Source of the DNA: Tubulanus polymorphus
Taxonomy: Eukaryota; Animalia; Nemertea
Length of the DNA stretch: 64,000 bases
Reading direction: 5' to 3'
Assembly: GCF_964204645.1 (NCBI RefSeq)
Contig: NC_134026.1
Location: 12,733,950 to 12,797,949, forward strand
The position numbers and the translations under genes were made by a program. Under the pieces are notes generated by a model. The model was not told the origin of the DNA. It was given only the letters and a program-made list of their open reading frames with translations, and ran no database searches. Positions 1 to 64,000 of the stretch are shown here, piece by piece (within the stretch, counting starts at the first letter, position 1; each line of letters starts with the position of its first letter).

Positions 1-665
1 ATCTCTGATGGCTCGGTCGACGGTTCCTCGGCAATTACCGGCAGCGACTCTGCAGACGACTTAGCGACGGATGTCGGAGACTGTATTGCTGACGTCTTTA
101 CACTAGTGGGCGGTTCGGTCGGTAGGCTATCGACGACGGTTGATAGTTTAACGCTTGCGACAGTCGGTGGATCATCGCTGAGGACGGGTGGAAGCTTCTC
201 CGTTATTGAAGGTGGAAAAACTTCCTCCATGGTGCCCGACATCTCTCTCATAATTCGGGTGACGACGTCGGAGGCCGATCACCCTTCCGATTGACAGTTG
301 GCGGGAGTGACCTCCATTGCCTGTTCTCTCGTCGAAGTTGCGGCCGGTTCGGGCGTCGACTTGCTCATCTTCTTCTAGTATTTCTTTTGACTCTGTTCTT
401 CGCGTTTAAACTTTCTCTTGCCGGATACCGCGGTGACCGTAGACGTGACGTTCGACTCGGACAAGACTTGTGCTGGCGGGTCTCGGTCCCACGAGTCTTC
501 CGCAACTTCGAGAATGCGCACTCTTTCCTCATGGTACTTGACGTGCCTGCGAGCCTTCAGCTTAGTGGCGAACTGCTTCCCACATTTCTCGCATTCGAAA
601 ACCTTTCCCTCGCGGGTCCGGCCTTTGCAATACCGATTGTGCGCGTGGACGTTTTCTTTGTCCAC
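1..665 (-). pseudogene. Gypsy accessory ORF downstream of pol with a C2H2 zinc finger and S/T/P-rich tail
   Basis: FECEKCGKQFATKLKARRHVKYH in ORF 375-665; the same frame continues through in-frame stops towards position 1. Confidence 0.6.
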
Positions 666-1502
666 TCTTCGCGCACAGTAGATACATTTAACTTTAGCTG
701 ATTTATCCCTACAAAATAAAACGGATAAAAACCATGAAGATTAATAATGTAGGCGACGCCTGGGCTAGCACCTGTCGCCATATCTATCAGGTGGTCTCGA
801 TGTACGCCCGAAAAATGTGGTTCTAAAATCTCTGAATAGTTGGGAGTCCTCAGGTCAGTTGCGGTTAGCTCAAGGTAAGGTTTCAGTCGGTCGAAATGCA
901 CGGTCATACGCTTGTTCGAATTAGGAAGCACTATAGTATAGACTACGTCGTTTATTATCTTGAAAATCTCGCATGGTCCTAAATCCGGTCGAATCATGTG
1001 TCGACGCTCGGTACGCCATCGTTAAGAATGGTAGCTGCTCGTCCCAGTCGTCCTGGTTTTTATTCACAAGCATGGCGAGCCCGTTCAACAGGGTGCGATT
1101 ATACCGCTCGACTAGTCCATCAGACTGCGGATGGTAGGCAGTAGTTCTAGTCTTAGGCCTACGCATTTCTAGCATGCCGCAAATTTCAGTCATTAGTTTT
1201 GACTGGAAATTAGACCATTGATCGGAGTGAAATTGTCTTGCTACTCCAAACCTACTTATAAATTCTCGGACGAGTGTTGCTGCTACAGTCTTGGCTTCCT
1301 GATTAGGTAGAGGATAGGCCTCTACCCAACGAGTAAAATAATCGGAGACAACTAAAATTACTGTGTTCCCGGCTTTCGTTTCGGGTAGCGGCCCCAAAAT
1401 ATCTAAAGCTATTCTTTCCATAGGTAGTCCGATGCGATAGTCTTTAAGTTTTGCTTTATTACTTCTAGGTGGACTCTTCCTGGTGGCACATAGGTCGCAC
1501 AC
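557..1502 (-). pseudogene. Gypsy integrase core and C-terminus (frameshifted)
   Basis: IALDILGPLP...FHSDQ...DGLVERYNRTL (D,D,E); VHFDRLKPY C-terminal motif in ORF 557-997. Confidence 0.92.
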
Positions 1503-2488
1503 CAGAGTTTGACATCGTCCCGAATTTCCGGCCAGAAATATCTTTTATGAATACTAGTGAGGGTCTTCTTGTAGCCAAAATGTCCAGCGGTTCTAGAGGC
1601 GTGAATCTCGATGAATACTTCGTGACGGTAAGTTTTAGGCAAACCTAACAACGTGGACGGTTCTAACCCTTGTCTTTCCTTGGTGATATACAGTACGCCG
1701 TCGACCAATCTTAATGGTTCCCACCGGGTTGCTAGAAATTTGCTGGTAGCGCCCTCACTCGCCACATCCTGCCAGCCTGGTCGGTTTTGGGACTTATACC
1801 GCTCTACAATCCATCTCAGATCAGGGTCGTTTGCTCGTGCTTGGCCTAGTTCTGTCGGCGACCATTTTGGCGCGCATGATAATTCAGTGGAACAGTCTCT
1901 GATAGCTCTCACCCGCTTGACGTGGCTGCATGGACTCTCGATTGTCTCATATCTCTCAGAGGCCCTTAAGCAATGCTGACATTCCCTACGACTCAGAGCA
2001 TCTGCGTTCGTATGAAGACGGCCGGGACGATGTTGAACCTTAAATTCATATTCTGACAGTAAGGTAATCCACCTGGCTATCTGTCCCTCCGGATCTTTAA
2101 AAGACATGAGCCAACGTAGGGAACCGTGGTCAGTGCGGAGCAGAAACTCTCTCCCTAATAAATAATGTCTAAAATGCTTGACGTACGTGACTACTGCTAA
2201 TAGCTCACGTCTCGTGACGCAATAATTTCGATCTTGTTTTCACAAGGTGCGACTTCCATAAGCGATTACTTTCTCTACCCCATCGTGTACTTGTGACAAA
2301 ACAGCCCCCAAGCCTACCCCACTAGCGTCTGTATCTAAAATAAACAGAGTATCCGGGAGTTGATACGCCAGTATTGGCGCTGTCATGAGCACGTTTTTCA
2401 ATTCCTCAAAAGCGTACTGACATTCCGTAGACCATTCAAATTTCCTTCCCTTCTCGATAATCTGTGGAGGGGTTTGCAATCGATGCAA
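1409..2488 (-). pseudogene. Gypsy RNase H, linker and integrase zinc-binding region (frameshifted)
   Basis: DTDASGVGLGAVLSQ; HRPGRLHTNADALSR; H..AGHFG...YFWP. Confidence 0.9.
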
Positions 2489-4775
2489 AATCCTGGCAAA
2501 AACTCCGGTAGTACGATGCTAAACCCAAAAATGATCTCACGTCGGTTTGACATCGCGGTACAGGCCAAGTCTTTATTGATTCTATTTTATCCGGATCGCA
2601 CGATACGCCGTCCTCGGAGACTACATGTCCTAAAAACGCAACTGATTTCTCAAAGAAGTGGCACTTCCTGGGTTTAAGTTTTAGATCAGATCTTCTAAGC
2701 CTTTCGAATACTTGGCGCAGGTTGTCCAAAGTCTCTTCAAAATTCTTTCCGAATACTATGATATCATCCAAATAAACTAAGCAAATCTCATACTGCAGGC
2801 CACAGAGAACCTGTTCCATGAGTCTTTCGAACGTCGCGCCGCTATTACATAACCCAAAAGGCATGTTTCGAAATTGAAATAGACCATCTCTCATGACAAA
2901 TGCGGATTTCTCTCTTGTAGATTCTGATAGCTCGACCTGCCAATAACCAGATGCGAGATCCATAGTCCAAAAATATCGAGAGCCAGAGAGAGAACGAATA
3001 GAGTCATCAATTCTGGGTAGGGGATAAGCATCTTTCATAGTGACATCATTCACACGCCGATAATCTAGGCAAAATCTAATTCCCCCGTCCTTCATTGACA
3101 CAAGAACTATCGGACTAGCCCACGGTGAAGTTGACGGTTCGACCACCCCGCGATCTAGCATCTCTTTGACTAGGCGACTAGCTACTTCTTGTCTTGCTGG
3201 TGGTAAGCGACGAGCCTTCTGTCTAACCGGCTTAGCGTCCCCTGTGTGTATATCATGCGTAATTCCCGGGGCTACACCTAAATCTGCGTCGGACCGAGCG
3301 AAGATGTCTCGATACTCTAGAATTAACTTTTCGACCTTTGACGCTTCGTCTGGTTGCAAATCTTTCGTGCTTCTCTCGACAAGATCATTTAAAAATTCGG
3401 GAGTCTCTTCACTTGGAGCACTGGGAGTATGCATGGCTCTCACATTACTGGGTTCCACTCTAACCACGGGTCTCAAATAGCCAAGGGATGTCCCCTTACA
3501 AACAGTAATCTTGTGTGGAGTAGGATTCAAAACTCTTGTGGGTAATATTAGATTCTCGGTGTCGACGAGACTTCTCGCTGTCAGAAATCGATGTTTGTGG
3601 CTAAACTCAGACGGTTCTATCATAGCCCACTTCCCGGAGTGGTGCTGTACATCAGTCGTTCCTTCCAGCACTTTTTCGCTGAAAGGTGGAATAACGACCC
3701 GTTGACGGCTTCTGACGTGAGTATTGTTCTTATCCAGCTGGCATTTCTTCCCGTAGATAATTTGTTCACCGTGGCACGTAATACTTTGCCTGGCTGGATG
3801 AATCTGGCAGTCATAGTGTGAAAGAAAATCTAAACCTAGGACAGTTTCATCTTCGATGTCAGCCACAGCGAACGGCCAGGGCATTACCTCACCGACCTCA
3901 AGTTTACCATATGTTTTCAGATGGGAATTACTGATATTGTACAGCTGTAAATTCGATTTTTCTAGATTCTCTTTTGATGCTGGGTGTAATTTCTCGAAAA
4001 CGCTTTTACTTAGAACTGAAACACACGCACCGGTATCGACTAAAAATTTGGTTTGTACACTATCAACTTTCCCGTTGATAATTATACTAGATACGGTGTT
4101 GCTGATCGCGCTCACAGCAACTCGTTCATCTGAGTGGGTTGGTGATGAGAGTTTGATTTTTAAGCTCTCCTCTGGCTTGACTCTTTGAGCCAGGGGTCGC
4201 CCGTTTCCCCGTCTCGGTCCTTCTCGGCAGTTTCTAGAGATGTGTCCTGCTTGACCACAACTATAACATACTATAGAATGATTGTCTCGACGAACGCTCT
4301 GTTGAGATTGAAGGCCTACCAACTGCTTCACCATTGTCGTTAACTCGGTCACCTGAGATCTCAATGTCTCAATTTGGTCATTCTCTTCTACTTTCGTTGC
4401 TCTTACAAACCCGTGGGAGCCACGCTCTCTATCTTCCTCCAATCTCTTAAACCCCTCTAGTTCTACGGCTAAACGGACTAACTCGTCGAGCGATTTACAA
4501 TGACTCTGATACAATTGCATACGCAGCTCTCTATCGTCGATCGCGTCTGTAAAATGAGTGCGGACCAAACGGTCTCTCTGAAATGGGTCTAAATCAGGAT
4601 AAGCCTGTACCGCAAGGGAAAGTAGCTCTTGCCCCAGTTCTCTTAGGGTTTCTGTCCTCTTACGCCTTCTGTTCTTAATTTCAGCTAAGAAGAGTTCAGA
4701 TTGATGGCCAAAACCAAATCTCGAGCCGAGTATACCGACTAACTCACCATAATCAAGCCGGCTTCGATGCGACAA
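2436..4775 (-). CDS. Gypsy Gag-protease-reverse transcriptase polyprotein fragment
   Basis: 779-aa ORF with CCHC knuckle, DTG protease, RT motifs (SPWASPIVLV, DLASGYWQV, MPFGLCN, YLDDIIV). Confidence 0.93.
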   Translation of the reverse strand: MSHRSRLDYGELVGILGSRFGFGHQSELFLAEIKNRRRKRTETLRELGQELLSLAVQAYPDLDPFQRDRLVRTHFTDAIDDRELRMQLYQSHCKSLDELVRLAVELEGFKRLEEDRERGSHGFVRATKVEENDQIETLRSQVTELTTMVKQLVGLQSQQSVRRDNHSIVCYSCGQAGHISRNCREGPRRGNGRPLAQRVKPEESLKIKLSSPTHSDERVAVSAISNTVSSIIINGKVDSVQTKFLVDTGACVSVLSKSVFEKLHPASKENLEKSNLQLYNISNSHLKTYGKLEVGEVMPWPFAVADIEDETVLGLDFLSHYDCQIHPARQSITCHGEQIIYGKKCQLDKNNTHVRSRQRVVIPPFSEKVLEGTTDVQHHSGKWAMIEPSEFSHKHRFLTARSLVDTENLILPTRVLNPTPHKITVCKGTSLGYLRPVVRVEPSNVRAMHTPSAPSEETPEFLNDLVERSTKDLQPDEASKVEKLILEYRDIFARSDADLGVAPGITHDIHTGDAKPVRQKARRLPPARQEVASRLVKEMLDRGVVEPSTSPWASPIVLVSMKDGGIRFCLDYRRVNDVTMKDAYPLPRIDDSIRSLSGSRYFWTMDLASGYWQVELSESTREKSAFVMRDGLFQFRNMPFGLCNSGATFERLMEQVLCGLQYEICLVYLDDIIVFGKNFEETLDNLRQVFERLRRSDLKLKPRKCHFFEKSVAFLGHVVSEDGVSCDPDKIESIKTWPVPRCQTDVRSFLGLASYYRSFCQDFASIANPSTDYREGKEI

Positions 4776-4783
4776 AGTGCAAG

Positions 4784-5333
4784 CTAATTGACGGGCTGGG
4801 CCTGGAAGGTGTACGAAAAGAAAATCTGCCTTGGATCCATCGTCCCAGCGGTTGATACGTGATACCGTCTCAAAAACTTAAATATAATCTCGCCAAGAAC
4901 CGTTACAGTCGAAGGTTTCGGGCTTGATTCTACATGCCGGGTTACGATCTTGAGCGAGGCGCTGACTCTCAAAATCAAAATTTGACCCCAAAGGAATTCG
5001 GTCAAGACGATCGCTCGTTTCGACATTGCGCTCGAAACGGTCTGCATAATGAGAACTCTGGTCTCCGGAGCTAACTCTACGAGGAAGCGTTGTCGTCTCA
5101 AACACCTCTGAACCTTTCTCGAGTGCATCAGTCGCGGTAACTGCTTCCGTTACGGCTGGGGAATCTCCTACGACTGTCGTCTCTCTGTCTAAGGGCTGAC
5201 GACGGGTAAGATTCCCATCTCTTCGAGATTGCGATACCTCGTCGCTAAGACTTCGGGGTTGTCTACGAGCATTACTCCTAGTCGAAGGTCTACCTCTCAG
5301 ATCACCATCCACGTCAACGGATTGAGTACTCAT
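4784..5333 (-). pseudogene. Gypsy Gag N-terminus
   Basis: IKPETFDCNGSWRDY gag-like motif, followed by a stop and frameshift into the main ORF. Confidence 0.75.
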
Positions 5334-5510
5334 CTTTTCTAAGTCACTAAAATTCGAATAATAATCTTAATCATCATGTACGAATTCTGAACGAGTCTAT
5401 GTTCCACTCAGTGCCAAAATAATAAAGATAAAAGAAAGGTTATGCTAAAATTCTCGTTGAGTTTCTTCTGTGCAGGTCTATCAACTAATCGATCAAATCA
5501 AATCAATTTC

Positions 5511-5520
5511 ATCCCACCGC
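5511..5520 (-). promoter_or_regulatory. Truncated tRNA-Leu primer binding site
   Basis: Plus-strand ATCCCACCGC equals the first 10 nt of the tRNA-Leu 3' end ATCCCACCGCTGCCACCA; lies ~180 nt upstream of the gag ATG. Confidence 0.7.
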
Positions 5521-5668
5521 AGTAAATAGGATAATAGGGGTTCAGGCCAAAGGTCGAAGGGTCGAGCTCATAAAAAATGAAAAATAAATTCACGCACGCT
5601 CGAATTTATTTTTCATTTTTTACTCGCCCCTTCAACCTTTAACCCGAACCCCTATTATCCTATTTACT
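5521..5668. repeat. 148-nt imperfect palindrome/hairpin at the left end of the Polinton
   Basis: AGTAAATAGGATAATAGGGGTTC...TAAAAAATGAAAAATAAATTC-loop-GAATTTATTTTTCATTTTTTA...GAACCCCTATTATCCTATTTACT. Confidence 0.95.
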
Positions 5669-5747
5669 CTTAAAATATTCATATATATGAATAACATATA
5701 AATGAATAACTTCTAAAATCAATTTTAATAAAAAATTTGATATTTAA

Positions 5748-8700
5748 ATGGAAGCAAATAAGAAGTACTACTGTCCAATATGTAAAATCAATAAAGATAA
5801 ATCCCAAAAACCAAGACACAATAAAACTAGAACACATTTAGAAAATAAATTTAAGTTAGAATATAAAGATGATATATTAGAAACTAAATTAGATGAATTA
5901 AAGAATGAAAAAGAAACATACAAATGTGATTCATGTAATCAATCATTCAGTGATAAAAGATATTATAAAGAACATTTAAAATCTAAAAGTCATATTAGAA
6001 ATATGAATAATGATATTTTAGGTGAAGATTATTCTGATAAAGATAATGATAAGAAACCGAAGACAATTAAAAGAATAAAAAATAAATTAAACAATAAAAG
6101 ACCATACATGGAAGATGTAACAAATTATATTAATTCATTAGATAATAAAGAAGAAATAGAGATAACTGAAGTATTTAAAAGTGATATTGGTCCAGCAGCT
6201 ATTGAGTTTAAATTCCATAAAGGAAAAACATTAGAAGAAAATAAAAAACATTTGGAAAATATGAAAAATATTATAAAAATAATCACAGATGTTGGTATAC
6301 CCTAAAATTAGCATATCAGTTAAAGTAAAGTTTATAAAATCTGAAGATAAACCAATATATAATATAAATTCCCATTCACAACATATTATTTCAAAACAAC
6401 ATATAGATGAAAAATGAGATAAATGTTATAATGAAGTAAAAACTAAAATAGAAGAGAAATATTTTGAAGGATCAGGTTTAATATTCGATGAAATAATATT
6501 TATGACTTTACATGTTTATAGTTACAACACAAAATATAATAAGTTAACTAAATCAAAACCAATTGATGAAAATAATTCATCATATTATAAAGATAATAAT
6601 ATAAATGGATCAAGTTATATTAAACAAATGCTGTTATAAACGTATAAAATGAAGATAATAAATGTTTTCTATGGACAATTATAAGTTGCTTACATCCAGT
6701 TGAAGATTACAATAAACATACTTATAGATTAACAAATTATATACAATTTGAAAATAATTATAAGATAGACAATTATCCAGTTAGAATTAAAGATATCCCA
6801 AAAATAGAAAGATAAAATAATCTAAGAATAAATGTATTTGATTTAATCAAATTACCAAATACAAAAGGTGATAAAATTGAACACTATACATTAGAACCTT
6901 TGTATTTATCAAAAGATTATGATTCAAATGGTGTTATAGATATATTATATTATGAAAATCATTATATGTGGATAAAACAAATCGATTTATTTTTTAGAAC
7001 AGAAAATAACCACAATAAAATATATCTATGTAGAAAATGTTTAATAAATAGATTCAGTAATGAAAGCACATTATTAAATCATAAACAATTATGTGATAAT
7101 CATGATTATTGTAAATTATTTTTACCAAATGAAAAGGATAAAATATTAGAATTAAAAAAATATGATTACAAGAATAAAGTACCATTTGTAATATATGGAG
7201 ATTTTGAATCACTAAATAAAGAATTAACTTATCAAGATAGAAAAGAAATATATTATAAAAGAAAGAAATTAAATTCTAATGAAAATGATGTAATTGATTA
7301 TTCAGATCCCCTAATAACAAATACTATTAAAAAGATTCATCAATCAGCAGCAGCTTTCGGGTTATATATAAAATCTGATTATACCGAACTAATTAAAAGT
7401 GAATATTATAATTATAGAAATGAAAATGTTATCAATCATTTTTGTGACTTATTAATTGAGGATGAAATCAAATTTAGTAAAGTATTAGATACAAATAAAG
7501 AAATTATAATGACAGAAGAAGATAAAGAAGAATTTGAGTTTGCTGATAAATGTTATTATTGTGAAAAACTATTTAATTATAAAGATAAAAAAGTGAGAGA
7601 CCATGATCAATTGAATGGAAATTTTAGAGGCGCGGCGCACGAGAATTGTAACTTACAAGCTAAGAAAATCAATTTTGTTCCAGTAATATTTCATAATTTA
7701 TCAGGGTATGATGCACATTTATTCATCAAGCAACTGTGCCATAAGATAGAAGAAATCAATAATCAAATAGAAAGATTAAATTCATATAGATCAAAAGATA
7801 AAATACCAACTTATAAATTTAAAATGTTAGCTAAAACATCTGAGGATTATATATCTTTCCAATTTGGGTGTCTAAGATTTATAGATTCATATAGGTTTCT
7901 AGGTAGTTCATTAGATAATTTATCAAAATCATTAGTTGATGATGAATTAAAAATATTAAAGCAACAATATCCAAATAATGATGATTTTCAATTAATGAGA
8001 TATAAAGGCGCAATTCCATATTCATTTTACAAATCGCATTATGATTTCAATATAACTGAATTATTAAAAGAATGATTTTATGATGAATTAAAAAATGAAT
8101 ATGTTAAAGATAAAGTCTGTAATAGAACATTGAATATTTGGAATCATTTTGGAATGAAAAATCATGGACAATTAGTAGATTTATATTTAAAATCAGATGT
8201 ATTATTATTAACTGATATATTCGAAAGGTTTAGAGATGTAAACCTAGAATATTTTAATATTGATCCTTGCCATTGTTATTCTAGGCCAGATTTAACTTGG
8301 GATTTTGGTTTAAGATTTACAGATATAAAAATGGATTTGTTGACAAATATAGATCAATTATTATTATTTGAAAAATCTATAAGAGGAGGAGTTTCAGGTG
8401 TATTAGGTGATAGATATTTCAATGTAAATGATAACCTTGGATATAAGTTATTATATATAGATGCAAATAATCTATATGGTTGGGCAATGATGGAACCTCA
8501 ACCTTATGGAGTATTTGAAATAACAGAAGTTTTACAGCATGAAAATAATGATAAATTTGATTAGAAGAAAAGAATTCTAGATATTGCAGATGATTCAGAG
8601 ACTGGTTACTTTTTTGTTGTATATTTAGAATATCCTGAACATATTAAATTTAAATCTAGAAATCTAGCTTACTGCCCCGAACATAAAACTGTAACACATG

Positions 8701-9735
8701 AAGATTTATCAAATTACCAAAAAAGAATTAAACCTGAAAATCATATTCATACAGAAAAGTTAATGGTAACTCAGGAAGATAAATATAATTATGTAGTACA
8801 TTATAGAATGTTGAAGTTTTATTTGAATCAAGGAATGGTTCTAAAAAAGTACATAGATATATTTCATTTAGTCAATCTAAATGGTTAGAAAAATATATAG
8901 ATTTTAACACCAAACAGAGAACTAAAGCTAAAACTGATTTCGAGAAAGATTTCTTCTAACTAATGAATAATGCATTCTATGGTAAGACTTGTGAAAATAT
9001 CAGAAATAGAAATGATATTGAGTTAGTTAGCAATGGCAAAAGGATAAGGCATTTACAAACATATCCTAAGTTCATAGGTAACAGAATATTTGATGAAAAT
9101 CAAAGAAATTTGATGAAATATCAAAGCTATTGATGTATGAATTCTATTATAACGTGTTACAACCTCATTTTGGAGAAAAGCATATAGAAATCTTATATTT
9201 TGATACTGACAGTTACATATTAAAGATAAAAACTAATAACATAACAGATGATTTAAAAACATTAAAACATCATTTTGATTTTAGTAATTATCCTAAAGAT
9301 CATAAATTGTTTAGCAATGATAATAAAAAGGTGCCTGGTAAATTCAAAGATGAATTAGGAGGTGAAGAAATGATAGAATTTATAGGTATTCGATCTAAAA
9401 TGTATAGTTATAGAACTAAAACTCATGAAGCTAAAAAGTTAAAAGGAATAACCAAAAGTGTAGTAGAAAAGAATATTAATTTCAAAGATTACATCAATTG
9501 TATATTCAATGAAGAAGTTAGAAAACATAAGATGAAATGTTTAAGATCTGAGTACCACGAGATGTTTATTGAAGAGATAGAAGAGGTTAGTTTGAACCCA
9601 TTCGATGATAAAAGATATATTTTAGATGATGGTATACACACAGTTGCTTACGGTTGCAATTTAGATGAATACTTAAAATTTAAAAGAGAAGAAACAAAAG
9701 AGAATGAGATTATGAAAAGAATTCTAGCGTGTTAA
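5748..9735 (+). pseudogene. Protein-primed family B DNA polymerase with N-terminal zinc fingers and endonuclease VII-like insert; multiple stops/frameshifts
   Basis: C2H2 fingers, EGSG, NEDNKCF, KVRDHD..GNFRGAAH..CN, IFHNLSGYD, DSYRFL, YIDANNLYGWAM, LMNNAFYGK, YFDTDS and KKLKGI across ORFs 5748-6305, 6900-8075, 8130-8564 and 9130-9735. Confidence 0.93.
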
Positions 9736-9753
9736 TCAAATTTTAATAAAATT

Positions 9754-10107
9754 ATGTATTATAAACAAGCACACAGTGAGAACAACAAATCATTTCTAGA
9801 TAGAATAGAAGATACTTCAAATGTCAAATCAGTAGATTATAAATTTAAGAAGTTAAAAGAATTAATAATCCATAAGAAATATCTAATTAAAAATATTGAT
9901 ACAGTTACTAACAAATATGGAGATAAATTAGTTATCCACTTAGAATATGAATGATTAAAGGGAAATACATATAAATTCAGAAAATATTTACCAGATAGAT
10001 TTCATAGATTATCAAGTGACGATTTAGAAGAATTATGTTCAGGTGATTTCTATTTCATATACAAAGGTAAGAATGAAAAGGGGCACCATGAATTAGATTT
10101 CGAATAA
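9754..10107 (+). pseudogene. Small Polinton hypothetical protein (one internal stop)
   Basis: Frame continues past TGA at 9952-9954 to TAA at 10105-10107. Confidence 0.5.
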
Positions 10108-10124
10108 GAAAATATGTAAAATAA

Positions 10125-10550
10125 ATGGTAGAATTAAAAGAATATAGAATATTTGTTGATTCTAGAAAACTGTTAAATTCTAAATCACACAATTTACTAG
10201 TACAATTAGATAGAGAAGTTAAGAATTGTGTTGATTTAAAATTAGTAAATGTAAGTTTATGTAATTCTTTTTATAATATATCGGATAAAACTTTTGAACA
10301 TAGAGGGTTTATGATTTATATGAGAAATAAAGATAAATGGTTTCATCTATTTTTAAAACCAGGATTATATAATTTCGAATCATTAGCGCAGGAAATTAAT
10401 AGAAGAGCTCGGTTGAAAATCGGGGGAACTTCTGTATTTGAAATTAAATTTATTAAAATTGATAGTACTAATACAATAAGAATAAAGATAGCTAATGAAC
10501 AACATAAATTTATGGTAAACAAACCAATGGCTAAAATGTTAGGAATTAAA
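10125..10550 (+). pseudogene. Putative minor capsid (penton-like) protein, truncated by LINE insertion
   Basis: IFVDSR...VKNCVDLKLVNVSLCNSFYNI...PGLYNFESLAQEIN resembles penton/minor capsid N-termini; TAAATG start; composition changes at ~10551. Confidence 0.55.
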
Positions 10551-10601
10551 CCGCTTACAGCCCCCTTCGCGCTGAGAAATATCTTATTCCCAGTCAGCAA
10601 A

Positions 10602-11295
10602 GGGTCTGACTATTTCAGATGGCTGGGAGTCACCTTCATTTCGGTCAACGAATTATACATCTAGACTTCACCTACGATGTAACGTAGCACAATACACTGG
10701 GTTCGAATCCCGTAAATCGTTCCACGAACTCGGTCCCTCAGCGCAATTCGTTCAAACAAAGTTCCCATTTTTTGTCTGAATGAAATTCAATTAAATGACC
10801 AATAGAAACTTATTTCCAATCAGGAGATCTGCTATCCAAAAGGAAATTCCTTAAAAAGTCCTCGTAAATTACATTCAACTTGAAGAAAAATATAAACTAA
10901 AACCATATATATGTACCATACAAACTTTTTTATTTCACAAATTTCTAAATTTGAATAAACACCACATTGTTCTGATATAAATCAACTTACACAATTTTAA
11001 AATTTGAATATACATGTACATAGTTCTGATTGACTTGGAAATTTGAAAATTGGATTACAACACGGCCTTACAGCATTTTAATAGTGCATACGGTTCAGAT
11101 GATGTTAGGTGACATTGAGTACAATATGGTGAATATTACAAGTCATTGATATACAAATATGGTGATTGTCAAACATTTCTCTACAACGATCGGGTTACTA
11201 AGATATAAAAAATTATTATGTGTAAAAAGTTAAAAAGCAAACCAAAATGGCCAAATTAGCTCACCTGTTGCCGAAGTGTGCAGAAAATAAATGTT

Positions 11296-11375
<80 letters not shown>

Positions 11376-12385
11376 GGTATATATATGCCAATGAGTCCAC
11401 ACATTTACAATGGACAAAAATTTTCCACAACTTTAAATGTTCCTATATTAAAATAATTAGCATATTTTTTATGTAACTAATCGACACCACATTTGTGCTG
11501 TGTAATGATCCCAATAACCATTATCAAAAATACATCATATACATGTTATATGGAGTATTAGACAAAAACATTAAGTCAAAAAGCAGTAAGTGAAAGAGAA
11601 AAAAGCATGTTGCACCCCCCAACAAAAATATGTTTTGGTATTAAGTCCATTCAGGTCAAGCATTTATAGAATTAAAAATATAACCAGAAAATTATAGTTT
11701 AAGTAGGCTAGGCCAAGCAAAACTGGCAGCTTGTCAAAGCGGCATCATAGGGGGGGGGGGCGATGAAGCATCTGCCCCCCATAATTTTGGTTACGACCAA
11801 ATTTTTTGTAATGATCACCATTAGGCTATATATTGTGATTTCGCTGAAATGAAATGAAGTGGTTTGCCCCAATAATACCCGTAATTCCGGTGACGCGCGT
11901 GCATGTATTAGCCTAGAGACATACGATCATATCGAAAAACAGTACAGGAAGGCTTATTCGTACTGGTGTATATATGCTGTTTGCGAGGCCATATGTCAAC
12001 ACGACAAGTGTTTTCTTAACACAACACTCATCAGCTTATAAGTTATTATACTGTACTATAGGCCTAGATAGATAGAACAGAAAACAATTAACAAGACTAG
12101 AGTCAGAGAGACATTAAAATTACGTACGGTAAAAGATAAACATACCACCACAATATTCAGAGAAATTTTCCTTCCACCAGACGCACCACTTAGTTCTTGA
12201 CTTCAATTCGTGTTCATTGATGAGTGATGACACCGCCATAAAATCATGACAATCATGACAACAATAAGACGGATCGGAAGATGAAGTTGAATCGTCCGCC
12301 ATTTTAGGTACGTAGGTAAAGTCTAAATGTATAATTTGCAGACCGAAATGAAGGTGACTCCCAGCCATCTGAAATAGTCAGACCC
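10602..12385. mobile_element. Non-autonomous Mutator-like DNA transposon
   Basis: ~75-bp TIRs (GGGTCTGACTATTTCAGATGGCTGGGAGTCACC... at 10602; inverse ending 12385); 9-bp TSD GTCAGCAAA (10593-10601 and 12386-12394). Confidence 0.88.
11299..11373. repeat. (TA)n microsatellite
   Basis: ~75 nt pure AT dinucleotide run. Confidence 0.99.
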
Positions 12386-12614
12386 GTCAGCAAAGACAGG
12401 TTTTAAAGACGCCCGCGATTGTAGTCGCCGAGAAGTACGCTCCGTCAAAAAGACAACAAAAACAACTAACGAAAACACGTAAGATCGTCACCGATAGTAG
12501 TATACGAAGCATAAACATACGGAGAATCTAATGAAGCCAATCTGTAAGTTCTCTACTCGTTAGAATTGTTAACTTTACCGTTGAAAGGAAAACAGCAAAG
12601 TTTCGAAATTCAAA

Positions 12615-14753
12615 ATGGCGCCACCCTCTCCTACTACACAACAGCACAGCGGAAGCGCTACTTCCGCCCTACTGTCGTTGTTGGACCTAGAAGAGATGCC
12701 AACGTCACAGGATGTTCTACGGCTGCAGTACTTAACTCTTGCTCGTGAAATACACCCAGATAGGAATAATTCTCTGGACTCGACCTCTAAATTCCAAAAA
12801 TTGAATGCAGCGTATATTCAATTGCGAGAAATATTGCATAACAGTCAAATTTCATCACCGTCAGGCAGTGACAAACGTCGAAGATCCTTCCGCGAGGACG
12901 ATAACGTCGGTATTCCAAACAAAAGTATAAACATTAGTGAGAAATCGCAGTCACTCGTTATTGATCTTTCGCATTGCAAGGACAAAATTAAGCTATTTCA
13001 CTCGGAATTTAGATCGCAGTATGGAAACCCTGTTGATAGAGGGGATCATGGCGTACATTTCAGCGGTGTGTATGTTGACACTCAAAACATTGCATTGGGA
13101 ACGGTACACATTACCTTGTATAAGGGATCAACTAAAAAATCTCCGAAACTACACATTCAGGGTTCCTCCTACTTAGTTTGGCTAAGCGAGGCCTTACCTC
13201 AGTTGTTGGAGAGAATCTTCAAGAAAGTTCCATCGCAATCTGCGTTATCCGTGAGTTCTTCAAAGCAGAATGACAAAAAATCCTGCTGCTCCGCATGCAC
13301 CGGGCCGGACACGAACAGCATGATCCAATGTTCACTATGCGAAGGTTGGACCCATAACAAATGCACCAGCCTGTCGAAAAATGAACTAGCACTTGCGACA
13401 TCAGATGTTAGAGAGCTCTATATATGCAACCCCTGCGGCACCGCACTTACAGTAGCGCCGGCCAGCGATGCTAGTTCGGGGCACGCGTGCGCATCGAACA
13501 AGACAGAAGCACAAATCCAAACTGAGCCACAACCTTCGAATACTCGTACCGCTAGTTGTCAAACCGATATGACAGTAATTGACGGTGAAGACATAATGAA
13601 TATGTTTAACTCGATGCAACAATCAACGGTAAACTTATTGCAGCAGGTAAATCAATGCTCACAGTCTTCTCAAATAAAACAGCTGCAACAAAAACTTGAA
13701 GATTGCACAAAACGCGTAGACCACATCAACGAACTAATGGTCGCAGTGAGTGAAACGGCTAAGACAACTGAACATTTAAAGAAAATCTCGGACCGGAGTG
13801 TTAACCGCACACGCGATATCTTACAGAAAGTCTGTAACACAGAAACTAGACTCGATAACCTGCAAGATATAGCCTCGAAATCGCTTGAGGCCATCCAAAC
13901 GTTTCAGTCACAAGGAACCGACCTTGATGACAAATACTCTATGATATCATCGACGTCGTCACTAGGATTATACGGGGACAACGAAGAATCTAAATCGAAG
14001 CCAGCCGGAAAAACTGTGCATAATCTAACGCGCCGCAAAAGAGATAAGTACCGCGAGGTTCACAACAATACGTATTACAATCAGCTAGAACGCCCCTTGT
14101 ACAGTGAGAGGCGCCATGGACTGGAAAATAGATGTGACAAATATCCGCCGGAAATATCTAGAGAGAGCAACCGTGATATCCGTGACAACACAAATCCGCC
14201 AGAACGCGTGCGTCGCCAAAATAATGTGTTTATCATCGGAGACTCGAACATCCGATATATCGACACTAACCGCTCTGTGAACGATCAATGTCAGGTTGAA
14301 AAATTTACGGCGTATACAATTAAAGAAGCAGGGCAAGTTGTCGATAGAATTAGAAGCGAAAACCCTGCATGCATCGTTTTGCATGTTGGTAATAACGATA
14401 TCCGAAACCTACATTGTGCCAATACCTGTGTAGATCGCTTTGTTAGCCTTGTGAACAAAATTAAGTTCTACTTCCCAGATACACGATTGGTTATTTCCCA
14501 GATACCGCCTAGATTCGACCATCAAAGTCTTGGTGACCAGTCTGCAACCTTTAACTATACCGTCGAATCGCTTGCAGCTGCAGATAAAAATGCTTACGTT
14601 ATTCGTCACGACAACCGGAATGACCGACGTCGATACTACAGAGACGACCTCCACATTAACAACAAGAACGGTATAAGGCAATTTGCGAACAATCTAGCCA
14701 CTGGTGTAAGACGGGCTCTAAAATTATTTACCCGTCCAAGAATACATAATTAA
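12615..14753 (+). CDS. LINE ORF1p: J-domain (DnaJ, HPD) + PHD finger + coiled coil + SGNH esterase
   Basis: LRLQYLTLAREIHPDRN..KFQKLNAAY; CSAC...MIQCSLCEGWTHNKC...YICNPC; IIGDSN, LHVGNND, DDLH; uninterrupted 712 aa. Confidence 0.9.
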   Translation: MAPPSPTTQQHSGSATSALLSLLDLEEMPTSQDVLRLQYLTLAREIHPDRNNSLDSTSKFQKLNAAYIQLREILHNSQISSPSGSDKRRRSFREDDNVGIPNKSINISEKSQSLVIDLSHCKDKIKLFHSEFRSQYGNPVDRGDHGVHFSGVYVDTQNIALGTVHITLYKGSTKKSPKLHIQGSSYLVWLSEALPQLLERIFKKVPSQSALSVSSSKQNDKKSCCSACTGPDTNSMIQCSLCEGWTHNKCTSLSKNELALATSDVRELYICNPCGTALTVAPASDASSGHACASNKTEAQIQTEPQPSNTRTASCQTDMTVIDGEDIMNMFNSMQQSTVNLLQQVNQCSQSSQIKQLQQKLEDCTKRVDHINELMVAVSETAKTTEHLKKISDRSVNRTRDILQKVCNTETRLDNLQDIASKSLEAIQTFQSQGTDLDDKYSMISSTSSLGLYGDNEESKSKPAGKTVHNLTRRKRDKYREVHNNTYYNQLERPLYSERRHGLENRCDKYPPEISRESNRDIRDNTNPPERVRRQNNVFIIGDSNIRYIDTNRSVNDQCQVEKFTAYTIKEAGQVVDRIRSENPACIVLHVGNNDIRNLHCANTCVDRFVSLVNKIKFYFPDTRLVISQIPPRFDHQSLGDQSATFNYTVESLAAADKNAYVIRHDNRNDRRRYYRDDLHINNKNGIRQFANNLATGVRRALKLFTRPRIHN

Positions 14754-14829
14754 TTTAATAACCACTACTGAAATTTGTTTATAACACTCCTCCGGTTAGG
14801 AAGAAGTCTCCTGCCTGAACGGAATAATA

Positions 14830-17800
14830 ATGCTCCTACTTAATATATGTGCATGGAATATACATGGTCTCTCTAGCCAGTACATGGATAAATTAAATGA
14901 TGTATGTTTCCAAAACCTGGTAAAACCATATGATATTGTATGTCTTACGGAAACCCATACCGGTGAAGATTTTATCCCCCAACTTGACGGCTACTTTACG
15001 ATCCAGAGAACGAAACCCACATATTAATAGGAACTACGGCGGTATTGCAATTCTATGTAGAGATCATCTAAAAAAGCAGATTAGAGTGACCGAGAGGCCC
15101 TCCTCAGAAATAATCTGGCTAAAATTCACAGAATATCCTAAATCTAGACCTATCTTCATTGCTATATGTTACCTCAGCCCTCTAAATTCATCATTTGGTG
15201 TAAAAAAACTCAGAGGAAAACTTTGGGATATTGGAGCGTGGATGTGTAAAGTACTCAAGCTTGGGGGAAGTGTTGCTTATAGGTGACCTGAACGCAAGAA
15301 CAGGATTGAAAAATGAATGTACCAATATTGATGAAAATGATAGAAAGTATCTGCCAGGAATATCAGAAATGAATTTGTCTATTCAGAATATCTCCCCACG
15401 GAGAAATAAGGATTGCACTACTAATAAAATGGGAAGAAACATTATCAATTTGTGTGAAGGCAATAATCTATGTATTTTAAATGGTCGTTGTCCTGGTGAC
15501 AGTTTTGGGGAATATACATGCCATCAATGGAACGGCAGTAGTGTGGTTGACTTAGCTATAGCCAATGAAAGCCTATATCCACGCATTAAATATTTCTATG
15601 TGCACCATCTGACTGAGCTATCTGATCATTGCGCTATTTCACTCGGCTTTGAATACAAAAGAGATGTACCTCCTAGACCCAAGAATTCCTCGGTTGGTCA
15701 GTCTAATTTTTATAACAAGCAATTTTCTAAACTCAAAGATGTAGAAGAGGTCAACTCTTACCTTTCTAATCCGGAAATATTGTGTAAATTAGATCAATTT
15801 CTTAAGGGTGAAATATGGACTACTGAAGGTGTAAATATCGAAACGTTAAATGAAATAGTGAATAATTTTGTATCCATATTGAATACCAATGTCAAAACAA
15901 AGGTTCAGAATCCTAAGGTGCAGAAGAATACCGGTAAGAAGAGTTGGTTTGATAAGGAATGTATGTCGTTGAAAAAGAACTTACAGTTAACAGGCAGAAA
16001 ATTACGTTATGAAACAGATGGGGAGAAAAGGCAGAAATATTTCATTTTAAAAAAACGATATAAGAAAACTCTTAGGACAAAACGTGCAATATTCAGACAA
16101 TCTGAGCTGTCAAAATTAACTTCGCTAAAATGTAGACCCAGGGAGTTTTGGAAAATTATCAAAAATCTAAACAAGGATGGTGAAAAACCAGTCAATGACA
16201 ATTATACCCCTAATTCTACGGAATTTATCAACCACTTTAAGTCGCTGAACGCTGCCAAAATTTGTCATGAAAATGTTGTCTAAGACAACTTACCTGAAGC
16301 CGACAATGTTTTTACAGAATTAGACTACCGGATTACTGAAGAAGAAATATCCAATGCTCTGTCTAAACTTAAAAACAGTAGATCCCAGGGCTTGATGGAA
16401 TAACTAACGAGCTACTTAAATATGGCAAAGACTACATTATCAAACCACTTGCCAAATTGTTCAATTTCGTTTACTCAAACGGTATATTCCCGACATCTTG
16501 GTCCGAAGGTCTTATTGTACCTCTGCTAAAAAAAGGCGACAGAACACTGCCAGATAATTATAGAGGAATCACACTGGGTAGCTGTTTGGGTAAAGCTTTT
16601 TGCCAGGTTCTCAATAACAGACTTAGTAATTACCTTATAAATTAAAACCTAATAACCCCCAACCAGATTGGTTTTATGCCAAAAAGTAGAACTACAGATC
16701 ACATGTTAACTTTAAAAAAACTCGTAGATTCCAAATTGTCCACCTCGGGTAAATTGTATTGTTGCTTCATAGATCTCAGGAAGGCATTTGACTCTGTATG
16801 GCATCAAGGTCTCATACATAAACTAAGAAAATCTGAAATTGGAAGTCACTTCAATAAAATAATTAAAAGTATGTATGAAAACATGACATGCCGTCTAAAA
16901 CTAGGACAATTTTCTGCATCTGATAAATTTGAGTCTTGCATTGGAGTACAGCAGGGGAACGTGTTGAGCCCCATGCTTTTTAACCTTTATGTGAATGATA
17001 TTGTATCGATTTTTGATGAAGAATGTGATCCAACCACCATTGGGAAATTACTTGTAAATTGTTTGTTGTACGCTGACGATTTGGTACTCGTGTCTAATTC
17101 GGAAAGGGGTCTCCAGAAATGTCTCGATAAACTGTCAAAATACTGTGAAACATGGAAATTAGAAATTAACACTGAAAAGAGCAAATGCATGATTTTCAAC
17201 AAGAAAGGACAAATGTCGATTCATTCTAAATTTTACCTAGGCAATCAAGAAGTTGATATTGTAAAAGAGTATAAATATCTTGGTTTGATGTTTTGTTCAA
17301 CAGGTAGTTTCCAAAGGGCTAGAGAGGAACTATTCAAGTCAGCGAGTAGGGCTATGTTTGCAGTACAGAGGTTAATAGGTAGCCAAAATTGCCCCCCTGA
17401 TATATCGCTCCAATTATTTGACACTCTAGTAACCCCTATACTCCTATATGGATGCGAAATATGGTTACCTAAGAGAAACTTAGCAAAACGAATCCATAAG
17501 AATATGGACAAAAAACCTTTTTACCTAGAAGAATCATTCGAAAAAGACGACCTAAACAAACTAATGGTTAGATTCTGTAAATATATTTTGATGGTCAATA
17601 AAAAAGCTACCAACTTAGCGGTTCTGGGCGAGTTGGGTAGACTACCTTTGTATATTAATGCATTTGTACATATTGTCAAATATTATAAACACCTGGTTGG
17701 CTCTGTAAATAGTATGGTAAATATTGTGCTAATGAACTTAGATGTAAATAGTGACTGGAATACCTTCCTGAAATGTATCATGACATTAACTAACTGTGAG

Positions 17801-18298
17801 GATTTACTAGACAAAGGTGGATTCATCTCATTTACTGACATCAGAAACTTCAAGCATATACTCCAGGAACGCTACAAACTATTTTGGAAATCTAAATTAC
17901 ATTCATACAACAAATTGAACCTATACAATCAATATAAATTTGACTTTACTTTGGAATACTACTTACTTTCGGATATACCTAAATCAAATAAAAGAGCTAT
18001 CTCAAAATTAAGAATTAGCGCACACAAGTTAGCCATTGAAACAGGAAGGTATACCAGTACACCAAAAGAACAAAGACTTTGCACAAGTTGCAATGTAATA
18101 GAAGATGAGCTACATTTTCTACTTGAATGTACAAAGTTACAGGAGCTCAGGAAAGACCTTTTGACGGAATTTGAAAAATATTATCCTCTTCATGAAAATG
18201 AGATCAATTCTGAAAAATTCAAAATTATCATGTGTTCCCCTAAACTAACCAAAGCTCTCGGAAAGTTCACCGCATTGGGATTCGAACAACGTATGTAA
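14830..18298 (+). pseudogene. LINE ORF2p: APE endonuclease + reverse transcriptase + C-terminal CCHC, five lesions
   Basis: WNIHGL, LTETH, GDLNAR, SDH; YRGITL, FIDLRKAFDSV, GVQQGNVLSP, YADD, YLG; LRISAHKLAIETGRY..C..C..EDELHF..C; frameshifts near 15015, 15205 and 16388, stops at 16281 and 16643. Confidence 0.93.
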
Positions 18299-18461
18299 AT
18301 AATCGATCACTGTTATTGTTATTTAAAAAAAAAAATGTTTATTCATATTTTTCAACTGCGTTTTTAGTATGATTTCCTATAAATTTTGTATTTTACCCTT
18401 TTCTCATCTTTATTGTAAAAAAAAAAAAAACCTGACTAGTATTTTATATTACTCAAAGGAC

Positions 18462-18495
18462 AATAAAGATATATTGAATTGAATTGAATTGAATT
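18462..18495 (+). terminator. LINE polyadenylation signal and (TTGAA)n tail
   Basis: AATAAA followed by TTGAATTGAATTGAATTGAATT. Confidence 0.8.
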
Positions 18496-19289
18496 AGAGT
18501 GCATCGCTGGAGGGTTTCCGATCCAATTTGAATTGGTGCGGTGGCGCTCTCAATGCGGAAGTTTTTGTGAATTTTTCAGTCGGCGACGGACGTTTATCGT
18601 TGTAAGTGATGTAATATGTAAAAAAATGCGAGGAAACCTATCTCAATTTGTTTTTAGCGTTGCAGCGGAACTAATAAGGAACATTTTGATATATAACATG
18701 ACTATAGTACACTATCCCTGATGGAATAATAAGCTCCACTCGACAAACTCGTTCCCGTGCATTTTTATCTCTCTGTTTTACACACACAGCCCCTCTACCA
18801 TCAATGCCTAACCCCTGTTCGACCAACTGTGGGCGTTTTCCTTTGAAACATAAGCCTAATTGTAAAAGATAAGCATTAATCTATGTTAATGCTGCATCTT
18901 TATCATGAAACCTAAGAAAGATAGATTATTCTTTTATTTAGGCCTATTCAAATTTTCTGTCCACTACCACGTGGAAATAAGACCCAGTCAAAATTGTGCG
19001 TCACGCTTTGACGAAGAAATTGGTTCTAGGCTATAAATTTTACGACTCAAACGAATCTTTTCCTCAACAAAGCTGCTTTTAGTTTGATGCAAAATGAAAT
19101 TTGCTTTTAAAATGTGTAACTGGGCCTAATCAAAAGGATATTTCAAAAGCAAACTTTGCCGGGCCAAGAGCCATATTGAATTCAATTTTTTCCGAACCAT
19201 TATGCCTCTTTCATCATAACATTATTTATCCTATTTCAAGATCTTAGGCCTACAAGTAGAGAGAGGACCTACGTTGGGTTCAAATCGGA

Positions 19290-19810
19290 ATTTTAAGATT
19301 TATTTCATTTAATTCCAGGTTTTCACTGTAGATTATCAAAGACATGTGGCGTTGTGGGAGTTCATAGTTGTTTGATAATCCATCATTTGTAAGTGTAAGG
19401 CTATTTGAGGGATTCGAAACCGACATTTTGTAAGTTTTGTAGCTTTATTACGTTTAATTCCAGATGTTTATCATGACACGTTTCATTTTGGGGGTTTGTC
19501 AGCGAGTTGGTATGCTGTCGGCAGAAGTAGTTTGATAATTCGTTTCATGTAAGTAAACAGCTATTTGAAGGATTCGAAACCGAAATCTGTATTGTGAATT
19601 TTTTAGTTGTATTTTGTTTGATTCTAGGTGAATAGGACATGATTCATTTTGGGAGTTTGTCCGCGAGTTTGTATACTGTCAAATGAAGTTTCTTCGTCAA
19701 TTTGTCGTATGTAAGTATCAATCTATAGGTTATATAGGCCCTATTAGGGGTTCGATACAGAAATTTGGTGAATTCCTCAGATTTATTTTAATTTATTCCA
19801 GGTTGTTATC
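19290..19810. repeat. Degenerate ~170-180-bp tandem repeat (about 3 copies)
   Basis: Recurring GGATTCGAAACCGA, TTCCAG and TTCATTTTGGG..TTTGTC.GCGAGTT blocks. Confidence 0.6.
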
Positions 19811-21768
19811 AGAAAAATATGTACTTTATTTCATAGGTTGGTCTTTGATTGAAAACTAAAAATGGATGATAGTTCTAAATTTGATGTTGATTCACATGAC
19901 CAATCTAGTAAGTATGGCTCACTCGTCTTTTAGAATAAGAGACCTATTGCATTAATCCTTCAATTCAAGTTGCTATACAACCTTTTATACAGATATTTAC
20001 CTTATCAATATAAACATGTATTTGCCATTAGCCATACAATTCAGTAAAACTTTTCCCGTCCAGATTTTGAAACATCATTTGACTCAATTTTTCCTCCTAG
20101 AAAATTGCTTTAGCTCATTCCAATGTTCGCAGTAAGAGTGAATGTAGCATGTATGATTCCCATCCATCAATTTTGTCTTGTTTCGTATTTTTAGCGAAAA
20201 TCTTGAAAAAGTCTGACGTCGAGGCAGGTGGTGGCCAGACAAAGACATATTCTTGGGAAATATTTAAAGACGCATGGCAAACACACTTATTGTTCAATTT
20301 TTTCCTATCCTTATTTTGAAATTGAAGTATTGTAATAAACTATTGATTTATTTTTGTTGATCAACGCAACTAGTTTGTTGTTTTCTTTCTTAATTTACAT
20401 TTGAATTGGATGGTTATCTTGCGTAGGAGTCAGTTTGTCATCGAAGCAATACAGTCTAACTTGTTGACGTCTCAGATGCAGCGGGGCAGGGCGGTCATTA
20501 TATTGTGGACTTATCCAAATTACACTTAACCAGCCCAACGTGTTTCAGTGTGTAAACTCTGCCGTACTCGGCATTATAAGACAGTGAGGAATTGAGTTTT
20601 AGTCACCCGAGCCCTCGGCTTGATTCGACCAAAAAGACCTTAACTGACTTCACAGAATTTGATTATGAGTCAAGGATTTTCTAAATTTCTGAATGCTTTC
20701 TCTGGTTTTAAGATCAATTCAAATTCAATCTTCAAAATATTTTATTGAAAGAAATTCTACTGAAGACAGATTTTGAAATGAAGGATATATCCAGGCAAAT
20801 AATTACAGCAAAATCAACTGATGATCATCAAGGTGAAGTTTTCATTCATCTTCGGCTAATTTGTCTACCCCTGATGATTGAAGTATTTTGGTTACTCGTG
20901 CCAATTAGTCAGCCACAGTCGATTTTCATGCCATCTGACCTCTTTCAATCTGTAATTAAGCAATCAAATGTAAGAATTACTTAGGTAAGGAGCGAAATAA
21001 TATATAGATAGCTTAGGAGACTATTTGAAATCATGAGTTTGTTGTGAAAATCTATTACTACAGTCTCGTAGAGCATAGACACCAAGCCACGTGGCATTGG
21101 TATTTTAAGGGCTATTCAGTTTACTCCAAAACAAGTCAATGATTAACATTAAAAAAGCTTCATATCAAGGGTATGTCGCAGGACTCGTGACGCCCATGAA
21201 TTATCATCCCATAATTACAATGAATCCAATTCTGCATGTACCGGTACGTTAGTACGACTGATTACTAATCCAAATATTGCATTACAAAAAAAAAATTACG
21301 CAAAACGTCAAGTACTTACAGCATCTGAGACTGTTGCGCTTAAGTTAGCGTGTTAAGTTACGTCTTTGGCTGTCAATGTCGAAAAAGCCTAATTTGAAAC
21401 ATACATTTGCGCACTGTGGTTTAATATTCCTGCAAGAATCCGCAAAGGAATGGAAGACCGTAGTGACCAGTTCATTCTACGAATAATAGCTGGAAAGAAA
21501 GTAATCAAAATAAATTGTCATGCACATTCAGTGTAAACCAGGCCATAACTAGCTGCTATTAAGGCATTCCACTGACTGGCTCTACCCATTATATTTAGGG
21601 CCTAAATCTATTCTAGGCGCATCCCCCAAAAAAGCTAGGCATTAAGTAAGTAGCCAACAATGATCATTGCTTCACCAAGTAGGCCTACTCATTTGCTACC
21701 ATACTCATATTATTAAAGAAATCATTTAATACATTCCCTGGTTAACGGATTCTCACCTTAAAATACAT

Positions 21769-21805
21769 CATAGAACTATAACGGAATATCCGTTATAGTT
21801 CTATG
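21769..21805. mobile_element. 37-bp palindrome with 7-bp TSD; probable P-element-type excision footprint
   Basis: CATAGAACTATAACGGA-ATA-TCCGTTATAGTTCTATG flanked by AATACAT on both sides. Confidence 0.75.
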
Positions 21806-22136
21806 AATACATAAACTCCGCTGTCGTTGTCATCGATACGAGTCGTCAACTGAACGCGGAAGTAAAATTCCGTGTGAAAATTCCTACAATTTCTGTCCGT
21901 ATCACGTTGATTTGACCCCGAAATCTTCAGGAAATGTAGCCAACGTAAATTGATTTACGAATAGAATTAATCAATTGACTCATTTTAGAAATCATGGTTT
22001 CGTGAAATTCATTAAAGTCCTAAAACTCGCGATAAATTTAAGCCGAAAATGATTTCAACCATCCACCATGTCGTTTCATTAGTAAAACAATTGTTGCGCG
22101 CCGGCGCTGTACTGTGATAATGCATGGTTTCACTAG

Positions 22137-22197
22137 AATTCGAACCCTCGACCACTCAGTCGGGAGTCAAACACCTTATCCACCATGCCACAGGACA
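22137..22197 (-). mobile_element. tRNA-derived SINE head
   Basis: Minus-strand A-box-like TGGCATGGTGG and B-box GGTTCGAATTC with tRNA-like spacing; no full cloverleaf. Confidence 0.55.
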
Positions 22198-22387
22198 GGA
22201 CGCTGTTGTTATCGTTAGTGGGAGTACCGGACAGGGCGAGTCGCGATTGCTACTATCATCCGGTGTTATCTTTCAGTAAGTAATTTTAAGTTTAAAATAG
22301 GACGGAGAGTGCATAGGTATAATCTACGCGGAGCGAATGCGTGTTATATTGCTATCAGAATTCTACATTTCAATTAGAAGCAGTTAG

Positions 22388-22710
22388 TTGTCGAATCTGA
22401 TAGAAGATGAATTTTATGTGCGAAAAAAAAGTGGAAAATATGTAAATAATAATAATAACAATCAACAGAATTACAAAAGGGTTTTCGACGAAAGTCAGAA
22501 AACCCTAATTAGAGAATCTTTAAGATTTGATGAATTAGATGAAGATTTTATCATTGATGATATTAAAAGAATAATAACTGGAATATATGAAAATGAAACT
22601 AATAATACTATAAATGTTGAAATAATTATAACTAAGATAATTAAATATTTTGAAGATAGTAATTTTTTTGATAAATAAATGAGTGATAATAAGTGGATAA
22701 TAACTGGACC
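22388..22710 (+). mobile_element. Isolated Polinton-like AT-rich fragment (end of one ORF, start of the next)
   Basis: N/I/D/E-rich 96-aa frame ending in the same TTTTTTT-GATAAATAAATG start motif as the Polinton genes. Confidence 0.55.
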
Positions 22711-23360
22711 TACTCTGCGCGGTTGCGCCACCGCGCGGGATTTACGCGAAGCAGCAGAACACAAACACGGCCACTCTCAATTTTCAATGATAGAAAGTTG
22801 TGTGCATTTCAATTATTTCGGCTGTTAGGGTTTTAAGGCTGAATATGATGTGATATGGCGATGTTAATTAATGATAATTCCGCAGTGAAGCTAGTCACGT
22901 ACGGTGCCGATTGAGTGTACAGCTGCCAAAAACACTGAAATGTGCGTAGTTGCGTAACTATTTGCAGTGAATTGCAGACGAAACATGAAGCCTTGACGGC
23001 CGTTTAGAAAAAATTTATACCAATCGCAATTGTAAAATAAAAATGAGATAGAACCTTAGTTAAAATTCTGGCCATTTCTAAAATGTTATTAATTATTATT
23101 ACTAATTTTTAGTCAGTGCGGAACGTTTACTTTTCCAACAATAATGCGGGGTGGTAGGTAGTCATGCAATTCAAGTCATCATTCATTACACGTTACTTCC
23201 GTGTTGTTGAAAATCTCGCGAGTCCTGGACCAAACCCCATTGAACAATGTGATCTGTGTGCTGGCCACAAATGCACACAGATCACACTACACTACCCATT
23301 ACACACTCCAGTACCCACAGCTTTCATATATCCATCCAAATATTTAGAGTGTCTTTCTTC

Positions 23361-23558
23361 CTGGATTATATAATGGAGCATTATTATCAGTTGGAACTGT
23401 TGGTTATTCAATGGTATAAAAAAAAGTATTTAAAATGGGAAGTGTTAATGTTGATAGATTTGATATAAATGATATTTTAAAATTAACATTAGCAGTTACT
23501 TTATTTAATTTAACTATTGATTATTTGGAAAAACAAAAATATATTCCTCCTATATAAA
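23361..23558 (+). pseudogene. Small Polinton membrane-protein gene remnant
   Basis: GLYNGALLSVGTVGYSMV..KVFKMG...DILKLTLAVTLFNLTIDYLEKQKYIP with one frameshift. Confidence 0.5.
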
Positions 23559-23580
23559 TGCATATTTTTTTGCTTAATAA

Positions 23581-24003
23581 ATGGAATCTGCAATTATAAC
23601 TATTATAGGATCGGCAATTGTTAACGCTTTAGCATTTACTGGTGGTGGTTATTTATTTAAGCATATTGATAAAAATGGTTCATTATCAGAACAAGAAAGA
23701 CATAATTTAGCATTAGAGAAATACAATAAAGCAGCAGAAGAATATAGAGAAAAGAGACAAAACTATATGGATTACATCAATAAAGAATTATATGATCAGA
23801 AAATTTCACATAGAGATTTTCAATCAGTCGATGATGCAATGAGTTTATATAACGCGGTAACCAATAAAGAAAAATTACATCTATACAAACCTAAATTATC
23901 AGATTATTATACCCCAAGTAAAGAACAACAGAAATATGAAATAATTTTGATTTTAGGTGGAACAGTTATTGTTATATTTGTAGCATATAAATTTACGAAT
24001 TAA
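23581..24003 (+). CDS. Polinton hypothetical protein with N- and C-terminal hydrophobic segments
   Basis: 140 aa; IGSAIVNALAFTGGGYLF, EQERHNLALEKY, C-terminal TM; TAAATG start. Confidence 0.75.
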   Translation: MESAIITIIGSAIVNALAFTGGGYLFKHIDKNGSLSEQERHNLALEKYNKAAEEYREKRQNYMDYINKELYDQKISHRDFQSVDDAMSLYNAVTNKEKLHLYKPKLSDYYTPSKEQQKYEIILILGGTVIVIFVAYKFTN

Positions 24004-24028
24004 TTATATATTATTTTTTGCTAAATAA

Positions 24029-24460
24029 ATGGATGATAAAATTGATGGTGTTAATATTATTCCCCATGATATAAATAAAACTTAATTAAAAACATATTTA
24101 GAAATACAAATATTAAAATGTGAAAGTGACTTAACGATAAAAAAGAAAAGATATTTAAAAAGTAAAATTATATATTATTTTATTATAAGTGGTTCAGTTA
24201 CAATTAGTTCTGTAATAACATTTCTAGCAATATTCAGTCCATTAACATCTTTAGCTATATCAATTGGTGTGCTAGGATTATCATCAAGTGTTTTAACTGG
24301 TATAAGTTCAAAATTAAATATAAAAAGTAATAAAGAAAAAATTAAAACTAATATTTAAAAAATTAATAAATCAAAAAACACATTAGATTATATAATGAGT
24401 TTAAATGGTCATATAACAGTTGAAGAACAAGATAAATTATTAAAAGAATTAATAAATTAA
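24029..24460 (+). pseudogene. Polinton two-TM membrane protein (internal stops)
   Basis: TAAATG start at 24029; IIYYFIISGSVTISSVITFLAIFSPLTSLAISIGVLGLSSSVL read through two stops. Confidence 0.55.
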
Positions 24461-24479
24461 TAATTTTTTAATTGTATAA

Positions 24480-25792
24480 ATGGGGTTTCCAAAAGCTTTC
24501 CAATATAATAAATCAATTAAATATAATATTCCGGCAGTAGATTTTAATAAAAATATTACATATAGAAATTTAGTTTTAAATTCATTAACTAATTTAGAAA
24601 TTTACGTTACTGAAACACAGTTTTTTATTTCTAAAATGGAAAATATATTTGATACATATGAAGTTACTTTTACTCGAGATGAATATCATATATATAAAGT
24701 AAAATATAATATGAAATATTCGCAGAATCAATTAAATTTTGCTGTTTATTGTGCAACAACTGGTTGTGGTGTAAGTTGGAATGATCATTTAAATAACTTA
24801 GATAAAAATTTGAATTATTCTGATTTAAAATTAATTCACACAATATTTAGATTTCACACATATTTTCAATTCAGAATGATATTAATTGAATTAGAATGTC
24901 CTTTACCCGGATCTAAATATTTTAAAGAATTGGATAATAATATTAATCTATCTAAGTTTTAATTTAAGTAGTAAAATATGTAATGAATTTAATATAAATA
25001 TTAATACCGATCTTAGAGCGCATGGTAAATAACAGGGTATTGGTGAACAGTATGAAATAAAAAGAATTGATTATATGCATAGAATTGGGGCTTATATATA
25101 ATTATAAAATTGATAATAATAATGGTTGGATTAATTTCATTTTAGAAAATAGTGAAGGTTTTACAAAATCAGGCATACAAAGAATGAATCAATCAATTAG
25201 AACTTATATGATATGTATTTTAGGTGCGCAAGTTGAAACAAGATCACCAATAGTTGGAAATGATAACACTTCATTTGATACACAGAAACAATTCAAAGTA
25301 TTATTTGAAGATTCCATTCATAATGATAAGAATAGATCGATTCCAGAAAACATTGTAAGATATCAAAATTATTTAGATAAATCACATATTAGATTAAATT
25401 ATTGTATAGGCCCTAATTTATTAATTATTTCTAATGATTTAGTATTAAAGATGGGAAATATTATTGGTTATAATAATTTGATTAAAACTGCAATAATAAA
25501 TAATAAGTTTGGATTGAATGATATAAATAAAAAGATTTTCACTGCTCCAAAATTAATGGAAGGTGAAAAAATTAAAAAACATATTCAATCAACAGAAACT
25601 AAAACTAAGAATATTAAATTGGATAATGATTCAAAAATAAAAGATTACAATACTACAGAAAATATAAAAACTGATAATATTCAACATGACATATTTAAAA
25701 CTGATCATGATAATAAATCCCATGAAAATGCTAAATTAGCTCTAACTTGTATAGGAATTGTAATCGGAGGAATATTATATTTTAAATTTTAA
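24480..25792 (+). pseudogene. Polinton hypothetical (probably virion) protein, split into ORFs 24480-24962 and 25067-25792
   Basis: QNQLNFAVYCATTGCGVS, FRFHTYFQ, GFTKSG..RMNQSIRTYMICILGAQ; C-terminal TM. Confidence 0.65.
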
Positions 25793-25802
25793 TTTTTTTA
25801 TT

Positions 25803-27288
25803 ATGCAAATGGAAGTAGAAGGTGGAGAAGATTATGAAATGGGAGAAATGGGAAATAATAATGATGGGTATATTGATGATGATTATAATGATGCAGAAAC
25901 TAATATTGATAATGATGATGGATCAGCGCTTAATTCTATTTTAGCAGAGAGCTTTGGTTCTAAAGGCCAATCAACAGATGAATTTGATAGAAGAACTAAA
26001 TCGAGAATAAATCCTGAAAATGAAAATCCAGATTTAGTAAAAAAAAGATTAGAATATAATGAATATATTTATAAATTCAAACTTGTATTTGAAAGATCTG
26101 GGTATAGTATAAATGATAGAGGCGCCAGACTTTTAGTAACAGAATTAAAATCTTTAGATGGTGAATATTACTATCATTTGAAAGATGATTATTATATTAA
26201 TATCACTTATAAAAATCAAAATAAAATATTAGCAGAATCAACTTCGAGTATTTTGGGCCATCTAGAATTAAAAGAATAAGTAATAATAGTAATGAAATAG
26301 AAAATGTTACACAAGAAGAAATAAATCAAAATAAAAGAGTATTTAAGACTATTTTAGTATTTTAGAAAGAATAAATGAATTATTTGTAACAATCAATAAT
26401 AATTTAGAAACAGAAACAACTTCTGAACAGAATATAACTTCCAAAACTAGTAAACTTAAATTAAACGAAGTTCAAACTGAAAAACTTTTACCGAATGGAT
26501 TACTTTATGCAACAGATCAAGAAATAGAAGCTTTAAGTATGTTTTCTGAAAAAACAATTAGAGAAATAATAAGTATACGAAATGAAGCCGATAAAATTGC
26601 ACGCAAAAAAAATATTAGATATAATAAAATTAAACCTTTAGAAAATAAATTATTTGACACCTGAAAAGAATAAGAACAATTAAAATTAGATAGAGAATTT
26701 AAAGTTATTGAAGAAATTGAATTTAAAAAAAGAAATGCATATTTAGAAAAAGAAATTGATGATTTAGAATATAACATAGAATTTCAGAAAGAAAAAATGA
26801 AATTATTATCAAAATCATATGATTATTGTATTAATGGATTAAAAGTTGTTGTTGAAGAGTTAATAATAAAACCAAATTCTAAAATATCATTGAAAGACAG
26901 AATAAAATTATTATTTAAGTTTGAAGGTATAACAATTCTTTCAATTGTAACAGCTGTAACTATGGTATTTACAACAATTGGTTTAGCTATATCAAATTCA
27001 TTAAAATCTACACAAATTCCGAATAAACCGGATAAACCACCTCCAAATAATAATTCTATACAAGATAAAGTTAAGGATGGTTTAAAACAATTAGCAAAAT
27101 ATTTATGGGAACTATCTAAAAAATCTGCTGCAGCTTTACCTGGAGTTATTGCATCGATTGTTGGTTTTGTTTTGAAATCTGCTGGGAATATTCTTAACTT
27201 TGCTGCTGAAAATATTATTTTATTTTTAATTACAGTTGTAAGTGCTATTATTTTTGGGTTAGTGAATATGATAAAATTAAATAATTAA
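25803..27288 (+). pseudogene. Polinton coiled-coil protein with C-terminal hydrophobic/amphipathic helices
   Basis: Acidic N-terminus, coiled-coil middle with stops, C-terminal ORF 26797-27288 (EGITILSIVTAV..., ALPGVIASIVGFVLK...). Confidence 0.65.
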
Positions 27289-27304
27289 TTTTTTTGTTAA
27301 ATAA

Positions 27305-28501
27305 ATGAGCGGGAGTTATATAAATCCTTCTAAGAATCCTAGAATATCTAATGCTATTAAAGCAGAAAGATCTCATCATATAATTACTCATAATCCTTCT
27401 AATATTAATCCTGATGAAACTATATATGTTAGAATCCCGAGATTAAATCAAAAATACTTTTTATGTTCCAAATAGTATTTATTTGTCAGCTGATATAAAT
27501 GCAACTGGTAATAATAATAATTATGTTGTTGATAATGTTGGAAGATATTTGATTAAAAAATTAACTATAAAGATTGGTCCAGAAACAGTTTTCTCATTAG
27601 ATGATTATAATTTATTTATGCATTATAAAGATTTATGGTTAACAAAAGAAAAAAGAAAACCAAAATAAATTAAGATCAGGAGCTAATGACGCAATAGTAA
27701 CTCGTACCGCAGATAATTTGATCAAAAAGATTTATGGAAGCAAACATATAATTCCATTAGATTTTGAATTGATAAATAATAATGCACCTTTATATAAATA
27801 CGCAATTCAAGAAGATATCCTATTCGAAATAACATTTGCTCCTGTTAATGAAATTGTATTATCTAGCGTTGTAAAAGATATGGGTTATAAATTATCGAAT
27901 ATATGCTTAGAATATGACACAGTAACTGATGAAAATATTTCAAGTATAATTCAAACTCAATACAATCAAGGATTTTCATTATTATATGATTATATTGATA
28001 AATTTAAAACTGTAACTATTGATGCAATTAATGCAATTATTAATGAGAATATTAACTTAAGAAGATCTATTAAAGGTATATTAATGTTTTTTACCATTGC
28101 AACATATTCTAATGGCACAATACAGGTCGATAATTATTATAATCCTGAAATAACAAAAGTAGAAATAACTACCGAAGGTATAGCAAATAAAATATTTTGT
28201 CAAGGAATGAGAATGATAGATCAGTGGCCAGAAATTATAAAACATTTTATGAATGAAAACATCTGAAAATTGTTATATTAATCAAATTGATTATTATACC
28301 GGTAATAAATATGCATTATGGTTAGATTTTAGAACAACAGAGGATAATTCATTACATGGTTCTGGAAAAAAACACTAAAGATGGAATACAATTATTCATG
28401 ATAAAGAATAAAGGAATCAAAAATTTTAAAATGCACATTTATATTATATCTGATGGCAATTAAATATCATAAATTCTCAATTGAATAGTGTTATGTATTG
28501 A
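27305..28501 (+). pseudogene. Major capsid protein (double jelly-roll, Polinton/adintovirus type), frameshifted
   Basis: THNPSNINPDETIYVRIPRL, VDNVGRYLIKKL, IPLDFE, LSNICLEYD, YYNPEITKVEIT, KYALWLDFRT..DNSLHGSG. Confidence 0.75.
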
Positions 28502-28533
28502 AATTTTAATTTTAATAAAAAAAATTATAATAA

Positions 28534-29684
28534 ATGGAAGGAGGAATATATGAAATACAAAGTCCAAGTGAAATGATATCAGATATATATTATATAATAC
28601 CTTATGATGAATACAGTAAGTATTTTGGATAATACTTTAATCAATTCAAATATAGAATAAGTAAAATAGATAATAATATTGAAACAAAAATAGAAGATAA
28701 TATTGAACCTAAAATAGAAGATAATATTGAATCTAAAACAGAAGATAATATTGATTCTACATCTAATGATAATGAAAATATAGATATTATACCTTCTACA
28801 TCTAATAATGATATAAAAGTTAAATCTGATACCAAAACCAAAAAGACAAATGAAAAATATTGTGACTTATGTAAGAAATATATATCATATAAAAATTGGG
28901 CATCACATAAGAAATCAAAGAAACATGTAGAAAAAGAAAAGAATAATAATCATAATAATATATCAGATAGTAATATAATAGATAACTTAATAAATACTGT
29001 TAATACAATTGAAACTAATGATACCATAGATATTATAACAGATAATGTAATAAATAATGTTAACCCAATTGAAACTTATTATAATGATATAACAGATAAT
29101 GAAATAATTGATGATTCTAAAAAACATGGTAACATTTGTAATTTAGATATTTCAAAAAGTAATTTTTCTAAACATAAAAAAAATCTCAAGCGCATATAGA
29201 AAATGAAAAGGTGTTAGAAGAACATGAAAAGAAATTAGAAGAAATAGAAAGAAATAAAACGTGTCAATATTGTAATAAGAAAATTGAACCTGTTGATGAA
29301 AATACTCATTATAAATCAACCATTGTTAAATAACCCAAAGAAATATATCAAATATTTTAATCCTAAAACTAAACAATATTATATATTCTATAAGCTGTTA
29401 TTTGATAAATTATTAGCTTATGCAGAAGATAATCCTGAACAAATATATAAATTATTATATTTTAGAAAAATAGATTTAAGTTATCTAATAAAAATTTTGG
29501 ATATCATTTTGATTTTGATGATTTTGATGAATACTTTGAAAGATTAAGAAAACAAGCTAATATACCTACTAATTATCGTTTAAAGATGGCTCGACTAGAA
29601 TTAATAAATCTACCTAAGAATTATGGTGAATTAGATATAAACAAAGATGATTTTATAAATGTATTAGAAACAAAATTAGAATAA
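28534..29684 (+). pseudogene. Polinton hypothetical protein with zinc fingers and KIEDNIE repeats
   Basis: TAAATG start; CDLCKKYISYKNWASHKKSKKH; 24-nt tandem repeats at ~28660-28760; several lesions. Confidence 0.55.
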
Positions 29685-30027
29685 TTATTATAAAACTATT
29701 TATATATCTATGTACTAGACGTACGTAAGAATCTTGGTAAGAATCTTGGCAAGAATTCTTACTCGTACGTCTAGTACATAGATATATAAACAGTTTCAGA
29801 ATAATTATTCTAAATATAAATTATATATATATTTGTTCCCCTGTGTAAACATAAATTATAAACATAAATTATAAACATAGTTTTAATATATAATTTATTC
29901 ATTATTATATATTTCATTAAATAATTTATATATCTATGTACTAGATGTACGAGTAAGAATCCAAGAATTCTTACTAAGATTCTTACCAAGATTCTTACTC
30001 GTACGTCTAGTGCATAGATGTATAAAT
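29676..30027. terminator. Pair of long hairpins (29676-29813 and 29924-30027) at the convergent junction of Polinton gene blocks
   Basis: Stem TTTATATATCTATGTACTAGAYGTACG/CGTACGTCTAGTRCATAGATRTATAAA occurs twice; loops built from AAGAATCTTGG/CCAAGATTCTT units; terminator role inferred. Confidence 0.7.
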
Positions 30028-30049
30028 AGTTTCTATAATCTTGCAAATT

Positions 30050-30625
30050 TTATTTTATAAATTTATATTCATAGGGAAATTGTAGTCTCAGAAGTAATTT
30101 TGAACCTTTATTATTCTTTAATTTATTCATATATTCATCATGTAATTCAGTAGGTATAATTTGATTTTCTTCCAATGATTGTTGCATAGATTTTCTATCT
30201 TTGTTATAAAATAAAACTAAAAATCTTATATTCTCCCTAAAGTCTTTAACAATTGAATTATATTTTTGATTTAAAACCCACGTTGTTATCCCAAAATGTC
30301 TCCCAGAGAAAGCTAGATAACATAACTCACTTTCTCTCACTTTTAAATCATGTAAATTTGCACAATCATCTATAATGAATAATGTATTTGATCCTTTATA
30401 AATATCAATTGCTATTTTAATACAATTATCTAAATTTTCTTTTACTGTTTTAGGATCTAATATAATAAACTTTTTTATCTTAACTATATCTCTATTATAT
30501 GTTTTATTCATTTCATAAGTGGTGCAGAATAATATTATATTATCAAAATGATTCTTATAAATAGTTTCTAACAAATCTAATATGAAATGTGTTTTACCAC
30601 AGTTTGTTACCCCAGTAACTAACAT
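30050..30625 (-). CDS. A32/FtsK-like DNA packaging ATPase
   Basis: Walker A GVTNCGKT, Walker B FIIDD, SGRHFGIT..LNQKY; frame open upstream to 30661. Confidence 0.9.
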   Translation of the reverse strand: MLVTGVTNCGKTHFILDLLETIYKNHFDNIILFCTTYEMNKTYNRDIVKIKKFIILDPKTVKENLDNCIKIAIDIYKGSNTLFIIDDCANLHDLKVRESELCYLAFSGRHFGITTWVLNQKYNSIVKDFRENIRFLVLFYNKDRKSMQQSLEENQIIPTELHDEYMNKLKNNKGSKLLLRLQFPYEYKFIK

Positions 30626-30656
30626 ATTATGCGGTTCAAATATAAATAAATCTTTA

Positions 30657-31739
30657 TTAATTTATTCTTTTAATTTTACTAGATAAAATCCATTCATTAA
30701 ATTTATCATCATACCCTTTATATTTCACGGAAGAATACTTGTTTCCTTTAAGAGTTTTTGTTTTCAATACTTTTTCTATTTTATATTCTATTTCATCTGG
30801 ATTTGGTACAAGCGATAATTCTTGTTCATAGAAATAACCTAATATTTCTTCATCTTTTAAATCTTCTAATTTATAAACAAAAGGTTGAGTTAATATTATC
30901 TTTTTAATCTTAAATATTTCTTCAGTAAAATTTGGAGTATAACCTTTATAAAATGTTTTTCGATATTTAGATATTCTGACATGTTGTCCAATTTTAAATT
31001 TAGGTTCTCCAAAATCATGTGTAACAAATACCCCATATAAATTATTCCAAACTATTTCTGAATTATCTTCTTTTCTAGCTTGCATAGGTTTTATATTTAT
31101 AGAACTACGTTTAGAATTATCATAACCTTTCACTAAATCATCTAACACATCGATATATTTATATGTTTCATTAGCAGAAAAATATTTCCACATTCTAGTT
31201 TTCAATGTTTTATTAAAGCTTTCTATAATAGATGCTTTTTTATCTGAGTGTGTTGAAAAATACTCTACATCGTTATCAGATAATAGTTTTTTAAAATGTT
31301 TATTATAAAATTCTTTACCTTCATCAAATTGTATCTTACCTGGAATAGCTTCTTTAAATATTGATTTAAAAGCATTTGTCACTTCTATTCCAGTTATATT
31401 TTTGGTTGGAATTGACCATGCGTATCTGCTGAATATGTCTATAACATTTAATATCCAGAAATATCCTTTGTTGTATTCTTCTAAGTTCTTCATGTCAATT
31501 AAATCAGCTTGCCATTGGTGATCGATATATGAAACCATAACTTTTCTTGTTAAATAATCTTTATCCATTTTCTTATGGATTTGATTTTTTGGTTGATTTT
31601 GTAACCATAATTTTAACTCACTATATTTTATATTTTCTTTATCAGATTTAATTTTATCCCATAATTCTGTAACGCTAGAATATGATACTTCACTCTCTTG
31701 GTTACAATATAAATCTCTTAAATATTGTTCTTTTTTCAT
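30657..31739 (-). CDS. Retroviral-type (rve) integrase with C-terminal chromodomain
   Basis: WQADLIDM, IQFDEGKEF, KASIIESFNKTLK; YKIEKVLK...VKYKGYDDKFNEWI. Confidence 0.93.
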   Translation of the reverse strand: MKKEQYLRDLYCNQESEVSYSSVTELWDKIKSDKENIKYSELKLWLQNQPKNQIHKKMDKDYLTRKVMVSYIDHQWQADLIDMKNLEEYNKGYFWILNVIDIFSRYAWSIPTKNITGIEVTNAFKSIFKEAIPGKIQFDEGKEFYNKHFKKLLSDNDVEYFSTHSDKKASIIESFNKTLKTRMWKYFSANETYKYIDVLDDLVKGYDNSKRSSINIKPMQARKEDNSEIVWNNLYGVFVTHDFGEPKFKIGQHVRISKYRKTFYKGYTPNFTEEIFKIKKIILTQPFVYKLEDLKDEEILGYFYEQELSLVPNPDEIEYKIEKVLKTKTLKGNKYSSVKYKGYDDKFNEWILSSKIKRIN

Positions 31740-32066
31740 CTTATTTCAATCCATTAATAATAATTTAGATTTAGTTTCAATTTTTTCAATTGACTTATTT
31801 TCTGGTATAATAGGTTAATCATCGGAATCATTATTATTAGATTTATACTTATATTTATATATTACGCCGGAGAATATAATAATATATAAGTAATTATTTC
31901 TTCCACTATTAGAAGAATCAGATGGATTGTTATTTGAATTAATATCAGGTGATTCATTTATATCAGTTAACTTCTTTTTCTTAGCTTTTTTAATTCTGAA
32001 GATCTTTTTCCCAACTCCCTAGCCCATTTAATTTGTTTTTCAGATCTAGGCTTTTTTTAAATATCA

Positions 32067-32660
32067 TCACTCATTTATTTTAGTTAATTTTTGTTCTGAT
32101 TCATTTTCTGTTTCACCGTGTCGGTGTCGTACGGCACCATCTGTTTCGTTCTTACCTGATTTATATTCTATAGGCTTGATATTCGTAAATGTTATGACAC
32201 CAGTAGAAATTAATGTCATAACCGATCCTAATTGGAATGAAGCATATCCAACCCATTTTTGTAATTCAGTCATAACTAAGTAGTCATTTTTTAAATCAAC
32301 ATATAATTTATTTTCATCATTAATTGACATTAACCGGTTACATAATTTTGAATAACATTTGACAATACCATCAGAAATAGAATCATTTATTCTAGCTAAT
32401 CTTGACTCTTCATAAATCTTAAAATATTTTATTACTTTAGCTGGTTTCATGGCTAATTCTTGGAAAGTAATAAAAACTCTAGATTTTCCACCAGCAATTA
32501 ATAATTCTAGATGGTGGTTACAATATAAGTAGTATTCATAATCAATATTATTATGAACTTGAGCACAATTAGTAACAACTGTATCATTATTGCCAGTAAT
32601 GCCCAAATCCTCAATTGTCTTTTCAATATCAATACTATTCTTATTCAATTTCTTTGACAT
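32067..32660 (-). CDS. Polinton hypothetical protein
   Basis: 197-aa ORF with TAAATG start and one hydrophobic segment. Confidence 0.6.
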   Translation of the reverse strand: MSKKLNKNSIDIEKTIEDLGITGNNDTVVTNCAQVHNNIDYEYYLYCNHHLELLIAGGKSRVFITFQELAMKPAKVIKYFKIYEESRLARINDSISDGIVKCYSKLCNRLMSINDENKLYVDLKNDYLVMTELQKWVGYASFQLGSVMTLISTGVITFTNIKPIEYKSGKNETDGAVRHRHGETENESEQKLTKINE

Positions 32661-33007
32661 TTATATTAGGGAAAAAAGCGAAAAAAATATTATACCTTCA
32701 AATGATACTAGTAACTCTTTAGTTAATACTAGCTTAGTTAAGTTAAAAAATTCTAGTATTAACTAGATTTGAATAGCTATTTGAAGATATGTAATTTTCA
32801 TTCAAATCTTATCAAAATATAAAGTATTCTCTTTTTGAAAAGAACTATTAGAATTCTAATGAAATAAAAATAAAAATAATGGCTAGTTGAAGATATTGTT
32901 TTTTAAATATTTTTTATTTGAATTAGGATTCAATACCTCACTACTTTTGTCTATCTATAGGAGCAGTTAAAATAACTGTCCAGATAAGTCATTTCGGATT
33001 CTCGATA

Positions 33008-33577
33008 TTAAATTATATTCCATAATTGTATAAATCTTTCAGCTTTAATTATTTGATTATTATATAATTCATTATCAATTTTATCACGTTTAATTCTATT
33101 TTCTATTTTGGATAAAGGTTGAATATTCATCCAATTACATATTGTTTTTATTTCAGATTCATCTTCTATTGATGATAATGGGATAACATGATTCAACTCC
33201 CAATATTCTCCATGATTCTCAAATTTCATGTTATTATCGAACTGATATTCTATCCATGATTTAAAAAATTCTATAGAACACCCTAAATAACCAATTGATC
33301 TATCAGATTTTATATAATTTCTGAAAACTCTGTTCAAACTAGTTCTGTTAGTATGCTTTAATTTGAATAATTGATCTGAATTACATTTTACTTTTTGGTA
33401 ATTATTGATATGTTCGCGGTTATCTTTTATCCAATCTCTCATGTATTCTGGGTTATTTTCTCGATATTGTGCATTATTTTGTTTCCAACATGTTTTACAA
33501 ATATTTCGTAAACCATCTTTGTAAATCCTTTGTTTATAATATTCTGAAGATTGTTTATTTAATTCACAATTCAACAT
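33008..33577 (-). CDS. HNH-type (endonuclease VII-like) nuclease of the giant-virus family
   Basis: DGLRNICKTC; YLGCSIEFFKSWIEYQF...WELNHVIP...NWMNIQPL...ENRIK. Confidence 0.75.
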   Translation of the reverse strand: MLNCELNKQSSEYYKQRIYKDGLRNICKTCWKQNNAQYRENNPEYMRDWIKDNREHINNYQKVKCNSDQLFKLKHTNRTSLNRVFRNYIKSDRSIGYLGCSIEFFKSWIEYQFDNNMKFENHGEYWELNHVIPLSSIEDESEIKTICNWMNIQPLSKIENRIKRDKIDNELYNNQIIKAERFIQLWNII

Positions 33578-33650
33578 ATCTTATGATAGATATTTATAAC
33601 ACCAGCGTTATTTGTAATATTAATAATTTGTGGCTGTTTACTTCCAAACA

Positions 33651-33850
33651 AATCAAACTCGGCCAGACAAAATCAAACTTGGTCAACATCAAACTTGGCC
33701 AGACGATCAAAAAGTGAATATATCTCTTCCTTCGGGTTGGACAAGACGACCATATCCAAAGGCAGGATAGAGAGGCGTTTCTTGACCAAGTTTGATTTTG
33801 TCTGGCCGAGTTTGATTCCGGCCCAGTTTGATTTCGACCGAGTTTGATTT
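33651..33850. repeat. Foldback/MITE-like inverted repeat with AATCAAACT(C/T)GG subrepeats
   Basis: AATCAAACTCGGCCAGACAAAATCAAACTTGGTCAA and its exact inverse at ~33782-33817, plus extra subunits. Confidence 0.75.
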
Positions 33851-33859
33851 TTCCGGTCT

Positions 33860-34813
33860 CTTATCCTAGCGAAACCAACCGACCGAGAGCGTCACTACGA
33901 TGGACAGTCATAATCAATTTTGTTTTGTTTAGTCGAGCAGACTTTTGTACATACGTAAAATCATTTGCCGGGCGTATCGATCGTCACATCATTTTCAACT
34001 ACGACTGTATTGATTCGCTCTCGGTTGAGCGATTTCGCTTCGATTGTATATAAAATGTATATATTTCTACATTTGATCGCGATTGAATAATGATTTGAGA
34101 TCGTCGCTATAATTTTCTATTCATCTCTCACCGTAGGCCTACGCCCGAGTAAGGTGACTTTAAAGTAATTTCGTGACTTCGTATAATTTGACGTTCCCGA
34201 CGCGAGACCGTACCGAGACGCGTCCGAGGTGTAAACTTTATGAACTGGAGAAATGATTAAATTCAGGAGTTCAACTCTTGACATGATAAATTTTATACAA
34301 GTCTTACATTTTCTTCTTTTCTGAACGAGGAGAGGAGTTCCACCGCTATTTTCTGTCTCAGTGCCAATTATTATCATTCGTCTTAACGAGAGGACCAGTT
34401 CGATCGGGGACGTATCGGCAGTAGTTAGACGAAGACCATCAATCGAGGATTCGAACCCTCAATCTTTTTATCGACTGACGGCCTTTATCCGTGGGTAGTC
34501 ATGACAAAGTGTCATATACGTGAGAGAACGGTAGATGTTGGGAGAACTACGTTCGAACCCGTGCGAAATCCTGGCCAGGTAGTCGCTACGAGGACGCCGA
34601 GCCCTGATCATGGAATGAGAAGACTGAATATTTTTATTTGATTATAATTTCGACGAGAACTAATATCTTTTCCCTGAGGAGGAATTACTTCCCTCAAAAT
34701 TTTCGTATAACCCGATTATATTGTCTCAGGGCGAACCCTAGTAGCAAACGCCTATTTCATTTATTATATACATAAACACATAAAGATACGCTACCCAGGA
34801 GAGAAACGCTACA
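33860..34813 (-). mobile_element. Possible LTR remnant (candidate 5' LTR of the Gypsy element)
   Basis: CpG-rich non-coding block with composition like the Gypsy; ends ...CGCTACA (TGTAGCG on minus); no partner LTR in window. Confidence 0.3.
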
Positions 34814-35873
34814 AAAGCACGAAGATTTGAAATACATGTTTGAAAACCATCAAAAATAAAAATTGTCGTTTCGTCATGGAAGTTTTAAATAAATCCTTGT
34901 AGGTCACCTTGTCTATCATGCCACATGTATGCAATACACAGAAATGGCGGCCAATGGCGAAATTTGTGGAGAAATTAATTAATTTCTCAAAATAATGTTG
35001 ATTAATCATTCGAAACATACATAGAATTGGATTATTTCGAAATGTACCTGTGTTAGTTTGTGAATTAAGCCATTCATTGTGAACTGAAGTGAATAGAAAG
35101 TATATTTTTGAAGTGTTACTTTTTTCAACCGTGTTTTGGTCCTTGTCATCCCTAACGTTGGTATAAGCCCATCCGATTATAAAAAGCTTACCACCAACGA
35201 TTAGGTAACTAACTAAATCATCACATGTGTTAAATGTTTGTGTTGATGAAGGCGATTAGAGGGACACATGGCATCCACTACATATAAAACAGTAGATAGA
35301 TTTCTGGAGATTTAAAGTTTGGATGCTCTGATGAACTCTATCAGCTGTTGGTTGGTTAAGGCATAGCTCAGTGCTAAATTTCTATGGTTACAGTACATTG
35401 CAGGTGACACAAATTATTCGCCTGCTGCCTGGCTACGATGTACCTGGTACCTACGTGCATGGTCTCTTTTAGATGGATGTCTGGATGGTATAGTACAGTG
35501 TTCATGACTATAGACCCGGGTGATCCGAATTCCCCACCTGCCTGAAAATCTCATAGCGGAGGTAACGCGTATATCTTTGCTGCACACCGATCTCCTTGAA
35601 AGGTCCAAATGCTATTTTTGTGAAAAAGTACACGGGCCTCTCCATCTGATACTTTTAACACAGGGTAGATTAATATTTAACTAATACTTTTAAACAAGAT
35701 TTCTTCAGAATAAAAAATACGTCTGATAGTATCATTTTTTATGCATGTTGCCACAGGGGTTTGGCGATGGGCTTGGATTTAATTTCCGGGTTATTGATAA
35801 TCTCGCGAGAATGGCGCTAAATATGAACTGCGAATAAATTCAAAATATCACGGAAATACCTTGTGTTTATATT

Positions 35874-36301
35874 TGTAAGGAATAATTCCTGAAATTCTGC
35901 TTTATTGTATTCTGTATACTGTATTTGATATATTTCTATGGTTGTTATTTCATGGTTTCTGGTCATGGTAATTCTATAGCCTGAGAATTTGTATAGTTCA
36001 ATAGATATATCAGATATTGAGATTTTTGGTCACTTGTTATATGGATTTAGACCTGTAAGGTTGTGTTGCTGTATTTGAGTAAAGGGTGAAGATTTAAATT
36101 GAAGGTTTAGACAGCCAAATATTACGGTAAATTGCTAATATAAAGATATTCTCTTATGTCAATAATTATACAAATTTATTTATGATAATTTTCTATTTGT
36201 TTGTAGTTAATCGTGCATCCGTGTTTGTGACGTCTGAAAATAAATGTCCTAATGATTTTTTGCCACGGAACATGAATCTTACGTATCGGTTGATCTTCAC
36301 A
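35874..36301 (+). repeat. BEL 5' LTR
   Basis: TGTAAGG...CTTCACA, near-identical to 42278-42705. Confidence 0.97.
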
Positions 36302-36317
36302 TTTTATTAACGTAATA

Positions 36318-38672
36318 ATGGCTACAGCAGCAACTGGCCAACAAGATGTTAGGCCAAAAGAAACAAGAAATAGGTCGCTGACCGAAAAAGGTGTCGAATA
36401 CCAGAAGGAGAATAAACTGAAAGATAGAAAAAGTCTCCTGAAGAAGCTGAACAACCTGTCTAGTACTCTTCTGTCAGTTATTGAGCACAGTGACTATGAT
36501 GTTGTCCAGAATTCATACAAAGACTGGATCAAGACGTACGAGAATTTCTTGCAAGTTTCAGATGAGTACTGTCTTCTACTCAGTTCTAAAGAAAAAGAGA
36601 ATTTGTCGGTCGAAAGTAACGAGATGAATACATACTTCAACCAAGTCAAAATGGCGGCTGAAAATACTTTGTCGGTACTCGCAAGATCGAAACGGTCTGC
36701 TGAATCCAGGAAGTCTGTTAGATCAAAAGCTAGTTCAGTACGCTCTGATTTGAGTAAGGGTAGCTCCATAATATCTGCTCGTTTGAAAGAAGAACAGAGA
36801 AAAGCAGAGCTTAATGTCTTGCTGAATAGTAAGAAGAAAAAACAGACTCTTGAGCTTGAGAAATTGCGGCTGAAACAACAAGAAGAGTTTTTAGATTTGA
36901 ATACGCAGCTGGAAGTTAGTGAAGCGAAGAGTAACGTGATTGAAACACTTTTAGATAGGGAATCGAATAAGTCAATGATTGATGATAAATCGTTCCTTCC
37001 TGAACCATTTCCTACATTTCTGAAAAATGAAATAGCTGAAAATGATGGTTCTTACAGACCTTTGAATCCACGTGCTACTACGTTCATGCCATCTGATGTC
37101 GGAAGCGTTGTTAATGCGGAACCAAGAGGTCTAGATTCGATTGTGAAGCATATCAAAAAGCCGTTTGTTGAAATAAAAAAATTTGACGGAAATCCTCTTG
37201 AATACCGGCGTTTCATCCGTCAGTTCAATTCTAGAATTGCTGAGAATACGGACGACGACGATGAACGGCTAAACTTTCTCGAACAATTCACAATTGGTGA
37301 GGCAAATAGAATTGTAACAGGTCTTAGCTATATTGGTTCAACACGAGGATATCAAGCTGTTCTTACAGAGTTTGAAGAACGATACGGTGACTCGGCGATC
37401 ATTGCAAATGCTTTGTTAAAGAAAGCTATAAACTGGCCTATGATTAAGTCAGACAACAGTAAAGGCTTGGACGAATTCTCGATTTTCTTGTTAGAAGTAG
37501 AGAATGCTGTGAAAGATATAGATGCATTGAAACTTCTTGAGTACCCTGACAATCTGAGGAAGTTGGTGGGTAAATTACCATGGTCGCTTCAAGATAGATG
37601 GAGAACTATAGTACAGACAACGCGCTCTGCTGGTAATACTATAAATCTGAATACCTTAGTGAGTTTTGTACGGAAGGAGTCAAAAAAGGTGAACGACCCG
37701 ATTTTTGGTAAAGATATGATGGCTGCTGCGTTAGATCAGAAGAAAGACAAAAAGTCTCTGCGAATATCACAGGGTAGCCGAAATACTGTTGCTGCACAGA
37801 CGGGGAGCATTTCTCATACGAATCAACAAAACTCATTTAATCTTGCATTGAAGAAACCATGTATATACTGCGCTGGCGATCATGTATTAAATGATTGTAA
37901 AGACCTGTCTAATGTGGTCTTTGAAGAAAAAATATCTTTTCTTAAAAGAAAAGGCCTCTGTTGGGGTTGTCTCCGATCTGGACATCAGAAGAGAAATTGT
38001 AGATTGAAGATGAACTGTGATATATGTAAACGGTTGCATCCAAGTGTACTGCATGATGATTCTAGGTCACTTCCTGAAAACCCAGCAATTATGACACGAA
38101 GAGATCAGAATCAGAACACGATATCAGATGTAAAAGATGGAATTCCCTGTGGCGCCATAAATGATGGTGAAAAGAAGACAGATGGATTCTGTACTATGGC
38201 TATACTTCCAGTTAGAGTGAAAGTGAAGGGAAGAATTCCAGAAGTGATAACTTTCGCCTTCCTAGATCCTGGAAGTAGTATTTCTTTTTGTACTTCGTCG
38301 TTGTTGAAGCAGATCGGCGGTATTGGCAAGAAAGTGAGATTGAATCTCGACACTATGGCGAGGTCTACAATGCTTGATACTCAGATTGTTCATTGTTTAG
38401 AAGTCAGAGGTTTGGAAACTGAAGACGTAGTTTTCATGCCTGCTGTTTATACTACAGAGCAGATGCCAGTTTCACCACTGCATGTGCCAACAGAAGATGA
38501 CATCCGTAAATGGTCGCACATGAGTGATGTTAAATTGCCTAAGATAGATGCAGAAATTGGTCTGTTGATTGGCAATAATATTGCGGATGCATACACACCG
38601 TTCGAGTTACGCATACACACCGTTCGAGTTACGGACAGGCCCTGCTGGATCACCACATGCTTCCAGAACTAG
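36318..38672 (+). CDS. BEL/Pao Gag-protease portion of the polyprotein
   Basis: KFDGNPLEY gag motif, three Cys/His knuckles (CIYC..H..C, CWGC..H..C, CDIC..HP..LH), AFLDPGS protease. Confidence 0.92.
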   Translation: MATAATGQQDVRPKETRNRSLTEKGVEYQKENKLKDRKSLLKKLNNLSSTLLSVIEHSDYDVVQNSYKDWIKTYENFLQVSDEYCLLLSSKEKENLSVESNEMNTYFNQVKMAAENTLSVLARSKRSAESRKSVRSKASSVRSDLSKGSSIISARLKEEQRKAELNVLLNSKKKKQTLELEKLRLKQQEEFLDLNTQLEVSEAKSNVIETLLDRESNKSMIDDKSFLPEPFPTFLKNEIAENDGSYRPLNPRATTFMPSDVGSVVNAEPRGLDSIVKHIKKPFVEIKKFDGNPLEYRRFIRQFNSRIAENTDDDDERLNFLEQFTIGEANRIVTGLSYIGSTRGYQAVLTEFEERYGDSAIIANALLKKAINWPMIKSDNSKGLDEFSIFLLEVENAVKDIDALKLLEYPDNLRKLVGKLPWSLQDRWRTIVQTTRSAGNTINLNTLVSFVRKESKKVNDPIFGKDMMAAALDQKKDKKSLRISQGSRNTVAAQTGSISHTNQQNSFNLALKKPCIYCAGDHVLNDCKDLSNVVFEEKISFLKRKGLCWGCLRSGHQKRNCRLKMNCDICKRLHPSVLHDDSRSLPENPAIMTRRDQNQNTISDVKDGIPCGAINDGEKKTDGFCTMAILPVRVKVKGRIPEVITFAFLDPGSSISFCTSSLLKQIGGIGKKVRLNLDTMARSTMLDTQIVHCLEVRGLETEDVVFMPAVYTTEQMPVSPLHVPTEDDIRKWSHMSDVKLPKIDAEIGLLIGNNIADAYTPFELRIHTVRVTDRPCWITTCFQN

Positions 38673-41600
38673 ACTAGGATGGGTCGCCTGGAATGTTTTT
38701 AGATCTGGTGATGAAGACGATGATATAGTTACCGACACTGTTGACAAAATCAGCTGTGCTGTGAGTTCTCTTGATCAATTGGTTCAGGAAGCTATAGATT
38801 TTGACTTTCCTGAGCGAATTGCTGAAGATAAAAAACAATGGTCAGTTGAAGATCATAAATTTATGACGATGATGGAGTCCAATGTAAAAATAGAGAATGG
38901 ACAGTACCAATTACCAATGCCATGGCGTGACAAGAATTTGAGGTTTCCCAATAATATTCGGCATGCTGAGAAACGACTGTCAAATCTGAAAAATAAGCTG
39001 TTGAAAAATGACAAGTTTCGACATGACTATAATGTCTTTATGGACAATATATTGGCTAAAGGCTACGCGGAACAGGTTCCTAATGAAGATTTGCGTTTGG
39101 AAAATGGTCGTATATGGTATATACCTCATCACGGGGTATATCACCCCAAAAAACCTGAAAAAGTCCGTGTCGTTTTCGATTGTCCTGCACTTTATGGTGG
39201 AGTGTCTTTGAATTCTCAATTGTTACAAGGGCCAGATTTGACTAACACTTTGGTTGGTGTGTTGATACGTTTCAGACAAGAAAGAACCGCAATAATGGCA
39301 GATATAGAATCTATGTTTTATAGAGTAAGGGTTGCACCGGATGATAAAGACTGCTTGAGATTCTTATGGTGGCCGGATGGTGATTTGAACAAGAAAGCCA
39401 TACCATTCCGTATGTTAGTTCACTTATTTGGGGCAATCTCATCCCCGAGTTGTTCTAACTGGGCTTTACGCCGGACAGCCACTGACAACGTTAGCAAGTA
39501 TGAAGTAGAAGTTACCAATACAGTCTTGAAAAACTTCTATGTTGATGACTGTTTGAAGTCTCGTGTACAAGATGGTCAAAATCCAGAATTTGTGATGAAA
39601 CTGATATCTCTGTGTAAAGAAGGGGGCTTTCGACTCACCAAGTTTGTAAGTAATGATCGTTCTGTAATTGAAAGTTTGCCAGAAGAAGAGCTTGCTAAAT
39701 CTTGCAAGGAGTTGAAGAGTCTAGATTTTGGTTCGCCAACAGAAAGAGCATTGGGCGTCCACTGGAATATAGAGAACGACACTTATGGCTTCAGGATAAC
39801 TTCTAAGCATCAACCAAATACACGCAGAGGGATTTTGTCAACGGTCAGCACAGTCTATGATCCTTTGGGTATTGCTGCCCCATATGTACTGCCGGTGAAA
39901 ATTCTGCTACAGGACTTATGTAGAGAGAAGCTTTCATGGGATGAAGAAATTCCTGAAAAATATCTGAAAGTTTGGGAGAAATGGCAGGAAGGTTTACCTG
40001 GCCTTGAAGAGTTGGCTATATCACGATGCTTCAAACCTCAATGGTTTCATGGTTCTTCGAAATCTTGTCAGCTGCATCATTTTGCGGACGCAAGTGATGT
40101 TGGGTACGGCACTGTATCATATTTGCGCCTTGAAGATGAAAATGGTCAAGTACATTGTTGTTTTATATTTGCTAAAAGCAGAGTAGCTCCTTTGAAGAAA
40201 ATGACAGTTCCTAGGATGGAATTAGCTGCAGCTGCATTACTGATTAAGATGAATAAGATGATGTTGGAAGAATTGGAGTACAGTGTTTCAAATGTATATT
40301 TTTGGAGCGACAGCACTGCAGTACTGAAATATATTGCTAATGAGACTGCTCGTTATCACACTTTCGTAGCGAATAGAGTGAATTTAATTAGAGATGGTTC
40401 AACTATTCAGCAGTGGAAGTTTGTAGATGGTCATCTGAACCCAGCAGATTATGCGTCTAGGGGTTTGTCACTGGATTGTATAGAACAAAACTCAGTAGTA
40501 TGGTTACACGGCCCGGAGTTCCTTTGGAAGCCAATATCTGAGTGGCCATGTCAACACGGTGTTTTACGGTCCCTGAGTGATGATGATGTTGAGTTGAAGA
40601 AGACTTCTAATGCTGTACTTTCGGTTTCTGATGATGATCCTATAAAACATCTATTTAACTACTACTCAAGCTGGCATAGACTCAAACGTGCCGTTGCATG
40701 GTTTTTAAGGTTGAAAGATTGTTTGCTGTTGAGAGTAAGTAAACGTCTTTCTGGTGAAAACGCTAATGCTGAACGATTGAATACCAATAAGCTGAGTACT
40801 GATGATCTTCAAAGAGCCGAGCTGGCAATTATTAAATGCGTACAGGAAGATTATTTCAGGAAAGAATTAGTGATTCTCCGTTCAAATGATAGAAAGTTGA
40901 TTCCCAGAGGTAGTCAATTGTATCAACTAGATCCTGTTTTAGAAGACGATATAATCCGTGTTGGTGGTCGGCTGAGAAAAGCATATTTTCTTGAATATGA
41001 ACAACGACATCCGGTTGTATTGCCTAGATGTTCTCATGTGTCGAAATTGATATTGTTGAGTGTTCATGCATCGGTCGGGCATCTTGGTAAAAGCTCAATG
41101 TTAGCCCGATTGCGCGAGCGTTACTGGATTTTAAGGGCTAATCAACTGGTTAAGGATATAACGAGGAAATGTGTTTTATGTAAAAAGTACCGTGGTCAAG
41201 TTTGTAATCAGAAGATGGCAGATCTTCCTCAAGAGCGATTGTTGCCTGACAATCCGCCATTTACTAATACGGGAACAGATTACTTTGGCCCGTGTGAGGT
41301 AAAACGGGGTCGTTGTATTGAGAAGCGTTATGGTGTTATCTTCACCTGCCTGGTAACTAGGGCTGTTCATTTGGAGGTCTCGCCTACTCTGGACACATCT
41401 GGTTGTATTAACGCTTATCGCAGATTTATCGCACGACGTGGAAATGTACGTCTAATTCGATCTGATAATGGAACCAATTTTGTTGGAACCAATCGAGAGC
41501 TACAGAGGAATATTGATTGTTGGAATAAGGACCAAATCCATGATTTCTTATTGCAGAACAATGTCAAGTGGATTTTTAATCCTCCAGGTGCGAGTCACTT

Positions 41601-42168
41601 TGGAGGTGTATGGGAACGCCTCATTCGTTCCGTCCGTAAAATCTTGTTTTCATTGATGAAAGAACAAGGTTCAAATCTAAATGATGATAATTTATCCACA
41701 TTGTTCTGTGAGGTCGAGTCGATTTTGAATAGTCGACCTATATCTACGTTATCAAATGATCCAAATGATCTACAACCTTTAACCCCGAATCACCTATTAC
41801 TGTTACACAAAGGATCTACTTTTCCTCCCGGACTATTTGACAAATCCGATTTATATACTCGACGTCGTTGGAGGCAAGTTCAGCATATTGCGAATGTTTT
41901 CTGGAAGCGGTGGACATCTGAGTATTTGCATCTCCTGCAGATTCGCAGTAAATGGAATACTGCGAAACGAAACTTATGTGTTGGAGATATTGTCTTCATC
42001 GTCGATGGATCCATCCGTAACTCGTGGACTCTATCGCGTATTTCAGAAGTCCATCGTGATCGAAAAGGTTTTGTTCGTTCGGCTTCAGTAAGAACGGCAA
42101 AGGGTACTATTTTTCAGCGTCCTATTGATAAGCTGTGCGTTCTCGTCGAAAATGAAATTAAACTTTAG
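38569..42168 (+). CDS. BEL/Pao RT-RNase H-integrase portion of the polyprotein
   Basis: YIPHHGV, ADIESMF, FYVDD, FADAS, PRMEL, NPADYASRG, DYFGP, SDNGTNF, GVWERLIRSV. Confidence 0.95.
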   Translation: MAIILRMHTHRSSYAYTPFELRTGPAGSPHASRTRLGWVAWNVFRSGDEDDDIVTDTVDKISCAVSSLDQLVQEAIDFDFPERIAEDKKQWSVEDHKFMTMMESNVKIENGQYQLPMPWRDKNLRFPNNIRHAEKRLSNLKNKLLKNDKFRHDYNVFMDNILAKGYAEQVPNEDLRLENGRIWYIPHHGVYHPKKPEKVRVVFDCPALYGGVSLNSQLLQGPDLTNTLVGVLIRFRQERTAIMADIESMFYRVRVAPDDKDCLRFLWWPDGDLNKKAIPFRMLVHLFGAISSPSCSNWALRRTATDNVSKYEVEVTNTVLKNFYVDDCLKSRVQDGQNPEFVMKLISLCKEGGFRLTKFVSNDRSVIESLPEEELAKSCKELKSLDFGSPTERALGVHWNIENDTYGFRITSKHQPNTRRGILSTVSTVYDPLGIAAPYVLPVKILLQDLCREKLSWDEEIPEKYLKVWEKWQEGLPGLEELAISRCFKPQWFHGSSKSCQLHHFADASDVGYGTVSYLRLEDENGQVHCCFIFAKSRVAPLKKMTVPRMELAAAALLIKMNKMMLEELEYSVSNVYFWSDSTAVLKYIANETARYHTFVANRVNLIRDGSTIQQWKFVDGHLNPADYASRGLSLDCIEQNSVVWLHGPEFLWKPISEWPCQHGVLRSLSDDDVELKKTSNAVLSVSDDDPIKHLFNYYSSWHRLKRAVAWFLRLKDCLLLRVSKRLSGENANAERLNTNKLSTDDLQRAELAIIKCVQEDYFRKELVILRSNDRKLIPRGSQLYQLDPVLEDDIIRVGGRLRKAYFLEYEQRHPVVLPRCSHVSKLILLSVHASVGHLGKSSMLARLRERYWILRANQLVKDITRKCVLCKKYRGQVCNQKMADLPQERLLPDNPPFTNTGTDYFGPCEVKRGRCIEKRYGVIFTCLVTRAVHLEVSPTLDTSGCINAYRRFIARRGNVRLIRSDNGTNFVGTNRELQRNIDCWNKDQIHDFLLQNNVKWIFNPPGASHFGGVWERLIRSVRKILFSLMKEQGSNLNDDNLSTLFCEVESILNSRPISTLSNDPNDLQPLTPNHLLLLHKGSTFPPGLFDKSDLYTRRRWRQVQHIANVFWKRWTSEYLHLLQIRSKWNTAKRNLCVGDIVFIVDGSIRNSWTLSRISEVHRDRKGFVRSASVRTAKGTIFQRPIDKLCVLVENEIKL

Positions 42169-42277
42169 ATTCTCTTTGTTACTTTAGATTCATCGTGCTT
42201 AACAGTCAAGAATAGGTTTTTGTTTTTGGACATTATCGTTATTATGTTAATTGAGTTTCTCAATTAGGGGGCGGGTA

Positions 42278-42705
42278 TGTAAGGAATAATTCCTGAAATT
42301 CTGCTTTATTGTATTCTGTATACTGTATTTGATATATTTCTATGGTTGTTATTTCATGGTTTCTGGTCATGGTAATTCTATAGCCTGAGAATTTGTATAG
42401 TTCAATAGATATATCAGATATTGAGATTTTTGGTCACTTGTTATATGGATTTAGACCTGTAAGGTTGTGTTGCTGTATTTGAGTAAAGGGTGAAGATTTA
42501 AATTGAAGGTTTAGACAGCCAAATATTACGGTAAATTGCTAATATAAAGATATTCTCTTATGTCAATAATTATACAAATTTATTTATGGTAATTTTCTAT
42601 TTGTTTGTAGTTAATCGTGCATCCGTGTTTGTGACGTCTGAAAATAAATGTCCTAATGATTTTTTGCCACGGAACATGAATCTTACGTATCGGTTGATCT
42701 TCACA
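42278..42705 (+). repeat. BEL 3' LTR
   Basis: Preceded by AGGGGGCGGGTA; near-identical to the 5' LTR. Confidence 0.97.
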
Positions 42706-43103
42706 ATATTGTTTATTTATCCGCTATAAAGTTCCGATAAAAGATTGGTCGTTAAGGATCATTATCAGACGGTCGTGACGCTCTATATAAAATCACAAGG
42801 GATGAAACGGAAGTTGAGACAGTCACGTGACTTAACGCTTCTTATTTGACAGAATGCAAACCTGAAGCATCTAAGATGGAAACTATGATACGAAAAATAT
42901 TTGAGAATAACTTATACATTCAAATGCATTTTTTGTCTATGAATTATATATTTGATCATAAATTATTCTTTATTAGTTATTAATTTCATATGAATCATAA
43001 TCTGACAATTGATATCGGTCTGTGAATATGTTAACTTTTCATGTCAAAGTTTTAAATGTGATGACATCATCAGAATGTCACGTGACTGTGCCAACTACCC
43101 CTG

Positions 43104-43490
43104 TGAAGCTGGCTACCGGTTCCCGGTTCAAAACCATTTTGAATCGGGAGCCGAATCGGAAACCGGTAGCCGGCTACCGGTTCGGCTCCCGATTCAAAAT
43201 GTGAAGCTGGATACTCATTCGATTCGACTCTATTGCGGACAGCAGGTAAACATAATTACATAACTATGTCTGCTGAAATGAGTGCAACCTTGACTTCGGC
43301 CACCAGGCTAATCGAGACGTCTGAATTAACACCATGCGTGTGACGATTTCCTCCCGATTCAAAATCATTTTCAATCGGGAGCCGAACCGGGAACCGGGAG
43401 CCGGCTACTGGTTCCCGGCTCCCGGTCCAAAATCATTTCAATCGGGAGCCGAACCGGGAATCGGGAACCGGCTACTGGTTCGGCTCGAGC
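43104..43490. repeat. GC-rich foldback-like repeats (AATCGGGAGCCGAA/CCGGCTACCGGTTC units)
   Basis: Multiple direct and inverted copies of the same modules. Confidence 0.7.
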
Positions 43491-43646
43491 CCCCAGTGAA
43501 GTTCATTACTTGTTCCTTATTCCTTATTACTTATTCAGAATTCATCTCCCAATACAAGTAACATGTTACTTGTTCCTTATTGGGAGAAGAATTCTGAATA
43601 AGTAACGGAATAAGGAACAAGGAACAAGTAATGAACTTCACTGGGG
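43491..43646. mobile_element. 156-bp palindromic MITE-like element
   Basis: CCCCAGTGAAGTTCATTACTTGTTCCTT...AAGGAACAAGTAATGAACTTCACTGGGG. Confidence 0.75.
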
Positions 43647-44405
43647 CAAATAACAACACCTGTTGGAATATCACATTCCCGAAGGTTTGGGTCCCCGATT
43701 ACGACAATTTCGGTTGTAGGCGCTTCTTCGGGCTTCTTCGCATCATTGGTTTCGGTTTTTCCAGGTTCAATATCACGCTGCTTGACTAACGGACAATCAC
43801 GCCTTATATGATCCGGTGATTTACATTCATGGCACAATCGGTTATTAAAACGGTTTGGACAGTCAAACAATTTATGATCACTGTTCATGCCCATAGACAT
43901 ACAACGCTGGCAGTGACTGTCACAGAACAAGCGCATGAAAAATCCCCAATTTTCGTGTAGTTGGGCATCACGGTTTTAATGTTATTTAACTGCAAATATC
44001 TAGGTCCAGTGAATATAGAAGTTCCTTTGATGACACCATTTTTATAGAACCGCTAACATAGTCTCCGAACTGAGATATAAAAGCTACGATTGTTCTATCA
44101 TCCATTTCGATAGGAGCGTCTACGACTTTAATATTAATCACATTCACATCGACGTCAGTAAATCTAACGTTAGTTTTCAGCACCTGGAAGGTCCCGTTGG
44201 ACAGTGTAGATTTCGTATCATTATCTGTAGCAGTCACTATACAATAAGAGTCAGTAAGTTGAACTGAAAGAATCTTACTCACATCGACTTTCGACTTGAG
44301 ACCACCTACAACATTCAAATGAGACAATTTTCCTTTACCAAACTGTCTCAAATCAAATTTAACTGAATTCTCCCTGGTAATACTTGATTTTTGTTTACTT
44401 TCCAT
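43647..44405 (-). pseudogene. L1/Tx1-type ORF1 remnant with zinc knuckles
   Basis: IKVVDAPIEMDDRTIVAFISQFG; CQRC...H...C and CHECKSPDHIRRDC in ORFs 43986-44405 and 43577-43936. Confidence 0.75.
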
Positions 44406-46378
44406 GGTAATATCTCCTCTAATCCACTATTAATCAACAATATTTGCGGAGGTCCAAATTAACGTGTCTACTAGTAATCCGCCATCTTGTTCAATGTCTA
44501 TTAATCTTTTTATTGATCATGAAAAATTGTAGTAAAATATTTGAATCTACGGTTGGTTTTAGATTGTATCTCTCCACGCGGGAGGTAATCACGGATATCG
44601 GACTACAAACAAACTCCTTGTGTACAGCTCAACTATATCTCAATGATGATTAAACATTAATTTTCCCAAAAATTCTCCCCTTCGAAAAACCTAAACAACG
44701 TGTACGCTTGCTTTAAGTTTGCCAATGGACTATTGTTACCTTTTCTAGCTATTTGTTCTGTTTGCCGCAAACAGATTGCGTCCTCTATTACAGGAATAAA
44801 GGATACAGCTGCTCAAAAGTTAGTTTAAATTAACCATTCACCATTATACATGACCAAATACACAATTAATATGAAAAAGATCCACTATGTACACATTTCA
44901 AATTTCAAACCAATATTTATCATCAGAAAATTACGACACAACGTTCGATTTCTCACTAGAGATCATCTTTTTGAATTTGTACAGTGAGTTTTGGTATCGT
45001 ATTTTCGTATCGTATTATCGCATTATCGTAATTCTCCGCATTTGAGTGTGACTATTCTACAAGTATAAAGTTATTTTAGCAATGTTTAGCAAGTTTTAAT
45101 TGTCATTATAAATTTTCGCTATCCACTGGTAAACTTACTAACTTTTGGCAACTGACCTTAGATCGTGGAATGGTCTCAGGTGGCCTGCTGATCCACCCTT
45201 TACTTACACTGCTAAATAAATATACAGTATAAGACGTAAAAAGTATAGAATATAGAAATATAGAAGTACTATTTATCTTTATATCGCGATAATTCGTGTA
45301 CATATGATTGAAAAACGATATTCTATGGAGTCTCTTGGTACTTATGATTATTGTGTGTAAAATCAATAATTAGCAACCTTCCACTGATACGAAGCAGCCT
45401 AAGAAGACATCCTACCATAATTTTCCTCGCAACTCTCAGCATTATTTCAAGGGTCGGTCTTATATGAAGAAAATATATGAAAGACGTGTTCACAGGTTAA
45501 CGGGCCAAAAATCTTCCCCAAAATTTCAAATTTTTACAAGCAAAGATAATATACTTCATGCTTTTGGTGCAAAAAATGCATGACCACAAATTGCAAATTG
45601 TGTTTTCAAAATATCGATTGAGTGTGGAATTGTTTCGAATTCAGGGATCTCCCATTAACTCTCCGATATTTTTCAATAAGATAAGTCCAACTATCAGATG
45701 GCCAGTTGAATACTTCTTCATTATATTGAACGATATGTTATACTTAATGCATCTTTTCTTAGGCCTTACAGCTTTCTCTATTGGTCAGTGTTGTGATCAC
45801 TCAAAATTAACCATAAGTTTGAATTCTCACTGAACTACTACATCACTATAACCAATATATATATTTCATATCAGGGGATTAACTTTGATCTGTGGTCAGT
45901 GGACAGCAGCTACGAAACATTTAAAACTACTACATTATCATTCCATCTATATTCATATATATATGATATGATATCTTCTTTAATGTTCAGTTTAAACGTC
46001 TTGAACGCAAACGTTTGACAAGTTTCGCATGTTGGTACCGATACGCACGTTCACGCGAGTGAAATGTGCACGTTACAGGCTCAAATGCGCACGTTACAAT
46101 TACAAATCGAAACGTTGATCGTTCAAAACCCCACGTGAAAATCTTTTGCATTTAGTGGACGATTTCGCTCGGGGAAGTTAGCTCGCTACCTACAATAAAA
46201 ACAATTCTGACAAGACTTTTCAAGCGACAAATTTAAATGTAAGAGCTAGTAGTACTAACGAAGGATTCAGGCAATACACCGTGTCATTTCTAAAAACATT
46301 TAACCGGAAATTAGACAGGACTTGTGTAGCTTGTACAGGTAAAAGATCTTGTTATATTTACGTTTAGGCCAAATGAAA

Positions 46379-46900
46379 TTATTTGATACCAGACACGACA
46401 AAGTTGTTACCGAAACAGATAAATATATCTATGTGGTCAGTATTGGTCAAGATTTGGTCAGTTGAATAGTTGTTAGATACCACACCATATCTAATTATTT
46501 GACACCACACACGACTGTGTTGCTTCTAAAATAGAAAAATTACTTTAGGGTCAGTATTGGTCAAAATTGGTCAGTTAATTAGTTGTTAATTCATAGCCCG
46601 CGCCATATTTAGTCGCTCGACGTCCAAACACGATTTTATTGCTTTACTAAAGTAAATATAAATTACTTATGGTGGGCTCTGGTTAGCACTGGTAACTGGT
46701 CAGTACTGGTCAAGCATTGGTCAGTTAAACAATTTTTAGATTAATGCCCACGTCATATCTAGTTATTTGACACCAAACAACTTAATTGTTTGCAAAACAA
46801 ATAATTTACTGTATGGTACTGGTCATGCATTGGTCAGTTAATAGACCAAGGTCCACGCCACGCGTTATTTGATACCAAACATGATTGGATTGTGTCGTTT
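46379..46900. repeat. Degenerate ~120-bp tandem repeat rich in TTGGTCA
   Basis: Recurring TTATTTGAYACCA and ATTGGTCA(A/G) blocks, 4-5 copies. Confidence 0.6.
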
Positions 46901-47707
46901 CGGAAAATTTATCTGTTTGGCAATTTGTGGTCAGCCCTGGTTCGTTAGGTTCTTATTTTGCGGGCATTTTATCTCGAACACCGAAAGACTGAATTACTAA
47001 TCAATTCAACAGATCATTAATTAATGGAAATGAAGATCAGTGTTTAACTAATAGTCCTTAGTGTGAATAAAATGTCTCTGGTCTGGGTGCTATAGTGCTT
47101 ACTGTATCTAATTCTTTTTATTTTCACTACTACCGTAATTGACTATGATGTTTTCAAGTGGTCTTAAGTACCCCTAATAGCCGAAAGTCGTTGATTTATG
47201 TGAAATTTACATACAGCGCCATCCGTTGGTGGTAAAACTAACCCGAGCAATACGGGTGTTAAATAGATACGCTAGCAAACCGGCATTCAGACCGGCTACC
47301 AGTCTTCACGCGACTCGACTCTACCAGTACCGCTATCGGAGCCATCCTTTTCTTATCAGTTGGAATTACGATGATGATGGCGTCGCTGGCGACGGCGGTT
47401 AGGCATGGAACGTTTCGAAATGTTCTGTCAACGAGGCTTATTAAAGTAAAATCTGGATTAGAGCATCCGAAGCCTTTTTCAATTTGCAAGTGGTATTCTA
47501 TAACAGCATCGTCTAATACGGTAGGCCCTAATGATATGTAATAGATGAAATCTAAGTGACGGACGCCTCGTCACAGCTTGATTCAATTTTTCATAGTAAG
47601 AAATGATAGCGATTGGGGAAAACAACCTCAAGTACGGGGTAACGAAGTCGAAAACACTCAAAATATTGTCAGTGACAAGGAGCACACTTAAATGTTGTTA
47701 ATGAAAC

Positions 47708-48464
47708 CACAGGGGTTTGGCGATGGGCTTGGATTTTATTTCCGGGTTGTTGATAATCTCGCGAGAATGGCGCTAAATATGAACTGAAAATAAATTCAAA
47801 ATATAGAAATACCTTGTGTTTATATTGTTTATTTATCCGCCATTAAGTTCCGATAAACAATTGGTCGTTAAGGATCATTATCAGACGGTCGTCACGCTAC
47901 TATGTAAAATAACAAGGGATGAAACGCAGTTCAGAGTTGTGCCAGCCAGTCACGTGACAGTCGCGCTTCTTATTTGAATGAATGCAAACCCGAAGCATCT
48001 AAGATGGAAACTATGATACGAAAAATATTTGAGATTAATTCACATTCAAATGCATTTTTTGTCTATGAATTATATATTTGATCACAATTCTTTATAAATT
48101 ATTAATTTCATATGAATCATAATCTGACAATTGATACCGGTCTGTGAATATGTTAACTTTTCATGTTAAAGTTTTAAATGTGATGACATCATCAGAATGT
48201 CACGTGACTGTCCCAACTTTCTGGCTGGCATGAATTGAACTGCGTTTCATCCCTTGTTCTTTTATATAGTAGTGTGACGACCGTCTGATAATGATTCTTA
48301 ACGACCAATTGTTTATCGAAACTTTATAGCGGATAAATAAACAATATAAACACAAGGTATTTCCGTGATATTTTGAATTTATTCGTAGTTCATATTTAGC
48401 GCCATTCTCGCGAGATTATCAACAACCCGGAAATAAAATCCAAGCCCATCGCCAAACCCCTGTG
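47708..48464. mobile_element. Intact P-type (or hAT) MITE, 757 bp
   Basis: ~250-bp TIRs starting CACAGGGGTTTGGCGATGGG; 8-bp TSD AATGAAAC (47700-47707 and 48465-48472). Confidence 0.9.
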
Positions 48465-49942
48465 AATGAAACTGGAAAGAGAATCAACTCCAATATTTCA
48501 TATTGAAATTGTACTGTAGTTGAACCCACAGCAATGAATTAATGAAGAAATTAAATCAACTTAGTCAAAACTTGGAAAATTTAAAATTAATGCTCGAGTT
48601 AAGGGGTGGGAAGAAAGAAGATGAAACTGTAACTCTGTAACTGTAAATTTGATTCATTTCTGAAATTTGAGCTTGATATATTATAAGCCCAAATTTCAGA
48701 AATGAATCAAACCTCATAATTCTTGAATCTTATATTATAAGATCAAATGAAATTTAATATTTTAATTTTTGCGAGAAAAAACTTGAAAAATTTCTTATAA
48801 ATCAGGTCTCGGTACCACTGTCTGCTAAAAAGATTATTCTTTCGATTTAGATAAAGTGTCATTTTTTAATGGTTTAAAACTCTTTGTGAAACCATAATGT
48901 AACCAATGACATTTCTATGGTGGGAACTGAGAGGGGTTTTTGCAATATTGAAGAATTTTGACATGGTAGTTAATTTAGAAATTAGCTCCATTTGGAAATA
49001 AAAGGAAGACGAGAAGAGTACAACGCATTTCTTAATTACCTTCAAAAAGAAAAAAAATCGAATACGCGTTGAAACGCACAAATCGGAAAATTATTTTCTG
49101 CTAGAAAAAACTCGAATTAGCAGGAAATGCGAATGTCAGTACAAAAATTGATTTCTCTTGCGAAAAATATACATTTCTTTCTAATCCGCCTGGAATACGG
49201 TTCAAAATAAGCAGTGCACGCGGCCAGCGGTTCCGAATTCCTTATTTGGTGAAGAAGGGGCGGAGACTAATGTTTTTGCCGACCGCGATGATGTTGCTGC
49301 TCGAGAGCGAGACTACGCCGTGCCGATCCGCCGCCGCGCTGGCCGAGGAATTTTACGACTAACGCGACTCACCGCAGTTTTTAGGGTCGTTACTTTTGAT
49401 TAAAAAAGTGTATTTCAGTGCTGCCGCTGAGAATGACAGCTGCGCGCGCGAGAGCGTAATTCTCCGGGATTCGAACCTGCGTGCCGAACCGCGTGGCACC
49501 GGGCCGCGGCCGCGTTTTGTTATTATGAATTCGCCCCTGTTGCTAAGGGAATTTCAGCTAATTTCAACTCGATCAATCAACGCGGTTCATTGTTAAACTA
49601 TTCATCAACCCAATCTTGTTCGAAATTTCATGAAATAAATACATTCTAAAATAACCCGATCCATAAGTTACCGTATTTTAGTTAGTGGAATGCCGGATTT
49701 TAGCGTGACGTAATTCTACTTCCGATTTCCCCATGAACTTCAAACCGGACGTCAAGTGACGTCATTTTTTTCTGACTTTGTCAGCTAGTCAGAATCGGTT
49801 AAGAAGACACTTCGTAGTATCCACATATACGCGTTTACCAAAGGGACGTCCTCCAGGCGCCTTCGGCGCCCGGCGTCCGTCTATTAGTGATAGTTCTCGC
49901 TATATGTCATTCCCTCCCTGCAGAAAAAACAGCCCTAAACTT

Positions 49943-50835
49943 CAGTGTTGCCAGACTTCCGGAAATTTCCGGAGTTCCTGGAATCGAAACTTTCAAAAAA
50001 AAATCCGGAAATTTTCTTCTCCGTACTGCGCGAAAATGCCGTTAATTTTTATTAGAACGGCCACCGATACGCATTCGCTGTGATGATTGCACCACCACTC
50101 ATCGTCATGACGACGCCGCGCAGCTCCGCGGTCGAGAGGCTTTTGTGTAAGTATACAGAGTAGTGCTTATAACTTTATTGATTTTATACTCGAATGTGTA
50201 TTGTAAAATTTTGGAGTTCAATAAACTTCTGTACTGTAACCACGACTTGACTTGCTGATGCGCCGCGCTTGTATTAGATCATCTTTATCAGAGCATTCAT
50301 AGGTACGTCCCTTCAAGTTACACATCTATGATCATCTATATAGGCTTAGACCTAAACTATCTATGATCCGTCCTTTTTTGAATGTTCCATTTTTTTTATT
50401 TTCAATAGGCCCGTATGCAATAGTTCCCCGGAAAATGAGTTGCATAATATTCACGGATAAATTGATTATTAACGAAATTTTAAATATTTCCTTGCCAACT
50501 AAGCGCTCAAGCGCTACGATCTTGAATTTGTGAGCGTTCATCGGCGCATTTGAACTGCAATAATTCAGGACTCGACCCGTAATGCGTGAGAAGATGCTGA
50601 TCGTCAACGAATGAGGATGTGCCACATTGGAAATAGCCATTACCTTCCAGAATATAATAAGTTGTTCATGGGTTCACGATCGCTCTAAGTGCTCGGAAAA
50701 CGCTTCTAATTTCTGAAATTTTCTTGGGGGGGACCCCCAAACCCCCCGAAATGGCTTCGCGCCTACGGCGCTCGCAAGTTTGTGTATGTCAATAAATACT
50801 TCCGGATATAGCAAAGCTAGGTGCTGGCAACACTG
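49943..50835. mobile_element. Non-autonomous hAT-like element with 6-bp TSD
   Basis: TIR CAGTGTTGCCAG/CTGGCAACACTG; AAACTT duplicated on both sides. Confidence 0.8.
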
Positions 50836-51611
50836 AAACTTCTACAAATTCATTCTAGGTGTAAACAGGAAAACCTCAAATGCAGCAACCAGAGGAGAAC
50901 TTGGCCGGTTTCCCATTCTCCTGTCTGTCATCCCTCAGCTTATTAATTATTGGTTCCGTATATGCAAACTCTCCCCCTCCACTCATTAGGAAAGCATATA
51001 TTGACTGCCTGAGTAACTCAACTGTTAACTGGTGCTCGGGCATCAAATCCATACTTGACTGCCTCAATCTTGAGAATACCTGGCTGAACCAAGGCTTTAG
51101 TCTCCGACCGAGCACAATAAGAACTATAAAACTACAGTCACAACGCCTTTACTCAGACAAATGGCTCCAATTCATCAACGATCCCTCCAATTCTAAACTC
51201 CGTAGTTATAAACTTTTCAAAACTGCATTCTACACGGAAAATTACATTATGTCCCAGCCCCTCTACATTAGACGGCAATTCACAAAATTAAGAGTTTCTA
51301 ACCACTCACTTCACATAGAGACTGGTCGTCACATCCGCCCAATTACCCCCATTGAAAACAGGACCTGTAAGCTCTGCAACTCAAATCAAATTGAGGACGA
51401 AAAACATTTCCTTCTCGACTGCACTGCTCTCTCAACAATCCGTGCTAAACATCTCACCAACATCAATGATATTATCCCTTCCTTCTCAACCCAAAACCCT
51501 GATGAACAATTCGCCCTCCTCTTCTCTAATTATAACAATGGTTCTGAAATAGGCAAAGTTGTATGTAACCTGGTAAATGATCTAGCTACCTTTCGTCACA
51601 ACTCTAATTAA
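50836..51611 (+). pseudogene. LINE ORF2 C-terminal fragment
   Basis: GELGRFP and ETGRH/CCHC motifs; ORF 50880-51611 plus an upstream frameshifted part. Confidence 0.85.
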
Positions 51612-51740
51612 ACACGGACACAGATACCGCTTTACTCTGGGTTGAGTGGACTATATAGATACACATGTATGTGTGTGTATATGTGTGTATGTGGATGTAT
51701 ACGTATATGTGTATGTATGTATATTTGTCTATGTGCGTCT

Positions 51741-52705
51741 CCTTAGCGAGCTTCTCGCACAATCAATTTGGAGCAACGTCGGTCCTCTCGTTGAGGGTCA
51801 AACAGCAGCGCCCCCTTAGCGAGCTTCTCGCACGATCAATTTGGAGCAACGTCGGTCCTCTCGTTGAGGGTCAAACAGCAGCGCCCCCTTAGCGAGCTTC
51901 TCGCACGATCAATTTGGAGCAACGTCGGTCCTCTCGTTGAGGGTCGAACAGCAGCGCACCCTTAGCGAGCTTCTCGCACGATCGTAACGGTCCTCCCGTT
52001 GAGGATCGAACAGCGGCGCCTCTTTAGCGAGCCTTTCACACGATCGATGTTGGTCCTCCCGTTGAGGATCGAACAGCAGCGTCTCCTTAGCGAGCTTCTC
52101 GCACGATCAATTTGGAGCAACGTCGGTCCTCCCGTTGAGGAACGAACAGCAGCGCGCCCTTAGCGAGCTTCTCGCACGACGGATGTCGAGCGATGTCGGT
52201 CCTCTCGTTGAGGGTCGAACAGCAGCGCCCCTTAGCGAGCTTCTCGCACGATCGATGTCGATCCTCTCGTTGAGGGTCGAACCGCAGCGAGCTTCTCGCA
52301 CGATCGATGTCGAGCGATGTGGGTCCTCTCGTTGAGGAACGAACAGTAGCGCGCACTTAGCGAGCTTCTCGCACGACCGATGTCGAGCGATGTCGGTCCT
52401 CTCGTTGAGGGTCAAACAGCAGCGCCCCCTTAGCGAGCTTCTCGCACGATTAATTTGGAGCAATGTCGGTCCTCTCGTTGAGGGTCGAACAGCAGCGCAA
52501 CCTTAGCGAGCTTCTCGCACGACCGATGTCGAGTGATGTCGATCCTCTCGTTGAGGGTCGAACAGCAGCGCCCCTTAGCGAGCTTCTCGCACGATCGATG
52601 TCGATCCTCTCGTTGAGGGTCGAACAGCAGCGCCCCCTTAGCGAGCTTCTCGCACGATCGATATCGAGGGATGTCGGTCCTCTCGTTGAGGAACGAACAG
52701 TAGCG
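51741..52705 (+). repeat. 14-unit GC-rich tandem array (56-73 nt units), two hairpins per unit
   Basis: TTAGCGAGCTTCTCGCAC-variable linker-GTCGGTCCTCTCGTTGAGGGTCGAACAGCAGCG. Confidence 0.95.
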
Positions 52706-55700
52706 ACTACTTCAGCGGACGTGTACGGTGGACACGCCAGCACACTCCGCTTAGGAAAACTCCAACTCCTGCTCCTGTGAACTAGAGATTAAAATAAAAA
52801 GCATAGACTGATAGAATATGCCAGTAGTTTTATTACAACCGTCTCCCCGAACAACCAGTTTTCGACTGGCTAAACAACTCTGGAAGACGACTCCCTCTGC
52901 CTGCGGACTACCACCCGGACCCAAGATGGCAGCACCATCCAATACCCGACTGTACAAGTTACACTACCACATAAACACTCAGCCGTATACGACACGTTAC
53001 TTGATCTTGGTCTTATATTTCCCAATAAAATCAACTTAAGGTCTTAAGTCCCAAGTTAGTCTGAATACCAGTCGTTGTTACCGAATACCGGTTCCCTACA
53101 ACCAACGGCTAGGTACTAGACCAGTTCCAAGTGGGCTTAAAAGATATGAAATAACTAAACTGATTTACCATCGGTTGCGGCAAGCTGACTCATATCTGTC
53201 ATAAGACTCTCCATGTGGTTCAACTGCGGATTGATTGGAATCTTCCACACGACTTGTAGGCTTATCGAATTGCTTTATAGGCCTAAAGCAATTGAGTAGT
53301 AGTTAAAATATACACATGATCAGGGATGAAAATGGCCCATACTGAAAAAGTTGGAAAATATTGAAAAAAAAATTTTTTGGGAAACAAAAATCAGTAACTT
53401 TTGGCCTAAAAACTTACTTTCTTTTGGTCAAAATGTCAATAGTTTGGGCTTGAATTACAGCCGCTCTTTGAATGAGATGCCATATTGTTTTCTCCGACTC
53501 CACAGTTGTGCTAACTACTGCCAAAAGCCGGCTTAGGGAGCACTCCTAACTACGGAGCACTCTGATGTGAATCCTTAGTTATGCCATCCAATAAGCCTAA
53601 AAGTTCCACCATAGACCTAGGCCTATCTCTTCGCACCCCCAAAATGAATTGGCTGTGACTGTGTAGGACTACCGGTGCCGACCTGATTACACTTCACCTG
53701 CGGTAGGCCTAAAAGCCTGGATTAAAATATCATGCCAAACGAACGAAATCAAGAGTAAAAGTCGCCCCGAATATGTCCGGTTTGTTTAGGCCTACCTACG
53801 GTCCATGGGTGTATTGTTCGGCAACTGTTCAGTGACATAGAATTGGCCTACTGAATTGAATTATTCAAAGAACATTCAATGAGTCTATTGTTAGTCTAGT
53901 TGATAGCCTAACCTGTCAGTGGTTTAGTTTCACGATCGGATATTTTCACAAACCACACGTTGGTATAAGCCCATCCGATTATAAAAAGCTTACCACCGAC
54001 GATTAGGTAACTAACTCAGTTGATACGAGCAAAAAGATTTCATTTATCAATAGTACTTACCCAACAAGCCGTGCATAAACGCTAAACATAATTCCGAATC
54101 GAAACAACGATAATGGCCGCCACGTTGATGTGATCCTTGAATCTGATTGGTCGAGTCATAGGAATCAATCTGATTGGTCGATAGATATATATCAAATCTG
54201 ATTGGTCGAATCATACATACCGTTTCCGGAGTTCACCACCAGAGGGGTGTTGTGTCGCTACTCAACGACCCAATATGCATTTCTACCACATACGATATAA
54301 TAATGTATGGGTGCTAACCACGTCAGCTAAATAATTGGGGCCAAAATTATTGGGTCCTAGTCCCAATAAATAGAAAATGACCCAATACGACAGAGAGGAC
54401 CCAATACTCCGAGTCTCAGAATCACGCATGTCCCGATAAGTTGGCGTTTATAAAACTATATATATATATGAGTCAAAATATGATGTCCTAAAATTTCGTT
54501 ACGTCCTGAACAATTCTAAATTCAACCCATTTATATTGTGGGATCACTCTTGTAAAATATCTCAAGAGAAGGTGCGAGGAATGGCCATACAACAGCAAGA
54601 ATTTGAAGTGATGACTACTGAATACAATTAAATGAACACTTTTTAAAAGTAGTTTGTCCTAATTTCATTTCAAAAATTTTTGGTGTCTTTTTTTAGCAGA
54701 TAAAATCATCGATATTTTTTCATACTTTGGGTTGCACACAAGACTGATATCTTTACTCCATTGAAAATTGCTATAACTTTTGCTTTTTATTAAGACGTAT
54801 GTAGTACAATTGTTAAAATAATAAAATGTGGAATTGATGGCGAAACAAATTTGATCCGGACGTAACATATGGAGTCCTATTTGTTACGTCCAGGAAAATT
54901 CCTATAAATAAGAACGATTCCGGATAGTACTTAAAATTTTGCCGCTAAAATAAGCTTGACCTTCCAGAATCATCAATCGTAGATAATATTTGCATTGTTC
55001 AGAGGATCTTTCTTTATTCTGCATATAAATCGTTGAAGAATTATTTTGGTGTCAAAAAACGTGCGTCCCGAAATAAAAAAGTTGTTTACGTATGGAGCTA
55101 TAAGCCGGCAGACGATACCTTACACCGCGCAAGATTAGCCTCTACAATGTATCCGTACAGTAGCGCCACCCCAAACTAAGTTTGTTTCAAGATGGCAGAC
55201 GATGTCGCGGTCGATGGAAAGTACGTATAAAAAAAACTTTTGTTACGTCCTTGACAAATTGTATGTATGGTTCGTTTAGTATTGAAATGAGTATTTATTA
55301 TTGCCTGCATACCTAGAAATGACTCGTACCATGAAACTTTCTCTCATAAAGTAGCAGGGGGCAAATAAATTGAGTTATTTCACGTCAACTAGCGTCAGCA
55401 ACAAGCGCTTGAAATGAGACGGTGCTGCTTTTACTGTTATTTCGGGTCGTGTCCTATTTACGTCCAGTTGTAAAAATAACTTCTGCTTACAACTGGAAGG
55501 TATTTTTACAGGTTACTGCCTTTGATTTGAAGAAAATCACTAATGAGTTGCTCAATTTCAATTTGGAACATATTTCCATATTTGCATTGCCTAGGCCTAA
55601 TTCTCAATGCATTGGATGTAACAAAGACACTAATAATGAAGAAATTCCTTTTCAAAATTTAGAGTCACTGTTACGTCCTTGTTGGAAACTATAAGATTCG

Positions 55701-55936
55701 CCCAGAGAATGCTATTTAGACCTTTGATTTAGACCATAAATGAGAATCTGCATGGCATTATACTCGTCACAACAGACCTAGATATTTTTTTAGGTGATTT
55801 TATGGCAACAATAGCAAGGATGTAACAAAGACGCTAAATTTTTGTGTCTTCGTGCATCCTGAACTTATAAAGAATAATCTGTAACGAACCAAATCTGTAA
55901 CGAACCAATTTACTGATTTGCGGTATAGAAGCAAGT

Positions 55937-56581
55937 GACGTTAACGGCCTAGAGGCCGCAATTGATGGCCGATTTTTTTCAAACTTGGTAGACAACTAGG
56001 GTATCACCTGGGGCAGAACCCTATTTAAAATTGGGTCGATTCGATTCAAATTATGGCCACCAGGGGGGCCGACATGAAAATGGACGTTAACGGCCTAGAG
56101 GCCGCAATTGATGGCCGATTTTTTTCAAACTTGGTAGACAACTAGGGTATCACATGGGGCAGAACCCTATTTAAAATTGGGTCGCTTCGATTCAAATTAT
56201 GGCCACCATTGGGCCGATATGAAAATGGACGTTAACGGCCTAGAGGCCGCAATTGTTGACCATTTTTTTCAAACTTGGTAGACAACTAGGGTATCACATG
56301 GGGCAGAACCCTATTTAAAATTGGGTCGATTCGATTCAAATTATGGCCACCAGGGGGCCGATATGAAAATGGACGTTAACGGTCTAGAGGCCGCAATTCA
56401 TGGCCGATTTTTTTCAAACTTGGTAGACAACTAGGGTATCACATGGGGCAGAACCCTATTTAAAATTGGGTCGCTTCGATTCAAATTATGGCCACCAGGG
56501 GGGCCGATATGAAAATGGACGTTAACGGCCTAGAGGCCGCAATTGATGGCCAATTTTTTCCAAACTTGGTAGACAACTAGG
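55937..56581. repeat. ~145-bp tandem repeat, 4.4 copies (Helentron/HINE-type central repeat or satellite)
   Basis: Units start GACGTTAACGG at 55937, 56083, 56228, 56372 and 56518. Confidence 0.95.
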
Positions 56582-56683
56582 ATATAATATATGCTGCAAT
56601 GGAACCATATCTCTTTTCATCTCATTGACTCAATGTGTCTTAACTTTTTCAGAGAAAATAAGAGATCCGTACGATATAAATTA

Positions 56684-59600
56684 GGGTAACTCCACGTAAT
56701 TTCGGAAGCCGTTTTTTAATCAACTAATTTCACGGGCATTAATCTTCGACTATAGGAATTGCCAATAGCACTTTTTTTCATAGCCGCATATTTCTGCGGT
56801 CTAATATCATTAAGGAATCGTTTAAAACGAGTTCCCTTTAAAAGATATGTCAATTTATGTCATTTTAAGAGATAACATAATTTCGGAATACCTGGTTACG
56901 TAAATTCGGAAGCACTCCACATAATTTCGGAAACGAAATAACGAAAATATTTGCTATCATTTATATGTACTCACAACGCGTCGTTCTTGGACAATGTCAT
57001 GTTGGTAAAGTAGGGGAGGTAGCTATATGAACGGTAGTTGGACAATGCCATTTTGGTTAAGTAGGGGTGGTAGCAATGTCATTGAGGTTCGAATCCCATT
57101 ATTAAACTATTTTAATTTCGCGCAAATTTTACGACGATTAATCAATGTATATGTCATTTCATACAATGTTTTTATATAAAAGAAATTCTTTTTATATAAA
57201 GTTGATGAGATTAAAAAATACTGATGCTTCATAGCAATATGGCAACGCTAGTTGGACAATGCCATTTGGGTAAAGTAGGGGTGTTAGCAGGTGATTGATG
57301 TTCGAATCCAATAATTAAACTATTTTAATTCGCGCAATTTTAGCCGATCAGCTGATTGAGGGTAAACAAATAAACAGAAGCAGAAGTTAAGTATTTCAAA
57401 CTTTTATATTTCATAACATATTCGTATTGCACAACCCATATATTATTGCTGTTATGTATTTTGAAAAAATAACTTATATGCCTACCTGATTAATAAAATA
57501 TCAGGCTCATAAAAAAATAAGATTTGTACCTATAAAACTAAAAACTTACCAAAAACCTAACATTTACATCCATAAATTAAAAATAAAACATATATTCCAC
57601 TGATTAAGTTGACAAAAATATTTTGATTTCAGAATGTAGCGAACACGTCCATCGTATTTTGGAATTCTTCTTTTGGAAACTCTAGCTGCATCCTGTTGTT
57701 GATGACTTTTGGAGGGCTTAAATCATAGATGATGTTTTCTGTGGGGTGCTCCTCGATGATGTCTACATCCGGCCATATAAATGAATTTTTAGTTTCACAT
57801 GGTTGGTTAAGAAACTGTACCATCACTACGTCTCCAAAGGCAAGAATCTCTAAGATCTGAAAACAGATTTCATGAATTGGGTAAGCCATTGAATGCATTT
57901 GTTCTCAGAACTAATTTCAAGGAATCGTACCACTCCAAAATAAAGATGTTTTCGTCCACGATTGCCCTCTTGGTATAGCGCTATGTAGACACCCTCACTG
58001 TTAAAAGAAAACGACCATTTTCAAGTCAGTATACAAACAAGATCTAAACTACAATTCTACAAGCCTACCTAATATTTATTTCTTGTACTTTAGGCATACT
58101 TGCTTCAGGAATTTGATCATCATCTTGAGTTTGATCATCATGGCCCTGAAATGCATGTTTTTCATTGACAAATAATGAATCATTGAATTAACATTCTCAA
58201 ATGGTTTTGTTATCTACTTACTGGAATATTTGATTCCTCTGGTCTCGATGAAATCTGCAAAAAGAGCGTGACAGGAAAAATGTAAATAAATGGTACATTA
58301 AAACCATAACCTATTTGCAGCACTATTTTAACTTACAGTTGTAGTGAGTCTTTTTTGCCTCTTTTCAATTCTCTCTTGTTCTTTTTTTTCTTTTAGATTT
58401 TGCTTAGCAACCGCATTCGCATAGGCATCGTCAGCAGTAAGTATGAAGTATCTTTTCTCTTCACATTTTCTCTTCTTTTTTGCTAGTGTGACCACAGGGT
58501 AATCCAAAACATCGTGATCTGGATCAGCTGATAATGTTTTGAGAATCGAAATGAGATATCTCATATGGAAAAATATTTGTATTTAATTCATTCTAAATTC
58601 TCTGTTACCTGGGGACGAGTTGTTATCAAAAGGAAATATAGGTGGCGCTTCTGTCTCCGCTGTTAAAAACTGAAAGATATATTTCATAAACATATGTGAA
58701 TACTCCATTTAGATGTGAATGTAATGTGAGGAAAACAAATCATGAAAAATAAAAGGATATTTGTTGATTGTTCGTCAGCACTTGAAAACTGAAATGTAAA
58801 ATCATTAGGTGTAAGTAACAACAAAGAACACAATAGAACCAATCTGAATCTGTTATTCCAACACAGGTAAAATAATAATACTAATTAACAAACAATGAAC
58901 CTATAATTAATAAAGTTTTTTGTTTCACACCTGAGATGGATTTTCACTCGTTGATTGATTCTAGATAGTAATTAAGGTTACAGGTCATTGCAAGATATTT
59001 TAAATGATTTTGTCTATATTTACGTTTTGTATGTTTTAGTGTGAAAAGTCATACCTTATTTGATTCCGACAACGGAACATCACTACATGGTGTAGGATCG
59101 GCGATCTAGAATACCAATACACATCATTGTATTCAAATAACAACTTGGTGAGATCATATGACCCGGATAGAAAATAACTCACATCAGCAATGACTGTTGC
59201 AATTGTAGTTGTAGATGGAAGAAATGCCTCTGGTGGAATTATAGAAGGATCGAATGGATAAATCCCGCACGACCTGAATCCATTAATTAAGTGTTCAGGC
59301 GAGATACTCTGCCAAGTAGGTGTAAAGATTTCAAAAAAACAACTCTTGTTGATGATCCGACCTGGATTTTGATTTGAGAAGTTTTGACAGAGGCGATTCC
59401 ATGAGGACTTTAATGTCTTAAAACACGATCTAAAAAAGAACACATACCGCCGCGGTAAACATTAAATTAGATTGTATAAATCAATAAGGGCAAAAAGACC
59501 TACCGATCTAGAGGCTGTAGCCAGTGTGATGTGTGCTCTGGGAGTTCAACTAATTTGATGTTATTTTCGCGAGCCAGTTCCACCAATTCTAAGAAATTGT

Positions 59601-61731
59601 GGCTATTATGACCATCTGATATCAAAACTTGCGGGCGAACTCGGCCGATTGCTGGTAAAAAGCTCTTCTTAAACCACAGTGTTGCGATTCCCTATTATGA
59701 TAAAAATTATGGAAAGTTAGATAGATTAAAAGTAAGTTGTTGATTCCTGGTTATGTATAGGCCTATTATTTGTAACCTGCTTTGTCCATCCACTTTCAGA
59801 AACAGACACTGTAGTTCCGGGAGGTGCTCGATTGGAATCAACAGACTGCAGTGATGCTGCCGTTTTCCCTTTAAAAATTACATTCGGTGCTAGCATCTGC
59901 CCTGCCGCATTACCACAAGCCATGATGGTAATAGTTTCACGATTGCCACTAATGCGTGCCTGCACATATCTGCTTCCCTTTCTGTGAATGAAACACAATT
60001 CTTAGTCTTATTATCAAACCTTTATGAGATATCTGTTTTATATTTTCAGAGGACTTGGTGTGCATTTTATGACAAATTTACAGTTGTATTTGATTCAAAG
60101 GGTCATTGATTCCATTAAACTATGATAATAAATGCCACAATTGATACAATATGTTAGTTTATTTGCTGAAAGTTCGAGATTTTGACTAAAAAATTGGTTA
60201 AAAATCATGCATGATAGTGAAAAAATGTACGGGTATGTATAGGTATATATCTACATATTGCACTGAGGAATATTAGCCTACCTATCTATTGACACAATGT
60301 CTAGAATTATCATTGAGCTAATGTTCAATTTTCATACCTAGCAACTATTTTCCCAGGGACATGGGAAAACTGCAGGCCGGTTTCATCCATGTTCCAGATG
60401 TGCATTGGTTGAAGTCCTGCCAATGCACATTTTGCTGCTCCAAAAAACATCCCCACTTTTTTTACATTTATACACTGATGCCTGATGGCAGCAGTGCCTT
60501 CGGGCTTGCGCAGTGTTACTGACGGATTTCTGGATTTAAACCCAGCCCAAAACTGATCACTTGGGACAATCTAAAAGAAAAGACTGCATTATCAAATTCA
60601 TGCTTTCAAATAACAAATCCTAATGATGTTGGCTAATTGACAAGCACCTCCTTGAACGGTTTTCCACGTTTCAACGCAAGATCTCCAGCATATTTCAGGA
60701 AATTATTCTTTGAGAATCCGTATCCCAAATCAGCCCTGTTTTTGGCAAAATCGGCGAGCTTTTTCTCATCTGCCTCCGTTAAATGTGTCGGCCGGCCTAG
60801 TTTTGAATCTGCCGGTATTTTGCCACTAACACCGTCGTGCAGAGTTGATTTTGGAACTGCAAAATTCTTAGCCGCCGATAAAACTGATGAGCCATTTCTG
60901 AGGGACTCAATGGCTTCACGCATCTGAGCTTCCGTCCACTTTCGATACACTTTTGGCATTCTATAAAAAAGAAATGAAAACATGACCTTCTTTATTATGA
61001 ACCGAGGTGAAAGAAAATTTAAAAAAAATATTTCGTTAGGCCTGGATAGATTGTTTCTGTAATTTGTTATGACAGCCTAGACCAAGATCTTATTTTGACT
61101 GAATCTGGATGGTAGTAGCCCTACCTGAATTCATGAATGAATGAGCCTAGAGAAAATAGTTCTAAACCTGACTTTCTTTCTTTGATAGGCCTAACTAATC
61201 AGCATCACAGTCTTATTTAATGTGGATAACAGCTGTGTAAACATACGCGTAACTAATCTAACATAATTTCGGAACTTCCGAAATTATGTGGAAGAGCCGT
61301 GAAAGCTGGGTGTGGGATTTCCGAAATTGTGTAGGCGAGCGAGTTCTTGAAAATCGCCGTTTTTTTTTACGATGAGCGTATTCCGATAGAAAATGAATGT
61401 TTATAAACAAACTATCGACTTCCTAGAACTTCTTGGCAGTGTTTACGTATCGGCTGCCACGAAATTCCGTAAAAGCGGGGCGAATCAATAATTTACTTAC
61501 ATGACTGACTTTTTCGCCCTGCCGCGCTGATTTCGTGTGCCAGAAAGAAATGCGTACTACGTCATCAAAATGGCGCGGAATCCCGTGGAATTCCCGGGAA
61601 ATACCAACCTACCTCCCCTATATCTAATTTGGCCTAATCCACGTAGGTATTCCCTCTCCGCGACCGTGGAGATGCTGTAGAAAAAAAACTTCCGAATTTA
61701 TGTGGTCTTCCGAAATTACGTGGAGTTACCC
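56684..61731 (-). mobile_element. pogo/Fot-type (DD35D) Tc1/mariner DNA transposon, full length
   Basis: 25-bp perfect TIR GGGTAACTCCACGTAATTTCGGAAG; TA on both flanks; repeated ATAATTTCGGAA subterminal motifs. Confidence 0.93.
57629..60959 (-). CDS. Spliced pogo-like transposase (psq/CENP-B HTH + DDE_1)
   Basis: In-phase GT-AG exons 60959-60648, 60570-60338, 59981-59777, 59691-59504 and 59429-59183 give MPKVYRKW..., WNMDETG, SESGWT, DGHNSH and QPLDR; further small exons to the stop at 57629. Confidence 0.88.
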
Positions 61732-61787
61732 TAAGAGTTCGTCAATTCAGCCCTGAAAGACCGAAGAGCCGTCAAGAGAAGAGACAG

Positions 61788-63479
61788 ATGTACTACCACT
61801 TAGAGAAAGAAAGACGAAAAGGAGATAAGGAGGCTTATGAAGAATTTTTACGAAAAGATGCCGAACGTAAACGCCATTACCGCCAACAAATTTCCAGTGA
61901 GAAAAAAAAAGAGCTTGCAGAAAAGAGCAAATTAAGAATGCAAGATTATCGGCAAAGATTGAAAGAAAATAATGGGCGGCCAGTTACAACAAGAATGGCT
62001 CGTGAGAATTTGAGAAAATCTTGGCGGGAGTCCAAAAAAAGACTTCGAGAGAAACAAACTCCGCAATCGAAACGACGTGAACTCGAAAAAAGAAGAATGA
62101 ATTACCAATTGAAGAAAACACAAAATGAATCGAAAAAAGAACCTGTTAAGTCTGAATCAAGTTCCACAGTTGACACTGAAAAAGAAATTGTCAATAATAT
62201 CAAGAAAAATTTAAGAGCACATAAGGTATCAAAGAAGTACAGCAAATACAGAACATTAGTAACACTTGTGTGTGGAAAGTATAAAAACAGTCGCGCAGCT
62301 AGAGCCAAACTTGACATATCATATCAGCACTGGAAGTATGCCTCACTATTAGAAGAGAAACCTTATCGATGTGACAAATTGTCCGAAGAAAGACGAAATT
62401 TGATCAGAAAGTACTACTTAGAAAAATCGACGATTTTGCCAACTAAGAGAACCGTCTCCCGAAATGGTATTCAGAAATGTGTTCTGAGTGCCCCGATTAA
62501 GATGATCCATTCAGAATTCGGGGATTTTAAAGTAGGATTGTCAACATTCGCGAAGCTTCGTCCTAAAGAATGCCTGACTATGGATAGGAACAAATATAAT
62601 CGCTGTTTGTGTGAATACTGCATCAACATTGAGTTCAAATTAGATGCCATCAATAATTTAGCTCACAGAAAAGGAGTAAAAACAGCTGATGTTGGTAACA
62701 AGTTTCAATTGGTCAATACCAGTATGTGTCCTAAAATAAGGACCTCGGCATATCATGAACCTGCATGCATTAAGCGGACCTGTAATAAGTGCGGTCCTAA
62801 GCTTACAAGAAGTATCTTGAATGAAAGAAAACTGGATGGAAAGCTGCCCCTTCAATGGAAAAAATGGGTGGATGGTAATGAAAAAACCAAGGATGATAAA
62901 GATAAGAAGGTGAAGGTTTTGATGGAGAAAAATGGATCATTGAATGAGTTCATTGAAGAATTGTTGGTGGAATTGGTACCATTCGCTGAACATCTGTTCA
63001 ATGCCAGATGGCAAAACGATCAGTATAAATTGTTGAAAGAAAACCTACCACCAGGATGGGTGTTGACTGTGCAGGATTTCAGCCAAAACTATAGGACAAC
63101 ATACCAAGATGAAATACAATCAGTGTATTACCAATATAAACAGGCAACGCTGCATCCAACTGTTGCTGTCTATAGGTGTCCAAACTGCCAAGATCTTGTA
63201 GAAGAAAATATTTTCTTTGTATCAGATGACTTGAAACATGATGAATATGCCGTTGATTGGTTTAAAAGAAAGGTACATGATCATCTAAAAACACGTGGTG
63301 TTAAAATAGAACACGAAGTCCATTTTTCAGATGGATGTGCGAATCAATATAAAGGGAAAAACCTATTCTACTTAATGTCAGAATTCTCATTCATGCTCTA
63401 TCATTACAATCAATTCTCGGATAGCCGGGTAGCCTGTCGGATAGCCTACTTACTCGTTAACTTTTACTACTTAATCTGA
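61788..63479 (+). CDS. Sola2-like DDD transposase (main exon; C-terminus appears truncated near 63385)
   Basis: CLCEYCIN, QDFSQNY..QDEIQSVYY..QATLHP, SDDLKHD, FSDGCANQYK. Confidence 0.75.
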   Translation: MYYHLEKERRKGDKEAYEEFLRKDAERKRHYRQQISSEKKKELAEKSKLRMQDYRQRLKENNGRPVTTRMARENLRKSWRESKKRLREKQTPQSKRRELEKRRMNYQLKKTQNESKKEPVKSESSSTVDTEKEIVNNIKKNLRAHKVSKKYSKYRTLVTLVCGKYKNSRAARAKLDISYQHWKYASLLEEKPYRCDKLSEERRNLIRKYYLEKSTILPTKRTVSRNGIQKCVLSAPIKMIHSEFGDFKVGLSTFAKLRPKECLTMDRNKYNRCLCEYCINIEFKLDAINNLAHRKGVKTADVGNKFQLVNTSMCPKIRTSAYHEPACIKRTCNKCGPKLTRSILNERKLDGKLPLQWKKWVDGNEKTKDDKDKKVKVLMEKNGSLNEFIEELLVELVPFAEHLFNARWQNDQYKLLKENLPPGWVLTVQDFSQNYRTTYQDEIQSVYYQYKQATLHPTVAVYRCPNCQDLVEENIFFVSDDLKHDEYAVDWFKRKVHDHLKTRGVKIEHEVHFSDGCANQYKGKNLFYLMSEFSFMLYHYNQFSDSRVACRIAYLLVNFYYLI

Positions 63480-64000
63480 TTTACTTTAATGAAATAATGA
63501 ATAGTGCAATCTGGACCAGGGTTTGTAGTTATTGATGTGGCAATTTTTGTTAAGTTTTTTTGTTATTTCTTATTATTCTTAATAAACTTTTAAAAATAAT
63601 CTGTGTAAGTTGTTATGAGTGAGATTTCAGAGTAATTTTGAGCAACTGCGAAAATGCTATCATGCGCATAATGATATTACCCTAGTGAAAGTAAAACCAT
63701 TACACTATCCATCGTGGTGTTTGAAACAGTAGAACTTGCTTAATTCGGGACTGCCCAAAACCGGATTATTTTGAGTAAAATACATGTAATTTGAATGCAA
63801 TTAATCTAACTGTGCTAGAATATCTGTCCAGATAAAATGAAAAACTGATTATAAGAGATCCGGAGTAAGCAAGTTTTGTTGTTAGTATAATGTGCTGGTT
63901 GCCTCCAATGGACAACATATTCTTCCTGATATCAGCTTCTGTGTGTAGTTCAGGAGTCAGTTGCTCAAAAGTTCGTTAAAGATAACCAGTGGATAAATAC

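Follow-up and report, generated by a model that had tools for sequence, protein, structure and literature searches.

How animal Polintons come to be transcribed is an open question, as is the reason why no virions of theirs have been observed, and a locus in the nemertean Tubulanus polymorphus bears on this. The locus lies in a 64,000-nt stretch of contig NC_134026.1 (the window, whose coordinates are used for all positions below), in which a sequence-only reading had noticed Polinton genes starting at the hexamer TAAATG, described as a poxvirus late-type signal. We asked which polymerase would read such a signal. In our assessment, a T-rich core and TAAAT together probably form a promoter, one that the RNA polymerase of a large DNA virus of the poxvirus type would read during co-infection; this family of elements would then be virophage-like satellites.

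A broken, multi-copy Polinton-type element spans positions 5521 to about 33600. Its left end is a 148-nt imperfect hairpin (5521–5668), where read depth climbs to a maximum over 5584–5854; a right end matching it was not found in the window. Reads and read depth show many integrated copies. The GC content of the element is 23.6% (76% AT), as extreme as first described, and its alignments to relatives are colinear, interrupted by stops, frameshifts and insertions, and without sign of introns, in agreement with the earlier description of the genes as intronless. The window copy is dead, a fossil, and its polymerase, capsid and ATPase genes are all broken when aligned to relatives. The span given in the sequence-only reading, 5745–32663, also takes in about 11.8 kb of inserted non-Polinton DNA (10.6–22.4 kb), including a LINE.

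The genes to the left lie on the plus strand. An A-rich stretch with TAAATG at 5745 and no T core (5724–5750) opens the first ORF, that of a protein-primed DNA polymerase B with an N-terminal zinc finger (5748–9735), which carries several stops and frameshifts. PF03175 matches above cut-off in one piece (E 3e-6), and tblastn aligns 6630–9654 with the polymerase of relative L061. The ATG at 5745 is the first of the left-end zinc-finger ORF; as the alignable polymerase sequence does not begin before 6630, this start is a presumed one. A small conserved gene follows (9754–10107, homologous to L001:125–469), with one internal stop and a first ATG that lacks TAAATG, and then a likely minor capsid (penton) gene (10125–10520) that starts at TAAATG (10122) and is truncated by the insertion at about 10.6 kb. 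The latter is 50% identical to L001:565–1329 (tblastn); its candidacy as a penton gene is based on resemblance, and Pfam and PDB profile searches with it gave no match.

Beyond the inserted DNA, a T core and TAAATG at 22676 (22665–22681) precede a small conserved gene (22679–23557) that is 89% identical to L001:1733–1960 and is split by a 657-nt insertion (22704–23360); other copies lack this insertion, the joint 22703–23361 being present in 519 reads of run X5. The same pairing of T core and TAAATG introduces a 140-aa gene with hydrophobic ends (23567–24003, TAAATG at 23578), a broken gene for a predicted membrane protein (24015–24457, TAAATG at 24026), whose L001 homologue has a weak SLATT match (E 0.0013), and a gene of about 440 aa that is frameshifted and encodes a hydrophobic segment at the C terminus (24466–25792, TAAATG at 24477). 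The model of the 442-aa membrane-anchored protein has a pLDDT of 59 and no clear structural match, and profile and Atlas searches with it were also blank. The next gene (25791–27288), which has a T run and a variant hexamer (25806) at its start, is broken; its product, of about 480 aa, has hydrophobic segments at the C terminus. The major capsid protein gene (27291–28495, with a T core and TAAATG at 27302) is spread over several frames, its pieces 70–81% identical to the capsid protein of L001, whose model folds as a double jelly roll and matches a PBCV-1 capsid protein (Z 26.6, rmsd 3.3 over 344 residues). An A-rich upstream stretch and TAAATG at 28531 then lead into a broken zinc-finger protein gene (28511–29547).

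The remaining genes lie on the minus strand. They comprise an A32-like packaging ATPase (30050–30664; PF04665, E 9.5e-11); an rve integrase with a chromodomain (30657–31739; PF00665, E 8.5e-8), whose frame is open and whose first ATG lacks TAAATG here; a broken small basic protein gene with TAAATG at 32077 (31815–32077); a conserved 197-aa gene with a T core and TAAATG at 32663 (32067–32674), to which profile and Atlas searches gave no assignment; and an HNH-like endonuclease (33008–33577), the last recognisable gene, which is 35% identical to L005:1296–1811, itself a weak match to PF01844.

The protein-primed DNA polymerase B, rve integrase, A32-like ATPase and double jelly-roll capsid are all features of the Polintoviricetes, and the element shares the four with Mavericks/Polintons and 'adintoviruses' as described in the available parts of PMC8502044, PMC8097293 and bioRxiv 10.64898/2026.06.19.733378; many decayed copies per host genome are a further likeness to Mavericks/Polintons. 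Unlike those elements, so far as these descriptions go, it departs from the vertebrate layout both in how its genes are ordered and in its set of predicted membrane proteins, and no protease was detected: there was no family match, including to adenain-type cysteine proteases, in 99 window frames or in 92 frames of seven relatives, where a divergent protease, or one lost with the right end, could have been missed. For the deoxynucleoside kinase of L001, no named viral protein turned out to be a close homologue. No family members were found in the viral_contigs and genome_contigs collections, and the family tree consists of the present relatives, without named reference Polintons.

The ten TAAATG hexamers given above, eight on the plus strand and those at 32663 and 32077 on the minus, are all where the sequence-only reading had placed them, and homology to relatives puts nine of them at, or a few codons from, a gene start. 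Of the 15 window genes, ten have TAAATG at the start; elsewhere in the element, TAA precedes 31 of 589 ATGs (5.3%). The binomial probability is 1.3e-10 when calculated for 10 of 14, and of the same order for 15. Five genes lack the motif: the two that begin at 9754 (a small ORF) and 25803, together with those for the ATPase, the integrase (31739) and the HNH-like protein. Both one-base variants reported earlier are present, CAAATG at 25806 and TAAATT at 30664–30659, the latter at the column where the relatives' ATPases begin, a point at which the window sequence offers no start codon. The upstream run of 6–7 T's, said to accompany most structural genes, was borne out for six of the ten starts (22676, 23578, 24026, 24477, 27302 and 32663) and for 25806, but not at 5745, 10122, 28531 and 32077. 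The combined pattern TTT-N8-TAAATG was counted 13 times over the window, compared with 3.5 for shuffled sequence (none of 100 shuffles reached 13), and six of the 13 are gene starts.

We then compared 65 non-redundant related loci, many of them from metagenomes. As the start of each ORF we took the first ATG that follows a stop, a rule with some bias towards TAA-ATG; as a control for this bias, other ORFs in the same loci start at TAAATG in 14 of 65 cases, some of these being real genes. Conserved genes start at TAAATG in 173 of 273 cases across all 65 loci. In a non-circular test, the 41 loci with a TAAATG ATPase start have the motif at 113 of 132 other genes, and the 20 loci without one have it at 10 of 73, the background being 220/5377. 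Divided by ATPase clade, the counts are 41/45, 13/16 and 88/91. Conservation of the motif extends across three clades of the ATPase and to every class of gene.

The same loci bear on the simplest rival, in which AT bias and tight packing, through adjacent stop and start codons or stop-start translational coupling, yield TAAATG with no promoter role. The element is AT-rich enough to invite this explanation, and in 17 of 164 starts the TAA doubles as the stop of the upstream gene; in the other 147 it does not. Across the 46 majority-TAAATG loci, the codon before ATG is TAA 164 times, TAG once and TGA never, although TGA or TAG is the stop codon of 56 of 151 genes in these loci. Head-to-head starts (61/164) have the motif, 5'-overlapping gene pairs in 19 loci carry each motif within the partner gene, and in three loci the integrase and ATPase start codons sit 4–6 bases apart on a palindrome. 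The motif is present in loci up to 45% GC, persisting across those of 38–45%, whereas the equally AT-rich L018 (20% GC) has TAAATG at none of four starts; a T core at fixed distance also speaks against packing. The motif is independent of stop codons and gene order. AT content plus TAA/ATG packing had been named in the sequence-only reading as the explanation that could undo its case; assuming the start calls are broadly right, the counts reject it, and we give it almost no credence.

The signal has two parts, as its T-rich core lies 9–12 bases upstream of TAAAT at fixed spacing. At least three T's occupy positions −15 to −12 in 82 of 104 starts (a set from which the ATPase and its overlapping partner are excluded) and in 31 of 204 non-start TAAATG; T is found at the 10th base upstream of TAAAT in 82% of the 104 starts and at the 11th in 88%, and the core is T at 4/4 positions before six window starts. 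The base after ATG is G or A in 88% of 164 starts. In the available parts of the published descriptions, the vaccinia late promoter likewise has TAAAT(G) overlapping the start codon and a conserved T at the 10th base upstream amid more T's (PMC11980589, PMC5294985, PMC12917281), with G or A after the ATG and a templated leader that is very short or absent; TAAA is read directly by the core viral polymerase (PMC12917281), and a slippage leader has been described (PMC6211774). The match is to these descriptions and not to poxvirus genomes, and on it the assignment of TAAATG to the poxvirus late type stands, as a two-part signal with vaccinia late spacing that is conserved among relatives. Unlike its vaccinia counterpart, the Polinton motif is known from sequence and precedes nearly all genes, integrase, ATPase and capsid included, of an element of about 16 kb with no RNA polymerase detected.

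Two other features of these sequences were recorded. An A-rich-core, intermediate-like promoter class occurs in the window's clade only, at 4 of 178 starts under a strict rule, and is a lead. TTTTTNT is scarce in coding strands (O/E 0.70, z −3.3), which was considered as avoidance of an early terminator and rejected, as plain T runs are scarce too, also in host retrotransposon ORFs.

Searches for RNA polymerase, capping enzyme, TBP and TFIIB gave no Pfam match at E 0.001 in 99 window frames or in 92 frames of seven relatives. With no transcription enzymes of its own detected, the element would most likely be read by the polymerase of a helper virus. Given the motif, the NCLDV-type RNA polymerase proposed earlier is the best explanation, with a poxvirus helper favoured only, since iridovirus-like viruses share TAAATG. 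Two broader claims were not established: an unrecognised pox-like virus of this animal, no helper-virus gene being seen in the window, and an antiviral role for the integrated copies, of which this one has lost its polymerase, capsid and ATPase.

Host RNA polymerase II might instead read the genes in the nucleus through a host factor or an undetected element-encoded one, the likeness to poxviruses being a convergence or a relic. This would fit the integration of the element in many copies, the several core genes that have no assigned function, the VLTF3-like proteins encoded by three relatives of the TATA type described below, and the rarity of splice-donor-like GTAAG in coding strands (O/E 0.72, z −2.7). 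However, neither the window element nor the scanned relatives with TAAATG starts gave a match to TBP, TFIIB or VLTF3, and the window's seven host transposon ORFs all start without the motif. A T at −3 makes a poor context for translation, and an initiator laid over the ATG would leave no 5' UTR unless slippage occurred. Nor do coding strands avoid AATAAA, with 255 occurrences where 250 were expected (4.9 per kb in window ORFs), although the retrotransposon control (11 versus 14) is small and limits the weight of this non-avoidance. We consider transcription by the host improbable. Still less probable is transcription of the genes by a poxvirus-related polymerase from a resident replicon, such as a linear plasmid in the cytoplasm, with no lytic virus, as in yeast virus-like elements. 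Those elements do have such a polymerase, a TAAAN initiator and slippage leaders, but their upstream element resembles poxvirus early promoters and not a T core at late spacing (PMC6211774), and no resident replicon was seen in the sequences analysed.

If a helper virus reads the motif, its identity is the next question. The same satellite mechanism could run on an iridovirus-related (Pimascovirales-type) or other unsampled NCLDV. In 36 iridovirus-like loci, 92 of 379 ORFs (24%) start at TAAATG against a 4.8% background, 60 of the 92 with T at the 10th base upstream, and the giant-virus bin G001, which has its own Rpb2 and a capsid nearest those of SGIV and Melbournevirus, starts 17 of 37 at TAAATG (7/21 in its unselected stretches). 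An AT-rich stretch at −6 to −4 is common to the window's clade (48/54) and these viruses (19/23), and iridoviruses infect invertebrates, according to the part of PMC5294985 available. Nevertheless, the iridovirus-like loci have AAA before ATG oftener than TAA (121 versus 92), only two of their 33 capsid genes start at TAAATG, their T core is weaker (34/92 versus 82/104 in Polintons, p 3e-9), and G follows the ATG in 16/92, against 52% in Polintons. We judge such a helper unlikely, and on these comparisons a poxvirus helper is favoured. Two motif scans of viral_contigs (80 of about 650 stretches; 75/75) revealed no locus near the Polinton level (136/147 under the same ORF rule) and none recognised as a poxvirus, of which the collection may hold none. 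Against our main reading stand the five of 15 window genes without the motif, including the integrase with its still-open frame, the lack of any helper gene in the window and of poxvirus polymerase subunits in the loci compared, the restriction of poxvirus hosts named in the literature covered to vertebrates and insects, and the metagenomic origin of many relatives.

Ten relatives use TATA instead of TAAATG, like asfarvirus late genes. As in the African swine fever virus late promoter, so far as described in the available parts of PMC7163114 and PMC5294985, TATA stands shortly before the ATG, and L022 and L023 also have a T-rich core upstream; unlike the description for p72, the T core of the TATA-type relatives lies about 2 bases further upstream, and the window element is not of this type. 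Iridovirus-like capsid genes are similar to these relatives, with TATA or TAATA in 28 of 33. The TATA-type relatives suggest helper switches. It is possible, if short of probable, that the whole is a widespread, apparently protease-less satellite lineage whose promoters record the helper, vaccinia-type in most branches and asfarvirus- or iridovirus-type TATA in others, with more than one switch.

With a poxvirus-type helper, transcription would follow helper DNA replication, when the late machinery of the helper would initiate within AAA and slip, producing a poly(A) leader that would supply a 5' UTR to the leaderless Polinton genes. With its own polymerase, ATPase and capsid, the Polinton would go on to produce particles at a cost to the helper, and its integrase would insert copies into the host genome, where, as with mavirus, they would stay silent in the absence of a helper. 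The mechanism does not explain how a nuclear copy would be reached by a polymerase of the cytoplasm. The nearest precedents, as described in the parts of the sources available, are mavirus, whose promoters mimic the late promoters of the large virus CroV, and the endogenous Cafeteria virophages, which share pPolB, an rve integrase, a double jelly-roll capsid and host integration with the present family (10.1101/068312). Unlike mavirus, this family has a poxvirus-type motif and not CroV's TCTA, a host that is likely an animal and no protease detected, and its helper dependence is one that we infer. Polinton-like viruses found in entomopoxvirus occlusion bodies (AHEV_PLV1/2, CBEV_PLV1 and Ca_PLV1) are tied to animal poxviruses, but have an adenovirus-type protease and a tyrosine recombinase or no integrase (PMC11296320); the present family, with rve and no protease detected, is set apart from them by published description and not by sequence comparison. 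The main text of PMC11296320 contains neither 'promoter' nor 'TAAAT'. No promoter motif is reported in the available parts of the three Polinton sources cited above, one of which (PMC8097293) raises a virophage role merely as a possibility, and no report of a Polinton with TAAATG or TAAAT starts was found in the literature accessible without subscription.

If the genes are indeed read by a helper virus, the lineage would be silent until a suitable large virus infects the cell. The start motif would then predict the helper class for any endogenous Polinton, and here it would point to unsampled poxvirus-type viruses of invertebrates. If the reading as a satellite lineage is also true, the copies in T. 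polymorphus would record, as fossils, a poxvirus-type virus in an invertebrate group with none known.

The window contains a decayed Polinton-type element (5521 to about 33600) that carries the core Polinton genes. The gene for a protein-primed DNA polymerase (5748-9735) is followed by a small gene at 9754 and by a gene that we take to be the penton. Inserted DNA of about 11.8 kb, in part a LINE, separates this putative penton gene from five conserved genes, four of which have predicted membrane segments. These are followed by the major capsid gene (27305-28495) and a zinc-finger gene, and the minus strand carries an ATPase, an integrase, two small genes and an HNH-like gene. The capsid of the closest relative is a double jelly roll in a structure model (pLDDT 87) that matches a PBCV-1 capsid protein with Z 26.6 and rmsd 3.3 over 344 residues. 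AT-rich nested inverted repeats lie at 29675-30033, between the convergent zinc-finger and ATPase genes. No right end of the element was found in the window.

In the window copy several genes are broken, among them those for the polymerase, capsid and ATPase, so an antiviral role, which the sequence-only reading had raised, cannot apply to it. In the DNA run X5 the polymerase is read to a depth of about 450-700 and the left flank to about 42, and the commonest class of reads is 90-95% alike. The species therefore has at least a dozen diverged copies, a lower bound because the left flank may be repetitive too. Reads from other copies join 5752 to 9762, which connects the small gene (~9760) with the promoter region at the left end, and 10107 to 5714, leading from the end of the small gene back to 5714; left-end gene order thus varies among copies. 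The neighbours of the Polinton are BEL/Pao, Gypsy and LINE retrotransposons, and the presence of BEL/Pao suggests that the host is an animal. The LINE within the Polinton (12615-18298) has an ORF1 with a DnaJ domain, a PHD finger and a GDSL-like esterase domain, the BEL/Pao element (35874-42577) has two long open frames and identical 300-nt terminal repeats, and a Gypsy-type element (557-5333, minus strand) adjoins the Polinton left end. Short elements at 10602-12385, 33651-33850 and 47707-48464, whose inverted ends measure 75 nt, 36 nt and 97-128 nt, are probably non-autonomous DNA transposons.

The sequence-only reading held that the genes start at a poxvirus-late-promoter-like TAAATG, and its ten sites are all confirmed in position. 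TAAATG marks the start of 10 of the 15 genes listed versus 31 of 589 other ATGs of the element. TTTT occupies -15 to -12 from the ATG at six of the ten TAAATG starts. An A-rich stretch replaces this T core at the polymerase, putative penton and zinc-finger genes, and the TAAATG at 32077 has neither. The exact motif is missing in the window copy from the integrase, the HNH-like gene, the 9754 ORF, the 25803 gene and the ATPase. The ATPase starts at TAAATG in all six close relatives (L001-L006) and the integrase does so in L005, with a first ATG lacking TAAATG in L001 and L002. A second upstream type, TTTAATAAAA, lies about 20 bases 5' of TAAATG at the polymerase, zinc-finger and putative penton genes; within the window's clade it is found at 5724-5750 and 28511-28536, at L001:541 and L001:11030, and in L002 and L005. 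This type is similar to the A-rich intermediate promoter of vaccinia, but the host poly(A) signal is present within it as well. In the closest relative a full late-type motif lies upstream of a deoxynucleoside kinase gene (L001:10340-10981).

We assessed the motif across 80 metagenome loci retrieved by ATPase alignment (36-81% identity; best 80 of 98). Merging loci with 90%-alike ATPases left 65, with 273 genes from 20 conserved families whose 5' end is closed. TAAATG starts 173 of these 273 genes, and TAA precedes 220 of 5377 other ATGs. Where the ATPase has the motif (41 loci), 113 of 132 other genes have it too, versus 10 of 73 in the 20 loci where it does not. The trait is a property of the whole element. 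By a count that is circular, 164 of 177 starts are TAAATG in the 46 majority-TAAATG loci; the other 19 comprise eight fragmentary or decayed loci, ten with TATA, and one (L076, 54% GC) with neither. An ATPase tree of the window and 53 of the 65 loci, leaving out 12 with a missing or short ATPase ORF, contains three TAAATG clades (41/45, 13/16 and 88/91 starts). Four of the eight fragmentary or decayed loci are in the tree, all within a TAAATG clade. Labels change at least 3 times, at best 6 (decayed loci being labelled 'other'). Since kin share labels, the tree shows clustering, not co-evolution with helpers.

Tight gene packing, with TAA serving as the upstream gene's stop, is rejected as the cause of TAAATG by start positions and by the codon before the ATG, and we give it next to no weight. 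The TAA is such a stop at only 17 of the 164 starts; 56 lie beyond an earlier stop, 10 fall within the upstream gene, 20 lack any gene within 150 bases, and the remaining 61 are head-to-head. Of those 61, 38 belong to a single overlapping gene pair at 19 loci, the motif of each gene lying in the other's coding sequence, and at three loci the integrase and ATPase start codons sit on a palindrome, 4-6 bases apart. The codon preceding the ATG is TAA 164 times, TAG once and never TGA, whereas 56 of 151 of the same genes themselves terminate with TAG or TGA.

The signal has a second part. At least three T occupy -15 to -12 at 82 of 104 starts (leaving out the overlapping pair) versus 31 of the 204 TAAATG of these loci that are not starts. 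At starts, G is nearly absent from these positions, and T stands at the 10th base upstream of TAAAT in 82% and at the 11th in 88%. The T core recurs across families, including integrase and capsid. The vaccinia late promoter, by published description, has the same TAAAT(G) at the start codon and the same upstream T spacing: TAAAT overlaps the start codon, usually followed by G, and the 10th base upstream is a conserved T, which intermediate promoters lack (PMC11980589). A T-containing core is also described 5-7 bases from TAAAT(G/A) (PMC5294985), TAAA is described as read by the viral polymerase core (PMC12917281), and slippage as yielding poly(A) leaders (PMC6211774). Salmon gill poxvirus genes are likewise annotated with TAAATG (PMC4542343).

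In the ten TATA-type loci (L016, L018-L023, L032, L037 and L061), which were picked after inspection, TATA lies within 22 bases of the ATG in 45 of 52 genes versus 246 of 1709 other ATGs. L022 and L023, at 47-49% GC, have TATA in 18 of 24 genes versus 47 of 705, and a T-rich core precedes it. On the ATPase tree these loci form two groups and one long branch. ASFV late genes are described as starting at TA(+1)TA (PMC7163114), and the capsid genes of iridovirus-like viruses resemble the TATA-type pattern. Genes for VLTF3-like late transcription factors occur in L061:5746-6387 (E 1e-16) and, under the cut-off, in L022:5082-5579 and L023:6543-7052, and a Bcl-2 gene in L023:2448-2861; neither was found in the TAAATG-type loci scanned. 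The window polymerase (5748-9735) matches that of TATA-type L061 (7356-11540) and gave no tblastn match to that of TAAATG-type L027 (138-4205), which is of the Pfam-typical kind, so polymerases appear to have been exchanged within the family.

A motif scan of viral contigs found many TAAATG starts in giant viruses as well. In unselected stretches of G001, a giant-virus bin that encodes an Rpb2 of its own and whose capsid is most similar to those of SGIV and Melbournevirus, 7 of 21 ORFs start at TAAATG versus a 3% background. Across 36 non-redundant iridovirus-like loci (drawn from 80 retrieved, 74 of which have a capsid ORF) the count is 92 of 379 versus 4.8%. In the iridovirus-like giant viruses (L279-L358, L123, L201-L206, L120 and L220) the motif opens roughly one ORF in four. 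Because these viruses also start at TAAATG, the initiator by itself cannot identify the helper. Their pattern is looser than that of the Polintons: AAA is commoner than TAA before the ATG, 2 of 33 capsid genes have TAAATG, and the T core accompanies 34 of 92 starts versus 82 of 104. The complete anatomy favours the poxvirus type, with poxviruses compared through published descriptions only, and we consider a helper from another NCLDV group rather unlikely. Among the iridovirus-like capsid genes, 21 of 33 share a TCTT stretch and 28 of 33 then have TATA or TAATA; this may be a late promoter of that group that has yet to be described.

We therefore lean, with moderate confidence, towards a poxvirus-type helper whose late machinery would read the element's promoters, make poly(A)-leader mRNAs from its genes and drive its replication and packaging. 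Searched with Pfam, 99 frames of the window and 92 of seven relatives gave no hit to an RNA polymerase, a capping enzyme, TBP or TFIIB. Reading by a resident plasmid-like polymerase seems very improbable. Reading by host nuclear Pol II is unlikely. The lack of AATAAA avoidance (255 versus 250 expected, with a weak control) speaks somewhat against it, and the mild avoidance of GTAAG speaks for it. Mavirus, whose promoters are described as resembling its helper's late motif and as silent until infection (10.1101/068312), is the working precedent. Nuclear entry of a late factor is a hypothesis there (10.1101/068312), and its access to a nuclear copy would be equally problematic here.

A virophage role for Polintons has been proposed as a possibility (PMC8097293). 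Entomopoxvirus-associated PLVs have a protease and lack rve (PMC11296320, whose main text leaves promoters unmentioned) and so differ in kind from the window element; our Pfam frames gave no protease in the element or the seven relatives. The preprint bioRxiv 10.64898/2026.06.19.733378 describes group 2 elements that are variable and notes that some ATPases of animal origin fall outside the main groups. The word 'promoter' is absent from the accessible text of that preprint, PMC8502044 and PMC11131425, and our literature searches found no report of a TAAATG-type motif in Polintons. The TAAATG start signal is a real feature, and new here are the family-wide test, the spacing match, the TATA branch and the iridovirus-like rival. 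A single set of genes placed under either of two NCLDV-like start signals would fit a helper-switching satellite.

What the first reader, a model, noticed from the sequence alone, without database searches (positions are those of the whole stretch)
12666..12840. Retrotransposon ORF1 with an N-terminal DnaJ J-domain (HPD): a LINE that may recruit Hsp70
Seen: ALLSLLDL..PTSQDVLRLQYLTLAREIHPDRNNSLDSTSKFQKLNAAYIQL reproduces J-domain helices I-III with the HPD motif (codons 12753-12761), fused in frame to PHD, coiled-coil and SGNH esterase domains. Known: PHD and esterase are recognised ORF1 modules of CR1/L2/RTE-X LINEs; J-domains activate Hsp70, and polyomavirus T antigens use an N-terminal J-domain to hijack Hsc70. 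I do not know of J-domains being described in LINE ORF1p. Inference: the element encodes its own co-chaperone for RNP assembly/disassembly, ORF2p folding or remodelling of silencing complexes, possibly linking mobilisation to stress.
Basis: partly seen in the sequence, partly recalled or inferred. Interest (0 to 1): 0.88.

Follow-up and report, generated by a model that had tools for sequence, protein, structure and literature searches.

The report
Retrotransposon protein carrying its own co-chaperone
The first protein of this animal jumping gene (a LINE retrotransposon) begins with a J-domain, the switch that activates Hsp70 chaperones; dozens of distant relatives, probably LINE proteins too, keep the domain's key HPD motif, so these elements likely recruit the host's Hsp70 to assemble or unpack their own RNA-protein particles, a step that is untested.

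Summary
Observation confirmed. Window 12615-14753 is an intact 712-aa ORF1 of a LINE (about 12410-18494; ORF2 broken in this copy). Residues 23-71 pass the Pfam DnaJ cut-off (33.8 bits against 27.8), with HPD at 12753-12761. PHD, coiled coil and SGNH esterase follow. This J + TBP-like pair defines a large, deep family. HPD is intact in 69 of 83 aligned members, window included. Nine losses form one amphioxus-type clade. The J-domain is the most conserved part (median 40% identity, linker 10%), and its distances track those of the TBP-like domain (Mantel rho 0.58), which points to one old capture kept by selection. Limits: an ORF2 behind ORF1 was seen only in the window, Hsp70 binding was not tested, and this copy has fewer basic helix-II residues than most relatives. 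No paper found in 10 searches describes a J-domain in LINE ORF1; Repbase could not be searched. The scan's earlier notes hold no such finding. Verdict: new variant of esterase-type, probably RTEX-like, LINE ORF1. The stress link has no evidence.

The parts
12410..18495 (+). Full-length LINE (APE-RT non-LTR retrotransposon, probably RTEX-like), inserted in a high-copy repeat
   Evidence: 3 X5 reads join 12409 to letters matching 18495 onward (copies of the flanking repeat without the insert); contigs of X1 and X2 begin matching at 12415 with other sequence before it; depth steps at both ends. No target-site duplication of 9 bp or more in the ranges compared.
12410..12614 (+). 5' UTR
   Evidence: Between the inferred 5' end and the first ATG of ORF1
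12615..14753 (+). ORF1, 712 aa, uninterrupted
12648..12851 (+). J-domain, helices I-III (aa 12-79); canonical helix IV not matched
   Evidence: Pfam DnaJ 33.8 bits on aa 23-71; PDB sequence hits; model
12753..12761 (+). HPD motif (aa 47-49)
   Evidence: intact in 69 of 83 aligned family members
12927..13229 (+). TBP/KA1-like alpha/beta domain (aa 105-205); predicted nucleic-acid binding; no Pfam family above cut-off
   Evidence: Present in 93 of 109 proteins; model of the P0002 homologue, pLDDT 89, matches the RNase H3 N-terminal domain at Z 7.7, rmsd 2.3, 69 aligned (Z under 8 is not decisive); weak DUF3378 and RnlA hits in 5 of 37 members each
13287..13436 (+). PHD finger (aa 225-274)
   Evidence: Pfam 26.2 bits, cut-off 24; Pygo PHD structural hits
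13602..13904 (+). Probable coiled coil (about aa 330-430)
   Evidence: Weak coil-family hits only
14220..14729 (+). SGNH esterase (about aa 536-705); GDS serine 544 at 14244-14246, DDLH present
   Evidence: Pfam E 3.2e-6, below gathering score; motifs
14830..18298 (+). ORF2: APE endonuclease, reverse transcriptase, C-terminal Cys/His motif; broken here by at least 3 frameshifts and 2 in-frame stops
   Evidence: Pfam Exo_endo_phos_2 and RVT_1; three-frame translation; 603 APE-RT relatives at E<=1e-30, the best at about 40% identity. The stop at 16281-16283 is not shared by the 24 of 24 X5 reads there.
18299..18495 (+). 3' UTR, AATAAA at 18462-18467 and (ATTGA)4.6 tail at 18473-18495

Best explanation
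This LINE's ORF1 protein carries a J-domain at its N-terminus and likely uses it to recruit and activate the host's cytosolic Hsc70 on the element's own RNA-protein particle, which would let Hsc70 remodel or strip the ORF1p coat. Shown: the J-domain, the HPD motif, their place in the mobile element, the fixed J + TBP-like pairing and long-term conservation. Inferred steps: (1) ORF1p oligomerises through the coiled coil and coats its own mRNA, with the TBP/KA1-like domain as the probable nucleic-acid binder; (2) the adjacent J-domain triggers ATP hydrolysis in Hsc70 so that Hsc70 clamps onto nearby RNP protein, as auxilin does for clathrin coats; (3) the coat or condensate is loosened so that ORF2p can load on the RNA or begin target-primed reverse transcription. 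PHD and esterase would handle chromatin and membrane contacts, as proposed for other ORF1 proteins.
For: DnaJ match above cut-off. 108 relatives at E<=0.001 among 50%-identity representatives. HPD intact in 69 of 83 rows; leaving out the 9-row amphioxus-type clade and one gene-model chimera (P0075), 69 of 73, and the 4 exceptions are damaged motifs on single tips (HLD twice, YHD, HPV). Helix II basic positions are kept in the family: K/R 72% at position 36, 78% at 40, 71% at 44, 87% at 50; F60 90%. Median pairwise identity J 40%, TBP-like domain 30%, linker 10%. J and TBP-like distances correlate (rho 0.58, 0 of 999 permutations as high; 0.43 among deep pairs; nearest neighbour agrees in 41 of 64, about 5 expected), which fits vertical inheritance rather than repeated fresh capture. 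A search with the TBP-like domain alone gave 17 proteins, 14 with PF00226. The pairing persists when the rest of the protein changes (PHD-SGNH, PHD-SGNH-NADAR, C2H2 types). Precedents: Hsc70 with auxilin strips clathrin (PMC7396710, passages); hepadnavirus RT needs Hsp70-system activation (PMC2094093, abstract).
Against: No binding, activity or expression data. The window's own J-domain is drifted: 33.8 bits against about 40-84 for most relatives, and 3 basic residues at 7 helix-II/loop positions where 59 of 69 rows have 4 or more. The amphioxus-type clade has no HPD, yet its members occur as dispersed copies at 90% identity or more, so mobility there does not need this motif. Most LINEs have no J-domain. 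The first search included the J-domain in its query, and the second used an alignment built from those hits, so J-bearing proteins are favoured. An ORF2 behind a J-bearing ORF1 was seen only in the window; the two loci fetched (1.9 and 2.0 kb) are too short to show it. The fold match of the TBP-like domain is below the tool's threshold for a clear match.
Confidence: 0.55

Rival explanations
1. The J-domain recruits Hsc70 mainly to fold or activate the element's own ORF2p reverse transcriptase in cis, as the Hsp70 system does for hepadnavirus P protein; the ORF1p coat is not the client.
For: Hepadnavirus RT strictly needs chaperone activation, and the Hsp70 system alone suffices (PMC2094093 abstract). 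ORF1p and ORF2p share one RNP (established for L1, recalled). The same conservation data apply.
Against: The ORF2 is an ordinary APE-RT with hundreds of relatives and nothing marks it as chaperone-dependent. ORF1 depth exceeds ORF2 depth in run X5 (about 30-48 against 12-35), and joints that skip parts of ORF2 exist, so ORF1 is kept in copies without a full ORF2.
Confidence: 0.15
2. The J-domain acts on chromatin: the PHD finger docks ORF1p on nucleosomes and Hsc70 is brought in to loosen histones or silencing complexes at the target site or the element's promoter.
For: J and PHD sit in one protein. Listings show J-proteins working on histones and remodellers: DNAJC9 (PMC11775587) and plant PICKLE complexes (two 2026 preprints); only the start of each abstract was seen.
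Against: The constant neighbour of the J-domain is the TBP-like domain, not PHD. Some members have C2H2 fingers instead, or NADAR directly after the TBP-like domain. PHD ligand specificity was not tested.
Confidence: 0.12
3. The J-domain no longer works through Hsp70, at least in this lineage: it is a helical hairpin used as an interaction or oligomerisation surface, or a decoy that dampens host Hsp70 activity.
For: The amphioxus-type clade keeps the J-like helices (Pfam 30-35 bits) without HPD. The window's copy has L40, T41, E45 where relatives are mostly basic.
Against: HPD is a surface loop whose known role is Hsp70 activation (established knowledge), and it is among the best-kept J positions (86-87%) across proteins about 30% identical elsewhere. 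The window keeps R36, R44, HPD, R50, F60.
Confidence: 0.13
4. The relatives are mostly host J-protein genes or domesticated copies, and the window shows a one-off capture by a LINE.
For: DNA context with ORF2 was not obtained for any relative.
Against: 17 of 87 relatives scanned have both DnaJ and GDSL_2 hits, the ORF1 layout. Clusters hold whole and truncated copies on several megabase contigs (cluster 8: 9 members of 235-816 aa). Amphioxus copies recur on different scaffolds, fused into unrelated gene models. Many others lie on contigs of 5-9 kb, about LINE length. Their layout fits published RTEX_BF ORF1 coordinates.
Confidence: 0.05

Closest known systems
RTEX-clade LINEs with coiled-coil + SGNH esterase ORF1 (RTEX-n_BF, RTEX-1_SK, RTEX-n_NV; Schneider et al. 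2013, PMC3905857, passages and supplementary file 2 part 1 read)
   Same: Long ORF1 with a coiled coil at about aa 270-460 and an esterase starting at aa 470-550 (Table S1) against about 330-430 and 536 here; APE-RT ORF2; microsatellite tail; amphioxus relatives.
   Different: The paper describes no domain in the first 270 residues and has no mention of DnaJ, J-domain or Hsp70. No amphioxus relative matched a Table S1 entry residue for residue. Clade membership by RT tree was not tested.
ORF1 types III (PHD) and IV (esterase) of CR1/L2 LINEs (Metcalfe and Casane 2014, PMC4120745; part 1 of 6 and passages read)
   Same: PHD and esterase as exchangeable ORF1 modules.
   Different: No J-domain among the ORF1 domains; the single 'dnaj' string is an artefact in a reference line. 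No TBP-like domain seen in the passages read. That survey covers the Jockey superfamily only.
Class C J-domain proteins that tether Hsc70 to one client: auxilin; polyomavirus T antigens (T-antigen function recalled; SV40 large T appears as a weak sequence hit)
   Same: A J-domain with HPD fused to client-targeting domains; in T antigens it is N-terminal and serves a genetic parasite.
   Different: Here it is on a retrotransposon RNP protein; the client is unknown and no activity is shown.
RNase H3 N-terminal TBP-like domain (DUF3378) and KA1 domains of METTL16/TUT1
   Same: Fold match for the domain at aa 105-205 (3vn5 Z 7.7; 4py5, solved with an RNA/DNA hybrid, Z 6.4; METTL16-U6 Z 6.2-6.4) and weak sequence hits.
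   Different: 16% identity or less; a CYTH-type chain ranked as high (Z 8.4); nucleic-acid binding not tested.
NADAR-bearing retrotransposons (Ectocarpus Gypsy, oyster Tx1 ORF1; PMC12477816, passages read)
   Same: Captured accessory domain in a retrotransposon; some J-bearing relatives also carry NADAR (P0011, P0040, P0148, P0159).
   Different: The window's ORF1 has no NADAR; that paper does not mention DnaJ.

Membership tests
J-domain (DnaJ, PF00226) | Profile score above Pfam's gathering threshold | tested here: met
   33.8 bits against 27.8
J-domain (DnaJ, PF00226) | HPD in the loop between antiparallel helices II and III | tested here: met
   Model helices 32-46 and 56-79 flank HPD 47-49
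J-domain (DnaJ, PF00226) | Helix IV | tested here: not met
   Pfam match ends at model position 54 of 63 and helix III runs on to aa 79; many relatives match to position 63. Some working J-domains also lack it (recalled).
J-domain (DnaJ, PF00226) | Basic face on helix II for Hsp70 docking | tested here: inconclusive
   Window 3 of 7 positions basic; family mostly 4-5. Position assignments to the Hsp70 interface are recalled.
J-domain (DnaJ, PF00226) | Stimulates Hsp70 ATPase | not testable with these tools
   Needs a bench assay
APE-type LINE | ORF1 followed by APE endonuclease + RT ORF2, with a 3' simple-repeat tail | tested here: met
APE-type LINE | Dispersed copies sharing the 5' end | tested here: met
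   Contigs X1 record 1 and X2 record 10 match from 12415 with other upstream sequence, so at least one further flank; copy number not determined
RTEX clade | Placement by reverse-transcriptase phylogeny with RTEX references | not testable with these tools
   No labelled RTEX sequences were available
RTEX clade | Long ORF1 with coiled coil and SGNH esterase | tested here: met
   Layout agrees with Table S1 of PMC3905857; esterase ORF1s also occur in CR1/L2, so this is not exclusive
SGNH esterase | GDS serine, block III asparagine and DxxH | tested here: met
   FIIGDSN, HVGNND, DDLHI in the window; Pfam score below cut-off; many relatives have TSS, GNS or TDS instead
RNase H3 N-terminal TBP-like domain | Fold and profile match | tested here: inconclusive
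   Z 7.7; DUF3378 best E 0.012, in 5 of 37 members

The most novel reading that the evidence does not exclude
An old, widespread lineage of animal LINEs encodes its own Hsp70 co-chaperone as part of a J + RNA/DNA-hybrid-binding cassette. The cassette grips the element's RNA or nascent RNA:cDNA hybrid and delivers host Hsc70 to uncoat the ORF1p shell in step with reverse transcription. This would be the first retrotransposon-encoded, ATP-driven uncoating device, and a direct handle on how ORF1p leaves the RNA.
Probability: 0.35. Interest if true: 0.9.

Novelty: new variant of a known kind. Interest (0 to 1): 0.74.

Why it matters
How the ORF1p coat is removed or remodelled so that ORF2p can copy the RNA is an open step in LINE biology (own knowledge). 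A LINE family with a built-in Hsp70 switch makes that step testable with one point mutation, and the amphioxus-type clade that lost HPD is a natural control. It extends J-domain piracy from viruses to transposons and adds a probable new nucleic-acid-binding ORF1 module. It also warns that some 'J domain-containing' gene models in marine invertebrate genomes (for example C3YEN2 of Branchiostoma floridae) are probably transposon ORF1s that inflate DnaJ family counts.

Tried and rejected
No whole genome is held for the window. A word-based search with full-length ORF1 found no relative; the HMMER search with aa 1-282 did. The ESM Atlas gave no usable hit. Context searches: viral contigs three times and genome contigs twice confirmed nothing; metagenome contigs gave 2 loci of about 2 kb, too short for ORF2. 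The 120 listed long ORF2 relatives included no J + RT fusion. Matching Table S1 residue labels to 165 proteins found no RTEX entry matching at all four positions. The gastropod paper's supplement has no 'RTEX' string. No RNA holder was listed among sequencing runs, which says nothing on expression. No model of the J-domain with Hsp70 was obtained (no verdict). No per-copy variant table for the J region was obtained, so dN/dS among copies is open. A wide structural search of the three-domain model did not run. Foldseek gave no E<=0.001 hit for either model. A PDB profile search with the TBP-like alignment gave only weak Tctex hits (E about 0.02), which I did not take up. Rejected: chance HPD (profile, fold and family agree); a host DnaJ exon at the insertion site (other flanks, same 5' end); repeated recent capture (co-divergence). 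Literature: 10 searches; those aimed at J-domains in retrotransposons listed no such paper. Kapitonov 2003 and the id I tried for the 2009 RTEX classification paper were not held. Repbase and Repbase Reports, where RTEX ORF1 domains may be annotated, could not be searched. File 1 of the PMC3905857 supplement was not searched, and Figure S1 is a picture.

Full report
Observation. The stretch 12666-12840 lies in an uninterrupted 712-aa ORF at 12615-14753. Pfam DnaJ scores 33.8 bits on aa 23-71 (cut-off 27.8, E 3.7e-8), PHD 26.2 bits on aa 225-274 (cut-off 24), and Lipase_GDSL_2 28.2 bits on aa 573-683 (below its cut-off of 32.9). HPD is at 12753-12761. PDB sequence hits are almost all J-proteins. 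The AlphaFold2 model has three confident helices around the HPD loop. Helix IV is not matched.

The element. Behind ORF1 lies an APE-RT ORF2 (14830-18298) with at least three frameshifts and two in-frame stops in this copy, then AATAAA and an (ATTGA)n tail ending at 18495. Reads of the same species label place the 5' end at about 12410-12415. A 5,887-base contig of X1 and a 393-base contig of X2 match from 12415 with no differences and carry other sequence before it. Three X5 reads join 12409 to letters that match 18495 onward, as expected for copies of the flanking repeat without the insert. In X5 the J bin has the same depth as the rest of ORF1 (about 34 against 30-48). In X1 it has about a third (34.5 against 90-125), so 5'-truncated copies or copies with another 5' end are not excluded. 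The J-domain therefore travels with the element, and its sequence is that of a young family, not decay of this copy.

The family. phmmer with aa 1-282 found 108 representatives of 50%-identity clusters. 93 of the 109 proteins (window included) share a domain at aa 105-205; 76 have at least 69 residues before it and 66 of these contain HPD. With 9 proteins added, 83 rows could be aligned over the N-terminus; rows starting inside the second domain were dropped. HPD is intact in 69. On a tree built from the second domain alone (81 rows, 102 columns, many forks unresolved), 9 HPD-less rows form one supported clade (98/87), whose named members are all Branchiostoma. Four others are single tips with a damaged motif, and three have no J-domain. 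Median pairwise identity is 40% for J, 30% for the second domain and 10% for the linker. J and second-domain distances co-vary (64 rows; rho 0.58; 0 of 999 permutations). The first query contained the J-domain, so the sample is biased toward J-bearers. The search with the second domain alone gave 14 of 17 with PF00226, and one of the other three clusters with a J-bearing protein, but its alignment came from the first hits. Some rows are near-duplicates.

Are the relatives LINE ORF1s? Indirect evidence says yes. Of 87 scanned (21 of the 108 were left out as PHD-only hits, ordinary DnaJ or short fragments), 17 have DnaJ plus GDSL_2 hits. Others add NADAR or swap to C2H2 fingers. Clusters contain whole and truncated copies on different megabase contigs, or lie on 5-9 kb contigs. 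Amphioxus copies recur on many scaffolds inside unrelated gene models. The layout agrees with published RTEX ORF1 coordinates (PMC3905857 Table S1), though no exact match was found. Direct evidence is missing: the two loci fetched are about 2 kb and show no downstream ORF2.

The overlooked domain. A model of the second domain from relative P0002 (pLDDT 89) aligns with the N-terminal TBP-like domain of RNase H3 (Z 7.7, rmsd 2.3, 69 residues), KA1 domains including METTL16 on U6 snRNA (Z 6.2-6.9), and a CYTH-type chain (Z 8.4). These scores are in the range the tool calls common. Weak DUF3378 and RnlA profile hits in 5 of 37 members each point the same way. No RRM or CCHC knuckle was detected in this ORF1, so this domain is the best candidate for nucleic-acid binding. 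That is an inference.

Mechanism. HPD kept across proteins that are otherwise about 30% identical is most simply explained by continued Hsp70 activation; I put this at about 0.8 for the family and somewhat lower for this copy, whose helix II is less basic (3 of 7 positions against 4 or more in 59 of 69 rows). Because J sits next to the putative RNA-binding domain in every architecture seen, I favour the element's own RNP coat as the client (0.55), ahead of ORF2p activation (0.15), an Hsp70-independent role (0.13) and chromatin remodelling (0.12). Precedents read: auxilin/Hsc70 uncoating (PMC7396710, passages) and Hsp70-system activation of hepadnavirus RT (PMC2094093, abstract). T-antigen function is recalled. 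The HPD-less amphioxus-type clade shows that the motif can be lost. Nothing tested bears on stress.

Novelty. Searches aimed at J-domains in retrotransposons listed no such paper. PMC4120745, PMC3905857, PMC11203168, PMC5408684 and PMC12477816 have no relevant DnaJ mention in their main text (term searches, not full reading). Automatic annotation already labels one amphioxus member 'J domain-containing protein', without a transposon link. Repbase was out of reach and may note the domain. The scan's own notes hold no J-domain LINE. Verdict: new variant of a known kind, interest 0.74.

Noticed in passing
window 12927-13229 and relatives P0087, P0108: The TBP/KA1-like domain also occurs in ORF1-like proteins without a J-domain, so it may be a general, unnamed ORF1 module.
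   Followed up: partly
P0011, P0040, P0148, P0159; L001:1075-1902: J-bearing relatives that also carry NADAR, before or after the esterase; in L001 a NADAR-like sequence (by eye, not scanned) follows the TBP-like domain directly.
   Followed up: partly
P0067, P0089, P0093, P0094, P0101, P0164: A second architecture: J + TBP-like domain + C2H2 fingers and coiled coil, without PHD or esterase hits; element type unknown.
   Followed up: no
P0052, P0069, P0070, P0071, P0104, P0144, P0145, P0147, P0149: Amphioxus-type clade with HPD replaced by a longer basic loop; those long enough to show it keep GDS in the esterase, whereas many HPD-bearing members have TSS, GNS or TDS there. A trade-off between the two activities is possible and untested.
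   Followed up: partly
window 12615-18298: ORF1 is intact while ORF2 has at least 5 breaks; reads show joints skipping 14940-16212 and 17513-18026 and higher depth on ORF1, which suggests ORF1-retaining non-autonomous copies.
   Followed up: no
window 5700-11000 and 24400-33600: AT-rich Maverick/Polinton-like remnants: DNA_pol_B_2 (8076-8564), A32 ATPase (30050-30661), integrase with chromo-like domain (30657-31745).
   Followed up: partly
window 35874-42705: Young BEL/Pao LTR retrotransposon with 99.8% identical LTRs and two long overlapping ORFs.
   Followed up: partly
window 557-5366 (-): Gypsy-type LTR retrotransposon remnant: CCHC, protease, RT, RNase H, integrase.
   Followed up: partly
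window 61647-63479 (+): 610-aa stop-free frame with no Pfam hit above cut-off.
   Followed up: no
window 51735-52717 and 55937-56585: Two tandem arrays; the second has a period of about 146 bases.
   Followed up: no
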